From an uncultured Chloroflexia bacterium (GTDB taxonomy: Bacteria > Chloroflexota > Anaerolineae > Anaerolineales > UBA4823), in assembly GCA_963746255.1 (NCBI GenBank), contig CAVVAJ010000007.1, forward strand, positions 543,616-607,615: DNA of 64,000 bases. Reading direction: 5' to 3'. Below, piece after piece: positions 1 to 64,000 of the stretch. A program made the position numbers and the translations under genes. Each line of letters begins with the position of its first letter. Positions within the stretch are counted from its first letter, which is position 1. Under the pieces are notes generated by a model. That model was not told the DNA's origin and ran no database searches. It was given only the letters and a program-made list of their open reading frames with translations.

Positions 1-1
1 T

Positions 2-2083
2 GTGAAGTCCTTGGATGAGCTTCGCCGGGCGATTTGGCAGGTGCGAGCATCACGCACAAATGAACGGGTGACAGCTTACCGTCATGCCAAAGACATTCTC
101 GCTGCCGATGAAATGGCGGTAGTTGTTCAGCAGCAAATCGAGGCTGAGATCTCTGGTGTGCTGTTTACCGCCGACCCAGTCACCGGCAGTAGGATGCACA
201 TGCCTGGCAATTACAGCCGAGGTTTGGGGGATGCATTGGTGTCCGGTGCCGTATCCGCGAATACATTTACATTAGCTTGGCCGAAGGGAACTTATTCCGG
301 ACCTCCGGAATTTTCACCTTATGCGAAATCTTTGTATAAATATGCCCGCCGGCTGCAGCAGCATTTTGCTGCTCCACAAGATATTGAGTGGGCTTTGTCA
401 GCCGGGAATCTTTACATCTTGCAATCAAGACCGGTCACAAATTTACAGGGGTTTGATCCTACCACAGGCGAATGGAACGACAGCTTGACTGGGGATTACC
501 TATGGACCAATACAAACTTGGGGGAGGCCTTGGTCGATGTGATGACGCCATTAAGTTGGAGCTGGCTGCGTCGGGCAATGCAGGCCTGGCAGATGCTGCC
601 GGAGTATCATCCGGCAGGTAATATCGGCGGCAGGGCGTATTTCAACGTCAGTGCATTTGCCGCAATGTATCGATTGCTGGGCATGCGGGAGGATAAACTC
701 CTGGAAAATATTGCCGGTACTATCCAGCTGAGTTTGCCGCCTGGTATGGAAATCCCTGCGATACCAGTTGCCCGTAAAGACAAGCTTTCCGGTTTGTGGA
801 ATATCATCCGTTTTACCTTCAAACAATGGTGGCACTTACGGAACATGGAAGACTATGTCTCTGCCAACCAGGAATTCTGCCGATCATCACAGGATCAAAT
901 ACGTGCCCTGGATGATCGGCACGCTCTACTTAAATTTTGGGAATCCGAACTGCTGCCTCGCAGCCGCGAGGCAGACCTGCGTTTACTGTTGGCGACAGAT
1001 TACTCCAGTACTTACACAATGGCATTACGCAAAGAACTGCTTATCCAGCTAGATGAGGCGCAGGTAGATGTGATGCTTACAAATCGATCAAACGGCGAAA
1101 ATAGTCTCGAATGCCTGGCACCACTCCTCGGGATATCACAGGTCGCCAGTGGTCAGCTCAGCCGCACGGAATATTTGGCTCGTTGGGGGCATCGCGGTCC
1201 GCATGAGTTTGAATTATCACTGTCATACCCCGCGGAAGATCCAAACTGGCTCGATAACCAAATTGCTCACCTCCGCAATTCCCCGATTGATGTCAAAAAC
1301 CTGCGTGCCGTGCGAATACAGGAATTCGAGGCTACCTGGCAGGAATATAAAAAGCACTACCCGCAGCAAGCTGGTGAAATGAACAAACGTCTTGCTGAGG
1401 CCTCACGTCGGGCACACCTCCGCGAATCAGCCCGTTCGGAATTGACAAAAATAGCGATGCTTATGCGGACATTTGCTCTTCAAGCCGGGCAGCTGACCGG
1501 TGTCGGAGAGGATGTATTCTTCTTGACCATCGAAGAATTGTCCGCTCTTTTAGCTGGAGAACAAATATCCGCCGTAAATTATCTCTCACGCCGGCGTGAG
1601 ACATATGAGCGCTACCGCGCACTCCCACCCTATCCGCCGATCATTAACGGCCGTTTTGACCCAATCCTGTGGTCAGCTGATCCCGATAGACGCAGTGAGT
1701 TCTATGATGCCCACAGGCAGATAGAACCTAACGCCTCTGCTCATAATGAGCGTCTTATTCGTGGCTTGCCGGGATCTGCCGGAGTGGTGGAAGGGATCGT
1801 TAGGTGCCTCGGCGATCCGGAAGAGGGTAATGTGCTGCAGCCTGGCGAAATCTTGGTCGCACAGCACACCAATGTTGGCTGGACTCCGCTGTTCCCGCTT
1901 ACGGCTGCGATCATCACAGATATTGGCGCACCCTTATCACATGCTGCAATCGTGGCGCGCGAACTTGGCATCCCCGCAGTGGTTGGTTGCGGAAATGCGA
2001 CCAGCAGACTGGCTGACGGTGACCTGGTTAGGGTGGACGGGGCGCGAGGAACTGTTGAGATCATCTCCGAAAAGCAGGTGTAA
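2..2083 (+). CDS. PEP-utilising enzyme / rifampin phosphotransferase-like protein (PPDK N-terminal ATP-grasp, central domain, C-terminal phospho-His swivel); 5' end lies outside the window
   Basis: ATP-grasp motifs MAVVVQQ..SGVLFTADP and PQDIEW..LQSRPVT; C-terminal GEILVA..TNVGWTPLF..GAPLSHAAIVARELGIPAVVG. Confidence 0.85.
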   Translation: MKSLDELRRAIWQVRASRTNERVTAYRHAKDILAADEMAVVVQQQIEAEISGVLFTADPVTGSRMHMPGNYSRGLGDALVSGAVSANTFTLAWPKGTYSGPPEFSPYAKSLYKYARRLQQHFAAPQDIEWALSAGNLYILQSRPVTNLQGFDPTTGEWNDSLTGDYLWTNTNLGEALVDVMTPLSWSWLRRAMQAWQMLPEYHPAGNIGGRAYFNVSAFAAMYRLLGMREDKLLENIAGTIQLSLPPGMEIPAIPVARKDKLSGLWNIIRFTFKQWWHLRNMEDYVSANQEFCRSSQDQIRALDDRHALLKFWESELLPRSREADLRLLLATDYSSTYTMALRKELLIQLDEAQVDVMLTNRSNGENSLECLAPLLGISQVASGQLSRTEYLARWGHRGPHEFELSLSYPAEDPNWLDNQIAHLRNSPIDVKNLRAVRIQEFEATWQEYKKHYPQQAGEMNKRLAEASRRAHLRESARSELTKIAMLMRTFALQAGQLTGVGEDVFFLTIEELSALLAGEQISAVNYLSRRRETYERYRALPPYPPIINGRFDPILWSADPDRRSEFYDAHRQIEPNASAHNERLIRGLPGSAGVVEGIVRCLGDPEEGNVLQPGEILVAQHTNVGWTPLFPLTAAIITDIGAPLSHAAIVARELGIPAVVGCGNATSRLADGDLVRVDGARGTVEIISEKQV

Positions 2084-2153
2084 TTGCCTGTGATCTCGGA
2101 TTATTTTCTCCGAGTTAATTTCTCGTATCAAGGGTCGCAGAAAGCGGGCGAGA

Positions 2154-3134
2154 TCAATTCAGCAGGCATGCCGCTTGGTGACCGTCAGCGAATGTTGTCA
2201 GCTGTGGGTCCGTCTCAGAGCACATTGGCTCCGCAACCGGGCAGCGTGGGTGGAATCGACAACCTGCCGGTAAGTCTACTGGATTTGGAGGATCACCTTG
2301 TAAGATGATACGGTCATGGCGCTTACGAGGATTGGGCACCGGGATTACGGATAGCAGTGCTTTGGTGTACGGGTGGGCGGGTGCGTTCAATACTTGTTCA
2401 GTTGAACCAATTTCCACGATACGTCCTAAATACATCACTGCAATTCGATCGGTAAAATGGGCAGCTGTCGCTAAATCATGCGTGATGAACAGGATGGAGA
2501 TGCCGTGTTGAACGCGCAGATCCGCTAGTAAATTTAGGATTTCTGCCCGTATGCTCACATCGAGCATGGACACAGGCTCATCGGCTAACAAAACGATCGG
2601 GTCGAGTACCAGTGCGCCAGCAATGACAACTCGCTGGCGCTGTCCCCCAGAGAGCTCGTGTGGGTATCGGTCAGTGTAAATCTCAGCTGGTTTCAACCCT
2701 GCATCTTCTAACGCTTTACGGACGCGTTCTGCGCGTTCCTTCTTGCCACGCAGCATTCCGTGCACTTTTAAAGGTTCGGCAATAGTCTCGCCAATGCTGA
2801 TTAAGGGGTTTAGTGATTCGTAGGGGTCTTGGAATACCATCTGGATCTTGCGGCGCATTGCCTTCAATTCCTTGCCCTTAAGATGAGTCACATCCTGGCC
2901 GTTGAAAATAATCGTGCCTTCGGTTGCGTGTTCCAATCCCATCAACGTGAGTGCTAAGGTTGATTTCCCACACCCACTCTCCCCCACCAAACCTAAGACT
3001 TCGCCGCGCCCCAGAGCAAAATCGACGCCGTCGACTGCGTGGACAAAGCGGTCTGTGCTTTGCCGGAGACCACCTGAATCGTGCGGGAAGAGTTTCCGTA
3101 GCTGACTTACTTGGATGATTGATTCTTCGCTCAT
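2154..3134 (-). CDS. Oligopeptide/dipeptide ABC transporter ATP-binding subunit (OppF/AppF-like)
   Basis: GESGCGKST, LSGGQRQR, ADEP, HPYT and C-terminal GCRFHPRCP; start moved to ATG 3134, an ATGA overlap with the upstream stop. Confidence 0.92.
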   Translation of the reverse strand: MSEESIIQVSQLRKLFPHDSGGLRQSTDRFVHAVDGVDFALGRGEVLGLVGESGCGKSTLALTLMGLEHATEGTIIFNGQDVTHLKGKELKAMRRKIQMVFQDPYESLNPLISIGETIAEPLKVHGMLRGKKERAERVRKALEDAGLKPAEIYTDRYPHELSGGQRQRVVIAGALVLDPIVLLADEPVSMLDVSIRAEILNLLADLRVQHGISILFITHDLATAAHFTDRIAVMYLGRIVEIGSTEQVLNAPAHPYTKALLSVIPVPNPRKRHDRIILQGDPPNPVDLPAGCRFHPRCPVAEPMCSETDPQLTTFADGHQAACLLN

Positions 3135-4177
3135 ATCGAGTTTATCAAATGGCAGGTTGCCCAATGGTTGCTGCTAAGTTGGTAAGGATAGGGAGCTTTG
3201 CGGTGGCATATGTCTATCGCAGCGGGGCACCTTGGGGCGAAGCGACAGCCGTCTGGCAGCGCATCTAGTCTTGGGGGATACCCTGGAATTGCAATCAGCT
3301 TGTCTTTGGGGCGAGTTAAATCTGGGAATGCCCCTAAAAGTTGTTGGGTGTAAGGATGCTGTGGGTAGTTGAAGATTGTATCGACACTGGCGTACTCCGC
3401 CAACACACCACCATACATCACCAAGACCGTATCGCAGATTTCAGCAACTACCCCTAAATCATGCGTAACTAATATGACAGATAAACCCAAACGATAGCGC
3501 AGGTCATCCAGCAGTTCCAGGATCTGGGCTTGGATCATGACATCCAGGGCGGTCGTCGGTTCGTCTGCGATGACAATTTGTGGTGCACAGGCTAATGCCA
3601 TTGCGATCAGTGCTCTCTGGCGCATCCCACCAGAATATTGGTGAGGATATTGGTTTTTGCGGTTGGCACCGATACCCACCAATTCTAAGAGTTCAACAAC
3701 TCGTTCCTCTAACCATGCTTGGCTGCGAACCAGGTTATGCGCGATAATCGCTTCAGCGATTTGATCTCCGATTGTGCGTACGGGATTCAAAGCATTCATC
3801 GCCCCCTGGAAGATGATCGAGATGTCCTTCCAGCGAACATCTTGCATATCGTTTTCGGAAAGAGCCAACAAGTCTTGGTCGCGGAATCTCACCTGTCCGC
3901 TGGTGATACGTCCAGCAGATGGCAGCAATCGCAGGAGACTGAGCACAAGGGTGGTTTTCCCGCAACCGCTTTCGCCGACCATTCCCAGCATCTCGCCTTC
4001 GCGCAGCAGGAAGCTGACGTCTGTCACTGCATGTGCTGGGGGCTGTCTATCGCTGACAAAATCAACCGAGATATTTTGTACGTCCAGTAAGACAGGCGCA
4101 GATGCCAGCTCAGGTTTTCGAGGTTGGTCCTCTATATCGGACCGGGTCTTTTTTGCTCGGGAGGTTGAACTGGTCAT
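3131..4177 (-). CDS. Oligopeptide/dipeptide ABC transporter ATP-binding subunit (OppD/AppD-like)
   Basis: GESGCGKTT, YSGGMRQR, ADEPTTALDV, HPYT, GCRFAPRCP; start either 4177 (ATG) or 4192 (TTG). Confidence 0.92.
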   Translation of the reverse strand: MTSSTSRAKKTRSDIEDQPRKPELASAPVLLDVQNISVDFVSDRQPPAHAVTDVSFLLREGEMLGMVGESGCGKTTLVLSLLRLLPSAGRITSGQVRFRDQDLLALSENDMQDVRWKDISIIFQGAMNALNPVRTIGDQIAEAIIAHNLVRSQAWLEERVVELLELVGIGANRKNQYPHQYSGGMRQRALIAMALACAPQIVIADEPTTALDVMIQAQILELLDDLRYRLGLSVILVTHDLGVVAEICDTVLVMYGGVLAEYASVDTIFNYPQHPYTQQLLGAFPDLTRPKDKLIAIPGYPPRLDALPDGCRFAPRCPAAIDICHRKAPYPYQLSSNHWATCHLINSI

Positions 4178-4178
4178 A

Positions 4179-5099
4179 TCATTTTGTTTCAACCCGGCTT
4201 ATCATCTCAGGTCCAACTGCTAGATGGTGAGTTTCCATTCGAGGATTCAGGATTTGCTCCATTCCATGTCCAAGCAGGGTGCAACCTAATACCACCCATA
4301 CGATACCAAATCCGGGTGGAACTAACGCCCACCAGGCGCCGGCACTCATCGCACCGCGCGTGAAGGCATAGTTAAGCATTTGTCCCCAGCTTAGAGTAGT
4401 GGGGTCAGATAGGCCAAGAAAGCTCAGTGTACTTTCATTCAGTATCGCTAAAGAGATGACCAAAACAGTATTGGCGACCATCAATGGCAGGACCAGCGGC
4501 AGCATATGGCGGCGGATAATATACATATTTCCAGCGCCGATGGATTTTGCGCGTAATACAAATTTCCGTTCCTTTACCGATAGCGTTTGGGACCGTACTA
4601 ACCTAGCGGTTCCGGTCCAGCCTAAAATACCGATCACAAAAATAATGTTTAATAGGCTTGGTTTGGTTAGGGCGACCAGGACTACTGCCAATGGCAGGTC
4701 TGGTATAACCAGCATGATATCGGTGATGCGCATCAGCCCATTCTCCACTTGCCCACCGTAGAAACCGGCGGTGATGCCGATCGTCCCACCAATCGCGATA
4801 GATATGAACGAAGCAAAGAATCCTACAATCAAGGATACGCGAGCTCCATAAACGAAGTTTGAAAGGACGTCTTTACCGGCATCATCAGTACCCAGCCAAT
4901 GCTCTGGACTTGGTGGTGAGTATATATCATCTATGATGATTTTTACTGGTGCTTTCGGATCGTAGGGCGCTATCAATGGAGCAAATACAGCCATCGCGAT
5001 CGCCAGCAACAGCATCAGTAAACCGAAAATACCCATCTTATTACGCCCTAGCTTTCGCCAAAATCCGCGAAAACTAGCGACCTCTACCTGATTGCTCAT
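4179..5099 (-). CDS. Peptide ABC transporter permease (OppC/DppC-like)
   Basis: HWLGTDDAGKDV..YGARVSL, EAA-like loop FVLRAKSIGA, SWGQML. Confidence 0.92.
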   Translation of the reverse strand: MSNQVEVASFRGFWRKLGRNKMGIFGLLMLLLAIAMAVFAPLIAPYDPKAPVKIIIDDIYSPPSPEHWLGTDDAGKDVLSNFVYGARVSLIVGFFASFISIAIGGTIGITAGFYGGQVENGLMRITDIMLVIPDLPLAVVLVALTKPSLLNIIFVIGILGWTGTARLVRSQTLSVKERKFVLRAKSIGAGNMYIIRRHMLPLVLPLMVANTVLVISLAILNESTLSFLGLSDPTTLSWGQMLNYAFTRGAMSAGAWWALVPPGFGIVWVVLGCTLLGHGMEQILNPRMETHHLAVGPEMISRVETK

Positions 5100-6131
5100 C
5101 TAATTAGCCCTTACGCGAGGATCAAGATGCGTATACCATAAGTCTGCGATGAGATTAGCTAAAATGACACTCACAGCAATGATTAGGAACGCACCTTGCA
5201 GCATGGGGTAGTCGCGCCGGCCTACCGCCTCAAATATGGTTTGCCCTAACCCAGGCCAAGAGAAAACAGTCTCGATTTGAATTGCTCCTGCCACGGTAAA
5301 ACCGAGATTTAGGGCAATGATCGTGACCATTGGGAGCATTGAATTGCGCAGCGCATGGTCTTTTAGCACTTGGTAAGTGCTTAAACCTTTGGCTTTTGCG
5401 GTCAGAATGTAATCTTCCGAAAGCACGTCTAGCATCGTGCTGCGCATGATGATCATATACTCTCCGATGAAGACGATGGTAAATGTCAGTGTCGGCAGGA
5501 TCATATGTCGTCCGATATCCAGCAACTCCTCCCAAGTAGTCGCAAAATGTGCGCCAGGTGTGGCTTTTCCACCGATCGGCAGTTCGAAATACCTGCTGCC
5601 TAGGAAAAGCAAAATAATTCCCAACCAGAATGTGGGCAAACTCCATGCAATTAAGCTGCCTACCAGTGCGCCGTAGTCGAGCTTGGTGTGCAATTTCCAG
5701 GCAGCGATCACTCCTAATGAGATGCCGATGATGATAGCCAGGATTTGACCGACGCCGATTAGCAGGATCGTATTCCATAGCCTCTCTAATAAGATATCCG
5801 AAACCGGACGGTTGCTATGATAGCTGATACCAAGCTCACCACGCAGTAAGTTTCCTGCGTATATAAAAAACTGAGTCTGGAGGGGATTAATGGCACACGC
5901 GCCAAATTTCAGGGGATTTATAGATTCAAAGCAGTTAATCACCGGTTTATCCAGGCCAAATCGGACCCGGATCGCTTCTATAGCATCTTGGGTTAGGCGC
6001 GGATCGCGGATACCTGCTCGGGCGGGGTCTCCAGGGAGAATCCTGAAGAGAAAGAAATTGAGGATAATAACAAAAAAAATGGTAAGCAGCGACCAGGTTA
6101 GTTTACGTGCGATATAGCTATACCGTATCAA
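5100..6131 (-). CDS. Peptide ABC transporter permease (OppB/DppB-like)
   Basis: LPGDPA, FGLDKP, EDYILTAKAKGL, ETVFSWPGLG, RDYP, LDPR; probable TTG start at 6131 with GGAG 7 nt upstream (ORF track starts 6152). Confidence 0.9.
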   Translation of the reverse strand: MIRYSYIARKLTWSLLTIFFVIILNFFLFRILPGDPARAGIRDPRLTQDAIEAIRVRFGLDKPVINCFESINPLKFGACAINPLQTQFFIYAGNLLRGELGISYHSNRPVSDILLERLWNTILLIGVGQILAIIIGISLGVIAAWKLHTKLDYGALVGSLIAWSLPTFWLGIILLFLGSRYFELPIGGKATPGAHFATTWEELLDIGRHMILPTLTFTIVFIGEYMIIMRSTMLDVLSEDYILTAKAKGLSTYQVLKDHALRNSMLPMVTIIALNLGFTVAGAIQIETVFSWPGLGQTIFEAVGRRDYPMLQGAFLIIAVSVILANLIADLWYTHLDPRVRAN

Positions 6132-6163
6132 TGGTCGTCTCCATGTATTCAACCCGATACAAC

Positions 6164-6201
6164 AGCCACCCAGAGGCTGGTACTTTCAGCTCTGGGTGGC
6201 T
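6164..6201. other. Intercistronic stem-loop between the SBP and permease genes (probable mRNA stabiliser or attenuator)
   Basis: AGCCACCCAGAG (6164-6175) pairs with CTCTGGGTGGCT (6190-6201). Confidence 0.6.
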
Positions 6202-6311
6202 CTGCTTGCATATTAGGTCAGGTTTACGGTCGTTTTCTCCAAATGGTTCCTGTCTGAGCAAGATTGCGGATCCACCCGCCACGAACTTGCGTTAAGTATC
6301 ACGCACATATC

Positions 6312-8075
6312 CTATGGTACTGGTTCGATGACCGTCAGCGATGAAGGATCCTCCAATGCCACCTTTGGTTGGTCAGTTACCCAACCGGTGAATCGATCTG
6401 TACGGAAGGCTTCTGTAGCCTGTGCGTAGTACGGAATGATATATGCGATATCATCATGTAAAAGTTGTTGCATTTCATATATGATACTTCGCCGCTTGTC
6501 TGGGTCAAGTTCGGTGGCCTGTTGGGCGTAAAGGTCATCAAAGACGGAGTTTGAGTACCCGGTTTCGCTGTTGCCGGTCGGAATTTCGTCTGTCAGATGT
6601 ACACTCAGCAAGAAGCCTGGATCAGGATCTGAGCCCCACCCCCAGATGATGATATCGAAATCAAATGTCGGGCAGCAGACCGAGGTTAGCGCATCAGGGT
6701 CTAAGGCTTGTGGTTCAAGCTTGATGCCCACTTGCTCCCAGGTTTCGGCCAAAAGTTCGGCGATCCGGGGCGCGGTGCTGCTGTCATTCGGCCAGAACAA
6801 ACGAAAGATGAGAGGATTTGTCCCATCTGGCATATCCCGTACACTATCCCCATCGGCATCAACATAACCGGCTTCATCCAAGATAAGGTTCGCTTCGTCA
6901 ATATCGAAAGCGTAGTCAGCGATCGCATCGTTGTACCATACCCCTAAACCATCCGGGATTAGAGTGAGACCGGGAGTCCCCAAACCAAGCAGAACGACAT
7001 CGATGATCTTCTGCTTATCTGTGGCATGTGCCAGTGCCAAGCGTACATTGCGATCTCTCAGTGCGGGATGACCAGAGCAAATACCGTCTTCCGCTGGGCA
7101 ATTCTCTTCAGATGTCTGGTTGGGGATGATATCGGTTACCTCAGGTGCCAAAGGTGCGCCAACGACTAGTTCGACATTATCTGCATTCTTGAGAGTCGGA
7201 ACCGCGGTGTTGGGCATTTCAGTAATCATGTCAACCTGACCAGTCACCAATGCTTGGACGAGCGCGTCCTGATTGTCGAAGGTTTGAAAAACGGCTTCAT
7301 CGATCTTAGGTGGATTTATGGGGTGATTTTTATTGGCGGTAAGATGGACGAACTCACCTTGGGCGTACTCAGTCATCACAAAGGCACCTGTGCCGACCAT
7401 TTCCTCATTCTCAAATTCGACCGCCCCGACAGGGTCATCATATTCTGCCCAGATATGTTCCGGTATCACATACAAGAACACCAACTGGCTCTCCATATTC
7501 GGGATCGGTTCCGAAAGTGTGATCACCAGTGTGCTGTCATCGGTTGCTTCAACGCTTTCGAAGTATTCGGTGTAAACGGGTAGGTAGGGGAAATCTTCGT
7601 GGCTTTGGTAGAAATTGTATGAGAATGCGATGTCTTGAGCAGTGAGCGGTTCACCATCGCTGAAAACGAAGTCTGGTCGGATTTTAAATGTCCAAACAGT
7701 GCCGTCTTCCGAGAGTTCGTAGCTCTCCGCGAGAGTCAGCTCGTATGTGCCATCTAGCTGCAGGTCGAACATGGTGTCATAGACCAGCTCGAATGTCGTG
7801 TATGCCTCTGCAAGTACAGCTGTTCCCGGGTTGAGCGTGTCCGGACTACCGCCCCAACCGACACGCAATGTTACCAGTTCTGCAGGTGCCGCAGGCTCTT
7901 CCACTACAGGTACCTCAGGCTCTTCAACTACAGGTGCTTCGGGTTCCTCAACTACCGGCGCTTCGGGTTGAACTTCAGCAACTATGGTTGGTGTAGCTGT
8001 TTGGCCCCCACACGCAGTCATAACCAATATCAATAGTACGATCAAGACTGCCGGGAAGTATCTTTTGGAAATCAT
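6312..8075 (-). CDS. Peptide ABC transporter substrate-binding lipoprotein (family 5, OppA/DppA-like)
   Basis: Lipobox VMTAC, acidic Pro/Glu linker, SBP5 motifs WTFKIR..FSDGEPLTAQD, GTGAF, VRLALAHA; AAGGAGG RBS. Confidence 0.93.
   Translation of the reverse strand: MISKRYFPAVLIVLLILVMTACGGQTATPTIVAEVQPEAPVVEEPEAPVVEEPEVPVVEEPAAPAELVTLRVGWGGSPDTLNPGTAVLAEAYTTFELVYDTMFDLQLDGTYELTLAESYELSEDGTVWTFKIRPDFVFSDGEPLTAQDIAFSYNFYQSHEDFPYLPVYTEYFESVEATDDSTLVITLSEPIPNMESQLVFLYVIPEHIWAEYDDPVGAVEFENEEMVGTGAFVMTEYAQGEFVHLTANKNHPINPPKIDEAVFQTFDNQDALVQALVTGQVDMITEMPNTAVPTLKNADNVELVVGAPLAPEVTDIIPNQTSEENCPAEDGICSGHPALRDRNVRLALAHATDKQKIIDVVLLGLGTPGLTLIPDGLGVWYNDAIADYAFDIDEANLILDEAGYVDADGDSVRDMPDGTNPLIFRLFWPNDSSTAPRIAELLAETWEQVGIKLEPQALDPDALTSVCCPTFDFDIIIWGWGSDPDPGFLLSVHLTDEIPTGNSETGYSNSVFDDLYAQQATELDPDKRRSIIYEMQQLLHDDIAYIIPYYAQATEAFRTDRFTGWVTDQPKVALEDPSSLTVIEPVP
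7894..7965 (-). repeat. Intragenic 24-bp tandem repeat (x3) encoding an EAPVVEEP-type linker
   Basis: Plus-strand units GGCTCTTCCACTACAGGTACCTCA / GGCTCTTCAACTACAGGTGCTTCG / GGTTCCTCAACTACCGGCGCTTCG. Confidence 0.85.
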
Positions 8076-8390
8076 CTTCTTCCTCCTTAAAAATTGGATG
8101 ACCCCGCAGGGTCACTCTGAAAGGGTGTATCGCTTTTCGTAGAATCGCCTTTGAGCCCTCATCCTCCGCATAAACCCCTCGAGGGTGAATTATTAAGTTG
8201 TAGGGCGTGTTCCAGGTGCTTCCCAAACACCACACGCCATTGTAATGGTTGTTTTCTCCATGTGTGACATGGAGACCGATAAGGCTTGTTAGGGCGGCGA
8301 TAATCTAGAAATTCTGTCATTGATTCTCCACGCTTTTTGCGATACTGCTATGGGGAGAAAACCACCTGTAGCCATGTTAAAGATATTAGA

Positions 8391-8419
8391 TTTATACACT
8401 TAATAACCCTCTATGTCAA
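8391..8419 (-). promoter_or_regulatory. Sigma70-type promoter of the peptide ABC operon
   Basis: Minus strand TTGACA (8419-8414), 17 bp, TATAAA (8396-8391). Confidence 0.7.
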
Positions 8420-8477
8420 TTATACTGGGGGTTAAGTATCGTGAGGAAAAATTTGTTTTTATAGCTTGGTTCACAAA

Positions 8478-9893
8478 TCATGATTGCTGTCTGGCAGCTT
8501 CAAGTATCTCATCCAGCGCATCAGCTTGTTCTTCGGAAAGGGGCGGGACATCATGCTGTGCGAGGATCTCCTTGACTTTCTCTTGGGCGTGTTGAACGAC
8601 GGTTTCACGACCTGCAAGACACCACTCATCCCAGCTGATTTGCTGGACAGCTAGAGTAGGCCGCCAAACCTCACCTGCCCTTAGGTGTCTCACCGTGTGC
8701 ATTTCGGCGGCATAGCTGTGGTTGCCGTTCATCACTTCTTCGATTACCTGAAGCGCCAAAGTGTCTGCGTTAACCTTGAACCCGCTGATCAGTCTTCTCA
8801 CCATACTGATGATTTCATTATCAATTATCATTTGTTCTGGGCAAGAAAGTATGCCCCCGGCCATTTCGCCAATGCCAGATAATTCATCTGCCCCCGCAAG
8901 CGCTGGTACCAGCGCATTTAAGGCGCGTTCATATCCATTTTGGATATCTAGTCCATAAGTGCTGCATGATAGACCATACACATTCACCGGCAGACCATAA
9001 TAATGACCTAGTTGGACCGTAGCTGCACCTGCTAAACCTGTTTCAGGATTGCCCCATGCAGGTCCAAATGAGCGCATATTAGCAGGGGCTAATCGTCCAC
9101 AATAGATAATCGGCAAGCCTGGTTGAACCGCTTGGGTTAATGCGATGGTAGCGAGATTCTCTGCATTCTGCTGTGCGAGCGCACCAGCCATGGTGATAGG
9201 TGCTGTCAATCCCAAACTAGGGCAGGGCAGTGGACCCAGCGGGATATTCCGTCGAGCTATCTCAATCACCGTTTGCGTGATCTCGCGGGGGAATTTCAAC
9301 GGGCTGATCGGGGATACACCGAGAGAGATCGATTCCTGGTCATCACAGACGACTTTCATCATTTCTGCCAGGTAGCCGACATCTGAGGACCGGTGTACTC
9401 CAGGACCGTTGATGGGCTTGAGTGTATGCCGGATGGTTTGATCAAACATCGCCAGCGTGACCATATTGCTGGGTACATCCTGAGGGGTGTAGAGTGGCGT
9501 AACCGTCGTGACATACTCCAGCGCATCGAGCAGCCGGGCGCTCGTGGCAACGTCTTTGCTTGATGCAGGCCGGATGGTGCCGGCATTGATATCAAGCACC
9601 TCCCGGGCACCTCCGAGATTGTGAACGTGCATCGATCCGCCGCCAAGAGTGGCCGATCCGGCTCTGCCAGCGATCTTTACTTGTGCCGGACAGCTTTTCA
9701 TCAGCCCCTCAATTAGATCGGCTGGCAATAATATCCGCCCTTTTTTCTCCACTGCACCATGGTCACAAAGGATCGACCGCGCCTCTGGGTCATCCATTTG
9801 GACGCCGATATTTTCCAGGATCCCTAAGGTTGTACTGTGAATGGCTTGAATTTCATCTGCCGATAAGATGGTTAGATTCACTTTTTCACTCAT
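8478..9893 (-). CDS. Trimethylamine:corrinoid methyltransferase family protein (MttB superfamily, non-pyrrolysine)
   Basis: IHSTTLGILENIGV, SPISPL, GLTAPITMAGALAQQNAE, DIQNGYE, EQMIIDNEI; no in-frame amber codon. Confidence 0.88.
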   Translation of the reverse strand: MSEKVNLTILSADEIQAIHSTTLGILENIGVQMDDPEARSILCDHGAVEKKGRILLPADLIEGLMKSCPAQVKIAGRAGSATLGGGSMHVHNLGGAREVLDINAGTIRPASSKDVATSARLLDALEYVTTVTPLYTPQDVPSNMVTLAMFDQTIRHTLKPINGPGVHRSSDVGYLAEMMKVVCDDQESISLGVSPISPLKFPREITQTVIEIARRNIPLGPLPCPSLGLTAPITMAGALAQQNAENLATIALTQAVQPGLPIIYCGRLAPANMRSFGPAWGNPETGLAGAATVQLGHYYGLPVNVYGLSCSTYGLDIQNGYERALNALVPALAGADELSGIGEMAGGILSCPEQMIIDNEIISMVRRLISGFKVNADTLALQVIEEVMNGNHSYAAEMHTVRHLRAGEVWRPTLAVQQISWDEWCLAGRETVVQHAQEKVKEILAQHDVPPLSEEQADALDEILEAARQQS

Positions 9894-9927
9894 ACCTTAT
9901 GCATATCTAATTGAAGAACCGCCCATA

Positions 9928-11103
9928 CTAACTGGCGACCAGTTTCCCTTCCAGGTAGCGTTTAGCGGTCTCGGCTAAGATCGCAGCGCCAATTGGCAAG
10001 GCACTCTCATCGATATCGAATGTAGAAGTATGTAAATAGCGCGGATCACTTCCGGGTTTTTTTACACCCAATCGAAACATCGCACCTTTTGCCAATCTGG
10101 ACATATAACTGAAATCTTCGGCGCCCATAGTGCGCTGGTCTTTGCAGACACGCGGGCTGCCGAGCAAGTCGCCCCCGACCATACGCAGCCAACCCGCTAC
10201 TTCAGGATGGTTATATTGAGCGGGATATCCCCGCTCTATCTCTAATTTATAGTCACCGCCCAAAGTTTGGGTTAGTTTCAAGGCACGTTCTACTTCTTCT
10301 ATCAATTTGTGGCGCACCTGATCATCGTAGCTGCGCAGCGTGCCCTCTATGTGCACGGATTCGGGGATGACATTGTCCGTAGTCCCACCTCGGATAACCC
10401 CCACCGATACGACGTTAGGCTGTAGTGGATTGACTTGACGGGAAGGGATTGCATATAAAGTGTTCAATACCAGATTGGTCAGCCAGATTGCGTCAATCAC
10501 TTCGTGAGGATATGCCCCGTGACCGCCATTGCCGATTATATCGGCCCGAAAAGTGTCGGCTGCAGCCCCAACAAAACCATCTTCACAGCAAATGAATCCT
10601 GTGTCCAATGTGCCATCGACATGCAAGGCGATAATCGCCGCGACGTTTTCCAGTACTCCGTCTTCGATCATGCGCGGCGCGCCGCTGATGCCTGCTTCAT
10701 CAGCGACCTCCTCGGAGGGCTGAAATATAAGCCGCACTTGTCCAGGAAGAATTTCTTGACTCAATAATTGTGCTGCACCTATCAGGATTGCGGTGTGCGC
10801 ATCATGCCCACAAGCATGCATCTTTCCCGAAATATTAGAGCTATAGCTGACATCATTGGCTTCCGTGATCGGTAAAGCATCCATATCGGCCCGAATGGCG
10901 ATCACTGGCCCATCTACCTCCCCTAAATAGCCAACCACACCCGTTTTACCGACACCGGTCTGCGTTTCGATGCCCATCTCTGACAGAGTGTTGGCGACCA
11001 ATTCCGCTGTTCCGTATACATCAAAGCCTAGCTCTGGGTTTTGGTGAATCGTCCTTCTCCATTGGGTGAGGCGCTTCTGTATCCGGGTAGCTTGTTTGAG
11101 CAT
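9928..11103 (-). CDS. M20D family amidohydrolase
   Basis: RRTIHQNPELGF, RADMDALP, MHACGHDAH, FQPSEE, GGHGAYPH, GAEDF. Confidence 0.93.
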   Translation of the reverse strand: MLKQATRIQKRLTQWRRTIHQNPELGFDVYGTAELVANTLSEMGIETQTGVGKTGVVGYLGEVDGPVIAIRADMDALPITEANDVSYSSNISGKMHACGHDAHTAILIGAAQLLSQEILPGQVRLIFQPSEEVADEAGISGAPRMIEDGVLENVAAIIALHVDGTLDTGFICCEDGFVGAAADTFRADIIGNGGHGAYPHEVIDAIWLTNLVLNTLYAIPSRQVNPLQPNVVSVGVIRGGTTDNVIPESVHIEGTLRSYDDQVRHKLIEEVERALKLTQTLGGDYKLEIERGYPAQYNHPEVAGWLRMVGGDLLGSPRVCKDQRTMGAEDFSYMSRLAKGAMFRLGVKKPGSDPRYLHTSTFDIDESALPIGAAILAETAKRYLEGKLVAS

Positions 11104-11113
11104 CTATTTTTCC

Positions 11114-12265
11114 TTATATATTTTTTGCCTTTGGTCCATAACTTTTAGCCGCTCGTTTTTGCTGCCGCAGTTTGTACTGCAGCTTGATCTCTTGAATAAT
11201 TTCAATTTTTTCTTCGATGGCCGCGTCTAACCACAAATTGCCCTTCTCAGCTCTTCCTAAACGGCCATCACCGTAAATACCGCTCTGCGTATCATCGCTC
11301 CAGGGAGGGTTCGCAATCAACCTACCTCCCTCCACCCAATCCATATTGTAGTTGGGTGTGGAAATAAAGTCGCTCTCTGTAGTCGCTTGTTCCATATACA
11401 CCAGATCCGGGCGTAAGTAAAGGATGTAACTTGTTTCAAGCTCCCCACCATGACCCATCCCTCCCAGCTTGCTTTCCCGGATTTCTTCCAAGGCTGCGCC
11501 GGTCGTATGTAGCCACTCGGTCGCGATGAAAGTATCGGGGAAACGCTCTCCAGCGGCTTTGATGATATTGACCAAGTGGGAGTGGTTCCCACCATGCCCA
11601 TTTGAGAAATATATCATCCTTGCACCAAGCTTGAAGAGTTTTTGGACGATCGCCAGGAAGTAATCTTCAAACACTCTCCCGCCGATATTTAGCGTACCGG
11701 GGAACTGCCGGGTATGTGTGCTCACCCCATACGGCCATACGGGTAAAGACAGAATCTCATCACCTAAACGCTCTTGCAAGCCTTGGGCGATCGCTTCAAC
11801 GATTAAACTGTCGGTGCTCAGCGGCAGGTGGTAGCCATGCTGTTCGGTATGACCAGTATTGATCACGACGATCTGCTCCCGAATGTTCTCAAAAGAAAGT
11901 GTATCTTGATGCTCTTCTAAAACGGGAGTGATCTCTAACTTGGTTACCCGAGAAAATGGCTGCTTTTCTTCCCCGATGAGAAATTTGATCTCGCGGAATC
12001 CTTGGCCTAAAAGTTCTCTCTGGATGCCTCTCAAGACCCGTGCAAAAAGGTTTTGGGAAACCTGTAAGGGTGCCAGAGGCTGTTGGTTGGTCCGCTTGAA
12101 TCCATACGGTATCGTTGGCAGGACAATTACCTGATTAACCCCCAACAAATCAGCTGCTTTTTCGATTTGATCAAATTCATTACCACACGGGATGACTACC
12201 GGAATCGCACGCGGTAATTGGTCAATTTGTGGCCAGGTTAGCTCAGCATAATGATATATTTCCAT
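11114..12265 (-). CDS. Creatininase-family amidohydrolase with an extra degenerate N-terminal creatininase-like segment
   Basis: GHTEQHGYHLPLSTD, FPGT, NGHGGN, GHGGELETS. Confidence 0.85.
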   Translation of the reverse strand: MEIYHYAELTWPQIDQLPRAIPVVIPCGNEFDQIEKAADLLGVNQVIVLPTIPYGFKRTNQQPLAPLQVSQNLFARVLRGIQRELLGQGFREIKFLIGEEKQPFSRVTKLEITPVLEEHQDTLSFENIREQIVVINTGHTEQHGYHLPLSTDSLIVEAIAQGLQERLGDEILSLPVWPYGVSTHTRQFPGTLNIGGRVFEDYFLAIVQKLFKLGARMIYFSNGHGGNHSHLVNIIKAAGERFPDTFIATEWLHTTGAALEEIRESKLGGMGHGGELETSYILYLRPDLVYMEQATTESDFISTPNYNMDWVEGGRLIANPPWSDDTQSGIYGDGRLGRAEKGNLWLDAAIEEKIEIIQEIKLQYKLRQQKRAAKSYGPKAKNI

Positions 12266-12280
12266 CGCCTTGCGGAAAAA

Positions 12281-14131
12281 CTACAGCAGGTAATAATCTA
12301 AGAATCGTTCCATCGTCTGGTAAAAATGAAGCACATTACCTTTTTGCAGAAACCCGTGTCCTTCATCTTCATATACGATGTATTCAAATGTTTTTCCCGC
12401 TCGAGTAAGTTCTTCAACCAGCTGTTCGCTTTGTTTTGGATGTACTCTGATATCTTTCTCACCGTGAAAGATGAGCAGGGGAGATTGGATATTGGCGACT
12501 TCATATATCGGGGAGCCCGCTTTGTAGCCAGCCCGATTCGTTGTTGGATGACCCATTTGACGCTCGAGATCCTCTCTTCCTGGTCGATCGCCTTGGGCCC
12601 ACGAGCTCAAGATGTCACAGTCGCCAAACTTCGCAACGCCGCATTTGAAGCGGTATTTCGGATCACGGGCCAGTGCTAAGACAGCTAAATAGCTGCCATA
12701 GCTGGCACCATAAATACCAAGCCTTTGTCCATCAACCCAAGCAAGCCCAGCCAAGTAATCAGCGGCAGACAGCATGTCTTGTGTGTCCACTACACCCCAA
12801 TTATCGTGAAGGGCGTGCTGGTGGGCAAGCCCATTCCCGGTGCTGCCTCTGTAATTTGGTGCGAGTACTGCATAGCCCTTCGCAGCCAACCATTGCGGCA
12901 GCATCTCCCAATAACGGGCGTGTTCGTCCGTTGGTCCACCATGCGGATAGACGATGGCCGGACATGGCTGCTCGGGGGAGGCATTTTTTGGCCGGTAGAT
13001 GAAACCCGGGATTGTGTGCCCCTCGCTGCTGTATTCGATAAAATCAGGAGATACTAATGCGGCGGCGGTCAATATCGGTGGCTTTGTGTGGGTCAGCTGG
13101 GTAGTTGTTTTACTTTTTACATCGACCTGAAATATTTCTGGGGGTTGAGTTGGGCTCTCGTATTCAAAGGTTATTGATTCACCATCCGGGCTCCAAACAG
13201 GCAGGTTATGCCACCCATCGGCGATATGTATTGCCGACAAATGCCTAGAGCTAAGCTCGAGTGTATATAAGTCTCCTGTACTCTGATGGTTAAGGACGAG
13301 CGCCAACTGCTCCCCAGTTGGGTTCCAGGCATAACTTAGCACATCTTTCTTCTCACTGGTTAGTTGGTCTGTCTTTCCATTTATGGGGTCTAAAAGATAG
13401 AGATTCCGCCATCCGTCCCGGTTGGAAATGAATGTGATCTGTTTACCATCCGGTGACCAGCGTGGTTGGGTGTCCATGACTTTATCAAGCCCAGTCAGGT
13501 GCTTGATCTCCCCGTCAATAGTAGAGACCACGCAAATTTCTGAACGCAATAAATCTACCTGAGGGTGATACACAAAGACAACGCTGCTTCCATCAGGTGC
13601 GGGCCGGGGGTCTGAGACATCAGCTTCAAAGCGGGTTAATGCCGTTGGCCACTCCCCATCAAGCGTTGTCCAGCAAAGGTTATAGAAATCTTTTCGTTCG
13701 CTTAAAAAGTAGATCTTCTTCATGTCCGGACCGAAGATCGGACTGCTATCGCCTAGTTCAAAATCTGTTATTCGGCGAGCTTTTCCACCTGCACTTGGCA
13801 CCACCCAGATATCATCTTTCGCCACGTAAGCCAACCACGTGCCGTCCGGGCTCCAATTTGGCTTCGCATCTGTCCAGATAGTTTGTTCTGGTCGATCGAA
13901 GGTTAACCGCAGCGGCCATCCGGGTATATCCCGTTTAATGATATAGATGTCGCTGTTCCCCTCCCGCTGCCATACAAATGCAATTTGTTTACCATCCGGA
14001 GAGGGACTATGGTGGTGTATCAGGTTCACACCTACCAACAGCTCATCTGTCCATGGCTCAGGAAGTTTTCTATCTGGTCTGGATTGTGCTGGCCATCCGT
14101 TGGGGGCTTGTTTTTTAATGGTAGCTTTCAT
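12281..14131 (-). CDS. S9 family prolyl oligopeptidase/acylaminoacyl peptidase with TolB-like beta-propeller
   Basis: Repeated WSPDG propeller motifs, HGGP, NYRGSTG, nucleophile GASYG, HGEKD, EGHG; ATG 14131 has a GGAGG RBS. Confidence 0.92.
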   Translation of the reverse strand: MKATIKKQAPNGWPAQSRPDRKLPEPWTDELLVGVNLIHHHSPSPDGKQIAFVWQREGNSDIYIIKRDIPGWPLRLTFDRPEQTIWTDAKPNWSPDGTWLAYVAKDDIWVVPSAGGKARRITDFELGDSSPIFGPDMKKIYFLSERKDFYNLCWTTLDGEWPTALTRFEADVSDPRPAPDGSSVVFVYHPQVDLLRSEICVVSTIDGEIKHLTGLDKVMDTQPRWSPDGKQITFISNRDGWRNLYLLDPINGKTDQLTSEKKDVLSYAWNPTGEQLALVLNHQSTGDLYTLELSSRHLSAIHIADGWHNLPVWSPDGESITFEYESPTQPPEIFQVDVKSKTTTQLTHTKPPILTAAALVSPDFIEYSSEGHTIPGFIYRPKNASPEQPCPAIVYPHGGPTDEHARYWEMLPQWLAAKGYAVLAPNYRGSTGNGLAHQHALHDNWGVVDTQDMLSAADYLAGLAWVDGQRLGIYGASYGSYLAVLALARDPKYRFKCGVAKFGDCDILSSWAQGDRPGREDLERQMGHPTTNRAGYKAGSPIYEVANIQSPLLIFHGEKDIRVHPKQSEQLVEELTRAGKTFEYIVYEDEGHGFLQKGNVLHFYQTMERFLDYYLL

Positions 14132-14312
14132 CCGTGAAAACCCTCCCACGATCATTGATATCCGCGGATTATACTGCTTATTATCCCCGGCAATACGATG
14201 AGATTTTGTTTGTGTATCTGGTGGATTGTTGCGTTAATATGATTGCGTTTTCTGGAACAAAGAATATAATCTCAAATATCTACAGCAAGCAATTAATAAT
14301 GGAGGGTGAAGT

Positions 14313-15398
14313 ATGTCACGCGCTAGGATCAGGGATTTGGGTATAAACATTGGCTACCTGCCGACAGGACCCCAAAATGCCATTACTGATGTGCCAAGTG
14401 TCTTGGTTGGCCACCATACTCTCATCTACGACCAACCCGATATATCTAGAACTGGTGTGACGGTTGTTCTGCCGCGCAGTGATAGGAGCCGCGAAGATCA
14501 TGCCTTTGCCGGTTATTATTCGCTGAATGGTTTTGGAGAGATGACTGGATTACTTTGGCTGGAGGAATCTGGACTTTTAGGATCACCAATCGGGCTGACG
14601 AACACCAATCAAGTAGGTGTGGTTCGTGATGCGTTAACCGAGTATTCTGTGATCCAGCACTCAGGTCGTGGCTTCGGGCTTCCAGTCGTTGCTGAAACAT
14701 GGGATGGTTGGCTAAATCATATGGATGCGTTTCATTTAACCAAGGAACATGTTTTCTCCGCCATCCAGAATGCTGGGTCTGGACCAGTTCCCGAAGGTAA
14801 TGTGGGTGGTGGGACAGGCATGATTTGCCACGATTTTAAAGGTGGAATCGGGACAGCCTCGCGTATCGTGGAAAGCAATTTTGGTGCCTATACTTTGGGT
14901 GTATTGGTTCAGAGCAATTATGGAGATCGTAGGGATTTGCGGGTCAACGGTATCCCGGTAGGGCTTGAACTTGGCCCAGATGTCGTTCCGCTTCCATGGG
15001 ATACACCGCAGTCTGGTGGTTCGATAATCATCATCATTGCTACAGATGCCCCGCTGATCCCTTCCCAATGCAAAAGATTAGCCAGACGGGCTGCGATAGG
15101 TTTGGGCCGCGTGGGGGGGATTGGAAATAATGGCAGCGGAGATATTTTTCTTGCCTTTGCCACAGGGAATCATATCGATAGCGAAATTGAGAGTCCTTAT
15201 CAACTACACATGATCCCCAATCATCTGTTAGATCCCTTCTTTGAGGCGGTTATCGAAGCGGTTGAGGAATCAATTATCAATGCACTGTGTGCAGCCGAAA
15301 CCATGCAAGGATACAAAGATCACACGGCTTATGAATTGCCGCTTGAGGACCTGAAGAAGATTCTACAGCGTTATTCGGGTTGCAGTCAAAATCAGTGA
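14313..15398 (+). CDS. P1/DmpA family aminopeptidase (self-processing Ntn-like hydrolase)
   Basis: NAITDV, TGVTVVLP, PVVAETWDG, EGNVGGGTGM, autoprocessing site GG|SIIIIIATDAP, GSGDIFLAF. Confidence 0.92.
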   Translation: MSRARIRDLGINIGYLPTGPQNAITDVPSVLVGHHTLIYDQPDISRTGVTVVLPRSDRSREDHAFAGYYSLNGFGEMTGLLWLEESGLLGSPIGLTNTNQVGVVRDALTEYSVIQHSGRGFGLPVVAETWDGWLNHMDAFHLTKEHVFSAIQNAGSGPVPEGNVGGGTGMICHDFKGGIGTASRIVESNFGAYTLGVLVQSNYGDRRDLRVNGIPVGLELGPDVVPLPWDTPQSGGSIIIIIATDAPLIPSQCKRLARRAAIGLGRVGGIGNNGSGDIFLAFATGNHIDSEIESPYQLHMIPNHLLDPFFEAVIEAVEESIINALCAAETMQGYKDHTAYELPLEDLKKILQRYSGCSQNQ

Positions 15399-15402
15399 AT
15401 CT

Positions 15403-17505
15403 CTACTCATCGTCTTTCACGATGATGCGCGCATCTAGTGCTACACAACCCTCCCCTGCATGGAAAACGCGCAGCGGGTTGATGTCCAGTTCTCGGATTT
15501 GTGGGTTATCTACGAGCAATTGGGATACGCGGAGGATGGCATCGACGACCGCGTGGATATCCGCCGGTTTATGACCTCGGGCGCCGGTTAGGATTGAATA
15601 CCCCCGCAAGCTTTCGAGCATTGCTGTGGCTTCACTGCGAGTGATCGGTGCAACCCTTACATTTACCTCTTCAAAGATTTCGACAAATATCCCCCCTAAC
15701 CCCACCAATACTACCGGTCCAAAATGTGGGTCTTGCCTTCCACCGAGGATTAGCTCTCTCCCTCCGGTGATCATCGGCTGGACCAAAACTCCATCGATGT
15801 TGGCTTCAGGATAGGCATGCTGGATACGTGCCATCATATCTTCGAAGGCTGCCCCTACTGCCGCACGGTTGCGCAGGTTAAGTTGCACACCGCCTACATC
15901 TGATTTGTGCGAGATCTGCTCGGCAATTATTTTTATGGCTACGGGATAACCAATCTGTTCAGCTGCATCCTGGGCTTCTGCCACACTTATCGCGCTGAGG
16001 CTGGTGGCCGTTGATACTCCGTAGATCTCAAGCATATCCAATGACTCAGAAAGCAGCAGATCACGGCCATCGGATTTCGCTTCATTTAGTATGTCTTGTG
16101 CGGAACCTCGATAAACGTCAAAGGTTGGAATCTCTTCTTGCTGATGCCTCCTCTCTGCCGAGCAGCAGTAATTAAAGCTCATTCTCAGAGCCCGGATCGT
16201 CTCGACTACCTGGGTGAAGATTGGGAAATTATACGTTTGCTTCAGATCATTGACTTCTTGGGCGGCAGCAGAGATGTAGTAGGCGACCGGTTTATTGTAT
16301 TGTTCCACCAATTCCATCAACCTCTCCAGTAATTTACGGCTAGTCAGGTTTTCTCTTTCAGAGAGCGAAGTATGCAGAAAAACAACCCCGTCTACATCTG
16401 GCAGCTGTAAGGTCCGTTCCACGATTTGTCCATAGAGATCCAGGTCAAACAGGTCTCCCAGGTCAAGTGGATTTGTCAGTCGAATGACTGAGGCGCGGAA
16501 GTTATTTTCGATCTCGCGTAGGAAACTGTCCGGGAAATGAGCTAAGCTAAACCCGGATACCTCGCAAGCATCCGCGGCGATAACTGCATGTCCTCCCGAA
16601 CGGGAAATGATTGCTAGGTTCTTTCCTTTCATGGCTGGCAGTTCCAATATTTTTAGGTTATTGCCAAATGAAGTCGCATCGCTTACTCGAACAATCCCCG
16701 CCTGGCGGAAGGCAGCCTCGACGACTTTATCATCGCTGGTCAGAGATGCGGTGTGGGATAATGCGATGTTCTGCCCGAGTGTGCCGATATTCGACTTAAA
16801 GATTATGATCGGTTTTTCGGATCGGCGAGCGATATCCATTAATCTGCGTCCATCTCGGATGCTCTCCAGATACATAAAGATAAGCCCGGTACCCTCATCG
16901 CTGATCAAATATTCAAGCATATCCTCCGCATCGATATTGAGCATGTTTCCAACTGATACAAATTTATTTAATCCCAAGCCTTCATTAGCCATGATGTTTA
17001 GTGCACTCATCCCCACGCCGCCGCTTTGAGTGATGATCGAGACATCCCCATCCTTCACGAAACGTGTCAACCGGGGGAACGGTACGCAGAAACCGTTCTC
17101 CATATTGATCGCCCCGATACAGTTAGGTCCCACAAAAGACATCCCATATTTGTCGGCGATGGTAGACATCGACTTTTCCAGTTCCTTTCCTTGGGCAGTG
17201 TATTCTCTGAACCCTGCGGTCTCCACTATTGCCCAGCGAATTCCTTTCTGTCCACATTCCTCCAAAACAGACGGTACGGTATGAGCAGGGGTTAAAATGA
17301 CTGCCAAATCTACTGGATCTGGTATATCGCCTACCGTTTGGTAGATCCGGCGCGTCTCAATCGATCCACCACTCGGCCCAACCGCATACACGATCCCGGT
17401 AAATCCATACTCAACCAGGTTAGCCACGATATTACGGCCGAGATTGGTTGGTTTGGCTGATACTCCGATGACAGCAACGCTGGTGGGATAAAATATTTCT
17501 CGCAT
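15403..17505 (-). CDS. Acetate/acyl-CoA ligase (ADP-forming), fused alpha+beta
   Basis: CoA-binding FYPTSVAVIGVS, GPNCIG, TQSGG, phospho-His SHTASL, NPLDL, C-terminal ATP-grasp HKSDVGGV..DPHFGPV..ELDINPL. Confidence 0.92.
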   Translation of the reverse strand: MREIFYPTSVAVIGVSAKPTNLGRNIVANLVEYGFTGIVYAVGPSGGSIETRRIYQTVGDIPDPVDLAVILTPAHTVPSVLEECGQKGIRWAIVETAGFREYTAQGKELEKSMSTIADKYGMSFVGPNCIGAINMENGFCVPFPRLTRFVKDGDVSIITQSGGVGMSALNIMANEGLGLNKFVSVGNMLNIDAEDMLEYLISDEGTGLIFMYLESIRDGRRLMDIARRSEKPIIIFKSNIGTLGQNIALSHTASLTSDDKVVEAAFRQAGIVRVSDATSFGNNLKILELPAMKGKNLAIISRSGGHAVIAADACEVSGFSLAHFPDSFLREIENNFRASVIRLTNPLDLGDLFDLDLYGQIVERTLQLPDVDGVVFLHTSLSERENLTSRKLLERLMELVEQYNKPVAYYISAAAQEVNDLKQTYNFPIFTQVVETIRALRMSFNYCCSAERRHQQEEIPTFDVYRGSAQDILNEAKSDGRDLLLSESLDMLEIYGVSTATSLSAISVAEAQDAAEQIGYPVAIKIIAEQISHKSDVGGVQLNLRNRAAVGAAFEDMMARIQHAYPEANIDGVLVQPMITGGRELILGGRQDPHFGPVVLVGLGGIFVEIFEEVNVRVAPITRSEATAMLESLRGYSILTGARGHKPADIHAVVDAILRVSQLLVDNPQIRELDINPLRVFHAGEGCVALDARIIVKDDE

Positions 17506-17811
17506 TAGTTTTCCTCAGTTATCTACGCTCAGTAGTTTTTCGATTGAATCTATTGAAGCCGATCGTAATATTCTATTGCCATCTTCATTATACATTTGAA
17601 CGATAGCCTCCGGATTACTTCCAGGTAATCCATACTGCACAGAGGGTCTGCGCTCACCAAAACCCCAGACTGATGTTGAGATCAGAAGATTTACCGAAGA
17701 AAGGATTGAATTGGTCAAAACTTGTCATATTTAATAGTAAAATATATTTCACACGTAGAAACCACATTGTGTAATTTACTCAATCCCAATTGAAACCAAA
17801 AGGAGCTATTG

Positions 17812-20169
17812 ATGGCTAGTCTTAAAGAATATAAACCGGGAACGACTTTCTCGGGGGTGATCGGACGTACTTTCGATGTCTCAGAGCCAGCCTGGCCGGA
17901 GCCAAATCGGGCAAAAGAGGGCGCGCCGAATGTATTATTTATCGTGCTGGACGATACAGGATATGGGCAGCTTGGTTGCTACGGCAGCCCGATCGATACA
18001 CCGAATTTGGATGCATTAGCCAACAATGGCTTGGTCTATACCAACATGCACACTACCGCGCTTTGTTCACCGACACGCACGTGTATCCTCACTGGTCGCA
18101 ACCATCATTCCAATGGTATGGCCTGTATCACTGAGGCTTCCACTGGCTACCCTGGAGCGAACGGCAATATCCCATTTGAAAATGGCTTCCTCTCGGAGAT
18201 ACTGCTTCAAAAGGGGTACAACACCTACGCCCTCGGCAAATGGCACCTTACACCAGCCGACCAGATTTCCGCCGCTGGTCCGTATGATCGCTGGCCTTTA
18301 GGGCGCGGTTTTGAACGCTATTATGGGTTTTTGGGTGGTGAGACGCACCAGTATTATCCCGAGCTGATATATGACAACCATCAAGTTGAACCTCCTAGGA
18401 CTCCGGAAGAAGGCTATCACGTCACCGAAGATTTGGCCGACAAGGCGATCAGTTTCATCGCCGATTCGAAACAAGTTGCCCCGAATAAGCCTTTCTTCAT
18501 GTACTTCTGCACCGGAGCGATGCATGCCCCTCACCATGTCCGCAAGGAATGGTCGGATCGATACAAAGGCAAGTTTGACGATGGTTGGGAAGCCTATCGC
18601 GAAAAGGCCTTCACTAGACAGAAAGAGTTGGGCATTGTCCCGGCGGATGCCGAGCTTTCCCGACATGACCCAGATGTACCGAATTGGGATTCGCTCTCGC
18701 CCGAAGAACAGAAGCTCTATGCCCGGATGATGGAAGTCTTTGCAGGCTTCCTCTCGCATACCGACTACCACATCGGCCGGCTGATTGATTTCCTCAAATC
18801 AATTGGTGAGTTCGAGAATACACTCATCATGGTCATCTCGGATAACGGTGCCAGTTCCGAAGGTGGTCCTACAGGCTCGGTAAATGAGAACCTGTTTTTC
18901 AACAATGTGCCGGATAGTTTAGAGGAAAACCTGAGACTCATCGATGAATTAGGTGGGCCGAACACCTTCAACCATTACGCCTGGGGCTGGACTTGGGCGG
19001 GTAATACACCTTTCCGCCGCTGGAAGCGCGAGACTTATCGTGGCGGTATTAGCGATCCCTTCTTCGTCCATTGGCCAAAAGGGATCAAATCCAAAGGTGA
19101 AGTGCGGACACAATATACCCATGCCATTGACATGGTCCCAACAGTCTTGGATGCCTTGGGTATCGACTCTCCCGATTCCATCAATGGTGTCACCCAATCG
19201 CCCATCGAGGGTACCAGCTTTGCCCAGACATTTGAGGATGGCACTGCCTCTTCGAAACGGATCACTCAGTATTTTGAAATGATGGGCCATCGTTCGTTGT
19301 ATCATGATGGCTGGCGCGCAGTTTGTCCATGGCCAGGTCCCTCATTTACCGAAGCGGGTGCATTTTTTGGCGAACCTATCCCGGCCGCGAAATTAACTGA
19401 GCTCGATGCCAACCATTGGGAGCTTTACAACGTAGCAGAGGATTTCGCTGAAAACCATAATATCGCTGCTGACCATCGCGATAAATTGATTGAAATGATT
19501 GCCACCTGGTATGTAGAAGCCGGTAAGTACAAGGTTCTGCCAGTCGACGGTCGCGGTACGTTGCGGTTTGCAGAAGAGCGACCACAAATTACTAAAGACC
19601 GCACCAGCTACACTTTCTACCCCGGTACGCAGTCGGTACCGTACAATGCAGGGCCTCGCTTATTAAATCGTTCGCACAGCATCACGGCTGAGGTCGATAT
19701 CCCAGCTGGTGGTGCAGAAGGAGCGCTTATCTCCTTTGGTGGTACGGATGGTGGTTATTCCTTCTATATAAAGGATGGAAAGCTGCAGTATGTCCAAAAC
19801 TATGTCGCCAAGCAGTATTTGCATGTCGAAGCGGCAGAGACAATTCCCTCCGGACGGCATTCGCTCCGCTACGAGTTTGAAGCAACCGGTGCCCCGGATA
19901 TCGCCAAAGGAAAAGGTGCACCGGGGATGGGACAGCTGTATATCGATGGCCGCTTGGTTGGTCAAGCCGAGTTCCCGGTTACCACACCATTGAGCCTCGG
20001 CTTGACGGGTGGCATCTCGGTCGGCGCTGACCCGGGTGCACCAGTGGCGCCCTTCTACCAGACTCCCTTCGAGTTCACCGGTACAATCTACACAGTTACA
20101 ATCGATGTCAGTGGTGATTTGATCAAGGATGATGAAGCGACCATGCGCATGATCATGGCGCGCCAATAA
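17812..20169 (+). CDS. Arylsulfatase (Cys-type, cytoplasmic, AtsA/AtsD-like long form)
   Basis: PNVLFIVLDD, formylglycine motif LCSPTR, GKWHL, SDNG; AGGAG RBS before ATG 17812; no signal peptide. Confidence 0.95.
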   Translation: MASLKEYKPGTTFSGVIGRTFDVSEPAWPEPNRAKEGAPNVLFIVLDDTGYGQLGCYGSPIDTPNLDALANNGLVYTNMHTTALCSPTRTCILTGRNHHSNGMACITEASTGYPGANGNIPFENGFLSEILLQKGYNTYALGKWHLTPADQISAAGPYDRWPLGRGFERYYGFLGGETHQYYPELIYDNHQVEPPRTPEEGYHVTEDLADKAISFIADSKQVAPNKPFFMYFCTGAMHAPHHVRKEWSDRYKGKFDDGWEAYREKAFTRQKELGIVPADAELSRHDPDVPNWDSLSPEEQKLYARMMEVFAGFLSHTDYHIGRLIDFLKSIGEFENTLIMVISDNGASSEGGPTGSVNENLFFNNVPDSLEENLRLIDELGGPNTFNHYAWGWTWAGNTPFRRWKRETYRGGISDPFFVHWPKGIKSKGEVRTQYTHAIDMVPTVLDALGIDSPDSINGVTQSPIEGTSFAQTFEDGTASSKRITQYFEMMGHRSLYHDGWRAVCPWPGPSFTEAGAFFGEPIPAAKLTELDANHWELYNVAEDFAENHNIAADHRDKLIEMIATWYVEAGKYKVLPVDGRGTLRFAEERPQITKDRTSYTFYPGTQSVPYNAGPRLLNRSHSITAEVDIPAGGAEGALISFGGTDGGYSFYIKDGKLQYVQNYVAKQYLHVEAAETIPSGRHSLRYEFEATGAPDIAKGKGAPGMGQLYIDGRLVGQAEFPVTTPLSLGLTGGISVGADPGAPVAPFYQTPFEFTGTIYTVTIDVSGDLIKDDEATMRMIMARQ

Positions 20170-20189
20170 TTTATATCTATCTAGTAGAT

Positions 20190-20225
20190 GCGGCGGTCGC
20201 ACGATATTGCGACTGCCGCTTTTTT
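20190..20225 (+). terminator. Intrinsic terminator after the sulfatase
   Basis: GCGGCGGTCGCA-CGATAT-TGCGACTGCCGC followed by T6. Confidence 0.85.
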
Positions 20226-20365
20226 AATCGTAATCGTTCCGGAACGATGATTTGGTGGTGAGTTGCTGTAGTTTAGTTAGCTGACACACTTTAAGTGTGA
20301 TCATTGGTGATATCATCTGCTACAGAAATTTGGGCGATACCCCTAACTTCGTGGAGGGTTAGAGA

Positions 20366-21178
20366 GTGCAAGCATTCATAATCATAGTCCTCGTGTGTGT
20401 TTCAGCCCTGTTTTTGCTCTGGCTTGGTTTACGAGTAAAACCAAAGTCTTTCCCCGCATATGAGGTGGAAAGTACTGCCTCGCAACTGGTTGATCTACCT
20501 GTTGGCTTGCCGGGACCCGTAGCACGGTTTTTCCACAGCTTCTATGGTAATCAGATACCCATCTTGACCACCGCTATCATCACCGGACGGGCACAAATCC
20601 GGCTCTTTGGTATCACTTTCCCCTCCCGTTTCCGGTTTGTCCATCTCGCTGGCCAGGATTACCGCCATTATATTGAAGCTACGATCTTTGGTTTCCCCTT
20701 CGTAAAAGTGAACGAGTTCTATCTGGATGGTATCTCGCGGCTGGAAACACCTGGAGGGGTGATCGAAAATGAGTTCAACGTCAATCAAGCCGCGAATTTA
20801 GGTCTTTGGGCGGAATTGATTTGGCTGCCTGCCCTATTCCTCACCGACGAGCGCGTCACATGGAGCGAAATTGACGAAGATACTGCCTCAGTATCGGTGC
20901 CATTCGGGGATGAGGAGCAAACGATGATCATCCGGTTTGACCCTGAAACTGGGATGATCAGCCATTTGGAAGCGATGCGCTATCGAGATACGGATGACAA
21001 GCACAAAACATTATGGATCAATCAGGCACACGGGATGAATATAATTGGAGATTACAAAGTGTTATCTCCAGGGGCAGTGATCTGGTTGGACCAAGGCAAG
21101 CCGTGGGCGGTTTTTTCTGTCGAAGACGTGGTATATAATGTAGATATATCTGAATACCTCCGAAAACATGGAGTTTGA
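20366..21178 (+). CDS. Membrane-anchored hypothetical protein, DUF6544-like
   Basis: N-terminal TM helix; LPGPVARF, NLGLWAE..WLP..L..DERVTW pattern recalled for this family. Confidence 0.65.
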   Translation: MQAFIIIVLVCVSALFLLWLGLRVKPKSFPAYEVESTASQLVDLPVGLPGPVARFFHSFYGNQIPILTTAIITGRAQIRLFGITFPSRFRFVHLAGQDYRHYIEATIFGFPFVKVNEFYLDGISRLETPGGVIENEFNVNQAANLGLWAELIWLPALFLTDERVTWSEIDEDTASVSVPFGDEEQTMIIRFDPETGMISHLEAMRYRDTDDKHKTLWINQAHGMNIIGDYKVLSPGAVIWLDQGKPWAVFSVEDVVYNVDISEYLRKHGV

Positions 21179-21274
21179 TTATTTTTCATCTGAAAGTATT
21201 TGTGCGTGCAATCTAGGCAAACTGATCGTAAGCAACTCACTACATATCAATGGAATCATATAAGGAGTGCTGAA

Positions 21275-22054
21275 ATGAAAGTCGAAAAGCGATTAATTGT
21301 GGGCTTACTGGTTATGGCAGCGATTTTAATTGGTTGCCAACCAGCGGATACCCCTACCGCTGCTACCCCTACGGTAGTGAGTGAGTCAGTGGATACCCCG
21401 CAGGCAGTGAAGAATCTTACTCCTCAACCTGCAGGTGATTCTCAGGTTACCCCAACCTCAACACCTGAAGCAGATCCGCGTGAAGAGTTGGGTAAGCCAA
21501 CTTGGCGGGCGACCTTTGGCCCCGAGACGGATCAAACTTGGGGCTCATTCGACGACCAGCAGGCCAAAGTTGAGGTGCTCCCTGGGGGCTTAGTATTGAC
21601 CGCCAAGAAAGACAACAGCTTTGATACATGGAGCCTGTCATATCCTACGCTGAGTGATTTCTACCTGGAAATTGTCGGTACCAGTGGACCTGTTTGCGCT
21701 GGTAAGGATCGCTATGGCCCAATTGTCCGGGCGCCCGAAAATAATATGGGATACATTTTCCAAATCAGCTGCGATGGTATGTTCCAGGTCCGCAAATGGG
21801 ATGGTGAACAGTACACCGATATCGTTAAATGGACGCCCAGCGAGTATATTGTCCCTGGCTCGAATCAGACCCACCGGCTTGGATATATGGCTGAAGGCAG
21901 CCAGATGGCGGTTTACGTTAATGGGTTCTTGCTGGCTGAGTTTGATGATTCCAGCTATCCAGAAGGCAAGTTTGGCGTAACCATCGCTGCTTCAGACACC
22001 CAAGGCTTCACAGTTACAATAACGGATGCAGAATATTGGGAATTGCCCCAGTAA
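21275..22054 (+). CDS. Lipoprotein with Pro/Thr linker and C-terminal beta-sandwich (DUF1080/lectin-like) domain
   Basis: AAGGAG RBS before ATG 21275; lipobox LIGC; PT-rich linker; YVNG..DSSYPEGKFG. Confidence 0.7.
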   Translation: MKVEKRLIVGLLVMAAILIGCQPADTPTAATPTVVSESVDTPQAVKNLTPQPAGDSQVTPTSTPEADPREELGKPTWRATFGPETDQTWGSFDDQQAKVEVLPGGLVLTAKKDNSFDTWSLSYPTLSDFYLEIVGTSGPVCAGKDRYGPIVRAPENNMGYIFQISCDGMFQVRKWDGEQYTDIVKWTPSEYIVPGSNQTHRLGYMAEGSQMAVYVNGFLLAEFDDSSYPEGKFGVTIAASDTQGFTVTITDAEYWELPQ

Positions 22055-22119
22055 TCGTTTGGCATGCTGTGGGCAATGAATAATTAATTTAGGGTGTATC
22101 GCCAGATGTAGTTTACGTC

Positions 22120-22150
22120 ACTGCCTGGTATCAGTATGCCAGGCAGTTTT
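22120..22150 (+). terminator. Probable intrinsic terminator
   Basis: ACTGCCTGGTAT-CAGT-ATGCCAGGCAGT then TTT. Confidence 0.65.
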
Positions 22151-22155
22151 ATTGC

Positions 22156-22184
22156 TTGCTTTTAGACCACTTTTCTTGTATGCT
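22156..22184 (+). promoter_or_regulatory. Sigma70-type promoter of the adenosine-kinase-family gene
   Basis: TTGCTT, 17 bp, TATGCT, followed by an AAGGAG RBS. Confidence 0.55.
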
Positions 22185-22209
22185 CTTATAGGAAAGGAGC
22201 GTTTCTGAC

Positions 22210-22695
22210 ATGGAGATAACTGCAGTAGCCATTGAAAAACCCGAGCAGATCAATTTCGTCTTAGGGCAATCCCATTTCATCAAAACAGTGGAAGACATCC
22301 ATGAGGCCTTGGTCACAGCAGTTCCGGGGATAAAATTTGGGCTTGCATTTTGTGAGGCGTCCGGGAAATGTCTTATCCGCTGGAGCGGCACCGATGATGA
22401 GATGATTAAATTAGCCCAGAAAAATGCTCAGGTGATTGCTGCCGGTCATAGTTTTATCCTATTCCTTGGGGCGGGTTATTTTCCAATAAATGTCCTCAAC
22501 GCGATCAAGCAGGTCCCCGAAGTTTGCCGGATTTTCTGTGCGACCGCCAATCCTGTGGATGTGATTGTGACCGAAACCACACAGGGTCGCGGCATCCTTG
22601 GAGTGGTCGATGGATTCTCTCCCCAAGGGGTGGAAGCCGAGCAGGATATAGAGTGGCGCAAAGGTTTTCTACGGACAATTGGCTATAAGGCATAG
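22210..22695 (+). CDS. Adenosine-specific kinase family protein (PF04008-like)
   Basis: GQSHFIKTVED, FGLAFCEASG, FPINVLNAIKQVPEVCRIFCATANP, GRGILGVVDG. Confidence 0.9.
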   Translation: MEITAVAIEKPEQINFVLGQSHFIKTVEDIHEALVTAVPGIKFGLAFCEASGKCLIRWSGTDDEMIKLAQKNAQVIAAGHSFILFLGAGYFPINVLNAIKQVPEVCRIFCATANPVDVIVTETTQGRGILGVVDGFSPQGVEAEQDIEWRKGFLRTIGYKA

Positions 22696-22914
22696 CCCGA
22701 TCGAACCGTCACTTAAAGGGCCTAATAGTTCATTGGACATCTCTTGAGTGGGTGGCAATAATGCATATTGGGTCGGAGTAGATCCTATCCGCAAGGTTTG
22801 CAGCCATTACCCCAGTTCATACTGATTGATTATCAGCTCTTCAGGATTTTACCGAAATGACCTGAGAAGGTTTGCTCTCGACGATCTGGCGAAATCCAAA
22901 TATTAGGGGCTTTT

Positions 22915-25731
22915 ATGACCATGGATCAGGCTCTATTAGCCACTAAACTCTATATCCCACCTCCGCGTGGCGACCTGGTTCAGCGGGATCGTTTACTAAA
23001 AAAACTGCGCCAGGGGTTATCACGTAAACTCATCCTTGTTTCTGCACCGGCCGGCTTTGGAAAATCAACCCTGCTTAGTGAATGTGCGGCAAGTTGCGGG
23101 TATCCAGTAGCTTGGATCTCATTAGATCGTGCTGATAACAACCCTCACCGTATCATTGCCTATATGATTACTGCTGTGAAGAGTGTCTCTGCTGGTTTAG
23201 GGGATGACATCCTAGCAAGTGTCAGCGGTTCCGAACCACCAGCCATAGACGGTATCTTGACCAAATTCATCAATGATGTCGCTGCGGCAAAAACAGATTT
23301 CGTGCTGGTATTGGATGACTATCATGAAATTACCGCCGACAGTGTCCACAAAGCAGTGACTTTTATCATTGATAACCAACCTCCTACCATGCATCTCGTG
23401 ATTTCGGGACGCGCAGATCCGCCTTTCCCATTGGCGCGGCTGCGTGCACGCGGGGACTTGTTTGAAATCAGAGTGAAAGATCTGCGGTTCTCACTAGAGG
23501 AAACCGCGATGTTCATTAACGACCTGATGGGTCTTGGTCTCACTGAAGAGGATATTGCTGCCTTAGATGTCCGTACAGAGGGCTGGATTGCAGGCTTACA
23601 AATGGCTGCATTGTCGATGCAAGGCCAGGCGGATACGGCCGCTTTTGTACGTTTGTTTTCAGCTAGCCATCGTTTTATTCTTGATTATTTGGTGGAAGAA
23701 GTACTTGATGGCCAGCCGGCCGTAGTTCAAAATTTCCTTCTGCGAACGGCGGTGCTCACCCGAATGTCGGCACCGCTGTGTCAGTTTATCTTGGCTGGTG
23801 AAGACGGTTTCAGCGATGATTTTTCACAACCTATCCCGATTGAAGTACAAAAGCACCAACTGACCAACTGCCAGGATATTTTAGAATATCTTGACGAGGC
23901 AAATCTCTTTGTTATTCCGCTCGATGATCGTCGCGGCTGGTATCGCTACCATCATCTGTTTAGAGATTTACTCCTTAAACGTCTGCAAAGTAGCTCCCCA
24001 TCTGCGGAGAGAAAGCTTCATGCCGCAGCAAGTATCTGGTTTGATGAGAACGGCTTTGTTGATGAAGCGATTGACCATGCCTTTGCAGGCAGGGATTTTG
24101 AGTATGCTGCTGATCTAGTCGAGCGCTATGCACTGCAGTTCATCATTGAGAGCAGGCTGATAACACTCTCCAATTGGCTTGAGCGACTGCCCGAGTATGT
24201 TGCTGTGGATCGACCCTGGTTGTGTGTTTACCATGCGTGGACCAGGTATTGGATGGGGCAATGGGATCAGGTAGCCCCCTGCTTACTGATAGCGGAACAT
24301 AAGCTTGAGCAGATTGCGAACACGGACGCGCCCCCTCTGCGAGAGCCGAAAGATCCATCTTTACTCACGAACGATATCCGCGGGAGTATCGCTGCCATAA
24401 AAGGTTACGACACCTCTACTACGGGAGATACTCCGAAGGTGATCCGACTTTTTAACACTGCGATGGACCTGCTCGATCAAAATGATTATATGTACTCACT
24501 GGCTAGTTTGGGTTTAGGCGAGGCCTATTCATTGACAGGTAATCATCAAGCTGGTATGCAGGCATTTTCAGAAACATGCCGGAATTCATTGTTGAATGGT
24601 TACCGCTCTTTAGCGGTATCGGCAACGACGTTATTGGGCGATGAATATTCTTTCCAGGGTTACCTTTCTTCAGCTGAGAAGGTATACATTGAGGCAATCG
24701 ATAACGCGGCTGACCAAGCTGGGCAGCGGTTGCTAGCAGTGGGCTTTCCGATGGTGCGCTTGGGGGCTTTATACCTGGATTTGTGCGAGGTGGAGAGAGC
24801 CCAGCAGCTGATCCCTGAAGGGCTAGAACTGTGTCATCAATGGGGGCATCCCGGATTTCTGAGTGATGCTTATCTCAGCCAATTTAACTTGAGTCTTGCA
24901 CAAGGTGATTTAAGTGTAGCGGAAAAAGATCTCGAAAAACTAGATTCTTTGATCCGGTCTGCCCATCTTGATACTACACAGTTAACCCTAGCGGATGGCG
25001 CTCACGTACTTTTTTGGCAGGCAGCGGAGGACTGGTTGTCATTAGCTGGCTGGATCAAAGAGAATCCTTGGGATGTTGGCGGAGAAATTGTTAATATCTA
25101 CGAAGTATTGGAAGCCCTCAACTACGCACGTGCCGTAATTTATGAGGGGATAGCCCATCCAACCCGCCAATCGATTGAGCAGGGGCTGAAAATATTGGAA
25201 AGATTGCCTGCTGAAATTGGTGACAGCCGCTGGTTGAAATTGAGGGTGCAGACATTTATATTGCAGGCAGTCGGTTATCAGGCTCTTGCAAAAGGATCTC
25301 AGGCGGTTGAAGCCCTTCACAAAGCTCTAAAACTAAGTCAGGCTGCAGAATATATCTCACCATATCTTTCTGATGCGAACTATGTGGTTGAGCTACTCAA
25401 AGGCGCGGACTACCCTGGTATATCAAGTACGTACCTGGAGAAGATATTCCGGGCGGAGCACCAACGGGAATCGCGTACGCGAGTTTCTCACATACAACGT
25501 GAAAGAAAACTGCTGGAAACAGCTCACATTGGCTTGGTTGAACCGTTAAGTGAACGGGAGCTGGAGGTGCTGCGTTTGTTAATGACCAGCCTGACCAGCA
25601 CGGAAATCGCCGCGGAGTTATATATTTCCGTCAGCACTGTACGAACCCATATTAAGAATATATACAGCAAGCTGGGTGTCCACAAGCGGCTTGAGGCTGT
25701 CCAGGTCGGTCGTGATCTAGACTTACTGTAA
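22915..25731 (+). CDS. MalT-like STAND ATPase / TPR / LuxR-HTH transcriptional activator (copy 1)
   Basis: LLATKLYIP, Walker A APAGFGKST, Walker B LVLDDYH, TEGWIAGLQ, WYRYHHLF, C-terminal EPLSERELEVL..STVRTHIKNIYSKLGV. Confidence 0.95.
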   Translation: MTMDQALLATKLYIPPPRGDLVQRDRLLKKLRQGLSRKLILVSAPAGFGKSTLLSECAASCGYPVAWISLDRADNNPHRIIAYMITAVKSVSAGLGDDILASVSGSEPPAIDGILTKFINDVAAAKTDFVLVLDDYHEITADSVHKAVTFIIDNQPPTMHLVISGRADPPFPLARLRARGDLFEIRVKDLRFSLEETAMFINDLMGLGLTEEDIAALDVRTEGWIAGLQMAALSMQGQADTAAFVRLFSASHRFILDYLVEEVLDGQPAVVQNFLLRTAVLTRMSAPLCQFILAGEDGFSDDFSQPIPIEVQKHQLTNCQDILEYLDEANLFVIPLDDRRGWYRYHHLFRDLLLKRLQSSSPSAERKLHAAASIWFDENGFVDEAIDHAFAGRDFEYAADLVERYALQFIIESRLITLSNWLERLPEYVAVDRPWLCVYHAWTRYWMGQWDQVAPCLLIAEHKLEQIANTDAPPLREPKDPSLLTNDIRGSIAAIKGYDTSTTGDTPKVIRLFNTAMDLLDQNDYMYSLASLGLGEAYSLTGNHQAGMQAFSETCRNSLLNGYRSLAVSATTLLGDEYSFQGYLSSAEKVYIEAIDNAADQAGQRLLAVGFPMVRLGALYLDLCEVERAQQLIPEGLELCHQWGHPGFLSDAYLSQFNLSLAQGDLSVAEKDLEKLDSLIRSAHLDTTQLTLADGAHVLFWQAAEDWLSLAGWIKENPWDVGGEIVNIYEVLEALNYARAVIYEGIAHPTRQSIEQGLKILERLPAEIGDSRWLKLRVQTFILQAVGYQALAKGSQAVEALHKALKLSQAAEYISPYLSDANYVVELLKGADYPGISSTYLEKIFRAEHQRESRTRVSHIQRERKLLETAHIGLVEPLSERELEVLRLLMTSLTSTEIAAELYISVSTVRTHIKNIYSKLGVHKRLEAVQVGRDLDLL

Positions 25732-25803
25732 TATATCTTTATACGTTTCTCCTCTCCTCCACCTTGCTAGGGGAGATTTCTCATTCTTCAGACGTCTTTT
25801 CAT

Positions 25804-25863
25804 AATCCCCCACCGGAATACCTAATTTATAGGATGACGTTTCACCAAGGATATAGCTATCCT
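25804..25863 (+). promoter_or_regulatory. Putative MalT-like operator plus promoter (module 1)
   Basis: AATCCCC-N6-AATACCT-N6-TAGGATG-AC; -35 ATGACG (25834), 18 bp, -10 TATCCT (25858); same layout recurs after the other two MalT-like genes. Confidence 0.65.
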
Positions 25864-25921
25864 TATTATGATTTGATGGGTAAACCGCCGCAAATTTCGT
25901 CTATCGTGAAAGGCTATTCCG

Positions 25922-26167
25922 ATGTTCAGTGAGCGAGATGTTTGGGTTCAAAGTATTCGTCGCCATGAGCTAGAAGAGGCTGCAAAAGGGCATCGTTTCG
26001 CCAAGCAGTTCCCGAGGCATAATCAAGCTGGTAGATCTTTGATCCACCCACGATTACATATGCTCGGAAAGTTGTTAGTAAAGCTCGGGATTTGGTTGCA
26101 GCGTCGTTACTCAGATTCGAACTGCTTTCAGCCACCTGCTCGAAGGTTATCAGGGCAGATCCATTAA
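25922..26167 (+). CDS. Small basic hypothetical protein (81 aa)
   Basis: First ORF after the module-1 promoter; RRHELEEAAKGHR...LGKLLVKLGIWLQRRY helical pattern; GAAAGG upstream. Confidence 0.6.
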   Translation: MFSERDVWVQSIRRHELEEAAKGHRFAKQFPRHNQAGRSLIHPRLHMLGKLLVKLGIWLQRRYSDSNCFQPPARRLSGQIH

Positions 26168-26220
26168 GGGTGGCTATTCACCTAGCCCCTTTCCCGATTA
26201 TCGACAATAAGGTAGTGCCG

Positions 26221-26454
26221 ATGGCCTATGGACGTGAGTTCGACACAGAATCGATTTATAAAATAAGGGTCCGCGGGAGTATCAGCAGTGATTTGGATGA
26301 TTGGTTTGAGGGTTTCAATGTCAAGCTGCTGAGCCAAAACGAAATCATGATCACTGGACCAATCGCTGACCAGGCTGCACTGCACGGATTTTTGGCTACG
26401 CTGAGCAACCTGGGGCTAACACTCGTTCACGTGGAACTCTTGGCGAACAAATAA
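26221..26454 (+). CDS. Small hypothetical 'DQAAL' protein (77 aa; possible ACT/ferredoxin-like fold)
   Basis: YKIRVRG..DDWFEGF..ITGPIADQAALHGFL..L.NLGLTLVHV; paralogue at 38206; ATG 26221 preferred over the ORF-track start 26092. Confidence 0.8.
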   Translation: MAYGREFDTESIYKIRVRGSISSDLDDWFEGFNVKLLSQNEIMITGPIADQAALHGFLATLSNLGLTLVHVELLANK

Positions 26455-27050
26455 GTTGATAACTGTGGCGTCTATTTGTTAACCGATCATGGCTGTCGCT
26501 GCCGATACACAAGGAAGTGGTGTAGTGGGCTCTCGCGTTTCTCCAGGAAGTTAGGGTTACCCGCCAGGGCAGCATAATCAGAGGGTTATTGGTGCAGGAA
26601 TACCTTCTTTGTAAGCCCCAGGCGTTAAGGTTGTGAGGCGAGACAGAGGAGAGCGATCATAAAAAGCTTTTTGGGAAAGTCACCCCTTACCACCTCTCCT
26701 CTCAATAATTACAATTCTTATCTTCATTTTTTGTCATGTGGAACTACCAAAATCTCTTAATTTGCATAGAATTAAGCCTAAAGCGGATTTATCCAGGTTC
26801 AATCCAGAGGTCTGGGTACCTTGGGTTCAAATTGATACCTATCGCAGGTTGGTGATTTGTCGAGAGAAATACTAAGATAAAATTGGAATCTAAGCAGAGA
26901 AAAATTTCATTTATAATCGTGAAATGTTTACATCGGTTTCCATTAAGGAAATGTCCCGCGACAATAGCATCAGATTTACGTAGATAAATACGGGTGCTGA
27001 TGGTAGATTTCCAGAGATGCTAATTTGCAGAGATTATAAGGAGTGCGTTC

Positions 27051-28220
27051 ATGTCCAAAAGAGTTGCTATCTTAACCGGCGGTGGGGATGTACCGGGCTT
27101 GAACATGTGCATCAAGAGCCTGGTATACCAGCTGATCGATTCTGCTTATGAACCCATAGGCGTGCGTAAGGGCTGGCAGGGCATGATTAACTATAACCCT
27201 GCAGACCCATCTGCCTACAGCGAGCAATTCATTGAGCTAACCAAAAATATGGTGCGTTCGATTGACCGCACTCCCGGGTCATTTTTGCATTCGTCACGCC
27301 TCGATCCTCGCAAGCTGGGACCGGACAATGTGCCCGAGTTCATGGATGCAAAGGATCTTGAGTTTTTTGATTTAACAGATCACATCTTGAAAGCCATCAC
27401 GGCGTTGGGTTTTCAAGCCGTAATTGTCCTGGGCGATGACGACATGCTGAATTTTGCTGCTCATCTCAGCCAGCGGGGTGCGCCGGTGGTAGCGATTCCG
27501 AAAACGATCCATAACAATATCCTCGGGACAGACTACACTTTGGGGTTTAGTACAGGCCTAGCCCGGGGCGTATCTCTCATTCACGATTTGCGCGCGTTAG
27601 CCGGGTCACGCGAACAAATCCTGGTGGTCGAGACTTTCGCTGCTCAATCCGGCTACAGCACGTTGTTGATGTCTTGGCTAGCTGGGGCCGACCGGACCAT
27701 TATCCCAGAGGTCGAGTATGACCCGGAAAAATTATCCAATTTATTACTGCAGGATAAAAACCAGACCCCGGCAAATTACGCCGTCTTGGTGGTTACTGAT
27801 GGATCGCACCCGCAGCCAGCAAAACTGGATAAATACGCGGAATTGTTTTCAGAGCCATCTGTGAACGGCGATTTATCGCTAGGGTTCCGGGGGAATGGTA
27901 TGCTGGGGAGCGGTTTGATCGCTGCGAAACTGGTCTCCCATGTCTGTAGTGAGGAGGTGATTTACCAACCGCTTACCTATTTGCTGCGGTCTGGTTCACC
28001 GGACGGTCAGGACCTGCTCGGAGCAGCGAATTTTGCCCTCACTGCGGTTCATTTAATCAATCAAGGCAGCTTTGGGCGGATGACGGCCTTTGTACAGGAA
28101 AAAATGTGGACAGACGTGGATTTAGAGATCGTTCTTGGGGGAGTAAAAACTGTCGATATTTCAGATTGGTATGACGTGGAACGATATAAGCCGAAATTGT
28201 CTTTGATTTGGTCAGCCTAA
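27051..28220 (+). CDS. 6-phosphofructokinase (PfkA) family protein with degenerate catalytic motifs
   Basis: ILTGGGDVPGLN, FLHSSR, GTDYTLGFST, IIPE, YLLRSG; but GDDD, PKTIHNN and ETFAA replace GGD(G/D), PKTIDND and (M/F)GR. Confidence 0.85.
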   Translation: MSKRVAILTGGGDVPGLNMCIKSLVYQLIDSAYEPIGVRKGWQGMINYNPADPSAYSEQFIELTKNMVRSIDRTPGSFLHSSRLDPRKLGPDNVPEFMDAKDLEFFDLTDHILKAITALGFQAVIVLGDDDMLNFAAHLSQRGAPVVAIPKTIHNNILGTDYTLGFSTGLARGVSLIHDLRALAGSREQILVVETFAAQSGYSTLLMSWLAGADRTIIPEVEYDPEKLSNLLLQDKNQTPANYAVLVVTDGSHPQPAKLDKYAELFSEPSVNGDLSLGFRGNGMLGSGLIAAKLVSHVCSEEVIYQPLTYLLRSGSPDGQDLLGAANFALTAVHLINQGSFGRMTAFVQEKMWTDVDLEIVLGGVKTVDISDWYDVERYKPKLSLIWSA

Positions 28221-28256
28221 CAGTTTGAAGGTTTCGTTGGTGTTTGGAGAAGGCAT

Positions 28257-28988
28257 ATGAGCAGTAATGGCAGTAGCAATAATCATATCGTTAATCTAGT
28301 CGATATCACTAAAAACTTTCCCGTTGGGGATCGCGAGATAATTGTCTTGAAAGGTATATCCTTCGCTGTCGAACCCGGTGAATTCCTCTCCATAGTTGGA
28401 CCCTCTGGAAATGGTAAATCAACTTTGCTGAACATGATCACCGGCATCGATCGGCCAACATCTGGAGAGGTCATCGTTACTGGCCGTAAGGTCCATAATA
28501 TGAGCGAGAACAAGCTCGCCGCGTGGCGTGGCCAACATGTCGGTATTGTCTTCCAGTTCTTTCAAATGCTGCCTGCGCTGAGTTTGATCCAGAACATTAT
28601 GCTTCCGATGGACTTTGCGAAGAAATATTCACGTAAGGAAAAGAGTAAGCGTGCCATGGAGTTGCTGGAGATCGTTGACTTGGCTGACCAGGCGGAAAAA
28701 CTTCCCGGTATGGTTTCCGGTGGCCAGCAGCAGCGGGCCGCGATTGCTCGTGCGCTGGCGAATGATCCAGAGATCATTGTTGCGGATGAACCCACCGGAA
28801 ACCTGGATACACGTACCGCTAACGTTATATTTGATCTTTTCCTGAAATTAGCTGATCAAGGCAAGACGCTCATCATGGTGACACATAATAAGGAGTTGTC
28901 GCGCCGCGTCCCTCGGGTAGTCGAAATTATCGATGGCAAAATCACCCGCGATGAATTTATCGGCGGAGCGGTCTGGACAGGGTATTAA
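28257..28988 (+). CDS. ABC exporter ATP-binding protein (LolD/MacB-type)
   Basis: GPSGNGKST, VFQFFQML, VSGGQQQRAAIARAL, ADEPTGNLD, MVTH. Confidence 0.93.
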   Translation: MSSNGSSNNHIVNLVDITKNFPVGDREIIVLKGISFAVEPGEFLSIVGPSGNGKSTLLNMITGIDRPTSGEVIVTGRKVHNMSENKLAAWRGQHVGIVFQFFQMLPALSLIQNIMLPMDFAKKYSRKEKSKRAMELLEIVDLADQAEKLPGMVSGGQQQRAAIARALANDPEIIVADEPTGNLDTRTANVIFDLFLKLADQGKTLIMVTHNKELSRRVPRVVEIIDGKITRDEFIGGAVWTGY

Positions 28989-29012
28989 AGACAAGAGGGA
29001 ATAGTTGACGCC

Positions 29013-31404
29013 ATGGGTGTTCTAAAGTCAAAAGTCTTTCGTGATATCTGGTCGCATAAAGGGCGTACCTTACAAATTGTGCTGATCATTGGTTTAAGCG
29101 CCGGAGCGATCGGGATGATTATGAGCACGCGCAGCGTTTTCATCCCCGGAATGCAGGATATCTGGCGGTCAATGAACCCGGCCATGATCAATATTTACAC
29201 CGGTTATGTGAGCGATGATGAGTTGTATGTATTAAAAGATATTGCTGGTATTACGGAGATTGAGGGTAAGAGCAGTACCTATATCGAGTGGCGCAAGAGC
29301 CCTGAGGAGGATTGGCGTCAGGCTGGTCTTACCACCCGGCCAGATTATGAGAACCAGATCCTTAATCAACTGGAATTGGTAAACGGGCAGTGGCCGGAGG
29401 GTGAAACACTTGCCGTTGGTCAGGATGCCGAATCCTTCTTCGGTATATCCCCGGGTGAGACGATCACTATAAAACTGAACGATCGCGAAATGCAGGTAAG
29501 TTTGGTCGGGACGGTGTACGACCAGCTTGTGCAACCCGCATTCTTAGGGGGGATGGCACAGTTGTATGCGAGCAGTGACTTATACGAAAACTTCGTCGGT
29601 GTGTATGGCTACAATCAGATCTTACTCTCCGCAGCGGTCTACGATGAAGAAGAAGTTGGTCTTTTAGCAGACAATGTTCAAGAGAAATTAGAGAAGCAAG
29701 GCTATGATTCTGGGCGATTAATCGAAGACCCAAATAAACATCTCTTCCAGGATCAAATGGATGGTGTTTTCCTGGTGCTTTCTGTGCTGGGTTTTTTCTC
29801 GCTTGCTTTAGGTTTGCTGCTTGTGTACAACACTGTCAATGTCTTAATTGCCCAACAGGTCGACCAGATCGGGGTCATGAAAGCCGTTGGTGCCCGTACC
29901 TGGCAAATCCTGCGTTTATATTTTGTCATGGTCTTAATATACGGCTTCCTTGCACTCGCAGTGGCACTGCCAATGGCGGTATTTGGATCGAATGCAATCA
30001 TGACTTGGTTATCTACAAGTTTTGGAGCAGAAACCTTCAGTTTTGAAGTTTCACCGTCAGCGCTATATTTAATGGTTTTTCTCACTCTCGTCGCCCCGGT
30101 CCTGGCATCCCTGGTGCCGATCTTTGCCGGTTCCCGCATTACAGTTCGCGAGGCCATCAGCACGTACGGTTTAACAATAAAACCTGGATTATTAGAGCGC
30201 ATGCTTAATAGTGGTCGTCATATCTCGCGTCTGATGTTAATCACCATTAGCAACACCTTCCGTCACAAACGCAGAGTGATTCTAATTGAGATTGGCTTGG
30301 TACTTAGTGGTGTCATGTTCATGACCGTTGTCGCAGTCCAGGATTCTATTCAATATACAATCTCCGATGTGTTGCTGTCTATTATGAATGCTGATATCAC
30401 GATGGTCTTCAACCAACCCCAAAGAATGGAATATATCGAGGAGTTGACTCTCGCTCGCTCAGATATCAAAGCTGTCGAGATGTGGGGATTGACGAGTGCA
30501 GAAATTCGTCCTGCGGGCCAAGAAGAATCCGACGATGCTGAGAGTGTACAGTTGTTTGGTGTACCTCTCCCGACGCAGCTTTATGGAGCAAGAATCCGCG
30601 CCGGCCGCTGGTTGAATCCAACTGATACGTATGCGATTGTCGTCGACCAGGAGTTGGCTGAAGAACTTGATGTCGGCGTTGGGGATTGGGTGACTATTAA
30701 AATATGGGGAGCATCGTGAGACTGATTGGCAGATTGTTGGTCTGTCTTTCTTCCCCCTCATTAGTGATATTTCAAACGTGCCCCGCGATGTTTTAATGCG
30801 AGATTTAGGGTTTGTAGGTCGCGGTCAAGCGGTATTCATCCAAATCATCGATAACAGCCCGGCAAACCAAACGGCTGTGGCAAAGGATTTGCGCGAGTTT
30901 TACAAATCTAAGGGGATTGATGTAAACCCTGTCCGTGGTATATTTGGATTTGGAGATACTCGAGCCGAGACCGCTTCAGCGATCGTCGGCCAAATTAATT
31001 TCCTGCTGATCTTGTTGGGAGTCATGGCGGTAGTTATCGGGGCAGTAGGTAGTATCGCCTTGAGCGGGGCTTTATCTTTGAGTGTTATGGAGCGTACGCG
31101 GGAGATAGGTGTTATGCGGGCAATCGGTGCTTCATCGTGGACGATTTCCCGACTTTTTATCGGTGAAGGCTTGATCCTCGGTTGGTTGAGCTGGTTGATC
31201 GCGCTGCCGCTGAGCATACCAGCAGGTAAACTAATGGTCCAGGCAATTGGAACTGCCCTACAGAGTGAATTGTTTTATAATTTTGAACCACGCGGTGCAC
31301 TGATCTGGTTGGGAATCATAACGGTTCTCTCCATTATTGCCAGTTGGCTGCCAGCTCGGAGTGCAACACGCATCAGTGTCCGTGAGAGCTTGGCGTATCA
31401 ATAA
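29013..31404 (+). CDS. FtsX/MacB-like ABC exporter permease, interrupted by one +1 frameshift at about 30699-30709
   Basis: ORFs 29013-30719 and 30778-31404 join into about 796 aa if one base is removed from AAAATATGGGG (..IKYGEHRETDWQIVG..); QIGVMKAVGA and ERTREIGVMRAIGA repeats. Confidence 0.85.
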
Positions 31405-31421
31405 TAAGGAGCAATCCATCA

Positions 31422-32609
31422 ATGAAAAAACAGTATTTCTTATCTCTAATAACCAGCCTGGTGCTGTTGACCCTACTCACAGCCTGTGATTCAATTATGC
31501 CAGCATCGACTACTGAGGCGGAATCGACCGAGATTCCGATCGTTATCGCCGATACCGAGATCATCTCCGAGGGCCGGCTAGTACCGAACCAATACGTGAA
31601 CCTGTCTTTCAAATCTGGCGGGCAGGTGGTTGAATTGCTGGTTGATGAAGGGGAAGTTGTGGATGAAGGCCAGGTGATGGCTCGACTGGGAAATCGTGAA
31701 CAGCTCGAGGCTGCAGTTGCCGCTGTACAAGTTGAGCTTCTGAATGCTGAGCAGGCCCGTGACAAGCTTTTTGAAAATTCTGATGTCTCCACTGCCCTAG
31801 CCTACCAGGCGGTTACGGATGCGCGCGATGCGCTGCGCGATGGAGAGCGATATAAGAACAACCTTGAAGCTGGTAGTCGGCAAACCTCTATCGACACAGC
31901 TAGGGCAGATGTCATCGTTCTGACAGAGAAATTGAACGATGCGCGCGAAGATTATAAAGGATACGAGAATAAGACCGATGATAATCTCAAACGCGCGGCG
32001 CTGTTATCCAAATTTGCTGACGCCCAGCAAAAATACGACAATGCGGTTCGTTTACTCAACAACCTGCAGGGTTCACCGAGCGAGTTAGATACGGCAATCG
32101 CGGATGCGAATGTATCGGTTGCTGCTGCCTCATTGGCTCTCGCTGAGCAGGAGTATGAGAAGGTAAAGGATGGCCCTGACCCGGCTCAATTAACAATAAT
32201 CGAAGCCCGTATTGCCGCCGCTGATGCGAACCTAGCCGCGGCAGAATCTGCCTTGGATAATATTGAATTAGTTGCTCCGATTCCTGGCACGATTGTGGAT
32301 TTGAACCTCAAAGTCGGTGAACAGGTGAGCCCGGGCCAACCGGTCGTTGTGCTGGCAGATTTCAACCATTGGGTAGTTGAAACCGATGATTTGACAGAAA
32401 TCGAGGTCCCGGACATTTCCATTGGCCAATCAGTTACCGTCACTCCGGATGCGCTCCCCGATCTGGAACTTACCGGAACGGTTGAGTCAATCAAGGATAT
32501 ATATGAGGAAAAGCGCGGCGATATCACATACACTGCTCGGATCATATTAGATGACAGTGACCCCCGTCTTCGTTGGGGGATGACTGTCGTTGTAGTTTTC
32601 AAGGAGTAA
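31422..32609 (+). CDS. HlyD/MacA-family membrane fusion (periplasmic adaptor) lipoprotein
   Basis: Lipobox LTAC, lipoyl half-motifs GQVVELLVDEGE and LVAPIPGTI, long coiled coil, EEKRGDITY..LRWGMT. Confidence 0.9.
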   Translation: MKKQYFLSLITSLVLLTLLTACDSIMPASTTEAESTEIPIVIADTEIISEGRLVPNQYVNLSFKSGGQVVELLVDEGEVVDEGQVMARLGNREQLEAAVAAVQVELLNAEQARDKLFENSDVSTALAYQAVTDARDALRDGERYKNNLEAGSRQTSIDTARADVIVLTEKLNDAREDYKGYENKTDDNLKRAALLSKFADAQQKYDNAVRLLNNLQGSPSELDTAIADANVSVAAASLALAEQEYEKVKDGPDPAQLTIIEARIAAADANLAAAESALDNIELVAPIPGTIVDLNLKVGEQVSPGQPVVVLADFNHWVVETDDLTEIEVPDISIGQSVTVTPDALPDLELTGTVESIKDIYEEKRGDITYTARIILDDSDPRLRWGMTVVVVFKE

Positions 32610-32646
32610 GCCTTGTTTGTGATGATTTTTAGTCGAGGGGACAATC

Positions 32647-33891
32647 ATGGTCGGTAGTACGCGTAACTCCAAGGGTGGCGTGATAGTAGCAGTGTTTCTC
32701 ATTGCTTTGTGCTTAATCGCTAAACCAAACCCGGCTGCCGCGGCATATTCTCCCCGAACCGCACAACCTAAACCTATCGGGATTCCCGAAATACAATCCC
32801 CAATCCAGGTGGAAGGCCGGATTGTGCCTGCCAATTATGTTCAGCTGTCACCACGAATCAGCGGGCACGTTACAGATTTACTGGTCCAAGAAGGTGATCT
32901 GGTGCAAGCTGGAACTACCCTTATGGTTGTGGGTGATCGACAGCAGCTGATCGCCGATATACTAACGGCAAAGTACGAACTAATCGAAGCTCAGCAGGAA
33001 TTAGATGACCAGTACAAGACTGCTGAGTTAAGGCTAGCGGAAGCAAAACAAAAGTTAGCGGTTGCCGAGAAGGCTGAAGTCTTTGCCGCCGATAAAGTGA
33101 GGAGTACAGCCGCTCAACCGCCGGAATGGCATATCGAACAAGCGCGAATCAATCTGCAGCTTGCAGAGAACGCGTTAGAACGAGCGGAAGATGATATTCA
33201 AAAAGTTGAGAAACGAAAGAAGAACAAAGAAGGTATTTGGTATTGGTTTTTAGATGATAAGGATTTCCGTAACATCCTTCGTGGGCTCGAGCGAGTGAAG
33301 ACCAACGCTGAACGCCGTGTTATCGATGCGCGCGAAAAGTACGAAGATTTGCAGAAACCAGTCGATTCGGTTGACTTGGCGTTAGCGCAGAGCGATTGGG
33401 AAACAGCCCAAGCCAACGTCGCAGAAGCCGCTCGTGAGGTCGCTAAGTATCAAAATGGGCCTGACCCAGAAGTAGTCGCGCTGTTAGAAAGCCACATCTG
33501 GGCTGCTGAGGCTCGTCTAATTGCTGCCGAAGCTAGGTTAAGTGACCACGAGGTGGTCGCGCCGCTATCTGGGAAGATTATTGATCTGAAGCCAAAAGCC
33601 GGCGAGTGGGTGAACACTGGAGAGCCTGTGGTAGTGATCGCTGATGACACAGAATGGGTAGTTGAAACGGAAGACCTAACCGAGATCGATGTGATTAACA
33701 TACAAGAGGGGCAAGCAGCAACCGTGGAGCTGGATGCCTTTCCGGATGTAACCCTTCTCGGTGAAGTTGATTCGATCAGAGACCTATCCGAGGAGAAACG
33801 CGGCGATGTAACCTACACGGTTGTCTTGAACCTGCTAGAGACAGATCCTCGTCTGCGCTGGGGGATGACAACTCTCGTGACTTTTGAATGA
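32647..33891 (+). CDS. Second HlyD/MacA-family adaptor (tandem paralogue)
   Basis: SGHVTDLLVQEGD, VVAPLSGKI, EEKRGDVTY..LRWGMT. Confidence 0.9.
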   Translation: MVGSTRNSKGGVIVAVFLIALCLIAKPNPAAAAYSPRTAQPKPIGIPEIQSPIQVEGRIVPANYVQLSPRISGHVTDLLVQEGDLVQAGTTLMVVGDRQQLIADILTAKYELIEAQQELDDQYKTAELRLAEAKQKLAVAEKAEVFAADKVRSTAAQPPEWHIEQARINLQLAENALERAEDDIQKVEKRKKNKEGIWYWFLDDKDFRNILRGLERVKTNAERRVIDAREKYEDLQKPVDSVDLALAQSDWETAQANVAEAAREVAKYQNGPDPEVVALLESHIWAAEARLIAAEARLSDHEVVAPLSGKIIDLKPKAGEWVNTGEPVVVIADDTEWVVETEDLTEIDVINIQEGQAATVELDAFPDVTLLGEVDSIRDLSEEKRGDVTYTVVLNLLETDPRLRWGMTTLVTFE

Positions 33892-34058
33892 TCTCCAATT
33901 GCTGCTCGCGGGCAGCTTCCTTTTCATAAACCATTAGATTTACATGTAAACATTGTATAATGCCTGAGGCAGCCCTTCCCCATTATTACCGGGAACGCTG
34001 CCTCATTGGATTTTAGTAGATGCTCATTGAATGACTGAACAGATCGTAGAGGTGCATA

Positions 34059-34943
34059 ATGACACTTTTCGGAGGCGTTGAGGCTGGGGGGACAAAATTT
34101 GTATGTGCGATCGGCACTGGACCTGAGCAGATCGAAAGCATCGTTAAATTCCCAACAACAAATCCCACCCAGACAATCGACCAGGCAGTAGATTTTTTCC
34201 TGAAATCATCTTTATCCATTAACGCTATTGGAATTGCCTCTTTTGGACCTATTGATCTTCATCCCGGCTCTCCGACATATGGCCAAATAACAACAACTCC
34301 TAAACCAGGTTGGCAAAACGTCGACATAGTTGGGCGATTAGAATCTGCCTTAGGGTTGCCCGTGGCATTTGATACCGATGTGAACGGAGCGGCATTGGCC
34401 GAACACCGTTGGGGGGCTGCGCAGAACGATGATACTTTTGTATATTTGACAATTGGTACCGGTATCGGAGGCGGCGGTATGGTGGGAGGTAAGCTGATTC
34501 ATGGGATGCTGCATCCGGAGATGGGACACATGCCTCTGCCCCGTGATCCCGAACGCGATCCTTTCTCCGGCATCTGTCCTTACCATGGGGATTGTTTCGA
34601 AGGTTTAGCAGCCGGCCCTGCGATCGAAGCCCGCTGGGGAGTGCGTGGCGAACAGTTGGGGGGTGATCACCCTGCCTGGCGGCTGGAGGCGCATTACCTG
34701 GCTTTAGGATTGATGAATATCATCACCATTCTGTCTCCAACAAAGATCATTTTAGGTGGTGGTGTCATGCAGCAGTCGAATCTCTTCGCTTTGCTGCGCC
34801 ACGAAGTTCAATCGCTTCTGAATGAGTATATCCAGGCCTCTCAGCTCTTTGGTGGGATTGACGAGTACATCGTGCCACCCACACTCGGGGATCAAACCGG
34901 TGTGCTTGGCGCGATCGCCTTGGCTCAAAATAATTTGTACTGA
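34059..34943 (+). CDS. ROK-family fructokinase (ScrK/GmuE-like)
   Basis: [58 protein letters not shown]. Confidence 0.92.
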
Positions 34944-35295
34944 TCACACACTGTATACATAATACATACGGTTGAGTTGTATCCTGGGGATATGTGCTTG
35001 TTGAAATCCTGGGCTCGGCTTGCTCCTATCATCTAAATCCCATTCCACCGATTTTTGGGGTGTACTCACGGCTTGTTTTTGATATAGTATTTGTGTGGCA
35101 TTCTGTTTCAACATGGCTTTCTGTGCATCGATCACGCCTGGGTAGCACCCTGATTGAAGAATTTTATCCTGCTGCCCTGGTCGTCTTTTATACCTGCGAT
35201 TGCATTTAACCGGGTACTGTAGTCATGTAGTTCATGTGTTTCACCAGTTGGTATTCATAAGCTCCTCCTGTAGAATTAGCTTTTGAGAGATACGA

Positions 35296-38043
35296 TTGGA
35301 TCCGTTGCTAGCTACGAAACTCTATAAACCTACATTACATCATCCCATCGTCCCACGTCCGGGCTTAGTTCAACGGCTAAACGAAAGCCTCAATGGGAAG
35401 ATGTCATTACTATCCGCTCCCGCTGGTTTTGGGAAAACGACTTTATTGTGTGAGTGGATTAACGAGTCACACTTGAGAGCTGCCTGGTTATCACTAGATG
35501 AGAACGATAATGATCTCATTCAATTTTTCTCCTACTTGGTAGGGGCTTTACAATCATTGGATAAATCGATTGGAATAGGTGTTAAACAGCTTCTCGAGGT
35601 AAACCCTACTCAACCGGCGGAAGTAATCCTGACCGAGCTGATAAATGATATGAGCTATGCGGCCCAAAATGCAGTTCGGAGGTTTGACCTCGTTGGCGAA
35701 AGTGATCAACAACAAAACTCTATCCTCGTCTTAGATGATTATCATTTAATCGAAAATAACGCTATCCATTTGGCGATCGCATTTTTTGTGGAACATGTCC
35801 CGGAAAGCTTGCATGTGGTTATCTCCAGTCGGGCAGACCCGCCTATCCCAATGGCCAGATTAAGAGTCCGACGACAGCTTGTTGAAATTCGCCAGTCTGA
35901 CCTACGCTTTACTACACAAGAAATCCAAGATTTCCTAGTCATCGTAATGGGTATGCATCTGACATCAACAGATATTCAGACACTGGATAAAAGCACTGAA
36001 GGGTGGGTAGCAGGCTTGCAAATGGCTGCGCTATCTATGCAGGGTCGTGATGATATCTCTAGCTATATTGCGGATTTCACCGGAACGAATCGTTTCATCC
36101 TGGATTACCTGGTGGAGGAAGTGCTTTCTCGCCAACCAGCCGAAGTGCAGGAATTTTTGGTGAAATCCGCAATTTTGGAACGCATGAATGGGTCGCTTTG
36201 TGAAGCGGTCACCGGTATACCCGCAAACAGTCAAATTCTACCGCGCTTGGAAAGACAAAACTTATTTATTGTACCTTTAGATAACGAGCGGGTATGGTAT
36301 CGGTTTCATCGATTGTTTTCTGATCTTTTAAGAAAACGATTGCTTCAATTCCATTCTCGGGATGTATTGTCGTTGTATAAGAAAGCGAGTAATTGGTTTG
36401 CCGAAAACAACTTTATTCCTGAGGCAATAGATTATGCAATCAGTGCTGAGGATTATGATCAAGCCGTAGAATTAATCGCTGGGATTATTGAGACCACCAT
36501 GATGCGCAGTCAGCTAGCCACATTGCTGCGTTGGATGGAAAAGATCCCTGTCCGATGCATTACCCAGCATCCCATAGTATGTGTTCATTATGCCTGGGCA
36601 TTATTCTTGGACGGGCAATCTTGGGACAAAGTCTGCTATTGGTTGGATAACTCTGATTGGGGTGATTCGGTGGTATCAGGGATTGCTTCTGCGCTGTATG
36701 CCCTCGCCGCAATCTATCAGGGACGTATTTCGGAAGCAGCACAGATGTCGCGCCAGTTGCTGCGTAATGGAAATGAGCAAGGTGCCTTCCTGCGCACCCT
36801 GGCTTCTTGGAACTTGGGTGTATCTTTAATTGCCCAAGGCAAGGAGGATGAAGGCGAAGACTTGCTGGAACAAGCAATCCGAATCAGCCTCGATTCCGGA
36901 AATATCTTGGTTGCTGTCATGGTTCTGTGTAATTTGGCTGACCAGCACCGGAAACATGGCCGTCTTTACCAGGCTGCTCGTTTGTACAATCAAAGTCTTG
37001 ATCTGGCAGTGGATTTCGAAGGCCATCATCTGCCGGTTGCTGGCCAGGCTTGGATTGGGCTTGGATATCTTGAGGGCGAATGGAACAATCTTGATCTAGC
37101 CGAAAATCATATCAAGAAGGGAATCTCATTGATCGAAGGTTGGGGAAAAGTTGCGGCGATTGACGGCCACCTGTATCTATCTAGAATACATATGATGCGC
37201 GAGGATTATGAAGCTGCCTATTCCGCCCAGCTGAAAGCCAGGGCGTTAGCGGAGCTGTTCGATGTTACCGAGATAGATGATTTATTCGTTGATTTGCAGC
37301 AAGCGCGTCTCTGGTTAGCGGAAGGGAATTATTCTGCCGTCAATCAATGGGTGGATGAGAGAGGTTTACGCACTTCTAAAAATGGTACGGAGGCACTGAG
37401 CGCGGGACACTATTTCCACACGCGTTTATGGAAATATGAGATCGTTATCCTTGCCAGATTACTGATCGTCGAAGGGGATTGGGCGGCAGCCCAGAGGTGG
37501 CTGGCCTTGGCATATCAAGAGACCCAAAAGAGCAAAAGCATAGGATTGTTGATCGAGGTTTTGATCTTACAAGCGATCGCACTTATTCATTCGGGAAATC
37601 ATGATAAGGCCCAAAGTGCGTTAGAGGATGCACTCACTTTGGCTGAGCCCGGTGGGTATATCCGCATTTTCCTTAACGAGGGAGAAACTGCGAAGGCTCT
37701 GCTGAAACAGATCAATCAGCGAGATCCCAGAAGAGAGTATGTGAACTTACTCTTAAGCCAATTCAAACAGCCTAGAATTGCACACCGCACGGAGAGCACT
37801 GAGGGATCTGTGTTGATGGCAAAAAATACAGCTAGCGAGCGAATACTTGTTGACCCATTAAGTGAGCGAGAGCTGCAGATCCTGCGTTATCTGGTTACCG
37901 AATTATCAACTCCGGAGATCGCTCATGAGCTAGTTATCGCCGTGAGTACAGTACGGTCGCACGTGAAGAGCATCTATTCTAAATTGGGTGTACATAACCG
38001 GTATCAGGCAGTGGATAGTGCCAGAAACTCACATCTGATCTAA
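35296..38043 (+). CDS. MalT-like STAND ATPase / TPR / LuxR-HTH transcriptional activator (copy 2)
   Basis: LLATKLYKP, APAGFGKTT, LVLDDYH, TEGWVAGLQ, WYRFHRLF, DPLSERELQIL..STVRSHVKSIYSKLGV; TTG start. Confidence 0.95.
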   Translation: MDPLLATKLYKPTLHHPIVPRPGLVQRLNESLNGKMSLLSAPAGFGKTTLLCEWINESHLRAAWLSLDENDNDLIQFFSYLVGALQSLDKSIGIGVKQLLEVNPTQPAEVILTELINDMSYAAQNAVRRFDLVGESDQQQNSILVLDDYHLIENNAIHLAIAFFVEHVPESLHVVISSRADPPIPMARLRVRRQLVEIRQSDLRFTTQEIQDFLVIVMGMHLTSTDIQTLDKSTEGWVAGLQMAALSMQGRDDISSYIADFTGTNRFILDYLVEEVLSRQPAEVQEFLVKSAILERMNGSLCEAVTGIPANSQILPRLERQNLFIVPLDNERVWYRFHRLFSDLLRKRLLQFHSRDVLSLYKKASNWFAENNFIPEAIDYAISAEDYDQAVELIAGIIETTMMRSQLATLLRWMEKIPVRCITQHPIVCVHYAWALFLDGQSWDKVCYWLDNSDWGDSVVSGIASALYALAAIYQGRISEAAQMSRQLLRNGNEQGAFLRTLASWNLGVSLIAQGKEDEGEDLLEQAIRISLDSGNILVAVMVLCNLADQHRKHGRLYQAARLYNQSLDLAVDFEGHHLPVAGQAWIGLGYLEGEWNNLDLAENHIKKGISLIEGWGKVAAIDGHLYLSRIHMMREDYEAAYSAQLKARALAELFDVTEIDDLFVDLQQARLWLAEGNYSAVNQWVDERGLRTSKNGTEALSAGHYFHTRLWKYEIVILARLLIVEGDWAAAQRWLALAYQETQKSKSIGLLIEVLILQAIALIHSGNHDKAQSALEDALTLAEPGGYIRIFLNEGETAKALLKQINQRDPRREYVNLLLSQFKQPRIAHRTESTEGSVLMAKNTASERILVDPLSERELQILRYLVTELSTPEIAHELVIAVSTVRSHVKSIYSKLGVHNRYQAVDSARNSHLI

Positions 38044-38098
38044 TCAGATAAACCATAATCATCACCAGCACCTAACTGTCTCCGCGGTGTACCGCTGA

Positions 38099-38158
38099 AA
38101 ATCCCCCGAAAATGTCCCCTATTTGGGGATGACATCTCCCCCAGCACGATAATATAGT
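38099..38158 (+). promoter_or_regulatory. Putative MalT-like operator plus promoter (module 2)
   Basis: AAATCCC-N6-ATGTCCC-N6-GGGGATG-AC; -35 ATGACA (38129), 18 bp, -10 TATAGT (38153); GGGGATGA matches the E. coli MalT-box core. Confidence 0.68.
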
Positions 38159-38205
38159 TGGAATATATTTGAAGTCACGGAATTGTCGCGAGCAAATTTA
38201 TAAGG

Positions 38206-38472
38206 ATGTCAAAGATGGTATCGGATCCATACTGCAGAAGTGTACAAGCTTACCAAATTAAAGTCCTCGGGTGTATCGATGGATCCTGGTCTGGTTGGTT
38301 TGATGGTCTAACCATCGACATTGAGTACGCTCCTGATGGATCAGCAATTACTACACTCTCAGGCCACATCACCGATCAGGCTGCCCTGCGTGGGGTGCTC
38401 GTAAAGCTGTGGGATCTCAACCTACCATTACTTTCTGTGAGATTATTGCCCACTACACCGGTCAACTATTGA
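38206..38472 (+). CDS. Small hypothetical 'DQAAL' protein (88 aa), paralogue of 26221-26454
   Basis: YQIKVLG..WSGWFDGL..TTLSGHITDQAALRGVL.KLWDLNLPLLSV. Confidence 0.82.
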   Translation: MSKMVSDPYCRSVQAYQIKVLGCIDGSWSGWFDGLTIDIEYAPDGSAITTLSGHITDQAALRGVLVKLWDLNLPLLSVRLLPTTPVNY

Positions 38473-38554
38473 AGGGTAATTGCTCAAACGAGGTAAACGA
38501 CAGATTTTTTTGGAGTAGTGGCGCAGAAATAAGTATGCAAGGAAGGCTAGTGAC

Positions 38555-39139
38555 ATGTCGATGAAAATTATTGCAGATATGATTACTTTTAGTCGGTTAT
38601 TACTATCAATCTGCTTGATCTGGTTTGGTATTGAATTCGGTGTCCAAGCTTTGCCGTGGGTGGTTTGGATTATGATCCTCTCTTGGACTGGTGACAGCCT
38701 TGATGGTGCTTTTGCTCGACATAGCGGAATGAAGAAACAAACCTGGGTCGGAGCCCATGATTTACACTTCGATATGACAATTGCGGCGGCATTGCTGCTG
38801 TACCTGGCTTTAGCTGGTTTAGTGCCGCTGCCCAGAGCAATATTTTATTTACTGATCTGGGCTGTTGTCTTCTGGCGTTTCGATATAAACAGCACCCTCG
38901 GGAAATTGTTCCAGGCACCTATCTATGGCTGGTTTATTGTGGTTTCTATTCGTGAGACTCCGAGCAGCGGATTATGGATTTTAGTTTGGTTGGTGGTAGC
39001 CATTATTCTCACCTGGCCGAGATTTCCTGATCAGATCATCCCGGAATTTGTTGATGGTATGGCAGAGATGTGGCAGCGACTTGTCTCCCACCTTCGGAAT
39101 GGGAATGTTGCTGACCAATCCAAGAACTCACCCACCTAA
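38555..39139 (+). CDS. CDP-alcohol phosphatidyltransferase family membrane protein
   Basis: ADMITFSR and signature DSLDGAFAR...GAHDLHFD; multiple TM helices. Confidence 0.8.
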   Translation: MSMKIIADMITFSRLLLSICLIWFGIEFGVQALPWVVWIMILSWTGDSLDGAFARHSGMKKQTWVGAHDLHFDMTIAAALLLYLALAGLVPLPRAIFYLLIWAVVFWRFDINSTLGKLFQAPIYGWFIVVSIRETPSSGLWILVWLVVAIILTWPRFPDQIIPEFVDGMAEMWQRLVSHLRNGNVADQSKNSPT

Positions 39140-39203
39140 ATATCGTGTAGGAAGATTGAGATTTACTCCTTTTATGAACCACCATTAATGGTGAGTTAGT
39201 CTT

Positions 39204-40019
39204 CTAGGTGATATCGACCAGTGGTGCGATGTGTTCGATCATGTTCGACAGTACTTCATCATGGTCTACGCTTAGCTCAATCGCCTCGTTGGGACAAATT
39301 TCCACACATCGTCCACACCCCCGGCAGGTCTCGTTAATCACTGCATTTTCACCATCGACATGGATCGCGTCTACGAAACATACGCCCTCGCTGCATGTCC
39401 CACAGCCAATACAGCGTTCTGTGACCCTCACATTTACTCCCGGCATCCGGCTTACTTTGTTGCTTATTATGGGGGTGAGTTGTGGAATGACACCCCATAA
39501 ACAGCAGCAAGGGCAGCAATTGCAGATCGTCAAGAGTTTTTGGCTAGGGCTGGCGCCTAACCAAACTGAATCGAGTTTATTTCTACCGATCATATGTACC
39601 AAGCCTGCCTCACGGCAGTGTTGGGCATGCACAAGTGCTTCTTCTCTGGAGACAAGCTGGCCAAATTTCGGATTGATTTGCTTTACTGCTTCCCCCAAGA
39701 ATATGCAGCCGTACTCGATGGGATAAGTTGGACAGGCATTTCCCGATCTGCACAAACAAAAATCCATCACCCAGCAGTAGTTGGCTTGGGAAATGAAATG
39801 ATCAACAATACTGCTAGGCAGGACAGTACTGTTGGGCCTCTCGATTGGAGCGTTTATGTGGATTGTGCCATCCCGGGGTAGGTAGACGATGTCATCACCA
39901 TTGAATAAACCGTAGTCGATGATCCTCCCAACAATCGGTAGATTGGTCAGTTTAGCAAAGGTGAAGCGTCCCGGGAAAAGCTCCGTAAGTATTTTGACGA
40001 ACCACTCTGGCCTGCTCAT
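39204..40019 (-). CDS. 4Fe-4S binding protein (Cys-rich N-domain plus C-terminal 2x[4Fe-4S] ferredoxin domain)
   Basis: CLCR..C..C, GLVH, ICNCCPCCC, CIGCGTC..C, CRGCGRCVEICP; start probably ATG 40019. Confidence 0.88.
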   Translation of the reverse strand: MSRPEWFVKILTELFPGRFTFAKLTNLPIVGRIIDYGLFNGDDIVYLPRDGTIHINAPIERPNSTVLPSSIVDHFISQANYCWVMDFCLCRSGNACPTYPIEYGCIFLGEAVKQINPKFGQLVSREEALVHAQHCREAGLVHMIGRNKLDSVWLGASPSQKLLTICNCCPCCCLWGVIPQLTPIISNKVSRMPGVNVRVTERCIGCGTCSEGVCFVDAIHVDGENAVINETCRGCGRCVEICPNEAIELSVDHDEVLSNMIEHIAPLVDIT

Positions 40020-40206
40020 TATCTCGTTTTTTGTTGCGCTGATCAAGTAATGAGGTGATGAGTTGCTTATTCATAAATTGTACACCACCATATCCGGCCT
40101 ATAGTAAAAACACAGCCATATCTCGTGCGGTGTATATAGCATACAGTAAATATGTCGATTTGTGTTCACCGCCCCCCTTTTGTAGTTACGCGAGTAGGTC
40201 AAATTT

Positions 40207-41931
40207 TCACTCGATAACTAGGCTGGCTTCGGCGAGGACAACTGGATCATGGGGGATGGATTGGTAGTAACTGCCGAATCGTTTTGCTTCTAAAGATTCC
40301 AGCTGAGCGATATTTTCTGCCCACCTGTAACCGATCGCTTGGTAAAGCAGCTGCACATCTACTCGGAACGGTAGCTCATAACCTGTTACATCGATCTCAT
40401 ACCTGATTTTGTCGCCATTCGCTTGGAAGTTTTCATCATCGCTGGCGAAACCATAGACTGCGATATCGTCCGGGGCAGTTCTTTTATCATACCCAGACGG
40501 TAGCAATCGGTTATCTTTTTGGTACCCGGCACTGCGCAGCAGCTCTGTCGTCACTTCACCTGTTGCATCGTGGAGAATCGTCTCATAGATTTGTACTTGA
40601 TCAGGGGAGTTGATAATTTCATAATGGGGTTCGTATTTCTTAGCTTCGAGATCATTGTCATTCCCAGCGATGGATCCATCCAAGTTGACAGCTCCCGATG
40701 AAAAGACCAGCTGGTTATTTGCGTCATACACATCTAATTTCACCCAGACGCGACGCGATGGGTAGCCTGTTGGCAGTTTGTGCCCAACTAGACTCTCTAA
40801 GCTCACATCCGCAGATAGGCTGCCCGCATTGAGAACTGCTTCATCGATCTGTATTGTCGCTGTGTTGTTCTGAAGCTGTTCCTTCGCGCGTGCGATTGCC
40901 TGGTCGATATGTTGGCTGGAGGCTGTCACCCCAATCTCTTCTCCAAAGTATCGAAGGATCAGCAGGCCTTCCGTATTGCCGCCGACTAATTCATGCTGTG
41001 AGAATTGATTGCGTGGTGGTCCGCCTGTGATCGATAACTGGATGTCACCATCAACCACGGGCATATGGCAATCTTGACAGGATTTGGTATCAACAAAGGA
41101 ACTGTTTAGCCATTCGATATTTGTCATTTGTTCCGGAAACTCTCCCAGGATTTCACTGTTTTCATCGATTGTCGGCGTGTAAAGGACATGGCAGGTGCCG
41201 CACAACTCTGATTTTTGGATGTGCAGACTCTGGGCGGGTATGAACCCTGAAGCGGATTGCATCTGATCAGCCTGACCTTTTGATACCTGGTATGGACCGT
41301 AGTTCAATCGCTCACCCGTAGGTATGTCTGGGTTGATTACATACCCGCCGCTGAAACTCTCCACATCACCCAGGTTTTCGTTTTCAATTTGGTGGCACAG
41401 CGTGCAGGACACCCCATCGTCAGCTAATCCGTGGAGGGTGTGTTCCAGGTTGAGATAACCATCATCTAGGAGCTTCCCGTTTTTTCCATGGACAGCATCG
41501 GTAAACGTGGCCATCGGGGTGTGGCAGGTTGAACATTTGTCTTCTATAATCTCTTGATAGGCGGGGTTTTGTTCCACTTCATTCCGCACCGCAGCTTTCC
41601 AATAGGGGTCTCTGCTTGCATTCGCCATCATCGTTGCCCGCCAAGACGAATCTATCGATACATCCTTCCCGCTTTGGTCGGTGGTTTTACTATGGCAGGT
41701 CGCACACAAACCGGATCCAACAAAGTATTCACCTCGATTGATTGGCAGCGGTAGTTCTGGAAATGCGGTTGGTTCCTGCTGGACGTCATCACCGCCAATG
41801 GTTTCTGTCGGATGTACAGTATTCGGTACGCGTGTGGGTGGTTCTAATGCTTTTGTTGGCGTCTCTGGTTGGCTTGAGCAGGCAGTGATAAGAATTACAA
41901 GTAGGCAGAATATAGCAGCAATTTTCTGCAT
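40207..41931 (-). CDS. Multiheme (5 x CxxCH) cytochrome c lipoprotein
   Basis: Lipobox LITAC; CATCH, CSTCH, CTLCH, CGTCH, CQDCH; C-terminal GHKLPTGYPSRR domain. Confidence 0.9.
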   Translation of the reverse strand: MQKIAAIFCLLVILITACSSQPETPTKALEPPTRVPNTVHPTETIGGDDVQQEPTAFPELPLPINRGEYFVGSGLCATCHSKTTDQSGKDVSIDSSWRATMMANASRDPYWKAAVRNEVEQNPAYQEIIEDKCSTCHTPMATFTDAVHGKNGKLLDDGYLNLEHTLHGLADDGVSCTLCHQIENENLGDVESFSGGYVINPDIPTGERLNYGPYQVSKGQADQMQSASGFIPAQSLHIQKSELCGTCHVLYTPTIDENSEILGEFPEQMTNIEWLNSSFVDTKSCQDCHMPVVDGDIQLSITGGPPRNQFSQHELVGGNTEGLLILRYFGEEIGVTASSQHIDQAIARAKEQLQNNTATIQIDEAVLNAGSLSADVSLESLVGHKLPTGYPSRRVWVKLDVYDANNQLVFSSGAVNLDGSIAGNDNDLEAKKYEPHYEIINSPDQVQIYETILHDATGEVTTELLRSAGYQKDNRLLPSGYDKRTAPDDIAVYGFASDDENFQANGDKIRYEIDVTGYELPFRVDVQLLYQAIGYRWAENIAQLESLEAKRFGSYYQSIPHDPVVLAEASLVIE

Positions 41932-42077
41932 GATTTCCTCCCAACAAAGGTGTTATGTCTTCCAGAATGTCATTTATTTAGCGTACCAGAAAAGTTTATA
42001 AACTCCCAGTGTCAGATGTCACTCCCAGCAAAGAATCATCTAGTTTGAACAAATGGGTAAGATTATGCATGCGTCTA

Positions 42078-43538
42078 TTATGTTAGCGGGAATATTGCTG
42101 CAATGACCCAGCTTAAGAAGAGTGCACCGCTTAGGGCAAATGACCATTTTTGGCGGTAGGGGAGAGATGCCAATGAGTGCAGCCCGATGATGGCTGGTAC
42201 TAGCGGCAGCAGGAGCAGCAAGATGGAAAACTCAGGCAATATGCGCAGCAATAAGAGCAATCCCCCCACCAACAGGATACAGTGCAGCAGCCACCATATA
42301 CCCCACCGGAACTTAGTCGCTGGCAGCGCACTTTCGCCGATTGCCAGAAACCAGGGCATAATCAAGACGACACCAACTATCCATATTATCAGCCGTTGGG
42401 GAATCAGCACCCACTGCAGCCAAACCAGCTGCCCCAACAACCCCACACTCAACCATAAAGCACCGAAAATTACGCCGCTTGCTGCGATTTCCTGCCAGCT
42501 AGGGTGCTCTAACTTGAAACGTAGTAAGGGAAGCGATATCAGTCCGGCTATCCCGAGCCACACCATAATTGCTCCCCCGACCGATATGCCGAAGAGCTCC
42601 GTCAAATTGATATTCACCAAATCGACAATCCAAAAGATCAGGGTTGCTCCGGCGGCTCCCGCTAGAAGGGCGGCGATACGTCTGGGAAATGGCAGTTTAG
42701 TTGCGGCAGTACTCGGAATCCGTGTGCTGAATGGTGCGAATGCTATCAATGCGATTATCGCTCCACAGACTGCAACTAGATACCATCCGATTCGATAATC
42801 TGTGTAGCTGCGCGCGCCAAGCTGTTCGCCGAAAATACCATCCAACCAACTGCGTGCAGCTTGGTGCGCTGCGGGCGCGAAGAGTATCGAAATATGCTCG
42901 ACTAGGGGGATCACGACTAGTATGCGTCCTCTTCCTCGTGCTGTCGCCGTGTTCTCCCCTCCTGCTTGGAGCAGCAGCTCTTGGGCGGTTTGCAAAAACC
43001 GCGGCTCATTCGCCCCCGCCATTATTAGCATGTTCTGTGGCAGTTCGCTAGTCACTTGACGATTTACTGGCGATACCGCGATTGTCGCGATTGTTCCGGG
43101 GTGTTCATTGCCGAAATCCAATGCGACGCCGCTGCCCATCGAATGCCCTAGGATAGCTGTACGTCCCACTGGGATGCTGCGCTGGGCGGCGAGAGCGTTT
43201 AAGGCTGCTTCAGCATCAGTTAGCAGCTCTCCCGAGCGAAGCGGATTTGGGTTGCCACCATGCCCGGCAAAGTCCCACAGCACGGTATCATATCCTGCGT
43301 GTGCCAGGGTAAAAGCAAACGCGCGCATGATCACCCCCGAACCGGCGAATCCGTGACCAATTAATACCACCGGTCGGCTGTCAATATCAGGAATTTCTGG
43401 ATAGATCCGGGTGACAGGTGTGTTCTCGGATGGTAGTTCGGTGATGTTCAAACCCTCAGAAGCCTGATCTATCCGCCATACCGCGAGTATGAAGAGCAGG
43501 ATCCCTAACACACCCCAAACCCAGTGTGTGCGCTTCAT
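42078..43538 (-). CDS. Membrane-bound alpha/beta hydrolase
   Basis: N-terminal TM, oxyanion HGFAG, DFAGHG, nucleophile GHSMG, C-terminal multi-TM region. Confidence 0.85.
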   Translation of the reverse strand: MKRTHWVWGVLGILLFILAVWRIDQASEGLNITELPSENTPVTRIYPEIPDIDSRPVVLIGHGFAGSGVIMRAFAFTLAHAGYDTVLWDFAGHGGNPNPLRSGELLTDAEAALNALAAQRSIPVGRTAILGHSMGSGVALDFGNEHPGTIATIAVSPVNRQVTSELPQNMLIMAGANEPRFLQTAQELLLQAGGENTATARGRGRILVVIPLVEHISILFAPAAHQAARSWLDGIFGEQLGARSYTDYRIGWYLVAVCGAIIALIAFAPFSTRIPSTAATKLPFPRRIAALLAGAAGATLIFWIVDLVNINLTELFGISVGGAIMVWLGIAGLISLPLLRFKLEHPSWQEIAASGVIFGALWLSVGLLGQLVWLQWVLIPQRLIIWIVGVVLIMPWFLAIGESALPATKFRWGIWWLLHCILLVGGLLLLLRILPEFSILLLLLPLVPAIIGLHSLASLPYRQKWSFALSGALFLSWVIAAIFPLT

Positions 43539-43665
43539 CTATTACCTCCCGATGAGTATCTATCCACAGCGATTAATTCGCAGTCAAGCATCATAGAGCT
43601 AGTATAAACCAGATACTATCAGCTGTGACCTCGCTCCGGTTGAGCCTGAAAATTGTGAGCCTGTT

Positions 43666-43694
43666 TTCACCCTTCCAATCATGCGTGCTATAAT
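43666..43694 (+). promoter_or_regulatory. Extended -10 promoter of the ZIP transporter
   Basis: TTCACC, 17 bp, TATAAT with TG at -15/-14. Confidence 0.55.
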
Positions 43695-43731
43695 CAGCGC
43701 TATTCTATTAGCAAAACATTCTACATAGGAG

Positions 43732-44553
43732 GTGAATGAATTGGTAGAATGGTTCCTTAATCTCTCTCCTGTTTACCAAGCTCTCCTCGCAACCGGTTTT
43801 ACATGGTTCGTTACCGCCCTGGGAGCTGCCGCTGTATTCTTCTTCAAATCGATTAATCGCAAAGCTTTAGATGGTATGTTGGGCTTCGCGGCTGGAGTGA
43901 TGATCGCGGCGAGCTTCTGGTCGCTGTTGGCACCTGCGATTGCGATGTCCGATGGATTGGGAAATTATAAATGGCTGCCTGCGTTGGTTGGATTTCTCCT
44001 AGGAGGAGCATTTCTGCTCTCTGTTGACAAGATCTTGCCGCACTTACACATCGGTTTTCCAGACGAAGAAGCTGAAGGTGTGAAATCGAGTTTGCACCGT
44101 AGTATCCTGCTTGTCCTGGCGATCACGTTGCACAATTTTCCTGAGGGATTGGCAGTTGGTGTTGCTTTTGGTGCGGCTGCTTCGGGTGACTCGATCGAGT
44201 TAATCGGCGCTGCGATCGCTTTAGCAATCGGTATCGGCTTACAGAATTTTCCTGAGGGGATGGCTGTTTCTGTACCGCTGCGGCGTGAAGGGTTGTCTCG
44301 AATGCGTTCATTTCTCTATGGGCAGGCTTCGGGACTGGTTGAACCCATTGCAGGTGTTATTGGCGCAGTTGCAGTCATCTATATGCGCGTGATCCTGCCT
44401 TATGCATTAGCGTTTGCCGCAGGAGCCATGATCTTTGTTTGCGTGGAAGAGCTGATCCCCGAATCGCAGTTGGAAAAGAATACCGACATTGCCACCATCG
44501 GGGCTATGCTGGGATTTGCGGTAATGATGACTCTGGATGTGGCTTTAGGTTGA
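43732..44553 (+). CDS. ZIP family (GufA/ZupT-like) divalent metal transporter
   Basis: [50 protein letters not shown]; AGGAG + GTG. Confidence 0.93.
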
Positions 44554-45366
44554 TTGTGGGGGATCTAGGCGATCAAGCATGCTGTAAAGCAGTACACTAG
44601 CTGCTACCGCGAAATTGAGCGAAGAACCGTGACCATGCATAGGGAGGTTGATTACTTGCTTGCATAAAGCTGTTTGCTCGGGTGTCAGCCCATTTCGTTC
44701 ACTGCCCAGCAATAATATTAATGGCTTATGATAGCTTTCCACTTGGCTGGCGGGTGTAGCCCCATGGGCTGATGAGCCATATAGGTTGTAATCATTCGCA
44801 TTCACCCAATATATAAATTCAGCAAAGCTTGCCATGACTACTGGATACCAATATATTGCACCCATACTGGCGCGCACGGCACTGGGATGGAAGGGGTCAG
44901 TGCTTTCTCCGAGCAGGATCAACCCGCTTGCACTCACCGCGTCGATTGTCCTCAGCAGCGTGCCGACATTACCCGGGTCTTGTGGGGCAACTGCGGCTAC
45001 TCCCCACGCGAAATTAGATACCGTCAGTTGACTGATGCTCATCTTCGGCTGGTGCACAACCGCAATGATCCCCTGTGGATTCTCCTTGGCGGCTAGTGTC
45101 TGAAAGACATCGCTCGCCGTTGGGAAACAGGGCACCCCTTTGCCCTCCTGTGAGTGGATGAGCTGGGTTGCGAAATCGCTGTGCAGAAAATCCGGGGCGT
45201 AGAATATCCCCTCAATTTTTATTCCAACTTGGCTGGCTTCCACCGCAGCTCCTACCAGGTGAATCCCTTCAACCAGGAACATCCCGGATGAATCCCGCCC
45301 TTTGTGGGTTCTAAGTGATCTAGCAAGTTTTATTTTCTGGTTTTGACGGCTGGTTATCAAACTCAT
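44545..45366 (-). CDS. TrmH/SpoU family RNA 2'-O-methyltransferase
   Basis: [56 protein letters not shown]. Confidence 0.92.
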
Positions 45367-47039
45367 TGTGCCCGGCGCGGTACCCAGGCTAGTACAGTCG
45401 TACCATCTTGGGGTGCTGAAGTGACATCTACATCTCCCCCAACTTTTCGGGCGCGGATATGCATATTCGAGAGACCATGCCCGAGCGTGATACTTGTTTT
45501 GTTAATATCGAATCCTTGCCCGTTATCGGACACCTCAAGCAGGACGCGGTCGCTAGTCTTCCACAGGGAAATGCGAGTCCTTCTTGCTTGGGAATGTTTT
45601 GCGGCATTTGCTAACGCTTCCTGGCAGATGTGGAACAGTGCGGTTGCATGCGAAGTGGGTAGGTAGGAGAGGTTATCCTCCGGTGCATTCAGATTTGCCT
45701 CAGATAGCGTGTTAGCGCGAAATTCATCGATCAGCTGACGAAGGCCATCCTTTAAGCTATCACCGGTAAATTGGTACGGCCGTAGGTCGAGAATATAGGA
45801 CCGGATGTCCAAGATTGTTTTATTCAAGCCTTCGATAGCTTGTTCAATTCTCTGTTGGGACTTGATGGGATCTTCATTAACGGTTACGCGGGCATAATCC
45901 AACGCCAAACCGACTGCATATATTGATTGGATAATCCCATCGTGCAGGTCCATCCCGATCCGCTCACGTTCTTCAAGGATCGCACCACGGCGTGCTTGCC
46001 AGTGCAGGTTTGCATTCTCAATGGTGATACCAGTCCAGGTGCCAATTGAAGTCAGGATATCGATTTCTCGTTGTGTGAACCTGTGTTCATTCCGCGATGC
46101 AACACTCATGACACCGATTACTTCCCCACGGGCAGTTAAGGGAATACATGCAATACTTCGAATACCTGCTTCAACGACTGCAGGACGCAGAAACTGCATA
46201 TCTTGCTTGAGGTCTACGCATACTTGCGGCTGGCCGGATTCTGCGACTCTTCCGATATAGCCTTCCCCAATCTTAAAACGATTCTTTGTTAGGAATGCCT
46301 CAGCGTATTCCCCTCGATGGATTGCCATGCGGAAGTTGTGATCGTTATCTTCACGGAGAAAGATCTCACCAGCTTCGACATTGAGATAGCTCATGACCCG
46401 CTGTAACGTTATGTCAAGTACTTGTTCGGCATCAAGGGTTGCTGTCAAGGAAGCCGCGATATCATTGATCAGCGTCAAGTCTTCGTTATGCCGGCTGAGG
46501 GTTTGGTCCCTCGCGATGAGATCTTCATACAAGCGTGCGTTGTTTATAGCAATGGCAGCATACGCAGCCAAAGTCTCAATGACGCGTTCATCCGCCTCAG
46601 TAAACTCTTGGTTGTCTTGTTTGTTCGTCAGGTATATTTGACCTAATAATCGCTCGCCGTGCAGGATGGGAACCCCCAGGAAGCTGCTCATATTCGGATG
46701 TCCTTGCGGGAAACCCTCGCTGTGAGAGTCTAGATGCAGGTTGGACACCCGGATCGTCCGGCGTTCTTTCTGCAGTGCGCCGATCATCCCTCTACCTACG
46801 GGCGGGGCGCCGGTTTCATCGATTTCTTCCTGGCTCATCCCAACTGGGATAAATTTAACCAAATCTCCTTGCTCATCGACGACACCCAAAGCAGCATAAT
46901 TTGCCGTGACCTGTTCACGAGCTAACGTCACGATGCGTTCCAAGACATTTTCTAGCGACAAATCTCCTACAAGCTCAAGGCTTGCTTGGTGGAGCGCAGC
47001 GAGTCGTTCTTCGAGTTGTTCACGAGTTAATAGGATCAT
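45363..47039 (-). CDS. GAF-GAF-HisKA_3 sensor histidine kinase (DosS/DevS-like)
   Basis: GFPQGHPNMSSFLGVPI heme-GAF motif, EERERIGMDLHDGIIQ, QEALANAAKH, DNGQGF, GHGLSNM. Confidence 0.9.
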   Translation of the reverse strand: MILLTREQLEERLAALHQASLELVGDLSLENVLERIVTLAREQVTANYAALGVVDEQGDLVKFIPVGMSQEEIDETGAPPVGRGMIGALQKERRTIRVSNLHLDSHSEGFPQGHPNMSSFLGVPILHGERLLGQIYLTNKQDNQEFTEADERVIETLAAYAAIAINNARLYEDLIARDQTLSRHNEDLTLINDIAASLTATLDAEQVLDITLQRVMSYLNVEAGEIFLREDNDHNFRMAIHRGEYAEAFLTKNRFKIGEGYIGRVAESGQPQVCVDLKQDMQFLRPAVVEAGIRSIACIPLTARGEVIGVMSVASRNEHRFTQREIDILTSIGTWTGITIENANLHWQARRGAILEERERIGMDLHDGIIQSIYAVGLALDYARVTVNEDPIKSQQRIEQAIEGLNKTILDIRSYILDLRPYQFTGDSLKDGLRQLIDEFRANTLSEANLNAPEDNLSYLPTSHATALFHICQEALANAAKHSQARRTRISLWKTSDRVLLEVSDNGQGFDINKTSITLGHGLSNMHIRARKVGGDVDVTSAPQDGTTVLAWVPRRAQ

Positions 47040-47312
47040 GGGTTTTCTACCACCCTGATATTTTACCGCATTTTAGATAGTTTTGGTCTCTAAAGGCCGA
47101 AACCACCGTGCGGTGCGAAGAGCGGGGAAGATCACTCGTTGTTATTTACGTGTAGCCGTATTTTTTCCAATATTAGTTAGGCTGATAGTTTTTGGAAGCC
47201 GGCTACGGGTATATAATACTAGGCTTGCCGTCAGCAAAACGATTTTTATCGAGTCTATGCAAGAGTGAGAATTTCCACTTTATGTCGCTCGTTATAAAGT
47301 ACTAGTAGAAAT

Positions 47313-48623
47313 ATGACCAATACTCAACCAAGTTCTCGGATCGCAGGGTTTTACAATCTTGACATTAATGAACGTTTAGATGCTCTCTCAGCGCGGCTGA
47401 CCGAGACGGAATTAGCTCTCTTACGCAATGGCACTGGCTTGACTCCTGCTGATGCGGAACATATGGTTGAAAATGTAATCAGTGTTCATCCATTACCGCT
47501 CGGCTTGGCATTGAATTTCATCGTCAACGGCCGTGAGGTACTTGTTCCGATGGCTGTCGAAGAGCCTTCTGTTGTGGCGGGCGCATCTTTTATGGCCAAG
47601 TTAGCCCGTCTGGGAGGTGGGTTCGTAGCTGAGGCCGACCCTCCGCTGATGATTGGGCAGATGCAGATTTTAGATGTCGTCGATCGCGAGGCTGCCCGCC
47701 GATCTTTGGTAAAACACCGTGAAGAATTATTAGCAGAAGTGGAAAACCTTGACCCACTGTTAAAGCAGCTGGGTGGGGGTCCCCGCGATATAGAGATCAG
47801 GACAATTGACGAATCGCCAATTGGGCCATTTCTCGTGCTGCACTTACTTTATGATGTACGGGATGCGATGGGTGCCAACGCAGTCAACACTGCCGTTGAA
47901 TACCTGGCACCAAAAGTAGAGTCACTAACTGGTGGGCGGGTGCATTTACGCATCTTGTCTAACTTGGCGGATCACCGGTTAGCACGCGCCACCTGCAGCA
48001 TTCCCATCCCCACGCTTGAGTTCGGGCAGTTCTCGGGTGATGATGTCGCTGATGGGATCATTGCTGCTTGGGCTTTCGCTCAGTCTGATCCGTACCGAGC
48101 GGCCACACATAATAAAGGCATCATGAATGGTATTGACGCGGTCGTTTTGGCTACCGGAAATGATTGGCGCGCGGTTGAAGCCGGAGCGCACGCTTATGCT
48201 GCTAGGACTGGTCGTTATACATCCTTGAGCACTTGGCAAATCGATGCCCGGCATCATCTTGTGGGTAAACTTGAAATGCCGATGGCGGTAGGGATTGTTG
48301 GTGGAGCAACTAGAGTGCATCCGATTGCGCGTATTGCCTTGAAACTCATGGGCGTTAGCACTGCTGCCCAATTAGCCGAGATACTTGTTTCTGTTGGTTT
48401 GGCACAGAATCTCGCCGCTTTGCGCGCACTGGCTACCGAGGGTATCCAGCGCGGCCATATGAGTCTACATGCCCGACAGGTAGCGATCGCCGCAGGCGCC
48501 CAAGGTGAGCAGATCGAAAAGGTCGCTCTACGGCTGGTCGAGACCGGCACGGTTAGAATAGACCAAGCACAAGCGATATTAGCTGGATTAATCATTGACA
48601 ACAAACCCACGGATGCGCATTGA
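47313..48623 (+). CDS. mvaA: Hydroxymethylglutaryl-CoA reductase, class II
   Basis: ENVI, PMAVEEPSVVA, DAMGANAVN, RILSNL, RAATHNKGIMNG, GNDWRA, EGIQRGHMSLHAR. Confidence 0.93.
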   Translation: MTNTQPSSRIAGFYNLDINERLDALSARLTETELALLRNGTGLTPADAEHMVENVISVHPLPLGLALNFIVNGREVLVPMAVEEPSVVAGASFMAKLARLGGGFVAEADPPLMIGQMQILDVVDREAARRSLVKHREELLAEVENLDPLLKQLGGGPRDIEIRTIDESPIGPFLVLHLLYDVRDAMGANAVNTAVEYLAPKVESLTGGRVHLRILSNLADHRLARATCSIPIPTLEFGQFSGDDVADGIIAAWAFAQSDPYRAATHNKGIMNGIDAVVLATGNDWRAVEAGAHAYAARTGRYTSLSTWQIDARHHLVGKLEMPMAVGIVGGATRVHPIARIALKLMGVSTAAQLAEILVSVGLAQNLAALRALATEGIQRGHMSLHARQVAIAAGAQGEQIEKVALRLVETGTVRIDQAQAILAGLIIDNKPTDAH

Positions 48624-48704
48624 TGCAAAGCTCATCCCAGAAATGCACAATTTATTCATATGTGATTCTAAAGGAAAGAATATCTGACAGTATAGAAGAA
48701 GATT

Positions 48705-49781
48705 ATGGAAAAATCCCTAACAAATGAAATTCTATTAAAGCCAGATCGACCGGTTGGGATTGTTGGTTATGGTGCCTACGTTCCCCGCTACCGGCTGCCG
48801 GCCAGCGAGGTCGCTCGAATATGGACCGATGGGCAGGGAGCCTTACCTATCAAAGAGAAATCTGTTCCTGGCCTGGATGAAGATGTGGTTACGATGTCGA
48901 TCGAGGCAGCCCGCAACGCTTTGAAGCGTGCCCAGCTTTCTCCAGAGGAGATACGCGCAGTTTGGGTCGGATCGGAATCGCATCCCTATGCGGTTAAACC
49001 CACCTCGACAATAGTAGCTGAGGCGATCGGCGCCGTACCCAATGTGCAGGCTGCCGATTGGCAGTTTGCGTGTAAAGCAGGCACCGAAGCCATGGTTGCA
49101 GCGATCGGTTTCGTCGGTTCAGGAATGGCAGATTACGCTTTGGCGATCGGTATGGATACCGCCCAGGGGCGTCCCGGTGATGCATTGGAGTATACCGCCG
49201 GCGCAGGGGGCGCCGCGTACTTGCTGGGTCCCGCTGATCAATCGTTGGCTGTCATTGAGAGCACCTATTCCTATGTAACCGATACGCCTGACTTCTGGCG
49301 GCGGGCTTACCAAAAGTATCCCGAACACGGGCAGCGTTTTACCGGTGAACCGGCATATTTCAAACACATCAACACAGCCGCTCAGGCATTGCTGGATGCC
49401 ACGAATACTACCGCTCAAGATTACCGCTATGCCGTCTTCCACCAACCGAATACGAAGTTCCCACAAAGAGCCGCCGCCCAATTAGGTTTTAGTAAAGAGC
49501 AGATTGATATCGGCCTGCTCGTACCCGTCATTGGTAATACCTACGCCGGGGCAGCGATTATTGGGTTGACTGCGATACTTGATATCGCGGAGCCCGGTGA
49601 TCGTATACTGATGGTCTCATTTGGTTCGGGCGCTGGCTCTGATGTATTTGCGATTCGAGTTACCGATGCATTGCCAACAAAACGGGAATTGGCACCATAT
49701 ACCCAGGATTATATTTCCCGGCGCACTGAGATCGACTACGCAACCTATGCGCGCATGCGCGGTAAGTTGGTCACCAAATAG
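48705..49781 (+). CDS. Hydroxymethylglutaryl-CoA synthase, archaeal type
   Basis: [12 protein letters not shown], catalytic [26 protein letters not shown]. Confidence 0.93.
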
Positions 49782-49795
49782 GTGGGAGATATATT

Positions 49796-50953
49796 ATGAA
49801 TGAAGTTGTCATTGCGGGAATTGGACAAACGCCGGTTGGGGAGCATTGGGACCTCTCATTGAGAGAATTGGCATTTATGGCTGTTGAACCTGCCGTCCAA
49901 GATGCCGGTGGGCTTGCGCCACAGGCATTGTTTGTAGGCAACATGTTGGCGCCGATGCTGTCGGGTCAGGCACATCTAGCGACCTTGATCGCTGACTTTT
50001 CGGGATATAAAGGTATCGAAGCTGTTTCAGTTGAGTCGGCTGGGGCGTCTGGAGCTGCTGCTCTTCGTTTGGGGTATATGGCGATTCGATCTGGCATGGT
50101 TGACGTCGCACTAGTCGTGGGAGTCGAAAAGCAGACCGACAGCATCGGGAACAAAGTGGAAGCCGCGCTGAGTGCTGGCGGGGATAGTGATTACGAAAGC
50201 ATTCACGGGATGACACCTACTGCCCAAGCAGCACTGCTCATGCAGCGCTACTTGTATGAGTATGACCTACCACGCAATGTGTTTGCTGGGTTCCCGGTGG
50301 TTGCGCACGCGAATGGCGTAGCTAATCCCAATGCGATGTTTCGGAAAGCGATCCGCCCCGAACTGTATGCCAGAGCCGGGATCGTCAGCGACCCGCTTAA
50401 TATGTTCGATGTCGCACCGTTCGCTGATGGCTCAGCGGCGCTGGTGCTGACACGCCCAGAACTGCTCCCGGTGGGATTTCCTCACCCGCTGATCCATATT
50501 GCGGGGTCCAGCATGGCAGCAGGAACGTTAGCCCTCCATGACCGGTCTGACCCTTTGGTTTTCCAAGCTGCGCAGATTTCGACACAGCGGGCTTGTCACC
50601 AGGCACAGGTTTCATCTGGTGATATCGACTTGTTTGAGCTGCATGATGCCTATTCCATTTTCGCGGCGTTGTCTTTAGAAGCTGCTGGTTTTGCCGACCG
50701 TGGCCAGGGTTGGAAACTGGCTCACGATGGCATGCTCGGTTTAGACGGGTTTCTTCCTATATCTACGATGGGCGGGCTGAAAGCGCGCGGCTACCCGGGC
50801 GGTGCAGCGGGGATCTACCAGTCCGTTGAAGCGGTACTGCAACTGCGCGGTCAGGCGGGGGCAAACCAGGTTCCAAATGCCCGCCGTGCTCTGATTCAAT
50901 CGTTAGGTGGACCAGCTTCTTCGGCGGTTACGCACATTTTTGAGGTTTGTTAA
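49796..50953 (+). CDS. Thiolase-fold protein of the archaeal/SCP2 type lacking canonical catalytic residues
   Basis: Fold motifs VGVEK, NPNAMF, DGSAA, GGLKARG; but VESAGASG, ELHDAY and GYPGG replace VEAACASG, HDCF and GHP. Confidence 0.85.
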   Translation: MNEVVIAGIGQTPVGEHWDLSLRELAFMAVEPAVQDAGGLAPQALFVGNMLAPMLSGQAHLATLIADFSGYKGIEAVSVESAGASGAAALRLGYMAIRSGMVDVALVVGVEKQTDSIGNKVEAALSAGGDSDYESIHGMTPTAQAALLMQRYLYEYDLPRNVFAGFPVVAHANGVANPNAMFRKAIRPELYARAGIVSDPLNMFDVAPFADGSAALVLTRPELLPVGFPHPLIHIAGSSMAAGTLALHDRSDPLVFQAAQISTQRACHQAQVSSGDIDLFELHDAYSIFAALSLEAAGFADRGQGWKLAHDGMLGLDGFLPISTMGGLKARGYPGGAAGIYQSVEAVLQLRGQAGANQVPNARRALIQSLGGPASSAVTHIFEVC

Positions 50954-51079
50954 TTAAAATATTGTTAGAATCTTACGATTTTGGCGATTTGATAGTGTTT
51001 GATAGCTTGTTATCCTTACACTAATGCTGCACCTTATTAGGTGGCTTGATAAATCGGTACTTAAGGAGTTTGAAAAAGA

Positions 51080-51499
51080 ATGGAAATCCCTCGACACTGG
51101 CGCTTACGAAAACAACGTTATAGTTTGGTTGGTGAAGTATGCCCGCATTGTGATGAAAAAATATTCCCACCGCGCGATGTCTGTCCCGAATGTGGTGGTG
51201 AAGCGAAGACCGAGTTCAATTTTAGTGGTCGCGGGGAAGTATATTCCTACACAACAGTATATGATGCCCCCGCTGGCTATGAAGATGTCGCTCCATACAT
51301 GGTTGCGATGGTTAAGCTGGCGGAAGGTCCCATGGTGACAGCTCAGCTAACCGATATCGACAACAAATCTGTCTCGATCGGGATGCCGGTTGAAATGGTC
51401 ACCCGCCGCTTGCGTTCTGATGGTGACGAACGCGGTCTCTTAGTATACGGGTATAAATTCAGACCCGTCCTACAGAGCCAAGCGAAAAATAGTCTTTGA
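51080..51499 (+). CDS. DUF35 Zn-ribbon/OB-fold protein (thiolase-HMGCS scaffold)
   Basis: CPHC..FPPRDVCPEC, GEVYSYT, AQLTD, IGMPVEMVTR, YGYKFRP. Confidence 0.92.
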   Translation: MEIPRHWRLRKQRYSLVGEVCPHCDEKIFPPRDVCPECGGEAKTEFNFSGRGEVYSYTTVYDAPAGYEDVAPYMVAMVKLAEGPMVTAQLTDIDNKSVSIGMPVEMVTRRLRSDGDERGLLVYGYKFRPVLQSQAKNSL

Positions 51500-52253
51500 C
51501 CATGAGCGGAGCAACAAAAGGCAGGGATGATCGTGAAATTAATTCCACCGTCATCAGCCAATGATCAACAAACCGGGCCAACCGATCATATAGCGTAAGC
51601 CTGCTTTGAAGTCTGTCCAGACGGTTGTTTTTTCTGCATCTACCGCATTTCGTTCTGGTTGGTGGACGTGGATGAAGAACAGCGGCAGGATGGCGAATAA
51701 AGCTGTGATCACATCAATGGATAGGATGCCCTGCATGGACAGCATTCCCAACAATAAGGCGCCCAACGGTGCAGCAACCACGTTCAGCCCACCTTCGAGC
51801 AGTTGGTTGAAGTCCCTGAATGCGAGTCAGGTGTTCGACCGGTACCATCAGGGAGGTGGAAGCGTGCATGGCGTTGGTGTGGAATGCGCCTGCCAAAGAG
51901 CGGATGAAGAGGATGACAAAAATATGCCAGACTTCGACAATATCCAACGCAAACAGAACTGCTAGAACGATGGTTGCCAGTGCCTCGATGCTATCGGCCA
52001 ATAACATAATCCGGCGACGATTCCAGCGGTCGACCAGGGTGCCTATGAACGGGCCGAGGACTACGTTGGGCAGCATACCGACCAGGGTGGCGGTCGCCAG
52101 CACAGTGGCTGAACCCGTCTGGACTGTCAGGTGCCAGATCAGAGCGAATTGCACCAGTTGGCTGCCTAGAATGGAAAGCGCCTGTCCACTCCAGATGGTG
52201 AAGAAAGTAGTTTTCCAGGGTTTGTTGTCTTGGACTGAAAATTGTGTTGTCAT
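51486..52253 (-). pseudogene. MFS transporter (MefA-like), frameshifted and 3'-truncated
   Basis: FFTIWSGQALSILGS, GTLVDRWNRRRIM; homology continues across frames (GLNVVAAPLG, GINFTIIPAF, LMVKDYF) and stops at about 51486. Confidence 0.8.
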
Positions 52254-52281
52254 GAGAGTACTCCTTACTTTTCATTTGAGG

Positions 52282-52326
52282 CCATCCTTGAGGGCAAGGA
52301 GCGCATCTCTTCGCCCTCAAGGATGG
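52282..52326. repeat. Perfect 14-bp inverted repeat / long intergenic hairpin
   Basis: CCATCCTTGAGGGC (52282-52295) ... GCCCTCAAGGATGG (52313-52326). Confidence 0.8.
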
Positions 52327-52402
52327 TTCCGGGAAACCGTTTCATCTCAACCGAGAATTATCCGGCTGTTGCGGAAAGCGATTATTTCGTATTTTCATCC
52401 GC

Positions 52403-53214
52403 TTAATAGGTTATTTCACTGTCTCGCTCTGGCATGAGAACCTCGGTAACGCCGGTTCCTTTTTTGAACATCGTACGCCGATTTAGAACAACGATGACCA
52501 CTGCCGCGAGTGCGAAAAGGAGGTTGTCCCAGGGTTGAGCATCGGGAAAGATGGGATTCATCATCTGAAAGTGATACAGGTAAGCGATCAACAGGCTGCC
52601 GCGAGGCGCTATTGAACATGGGAGTGAGGATGACGGAGAGAGCGATGACACCGCCAAAGATATGGCACGGCGGACCAGGAGCTATATTGAAGCCCACTCT
52701 ATCAGGAACGCAGGGATAGTGCCAGGCTGCGCAAATGATGCCCACGATTAAACCGGCCCAAAAGGGAGCCATCTTGCGCTGTAGCAGAGGCATGGCGATC
52801 CCTCGCCAGCCGAACTCCTCGAGTCGTACCCAGGAAAAAGGCATGCGCCAGCGCTGGAAATACCAGATACCAGGGGGAAAAGGGAAACGGATCGCTGAGG
52901 GTGCCATTCAATGCGGCGCCAAGGTAAGCGATGGCAGGAATGCCCAGGAGCAAGAACAACCACCACACCTTGGGCATCCGCCATAAGGTCAATCGCCGAA
53001 AGAAGCTGCCCAGCCCTTTCAGTCCGTAATTTCGCAAGACCAGGAATATGCCAACAATGCCGGGCGAATACACCGCGAGGATAAATAAGGGATTGCTTGA
53101 GCTGATCTCACCAAAGATTGCGACCATCTGGTCGGTGAAAAGGATCAGCAGTGCGGCGATCCCCCAGGTGAGCCCAAAAGTAAGGGTCAGGAACGGAACG
53201 AGATTGGTTTTCAT
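52403..53214 (-). pseudogene. CPBP/CAAX (Abi) intramembrane protease, multiple frameshifts
   Basis: EEFGWRG, AAWH and GSLLIAYLYH motifs are split among three overlapping ORFs (52702-53214, 52416-52907, 52403-52657); AGGAG RBS. Confidence 0.82.
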
Positions 53215-53232
53215 AATATTTTCTCCTGATAT

Positions 53233-53324
53233 TTGATAACGGATTTTGCTTCACGATATTGTCTCTTTCTTGGTTATTTTTGATGACGGATTTTTTGTTC
53301 ATGATTTTGTCTCCTTCTTGGTTG
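53233..53324 (-). repeat. Imperfect ~47-bp tandem duplication of an RBS + start-codon segment
   Basis: Minus strand AACCAAGAAGGAGACAAAATCATGAACAAAAAATCCGTCATCAA and AACCAAGAAAGAGACAATATCGTGAAGCAAAATCCGTTATCAA. Confidence 0.8.
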
Positions 53325-53341
53325 TTATTGACGATGGTTAC

Positions 53342-53400
53342 AGTTTATAGTTTTATGCGGCTTTTGTCCCCTATCGGAAGATAGGTTGGGAGGGTAGGTT
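53342..53400 (-). promoter_or_regulatory. Putative MalT-like operator plus promoter (module 3)
   Basis: Minus strand AACCTAC-N6-AACCTAT-N6-ATAGGGG-AC; -35 GGGACA, 17 bp, -10 TAAACT. Confidence 0.62.
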
Positions 53401-53404
53401 AAAT

Positions 53405-53429
53405 AAAAAAAGAGCCGTGAAAACGGCTC
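53405..53429 (-). terminator. Intrinsic terminator after MalT-like copy 3
   Basis: Minus strand GAGCCGT-TTTC-ACGGCTC followed by T7. Confidence 0.85.
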
Positions 53430-53451
53430 AAACTTGTTGGGAGTAGATGGC

Positions 53452-55540
53452 TTAAAAGCCCAATTCCCTGGCCCGTGCACTCGCCTGTGAACGATTACTG
53501 ACCCCCAGTTTCTGCAGAACGTTATGGACATGCCATTTGGCAGTCCCCACACTGATAAACAATTCGTCAGCGATTTCCTTGTTGGTTTTCCCCGCCACGA
53601 TCAAACCTAATACGCGCAATTCTTGCTCGCTGAGTGGGTCAGGTAATTGGTCGAGGGGCGAGGGAGGAGAATCGCTTCCAGCTTGCTGAATGCTCAGGAT
53701 AGCGTCCACAAGTTCGGGGGCGGCCTGACGCGCTTTTGGCAGCAAATCGAGGAGCGCTTCCCCTTCATCCAAAAAGATACGGATAAAACCTTCGGGTGCG
53801 GCCAATTCCAACGCTTGGGATAGCCAGTCTACGGCGGCTGGGATGTCTTTTTCGGCGCAATGGAGTAAGGCCATCAGAATCATGACCTCTATGCCGGTTC
53901 GAACGTGACCTTGAGCCTGCCCTTGCTTAAGCAGAGCATCCAGGATGGACGGCACATTTTCGCGATCGCTTGTTTTCAGCAGGATGCGCACAAGGGTCAG
54001 ATCCACGAATTCGTGCGTTTGCCCGACGCGGGCAGCCTGATATTCCAACGCCCATTGTGTTGCTGCCTCTTCTTGCCCCGTTAAGAGCTGCAGGTTTGCG
54101 ATGTGGGCTGCGGCGAGCATGGACAAGCGTTCCACCCCGAAGCCTTGTATGATCGTGTTCACTTCTTGGATGGCGTCAAAGGCATCCGATACGCGCCCTT
54201 GATAGGCGTGTACACGGGCGAGATAGGATAGCCCTAAAATCACGTCATCTATCAAGCCGCCTCGGCGGGATAACGCAATGCCATTTTCCAGAAATTCCTC
54301 GGCGGCGGAGAGATCGTTTCGCTCGAGGGCGATGCTGCCTAGAATAGACTCTGCCAAACCGAGTGGCGGTAATCGTTTGCCCCTTGCGATTTGTATCGCT
54401 TTTTGGCAGGCTTGTTCTGCTAAGCTTAATTGTCCCTGGCTGATCTGCACCTGTGCTGCGGCACAAAGCGAATGAATAACAAGGAAAAGTACCCCGGCAG
54501 ATTGCGCTTCTTCGCTTGATCTCAAATAGTTCTGCACGGCAAGCTTAGTTTGTCCGGAGAGTTCATATGCCAACCCAAGACTAGAAAATCCGCGTGCATG
54601 CTGCAAATGATGCTCTTGTGGAATTCGTTCCTGGGCAAAAGTGATCTTTTCGATGGCTTGTTGCGTATCCCCACGCACGGAGGCGATTGCACCGTGGTAC
54701 AACGATGCAAGTGCCAGCATTTGCTCTTTTTTAGGGGAGGTGGGCAGGGCGTGCAAGGTTTCCTCAGCCTGGTCAATTTGCTTTTCAGCGAGGTCAAAGC
54801 GCCCTAAAAGGTAGAGAATGTGCGAAGCGTTCAAACTCAATGCCGGGCGGTTTTGAAAGGCTTGTGGAGGGAGAGCATCCAGCCAGGTTGTATACAACGT
54901 CAGATTTCCACCCGACCAAATGGCGTCTTATTTTAATCCCCGATCGATGACATCCGCCAAAAGTTCATGATCGCCACTTGCGATGGCATATTGCACCGCT
55001 TCAGAGAGAAACTCATTCTTTTCGTCTCAGTCATTTGTCTGCGGGCCCTTAGACGTGCCAAAGGTAATGAGGGATCTGACGCGTGATGATAACCAGATGT
55101 GCCTGATGGGGTTGATGCTCGAGAAAGTATTCCAGCATCTCGTGAATGAGCAGGTTGGTGATGATATGGTAATCCTCAAGGACGAGGATGGTTGGCTCTT
55201 CAAGGCGGGCAAGGGCGTTGATGACTTCATCCAGAATATTTTGGAAAGGTGGGAGTTGCGGCGCGTCCAAAAGCTCCAGAATGTTATCCAGTTCAAAGTC
55301 ACTGATCCGATTCCAGGCGCTTACCCAGTAGGACAGGAAGCGTGCTGGCTCATTGTCGCTTTTTTCGAGAGATAGCCAGATATGCTGTGTTGATTCCGGA
55401 GAAGAGTTGAGCCAACTGGTTATTAGGCTGGTTTTCCCATAGCCGGCAGGTGCGGAGACCAGCGTCAGTTTTCGCTGTTCGATCAAACCTGCTTGCAGTT
55501 GGTCCAAAAGCCGTGGGCGTATTACGCCGTTCAGACCCAT
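53452..55540 (-). pseudogene. MalT-like STAND-LuxR activator (copy 3), disrupted
   Basis: APAGYGKTS and LVLEDYH in 55049-55540; frameshift at about 55078; about 0.5 kb internal deletion at about 55025 (QMTE|EKNEFLSEAV); in-frame TAA at 54928-54930; intact TPR + LuxR HTH in 53452-54897; N-terminal LLxTKL missing. Confidence 0.88.
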
Positions 55541-55602
55541 CCTGCAGAGCCACGCGCTAGCCGGCGACTAAAGTCGTAGTCCGAAAAATCCACAAACCAT
55601 TC

Positions 55603-55633
55603 ACCTCTCAGGAGTTTTCCTGGGAGGTTTTTT
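55603..55633 (+). terminator. Intrinsic terminator with no plus-strand gene upstream
   Basis: ACCTCTCAGGA-GTTT-TCCTGGGAGGT followed by a T run. Confidence 0.7.
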
Positions 55634-55891
55634 GTTGCCCTATTCAGCATAGAAATTTTTTTGAATCAGTAGATTTGCAACAAAGTGCCTCCTACCAATT
55701 AGCACCCTATCCGCCGTGAATCTCAAGCTGCAAATAGTGATCAAGCCATCTCCCGGTTGCTGTAAAATACAAGCGCGTTACGAAACCCACCAAGCTAAAA
55801 TGGAGCGATTTCCGGCCCGATTTTATGGAAGATAGGGGCAGGAAAATCGTCGCGATAATGCGGTGAATGTCAAACTAAATCTGGAGAGTAC

Positions 55892-56329
55892 CTAGGTTTT
55901 TAAATGCAGCACGAGAGCATGCAGAGCTACCAGATAAGACTGCCAGCCAAACCCGCTGATCTGACCGATACAAACCGGTGCGATGAGCGACGTGTGACGG
56001 AAGCTTTCACGGCTGCTGATATTCGAAAGATGGACTTCTATTACAGGGAGCGGAATTGCGGCAACGGCGTCGCGTAATGCTACCGATGTGTGTGTATAAC
56101 CACCCGGGTTGAAAATAACACCGTCAGCCCATGTTCGAGCTTCATGCAGTGCATCAATAAGCTCCCCTTCACTGTTCGATTGGAGTGTTCGTACTTCGAT
56201 ATTTTGTTCTATGCCAGCTTCCTGGAGCTGGCGATTGATCTCTTCCAAGGAAGTACTTCCGTAGATCGCGTTTTCACGCACTCCCAGCAGGTTCAGGTTC
56301 GGTCCATGCAGCACGAGTACTTTTTTCAT
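55892..56329 (-). CDS. aroQ: Type II 3-dehydroquinate dehydratase
   Basis: LHGPNLNLLG.RE..IYG, QSNSEG, NPGGYTHTSVALRDA, EVHLSNI..RE.FRH. Confidence 0.96.
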   Translation of the reverse strand: MKKVLVLHGPNLNLLGVRENAIYGSTSLEEINRQLQEAGIEQNIEVRTLQSNSEGELIDALHEARTWADGVIFNPGGYTHTSVALRDAVAAIPLPVIEVHLSNISSRESFRHTSLIAPVCIGQISGFGWQSYLVALHALVLHLKT

Positions 56330-56362
56330 CCGCACACCTCTTGTGGGGGTAATCCCCGTGGT

Positions 56363-57943
56363 TCAATCTCTTACGATAGACTCCCAATCTTTTACTTCAA
56401 CACCAAATTTAACTTCTCCGATCCGTACCGGCAGGGTAAACTGCACCTTACCTCCAGCCCGTTTTTTGTCAAAGCGGGTTGCTTCGATTATCTTTTCGCG
56501 GTCTAGACCTGTTGGGATCGATATGGGCAATTCCAGCTTTGTTAACGTCTGCTCAATTTGTCGAACAAAGCTCTCATCGGTCAGCCCGGCTAGCACGGAT
56601 AACTTAGCTGCCAGCACCATCCCGATCGCGACTGCCTCGCCATGCCGCACTTTGTAGTTAGAAACGGTTTCGATTGCATGCCCGATCGTGTGCCCGAGGT
56701 TGAGGTTCTTTCGCAGCCCCTGCTCATACGGATCAGATTGGATTACTTGGATCTTGACCGCCATCCCTCGCCGAACCAGTTGCCCGAGGTTGTCTTGGAT
56801 ATGCTCCCACCCTTTATCGCAGAAGCGGAAGAGCTCGGGGTCAGAAATCACGCCGTGCTTCACTACTTCAGCCAAACCGCTGCGTAATTCAGCTTTAGCC
56901 AGGGTCTTCAGTGTGAGCGGGTCGGCTAGCACCATGCGTGGGGAATGGAATGCGCCAATCAGGTTCTTTCCTTCTGGCAGGTCTGCTCCTGTCTTTCCCC
57001 CCAGACTGGCATCGACCATTGCGAGTAACGATGTCGGAAGTGTGACCCATCTCACACCCCTGAGGTACGTTGCGGCAGCAAACCCAGTTAGGTCCCCCAG
57101 GACACCTCCACCCAAGGCTACTACCGTACTACCGCGCTCGATTTTTCCGGCTAACAGCTGCGCCCAGATTGTATGCACCGTCGCGATAGTTTTATGTGCC
57201 TCTCCGGCCGGGATGATTATCTTTGTCACTTGATATCCTGCTGCCTGCAGGGAGTCCATAACGCTTTCCGCGTATAGTGGGGCGACATTTGTGTCACTTA
57301 CTAACCCCACCGGTCCGCGCATACCGCGCGATTTAATTAAACTGCCTACGAGCTGGATACCATCTTCGATAACACGCACATCATACGCCTCTCCCATTCC
57401 TCGTATCCGGAATGCTCCAAGTGCTTTCTGAGCTTCCCAGGCGATTTCCCTGCTGTTCCGGCCTAAAGTATCGAGCTGGTTGGGGAAAGAAGCGTAGTGG
57501 TCAGCCCGTTGGGCAATCAATTCGGATAGTTTTGATTCTAAATTCTCATTGAGCAGCGGGCGTTCTTCGTCAGCCGTCTGTAAGCGGGTTATCAAATCGT
57601 CTACAGACGCTGATAGGCATAAGATTTGACCACTCTCCTCAGCCGCTGCTCGATTTCCCGGATCCAACAGCGCACCTCCCCCAAGAGAAATTACTCCATG
57701 ACGGCGCGCTAAAAGTGACTTGAGCACATCTTGTTCGCGTCTCCGAAAACCCGCCTCACCATGTCTGCTAAAAATCTCTGGTATCGTTGCTTTACTGCGT
57801 AGCTCAATCTCGTGATCCAAATCCCAGAAAGGGAGTTCAAGCGCCTCAGCGAGTAGTCTTCCCACGCTGGATTTACCAGAACCAGGTGGCCCATACAGCA
57901 GTATCGGTGTGTCGCCGTAGGCTAGTTTATCCTTTATCATCAT
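56363..57943 (-). CDS. aroB: Bifunctional shikimate kinase / 3-dehydroquinate synthase (AroK-AroB fusion)
   Basis: N-terminal GPPGSGKS..GEAGFR..LGGG..RPLL; C-terminal GGGVLGD, PTSLLAMVDASLGGKTG, LNLGHTIGHA, HGEAVAIG. Confidence 0.94.
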   Translation of the reverse strand: MMIKDKLAYGDTPILLYGPPGSGKSSVGRLLAEALELPFWDLDHEIELRSKATIPEIFSRHGEAGFRRREQDVLKSLLARRHGVISLGGGALLDPGNRAAAEESGQILCLSASVDDLITRLQTADEERPLLNENLESKLSELIAQRADHYASFPNQLDTLGRNSREIAWEAQKALGAFRIRGMGEAYDVRVIEDGIQLVGSLIKSRGMRGPVGLVSDTNVAPLYAESVMDSLQAAGYQVTKIIIPAGEAHKTIATVHTIWAQLLAGKIERGSTVVALGGGVLGDLTGFAAATYLRGVRWVTLPTSLLAMVDASLGGKTGADLPEGKNLIGAFHSPRMVLADPLTLKTLAKAELRSGLAEVVKHGVISDPELFRFCDKGWEHIQDNLGQLVRRGMAVKIQVIQSDPYEQGLRKNLNLGHTIGHAIETVSNYKVRHGEAVAIGMVLAAKLSVLAGLTDESFVRQIEQTLTKLELPISIPTGLDREKIIEATRFDKKRAGGKVQFTLPVRIGEVKFGVEVKDWESIVRD

Positions 57944-59129
57944 TCAAGTTAGACTTTGGATCTGGCCAAAATTCGTGTGCTATCCGCTCCATTCTCATAT
58001 CAGCACTATTAGCCCGCACCAGCTTGCTGTAGCGCGGCAGCATTTCCTGCAGGGAATCGCCTCCAAGTTTATCGGTCAGGGCATCTGCCAGCACAAAGGC
58101 GACCACCGCCTCGATAATTGGTACTGCACGCGGCACCGGGCAATAATCCGAGCGCTCGTATTTTGTCAATGTTTCTGTCTCGGTCGCTAAATCGACTGTT
58201 TCCTGGGGGGTCAATGTTGTCGCGATGGGTTTCATCGCCGCTCGCACGATGAGCGGCATGCCATTTGTGATGCCACCCTCCAGGCCACCTGCCCGATTTG
58301 TAGGACGGGTTAGCTGCTGTCCGTTCAAGCGAATGGCGTCATGAACTTTTGTCCCTGGAAGGGCGCTGTTCTCAAATGCTGATCCAAACTCTACCCCCTT
58401 GATCGCTTGCACACTGAGCACTGCCGCGCCTAGACGTGCTTCTAGGCGGCGGTCCCAGTGGACATGGGAGCCTAGTCCCGGCGGCATTCCTAATGCGATC
58501 ACTTCGATAATCCCACCCAATGTGTCGTGCGCTTCCATGATCTCGCGGATATGGGCTTGCATAGCTGCCGCTGCAACCGGATCGGGACAGCGGACTGGGC
58601 TGCCCTCGGCTTGCGAGAATCGCTGGAGAACCGGGATTCCATCGACATCGGCCGTGATCTTGCCAATCGACGTCACATAACCACCAACCTGGATATCGAA
58701 CTGTGCCAGCAGTTGTTTGCAGATCGCGCCGATGGCTACCCGCGCGGCGGTCTCGCGCGCAGAGGCGCGCTCTAAAGCCGGCCGCAGATCGTTGTAGCCA
58801 TATTTAATCGCACCGGTCAGGTCTGCATGTCCTGGGCGTGGGGTGGTAAATGGCTCAACAGCTCTACCGCTCCATTTGGCGTGATCTCGATTGTCGATTG
58901 TCAAGGCTATAGGCGCACCAGTTGAGAGACCCTCCATTACACCGCTAACGATGGCTGCATGGTCGCTTTCAATTTTCATGCGCGGCCCAGCGCCGTAGCC
59001 GCGTTGGCGGCGGGATAATTCATGGTCGATGAGCTCGTCCGATATCGGCAGACCAGCTGGAAAACCCTCTAATATCGCGACAAGAGCCGCACCGTGGGAT
59101 TCCCCTGCTGTGAGAAATCTAATCGTCAT
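57927..59129 (-). CDS. aroC: Chorismate synthase
   Basis: TAGESHG, RRQRGYG, PRPGHAD, ERASARETAARVA, GGLEGGITNG, MKPIATT. Confidence 0.96.
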   Translation of the reverse strand: MTIRFLTAGESHGAALVAILEGFPAGLPISDELIDHELSRRQRGYGAGPRMKIESDHAAIVSGVMEGLSTGAPIALTIDNRDHAKWSGRAVEPFTTPRPGHADLTGAIKYGYNDLRPALERASARETAARVAIGAICKQLLAQFDIQVGGYVTSIGKITADVDGIPVLQRFSQAEGSPVRCPDPVAAAAMQAHIREIMEAHDTLGGIIEVIALGMPPGLGSHVHWDRRLEARLGAAVLSVQAIKGVEFGSAFENSALPGTKVHDAIRLNGQQLTRPTNRAGGLEGGITNGMPLIVRAAMKPIATTLTPQETVDLATETETLTKYERSDYCPVPRAVPIIEAVVAFVLADALTDKLGGDSLQEMLPRYSKLVRANSADMRMERIAHEFWPDPKSNLNDDKG

Positions 59130-59137
59130 GGTTGGAA

Positions 59138-60313
59138 CTAGATGCTCCCGTAGAATTTTGTGATCCGCTGCATCGCTTCAAATAAGCGTTCTTCTTGGAT
59201 AGTTAAAGATAACCGCACGTATCCTTCTCCACCAGATCCAAATACGGTACCTGGGGTGAGGCTAACTTGATATTGTTCCAACAATGATCCCACAAAGGAT
59301 TCTGCGGACATTTTGCTAGGGACTGGAAACCAAATATAGATGGCACCTTTGGTCTTGTGTATTTTAACCCCGATTGAATTGAAGGCATCAACCACCAAGT
59401 CGCGCCGCTTCTGGTAGACTGCATTTCGTCCACGGATCCAGTCAAAATCGGTCTTGAGCGCCTGAACTGCGGCATCTAATATCGGGCGGAAATGCCCGCT
59501 ATCGGTGTTGGTTTTGAAGGTATACAGTGCACGCAATGCTTTTTGTTGGCCCACTGCAACGCCAGATCGCCAACCAGCCATATTATATGACTTCGAAAGA
59601 GAGTTGAACTCAATTGCTTGGTTAATAGATCCGTGCACCTGCAGCACGCTGGGAGCTTTATAACCATCGTAGGTTACTTGCGAATAAGCGGCATCATGGC
59701 ACAGTAAGAGATCATGCTCTCTTGCGAAAGCTACGGCTTGTTCCAAATTCGTAAGCGTAGCTGTAGCCCCGGTGGGGTTGTTGGGGTAATTCAACCACAT
59801 CATCTTTGCCTGTCGGGCTACTTCAGCAGGGATCGCTGCGAAGTCTGGGAGATAATCGTTCTCTGGTCTTAATCGTAGGGCATAAGGTTTGGCATTTGCG
59901 AACTTTGCTCCTTGCCCGTATGTCAAGTATCCGGGATCAGGGATGATGACTGTGTCACCCGGTTCGAGGACAGCTTGCAGAATGTGGAAGATGCCCTCTT
60001 TTGATCCAATCAATGGTAAGACTTCATGATCGGGATCCAGCTCAACGTTGTAATTCTGGCGGTAGAAATCCGCCCATGCAGTCCGTAGTTTTCCCGTCGC
60101 GTTGTGTGCCTGGTAGCCGTGATGGCTCGAGACAGCTGCTGAGCGAGCTAAGGTGTCGATAACGGCTTCGGGTGGCGGCATATCCGGAGAACCGACATCC
60201 AGGCGGATGATGTCTTGCCCGGTGAGCTGTAAAGTCGCAATCGTTTCGTCAAGGCTCGCAAAAAATTGGCTGTTGATGCGAGCTTCTGACTGATGGTCTG
60301 AGTGATCGTTCAT
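59138..60313 (-). CDS. PLP-dependent class I/II aminotransferase (LL-DAP-AT/MtnE-like)
   Basis: GSPDMPPP, GSKEGI, NYPNNPTG, HDAAY, SLSKSYNMAGWR, GEGYVRLSL. Confidence 0.88.
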   Translation of the reverse strand: MNDHSDHQSEARINSQFFASLDETIATLQLTGQDIIRLDVGSPDMPPPEAVIDTLARSAAVSSHHGYQAHNATGKLRTAWADFYRQNYNVELDPDHEVLPLIGSKEGIFHILQAVLEPGDTVIIPDPGYLTYGQGAKFANAKPYALRLRPENDYLPDFAAIPAEVARQAKMMWLNYPNNPTGATATLTNLEQAVAFAREHDLLLCHDAAYSQVTYDGYKAPSVLQVHGSINQAIEFNSLSKSYNMAGWRSGVAVGQQKALRALYTFKTNTDSGHFRPILDAAVQALKTDFDWIRGRNAVYQKRRDLVVDAFNSIGVKIHKTKGAIYIWFPVPSKMSAESFVGSLLEQYQVSLTPGTVFGSGGEGYVRLSLTIQEERLFEAMQRITKFYGSI

Positions 60314-60350
60314 GATTGTGATTTTCTAAGGTATAGTATTTTTATATAAC

Positions 60351-61259
60351 TTAGCGATGCAGTTGTTCCACCGCCGCTCTGCGCATGGCGTCTCTTGGGG
60401 CGTCTAACCCTGTCCAGCATACAAAGGCTAAAGCTGCTTGCTCGATAAGCATGTCCAGCCCATTAATGCATTCCAGGCCGGCAGCCTTTGCTGCACGGAG
60501 CAACGCAGTCTCAGGGGGATTGTATACCAGGTCGTAAATTATCGCCTCTGGCGGCAGGTCAAAACCGTCAGGCCATGGATTTGCATCCTCATGTGGGGTC
60601 ATACCGATTGGGGTTGCATTTACCACCAAGTCAACCTTTGTCCAATCCATGACGCGCTTGATGTTATCTAGTGCCACGGCCCGGATTGTAAGACGATCGT
60701 CCGAGTACTGTCCGGAATACAATTCTGATTCATCAACTAGCTGGAGCTTTACAAGACTATTGGCCAGTTCCTGTGCCTGCTGCAGCCTGCGAGCAGCGAT
60801 AGTCAATTTCCAGTCTTGTTGTCTTAAGGCGTAAGACACAGCGCGCGCTGCTCCTCCAGCTCCTATTACCAAGGCAGTTTTATCTTCGTTCAGACAAGAG
60901 GTATACTTTTCTAGCGGCTTGAGAAACCCTGGCGCATCTGTGTTATCACCGACCAGACGATTTCCAATCTGGTAAATGGTATTCACTGCGCCGATACTTT
61001 TAGCGGCGAATGTGAGTTTGTCGAGATAGCTTAATATAACTTGTTTATGAGGGATTGTGACGTTCACCCCAGTGATGACCCCAGCCCTGAGACTATCAAT
61101 AAGGGCAGTCATGCGCGGCTCATTATTTGGCGGCTCAGGCACATCGAATAATCGGTATTCACCAGCGATGCCATAAGCGGTCAAGGCGGCATTATGGATG
61201 ACCGGTGATAAGCTATGTTTGACGGGATGTCCGATCAATCCTAGGGCGTAGTAGGTCAT
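60351..61259 (-). CDS. aroE: Shikimate dehydrogenase
   Basis: GHPVKHSLSP, NVTIPHK, GAVNT, NTDAPGF, GAGGAARA, DLVYNP, GLDMLIEQA. Confidence 0.95.
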   Translation of the reverse strand: MTYYALGLIGHPVKHSLSPVIHNAALTAYGIAGEYRLFDVPEPPNNEPRMTALIDSLRAGVITGVNVTIPHKQVILSYLDKLTFAAKSIGAVNTIYQIGNRLVGDNTDAPGFLKPLEKYTSCLNEDKTALVIGAGGAARAVSYALRQQDWKLTIAARRLQQAQELANSLVKLQLVDESELYSGQYSDDRLTIRAVALDNIKRVMDWTKVDLVVNATPIGMTPHEDANPWPDGFDLPPEAIIYDLVYNPPETALLRAAKAAGLECINGLDMLIEQAALAFVCWTGLDAPRDAMRRAAVEQLHR

Positions 61260-62626
61260 TTATCATCCTCGCCAGCTAGGTTCGCACCAGTGGATCGCAA
61301 AACTTCAGTGAAAGTGGGAAATGATTCGGATATCATTTCTGCTCCGGAGACGATTACTGGTCCGGAGGTCTGCAGCCCTGCCACAGCCAATGCCATTGCT
61401 AAGCGATGGTCACCATGGGCTGAAACGCGGCCTCCCTTCGGGTTGCTGTCCCCGGGAATTATGAAACCATCCGGCTTTTCAACCACTGGAACCCCCAGCG
61501 TCTGGAGCTCTTTGCACATCGCCGCGATGCGGTCTGATTCCTTTACCCGCAGTTCTTCAGCTCCAGATACAACCGTTGTACCACGGGCGTAGACGGCCGC
61601 GATGCTGAACGCTGGGAATTCGTCGATCATCCGCACAACCAGCTCACCATCAACATCAATCCCCGTTAGTTTTGAATATCGCACCCGCACTGTTCCATAT
61701 GGCTCCCCCATTTGCTCACCGTGCTTTTGGATGGCGATATCTGCACCCATTCTGCTGAGTGCGTCCAACAACCCAGTACGCGTCGGGTTAAGGCCGATAT
61801 CTTCAATAACAACATCAGACCCAGGTGTGATCAGCGCCGCCACAATGATAAAGGCTGCCGATGAGACATCACCCGGTATATTGAGGGTAAATGCTGGGAT
61901 GTGCGGCGGATGCTGCGGTGTGAGGATGGTGATAAATTGTCGCTCTTTGCTTTGGCTACCCGCTGTGTTGCCGTCGGCAGCAGGGGCTCGATGGGGGTCA
62001 GTAATCAGGGGAACGCCCAAGCTTCGTAGTAGCCGCTCGGTGTGGTCTCTTGAGGGTCCCGGTTCGCGCAGCGTTGTTTGACCCTCTGCGTTCAATGCCG
62101 CGAGCAGCAGACAGGTTTTTACCTGCGCGCTGGCAACTGGCAAGCGGTAGTCAGTCCCTTGGATCACTGTTCCTGCTGGTTCGAGACGCAGCGGTGCATG
62201 TCCATCATCTCCAATAATATTCACGCCCATCTTTCGCAACGGTTCGATGATGCGGTTCATCGGGCGGCGGCGCAATCCCGGTGAACCGTCGAGTGTTGCC
62301 CGGACACCCACAGCTGCCAAAGCCCCGGCCAACAGCCGCAGCGTTGTCCCGGAGTTGCCGCAGTCGATGACATTTGCTGGAGTATCCCAGTCCACAAAAC
62401 CTCTACCATGCACAACCAGCATATTGTTGTTTAAATACCATGTGATGCCTAAAGAAGTAAGCGCATCTAACAGCGGTTTAGTTACCCCGGCTACCAAGAA
62501 ATTGTTGATCCGGCTTTCCCCTTGAGCAAGAGCTGCAAAGAGCGCTGCCCGGTGGGAAATGGATTTATCACCCGGTAATCGTATTTGGCCGTGTAGATTT
62601 TCGCTCTTCTCAGTGACTAGGTTCAT
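61256..62626 (-). CDS. aroA: 3-phosphoshikimate 1-carboxyvinyltransferase (EPSP synthase, class II)
   Basis: PGDKSISHRA, CGNSGTT, RRPM, SAQVK, SRDHTE, IDEFP, ELRVKESDR, GDHRLAM. Confidence 0.96.
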   Translation of the reverse strand: MNLVTEKSENLHGQIRLPGDKSISHRAALFAALAQGESRINNFLVAGVTKPLLDALTSLGITWYLNNNMLVVHGRGFVDWDTPANVIDCGNSGTTLRLLAGALAAVGVRATLDGSPGLRRRPMNRIIEPLRKMGVNIIGDDGHAPLRLEPAGTVIQGTDYRLPVASAQVKTCLLLAALNAEGQTTLREPGPSRDHTERLLRSLGVPLITDPHRAPAADGNTAGSQSKERQFITILTPQHPPHIPAFTLNIPGDVSSAAFIIVAALITPGSDVVIEDIGLNPTRTGLLDALSRMGADIAIQKHGEQMGEPYGTVRVRYSKLTGIDVDGELVVRMIDEFPAFSIAAVYARGTTVVSGAEELRVKESDRIAAMCKELQTLGVPVVEKPDGFIIPGDSNPKGGRVSAHGDHRLAMALAVAGLQTSGPVIVSGAEMISESFPTFTEVLRSTGANLAGEDDK

Positions 62627-63486
62627 AGTTTCTTCTTGTTTTCCAAGAGTGCGGCGCGCTTATCAGCAGCTGCGGCTAGGTTTTCTATCAGCTGCCCTGA
62701 TTCATCCTCCAGCGAGTTGGCGAGTATATTCAATGTATCCTGAAACTGTTGTAGTGTGTCAAGGATGTTAGCTTTATTCGTGGTCAAGATATCTGCCATG
62801 ACTTTGGCGGAGCTAGCCGCAAGCCGTGTGGTGCTCTCAAATCCTGGTCCGATCAAAGATGCCGCAGCCTCCGGTGTCGCCTGTACTAGTGCTGTTGATA
62901 TCAGATATGGCAGGTGGCTTATTGCTGCTGTCCATGCGTCATGGGTTGTTGCATCAATCCAAATTGGTTGGGCTTCTATATGGTGGATGATGGCTTCAGC
63001 AACCTGTTTTGCGGTTTGGGTCGTGTTCGCACACGCAACCAACGCAAATGGTGCGTTGCGAAAGATGTCTGCTGAGGCATGTTCAAGTCCAGCGGTTTCA
63101 CGGCCGCACATCGGGTGCCCGCCAACTGGAGTCAAATGTTCTGGCAGCCTCTCCATTGCTTCACAGATGCTTACTTTTGTAGACCCCAAATCGAGGATGA
63201 TAGCGGGATCGCTTTTATATTTTGCGAGTTGTCCAATTATCTGGATGATTGACTTGACTGGTACGGCCAGGATGATCACATCAGCTTGCGGCAGGATTTC
63301 GTCCATCCGGTCAGATATTTGATCAACGATGTGGTTGCACCGTGCCAGGTCTATTGTGGCTGGGTCATTATCGATTGCAAGCAGTTTTTCGCACCGCCCT
63401 TTAAGCGCTATGGCCAGCGAGCCGCCCATTAACCCCAAGCCGACAATAGCGATACGTGCCTGGATAAGTGCTTCGTCAGTGATCAT
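62623..63486 (-). CDS. tyrA: Prephenate/arogenate dehydrogenase
   Basis: GLGLMGGS, DLGSTK, GGHPMCG, HD..TAAISHLPY, GPGFESTTRLA. Confidence 0.92.
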   Translation of the reverse strand: MITDEALIQARIAIVGLGLMGGSLAIALKGRCEKLLAIDNDPATIDLARCNHIVDQISDRMDEILPQADVIILAVPVKSIIQIIGQLAKYKSDPAIILDLGSTKVSICEAMERLPEHLTPVGGHPMCGRETAGLEHASADIFRNAPFALVACANTTQTAKQVAEAIIHHIEAQPIWIDATTHDAWTAAISHLPYLISTALVQATPEAAASLIGPGFESTTRLAASSAKVMADILTTNKANILDTLQQFQDTLNILANSLEDESGQLIENLAAAADKRAALLENKKKL

Positions 63487-63511
63487 GCCGTCGCCTCATT
63501 ACTTAACCGCT

Positions 63512-64000
63512 TCATAGCCTGCTTGGACAAGTTCTTTTTGGTGCGACGGTTCTCCCCACTGCTTCTGCGATCGCGCGCACCTGCTCTACGAGCACAGCAA
63601 ACCGCTCTGGTTTCAATGATTGTCCGCCATCCGAGAAAGCTTGCTCTGGATTGGGGTGTACTTCTATGATCAATCCGTCAGCACCGGCAGCGATCCCGGC
63701 TCGGGCAATTGCGGTGACATATTCCCAATTTCCAGTGCTGTGACTGGGATCAAGTATCACCGGCAGATGGGTGAGGGCTTTGAGCACTGGGATGGCGTTG
63801 ATATCGGTGGTATTGCGGGTGGCGGTTTCATATGTTCTTATGCCTCTCTCACACAAAATCACTCGTTCATTTCCATGGGAGAGGATATATTCAGCAGCCA
63901 TTAAGAGCTCATCAACCGTGGCTGACATTCCCCGCTTGACCAAGACTGGTTGTTGGCTGGCACCAGCAGCATGTAGCAAGGCGAAATTCTGCATACTGCG
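63512..64000 (-). CDS. aroF: DAHP synthase (type I-beta), C-terminal part; gene starts beyond the window
   Basis: [52 protein letters not shown]. Confidence 0.93.

Follow-up and report, generated by a model that had tools for sequence, protein, structure and literature searches.

Half-site arrays adjoin the genes of MalT-like STAND-LuxR regulators in a Chloroflexota genome and its relatives

Introduction

The closest described systems to the locus analyzed here are MalT and its relatives. The E. coli MalT box is given as GGGGA(T/G)GAGG (PMC7567727). Actinoplanes sp. SE50/110 carries a MalT-like activator (ACSP50_3915) that, as that account describes it, does not control maltose genes; 17 start sites are assigned to it, and its motif, TCATCC-5nt-GGATGA, overlaps the -35 (PMC7567727).

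The DNA under study is a 64,000-nucleotide stretch (the window) from an uncultured member of the Chloroflexota. A first-pass annotation described three MalT-like STAND-LuxR genes in it, each followed by a 35-bp element of three half-sites, a promoter and cargo genes, and proposed that the half-sites vary with the recognition helix. LAL proteins are large ATP-binding LuxR-family regulators. To our knowledge, almost nothing is known about what the MalT-like regulators of Anaerolineae-type Chloroflexota sense or control.

Results

Regulators of the window

Genes 1 and 2 are intact by their domains and NCBIfam matches, but gene 3, counted in the first-pass annotation as a third such gene, is a pseudogene with frameshifted cargo (Table 1). 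The STAND ATPase (NOD; Pfam AAA_16) was found in regulators 1 and 2 and in the N-terminal piece of regulator 3, and a P-loop (GFGK[ST]T / GYGKTS) is readable in the translations. All three carry the sensor domain PF17874 TPR_MalT (E = 1.5e-39, 2.7e-65 and 1.7e-48) and a C-terminal HTH, PF00196 GerE (E = 2.4e-17, 7.7e-17 and 5e-18). By this predicted domain content (NOD, TPR-like sensor, LuxR/GerE HTH), regulators 1 and 2 are MalT/LAL family STAND-LuxR proteins, and residues 4-430 of regulator 2 align to the experimental structure of E. coli MalT (chain 8bob_C, E = 2.6e-55). Regulator 3 aligns in two blocks, residues 18-193 and 356-890 of a paralogue, with three reading frames in use; it has lost about 160 codons (paralogue residues about 194-355) and undergone at least two frame changes.

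The scores fall short of an assignment to MalT proper (NCBIfam equivalog NF003420), the activator of maltose or maltodextrin genes that has maltotriose as its inducer: regulator 1 scored 431.3 bits over model positions 2-896 of 903 and regulator 2 scored 442 bits end to end, both below the 537-bit cut-off. No maltose or maltodextrin genes were found among the annotated neighbors, as the first-pass annotation had stated. Against the PADLOC anti-phage defence models, the regulators matched weakly and over the HTH region only, and sp1, sp2 and the 194-aa protein gave no match.

Table 1. Features of the three cassettes (window positions)
Feature	Positions	Strand	Details
Regulator 1	22915..25731	+	Intact MalT-like STAND-LuxR protein, 938 aa; Pfam AAA_16 + TPR_MalT + GerE
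Array 1	25804..25848	+	AATCCCC (25804), AATACCT (25817), inverted TAGGATG (25830), possible fourth site TCACCAA (25842)
Copy 1 -10-like TATCCT	25858..25863	+	28 nt after inverted-site start; read from sequence
sp1	26221..26454	+	"DQAAL" family small protein, 77 aa from ATG 26221; 8 paralogues matched with phmmer and a profile
Regulator 2	35296..38043	+	Intact MalT-like STAND-LuxR protein, 915 aa; Pfam AAA_16 + TPR_MalT + GerE
Array 2	38099..38143	+	AATCCCC (38100), TGTCCCC (38113), inverted GGGGATG (38125), fourth site ATCTCCC/TCCCCCA (38134-38143)
Copy 2 promoter-like ATGACA-18-TATAGT	38129..38158	+	Consensus scan, 10/12 matches
sp2	38206..38472	+	Small protein, same "DQAAL" family as sp1, 88 aa
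194-aa membrane protein	38555..39139	+	Weak Pfam CDP-alcohol phosphatidyltransferase match, E = 1.2e-4, 22.9 bits (cut-off 22)
MFS transporter fragments	51554..52253	-	Pfam MFS_1 + MFS_3 on 52253-51714
CPBP (Rce1-like) membrane protease gene	52416..53214	-	Two overlapping frames, ORFs 53214-52702 and 52907-52416; Pfam Rce1-like on second ORF
Copy 3 -10-like TAAACT	53342..53347	-	27 nt after inverted-site start; read from sequence
Array 3	53366..53400	-	AACCTAC, AACCTAT, inverted ATAGGGG, then AC
Terminator-like hairpin + T-run	53412..53429	-	3' of regulator 3; hairpin also present in L081
Regulator 3	53452..55540	-	Pseudogene: 163-aa N-terminal piece (55540-55049) + 481-aa C-terminal piece (54897-53452)

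Arrays and promoter elements

The 35-bp elements at 25804-25838 (+), 38099-38133 (+) and 53400-53366 (-) were correctly placed and read in the first-pass annotation. They start 72, 55 and 51 nt after the regulator stops at 25731, 38043 and 53452; the reread letters also agree with the register shift of one base noted for copy 2. The -35/-10 pair proposed next to the last half-site held up less evenly. It stands for copy 2, but the copy 3 promoter falls below the threshold of the sigma-70 consensus scan. At copy 1, ATGACG, 18 nt and then TATCCT can be read from the letters, but the scan favors TTCACC-17-TATTAT (25841-25869, with TATTAT at 25864-25869). The noted likeness of site 2 to the E. coli box can be seen in the letters: copy 2 contains GGGGATGA, to be compared with the published GGGGA(T/G)GAGG (PMC7567727), and its GGGGATGACA at 38125-38134 matches 8/10 positions of that box and overlaps ATGACA-18-TATAGT. 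Copy 1 reads TAGGATGACG; no MalT-box core was found in the letters of copy 3.

The position of the proximal half-site on the -35 could also suit a regulator that represses or auto-limits, occluding the -35 until an inducer releases it, and the copy 2 promoter is already fair (10/12), so that an activator is perhaps unneeded there. We consider this quite unlikely: relatives with sites at this position, the MalT proteins of E. coli and Actinoplanes, are described as activating (PMC7567727), and most -35 hexamers are poor, with copy 3 failing the scan, as expected for activator-dependent promoters. Activation is the reading that we prefer. Because the proximal half-site overlaps a weak -35, the regulator would recruit RNA polymerase in MalT fashion.

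Chance and conservation

Self-similarity of the arrays was compared with dinucleotide shuffles and with controls from the same genome, the 200-nt stretches that follow 399 randomly chosen ORFs of 300 aa or more. Copy 2 had a four-site score of 32 against 24.6 +/- 1.9 in shuffles, with 0/20 shuffles reaching it, whereas copy 1 scored 25 against 25.6, with 15/20 shuffles reaching it. As many as 68% (copy 1) and 50% (copy 3) of the 399 genome controls scored as high, compared with 0.25% for copy 2. Taken as a set, the nine MalT-like genes scored 27.3 against 25.5 in controls (Mann-Whitney p = 0.008). Judged solely by its internal repetition, copy 2 is the one array that exceeds chance, and the case for copies 1 and 3 therefore lies in conservation and geometry.

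Copy 3 shares 31/35 bases with its counterpart at L081, a locus in another genus whose recognition helix is identical (GTAKWHVHNVLQKL); all four changes fall in the spacers, the heptamers are unchanged and the flanks have diverged. Arrays resembling array 1 sit behind three related regulators (C7:404669 in this genome, L082 and L040). The distances from the start of the inverted site to TAnnnT are 28, 28 and 27 nt, within the family peak of 27-29, and all three copies fit the family geometry. Each 45-nt window array occurs once in the 5.0-Mb genome with up to 12 mismatches allowed.

These results bear on a reading in which copy 2 is the sole working operator and copies 1 and 3 are either chance lookalikes or dead relics. 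The control scores point that way, as do the broken regulator and cargo of cassette 3 and the distance of about 380 nt from array 1 to sp1. The intact heptamers of copy 3 in another genus, the alignment of copy 1 with arrays behind three related regulators and the 27-28 nt offset held by all three copies speak against it and make it unlikely in our view. Cassette 3 is decaying, and the other two cassettes of the window look functional. One RNA run yielded short, low-depth contigs only.

A cassette family in this genome and its relatives

The described layout (a MalT-like activator, its own promoter with a half-site array whose last site lies on the -35, then cargo) recurs in this genome, which has 11 MalT-like loci, and in relatives. 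What the first description overlooked is that the small protein ("sp") is one conserved family and the near-constant first gene, and that a fourth half-site is usual. Among 97 sp loci (9 from this genome and 88 from 22 relatives), 64 are preceded, on the same strand and at no more than 1.4 kb, by a LuxR-HTH ORF, with a gap to sp of 61-333 nt in 58 of them; no regulator was found within that distance at the other 33, four of which are cut by contig ends. MalT-like regulators abound in Anaerolineae-type Chloroflexota; homologs of regulator 2 number about 8000 at E <= 1e-30.

The gaps contain a pair of direct heptamers and an inverted heptamer at the -35, frequently with a further direct copy as fourth site; the spacing is 11-13 bp, and terminator-like hairpins stand between regulator and array. 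The four-site score, determined for 60 gaps, had a mean of 28.9, compared with 24.8 for shuffled sequence (mean z = 2.4). It exceeded all 20 shuffles at 25/60 loci, where about 3 were expected, and the three-site score exceeded all 40 shuffles at 15/60, where about 1.5 were expected. At the 32 best loci, the commonest spacings are 12, 11-12 and 11 bp, and TAnnnT follows the start of the inverted site by 27-29 nt 26 times; three of the 32 have no TAnnnT at 20-36 nt. The case for the arrays is thus carried by the comparison with relatives, internal repetition singling out copy 2 alone.

Half-sites agree inside a cassette and differ between cassettes (ATCACC, ATCCCC, TCATCA, ACAACAC, ACCATAC, CTATATC). 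Class-A arrays end in GGGGATGAC or GGTGATGAC, which fit the GGA(T/G)GA core published for MalT and its position over the -35 (PMC7567727). With its own half-site sequence and an array present once per genome, each cassette looks insulated from the others.

Recognition helix and half-site

Half-sites do differ with helix class, as noted in the first reading, but the helix-to-operator code built on this is unsupported. Site similarity correlated with the recognition helix at a Mantel r = 0.35 and with the control helix alpha4 at r = 0.455; for pairs below 55% domain identity, the helix-site correlation was r = 0.056. Since the control helix correlates better, the helix-site link is inseparable from shared descent, and covariation that is indistinguishable from co-inheritance yields no readable code yet. 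The identity of the binder must accordingly be argued from adjacency, MalT-box likeness and array uniqueness.

The alpha4 result, from a helix that does not contact DNA, is what pure co-inheritance predicts. It would be expected if another protein bound the arrays, or if they were promoter architecture unrelated to the neighbor, adjacency being inherited gene order only. We regard this as very improbable. If one factor served all cassettes, a common motif would be expected, whereas the half-sites are private, agree over three or four sites per cassette and form an array found once per genome; class-A sites resemble MalT boxes, and no other DNA-binding gene is a constant neighbor. Binding by the adjacent regulator is the reading retained below.

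The sp proteins and other cargo

The sp family (~85 aa) has no Pfam or NCBIfam family match. It has 7,701 database clusters at E <= 0.001, every named one hypothetical, and occurs in 41/201 sampled genomes of the phylum. An AlphaFold2 model of sp2 (mean pLDDT 76) has a strand-strand-strand-helix-strand order. Its best structural matches are 6dzs_A (Z 8.1), TM1266 (Z 7.8), the Lrp RAM domain (Z 7.4), the MgtC C-terminal domain (Z 7.0) and the RelA ACT domain (Z 6.7), a Z range that the comparison tool rates as middling and as common for unrelated models; the top Foldseek match is an ACT domain (E = 0.0096, TM 0.48). The top matches belong to the ferredoxin-like class of ACT and RAM domains. That fold is beta-alpha-beta-beta-alpha-beta with a ligand site at the dimer interface, whereas the sp model has four strands and one clear helix, and there is no sequence family match.

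In-frame fusions of sp to DUF4386 or DUF6326 occur in other Chloroflexota, immediately after a MalT-like gene. Divergence of sp follows that of the neighboring regulator's sensor (r = 0.70, 0/2000 permutations, 49 pairs), more tightly than sensor follows HTH inside one regulator (r = 0.48). Cargo further downstream consists mostly of small membrane proteins, CPBP proteases, transporters and redox, transferase or detoxification-type enzymes; the 194-aa membrane protein of cassette 2 also has a weak NCBIfam match only.

The near-constant first position, the fusions and the divergence that tracks the sensor raise the possibility that sp is part of the switch and not cargo. It could be a cytoplasmic ACT-like adaptor through which the sensor of its own MalT-like regulator is coupled to small membrane proteins (DUF4386, DUF6326, CPBP), in a three-part membrane-to-promoter device with feedback, copied many times with its own operator specificity each. 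We offer this tentatively and think it rather doubtful; the tracking of sensor by sp would be equally expected from co-inheritance of a duplicated unit.

Discussion

Each cassette is probably a self-contained inducible unit whose regulator activates the adjoining promoter in the manner of MalT. The MalT-family STAND ATPase, with its C-terminal LuxR-type HTH, would sense an inducer through its TPR-like sensor and oligomerize. Just past its own gene, the oligomer would bind the array, which consists of three or four half-sites of 7 bp at a spacing of 11-13 bp. The inverted promoter-proximal half-site over a weak -35 would place it to recruit RNA polymerase in the way known for MalT at mal promoters. 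The induced operon would usually begin with sp, followed by variable cargo.

If this is true, the target promoter and operator of each regulator can be read directly from the genome, so that regulons and inducers become testable cassette by cassette. The private operator/activator pairs could then be used as orthogonal synthetic-biology parts, and if the adaptor reading of sp also holds, the family would be a natural library of orthogonal activator/promoter pairs. The sp proteins themselves are an abundant unnamed family tied to MalT-like switches and, via fusions, to DUF4386/DUF6326 membrane proteins.

Like the window regulators, E. coli MalT has a STAND NOD-arm, a TPR-like sensor and a LuxR HTH, and its promoters carry arrays of short asymmetric boxes. 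The proximal box lies on the -35, and its GGA(T/G)GA core (PMC7567727) is comparable to the box-like GGGGATGA of copy 2. Unlike MalT, the cassette regulators score below the equivalog cut-off, have no mal genes nearby and appear to have one adjacent target each instead of a regulon; a genome also holds many such paralogues, which differ in their half-sites, and the first gene encodes a constant small partner protein. Actinoplanes MalT resembles them as a non-enterobacterial MalT-like activator with GGATGA over the -35, but it is described as one regulator with 17 start sites and a palindrome (PMC7567727), in contrast to the cassettes, where every regulator has a single promoter and the half-sites run direct-direct-inverted(-direct) at 11-13 bp. 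The LAL pathway regulators of Streptomyces are likewise large ATP-binding LuxR-family activators beside the genes they control. As described, they lie in antibiotic biosynthetic clusters, whereas the cassettes begin with sp and carry membrane proteins, CPBP proteases, transporters and detoxification-type enzymes.

MalT-like regulators of the window

The first-pass annotation described three MalT-like STAND-LuxR genes (regulators 1 to 3), each followed by a 35-bp element (copies 1 to 3). The letters of the three elements are exactly as it gave them, and they start 72, 55 and 51 nt past the stop codons of regulators 1, 2 and 3, respectively. Two of the genes, regulators 1 and 2, are intact, but regulator 3 is broken and has lost ~160 codons. 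Regulators 1 and 2 gave near full-length matches to the NCBIfam MalT model (431 and 442 bits), below its 537-bit equivalog cut-off, and the first 430 residues of regulator 2 matched the solved E. coli MalT, 8bob_C (E = 2.6e-55). Their closest relatives among the loci collected are ~33% identical, matches from a metagenome scan are 29% identical, and proteins P0176-P0178 are 96%, 52% and 50% identical. When regulator 3 is compared with a paralogue, residues 18-193 and 356-890 are covered, across three frames. The CPBP and MFS genes 3' of regulator 3 are likewise fragmented. Cassette 3 is a relic.

Features of the window (nucleotide positions)
Feature	Position	Strand	Remarks
Regulator 1	22915-25731	+	intact; AAA_16, TPR_MalT and GerE domains
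Array 1 (copy 1)	from 25804	+	35-bp element
81-aa ORF	25922-26167		in the ~350-nt leader from array 1 to sp1
sp1	26221-26454	+	homologous to sp2; 3' of regulator 1
FtsX/MacB-type permease	29013-31404		two ORFs, 29013-30719 and 30778-31404
Regulator 2	35296-38043	+	intact; AAA_16, TPR_MalT and GerE domains
Array 2 (copy 2)	from 38099	+	35-bp element
sp2	38206-38472	+	homologous to sp1; 3' of regulator 2
Array 3 (copy 3)	53400-53366	-	35-bp element
Regulator 3, C-terminal ORF	54897-53452	-	481 aa
Regulator 3, N-terminal ORF	55540-55049	-	163 aa

The FtsX/MacB-type permease is also split, and the base at 30699 is absent from one contig of an RNA run; an assembly error or a difference between strains may account for this. 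Five of the eleven MalT-like loci in the genome are likewise split or fragmentary, which leaves six intact.

A small-protein family accompanies the regulators

The genes sp1 and sp2 belong to a family of ~85-aa small proteins (sp) with the motif YxIxVxG..W..W..G...TxLxG..DQAALxGxLxxLxDLGLxLxSV, which matched no Pfam or NCBIfam model. Database clusters with E <= 0.001 number 7,701, and the named ones are all "hypothetical". Of 24 genomes from the organism's own family, 18 carry sp (at most 21 copies per genome), as do 23 of 41 close genomes (own genome counted) and 41 of the 201 genomes sampled from the phylum. Nine copies lie in the genome itself, five of them directly 3' of a MalT-like gene and three more 1.7-5.6 kb downstream of one on the same strand. 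Together with 88 loci from 22 relatives, these nine form a set of 97 loci. At 64 of them a same-strand LuxR-HTH ORF ends no more than 1.4 kb upstream of sp, with a gap of 61-333 nt in 58; the other 33 lack such an upstream regulator, four of these being cut by contig ends.

Cassettes, in which a regulator is followed by a half-site array with its putative promoter and then by sp and/or cargo genes, stand in tandem in some relatives, 7-9 kb apart. One-strand runs of at least four regulator-sp-cargo cassettes were seen in three relatives (G004:C1:144000-190000, with loci L093-L095; G013:C18; G022:C3), and neighbouring cassettes in these runs differ in helix and half-site. Cargo in G004 comprises DUF4386, DUF6326, CPBP, Zn-dependent dehydrogenase and GNAT proteins. 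In the window's own genome it includes PEP-utilising enzymes, MFS and MacB/HlyD-type transporters, CPBP proteases, a sulfatase with its radical-SAM maturase, and a Nudix protein. In the open-access literature searched, we found no description from Chloroflexota of MalT-like cassettes that include a small partner protein.

The sp structure model has four strands and one clear helix (mean pLDDT 76) and resembles ACT/RAM-type ferredoxin-like domains with middling scores only. Fused forms are rare: 54 long proteins combine sp with typical cargo families. In other Chloroflexota families, sp is fused in frame to the multipass membrane proteins DUF4386 (L096, L097) and DUF6326 (L099, twice), each fusion lying directly 3' of a MalT-like gene; these fusions may hint at the working partners of sp. 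Divergence of sp correlates with divergence in the sensor part of the adjacent regulator (r = 0.70, 49 pairs), which would fit co-evolution or simple co-duplication alike. Complex prediction for regulator 2 (residues 1-850) with sp2 scored 0.00 against a mark of 0.32.

A conserved half-site array lies behind the regulators

The element is real as a family-wide architecture. Regulator-sp gaps share a layout of two direct heptamers and then an inverted one, usually with a fourth, direct heptamer after it and often with a terminator-like hairpin 5' of the array. The 32 best loci show spacing peaks at 12, 11-12 and 11 bp, and among them TAnnnT starts 27-29 nt past the inverted site 26 times; in copies 1, 2 and 3 this offset is 28, 28 and 27. 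Copy 1 can be aligned with the arrays behind three related regulators. Copy 3 shares 31 of 35 bases with the orthologous array L081 from another genus, whose regulator is an intact orthologue of regulator 3 with an identical recognition helix; the four differing bases are all in spacers, whereas the flanks are no longer alike. The sp gene 3' of L081 is retained, and window cassette 3 has none. The regulator at C1:508069 lacks an sp gene, yet an array of this layout lies ahead of the PEP-utilising enzyme gene next to it.

Chance was assessed with a self-similarity score for two direct, one inverted and one further direct site, each of 7 nt and spaced 10-15 bp apart. Copy 2 scored 32 against 24.6 +/- 1.9 for dinucleotide shuffles (reached by 0 of 20), and copy 1 scored 25 against 25.6. 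In the 200 nt 3' of 399 random long ORFs of the same genome, 0.25% of controls scored as high as copy 2, 68% as high as copy 1 and 50% as high as copy 3. Copies 1 and 3 are therefore unremarkable taken alone, since their scores are ordinary against shuffles (copy 1) or controls (both). As a set, the nine MalT-like genes outscored the controls (p = 0.008). The four-site score beat all 20 shuffles at 25 of 60 loci, with ~3 expected (mean z 2.4), and the three-site score beat all 40 shuffles at 15 of 60.

Two loci show additional features. In L015 (G023), the regulator-sp gap is 472 nt long and holds three tandem ~125-nt units 5' of the half-site array. In L021 (G012), the inverted site can pair with the second direct site and has T8 behind it, which makes a textbook terminator hairpin, CCTACCGAAA...TTTCGGTAGGTTTTTTTT; operator and terminator may thus overlap in some cassettes.

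Half-sites differ from cassette to cassette

Half-sites are alike inside one cassette and unlike across cassettes. A genome search for further copies of the 45-nt window arrays found none within 12 mismatches, each array being single. Taken with the pairing of helix classes and half-sites, this is the pattern to be expected of private regulator/operator pairs.

Recognition helices and the half-sites found with them
Recognition helix	Half-sites
T[FL]RTHTKNIF	ATCAC(C/A) ... GGTGATGAC ... TCACCA
THTQNIY	TCATCA(C/T)
THTKSIY / SHVKSIY	ATCCCC ... GGGGA(T/C)GAC
TVKGHN[RQ][KR]IF	ACAACAC ... AGTGTCT
TVKGH[TI][AS]NI	ACCATAC
GTIKVHAHNIY	CTATATC

The proposed co-variation of operator and recognition helix is real as a pattern, but Mantel results make it inseparable from co-inheritance in these data. 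Site similarity correlated with the recognition helix at r = 0.35 (reached by 0 of 2000 permutations), and with control helices at r = 0.455 (helix alpha4), 0.22 and 0.09. Restricting the comparison to pairs with domain identity under 55% lowered the recognition-helix value to 0.056. The formal test fails to single out the recognition helix, and we reject the correlation as evidence for a readable helix-to-operator code because the alpha4 control exceeds it and the distant-pair value is so low.

Transcripts and leaders

Sequencing runs covering part of the window number 22, one of them RNA; on 22500-40500 this run gave short contigs at depth 1-6 and no usable starts. No leader RNA structure was found in the three window cassettes (z = 0.11, -0.26 and 0.43). 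In class-B cassettes of relatives (L005, L010, L029, L083, L015 and L009), the leader that runs from the -10 to the start codon of sp folds into a long-range stem, CCUUGUAC...GUACAAGG. The stem takes in a Shine-Dalgarno-like AGG (alifold energy -7.1), and its paired bases vary, reading ACCUGUAC/GUACAGGU in L015; a role in gating translation is possible. Nothing similar was seen in the leaders of the window. The 81-aa ORF in the leader of sp1 has no Pfam or NCBIfam family and no paralogue, and so may not be a gene. Its suspected kinship with a small ORF that precedes sp at C1:332428 was rejected when jackhmmer gave no link.

Comparison with known MalT systems

For seven regulator genes, 250 nt of upstream sequence was inspected by eye and showed no matching half-sites. 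Because this inspection and the genome array search were both blank, autoregulation of the regulators is unsupported. The outline of the earlier interpretation, activator/promoter cassettes, was right, but its readable code is unsupported.

According to PMC7567727, the closest studied MalT systems have boxes over the -35 and are activating, with GGGGA(T/G)GAGG as the box in E. coli and TCATCC-5nt-GGATGA as the motif in Actinoplanes, where the regulator controls non-maltose genes. In copy 2, the MalT-box-like GGGGATGACA overlaps the promoter-like ATGACA-18-TATAGT. Since MalT boxes so placed activate and copy 2 reads as it does, we infer activation of the adjacent promoter: by analogy, a regulator oligomer would bind the phased half-sites cooperatively, and each regulator would activate its own adjacent promoter. 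The system would then be a new form of MalT-type activator/promoter pair, multiplied and privately addressed, to which a conserved but unnamed partner protein belongs.
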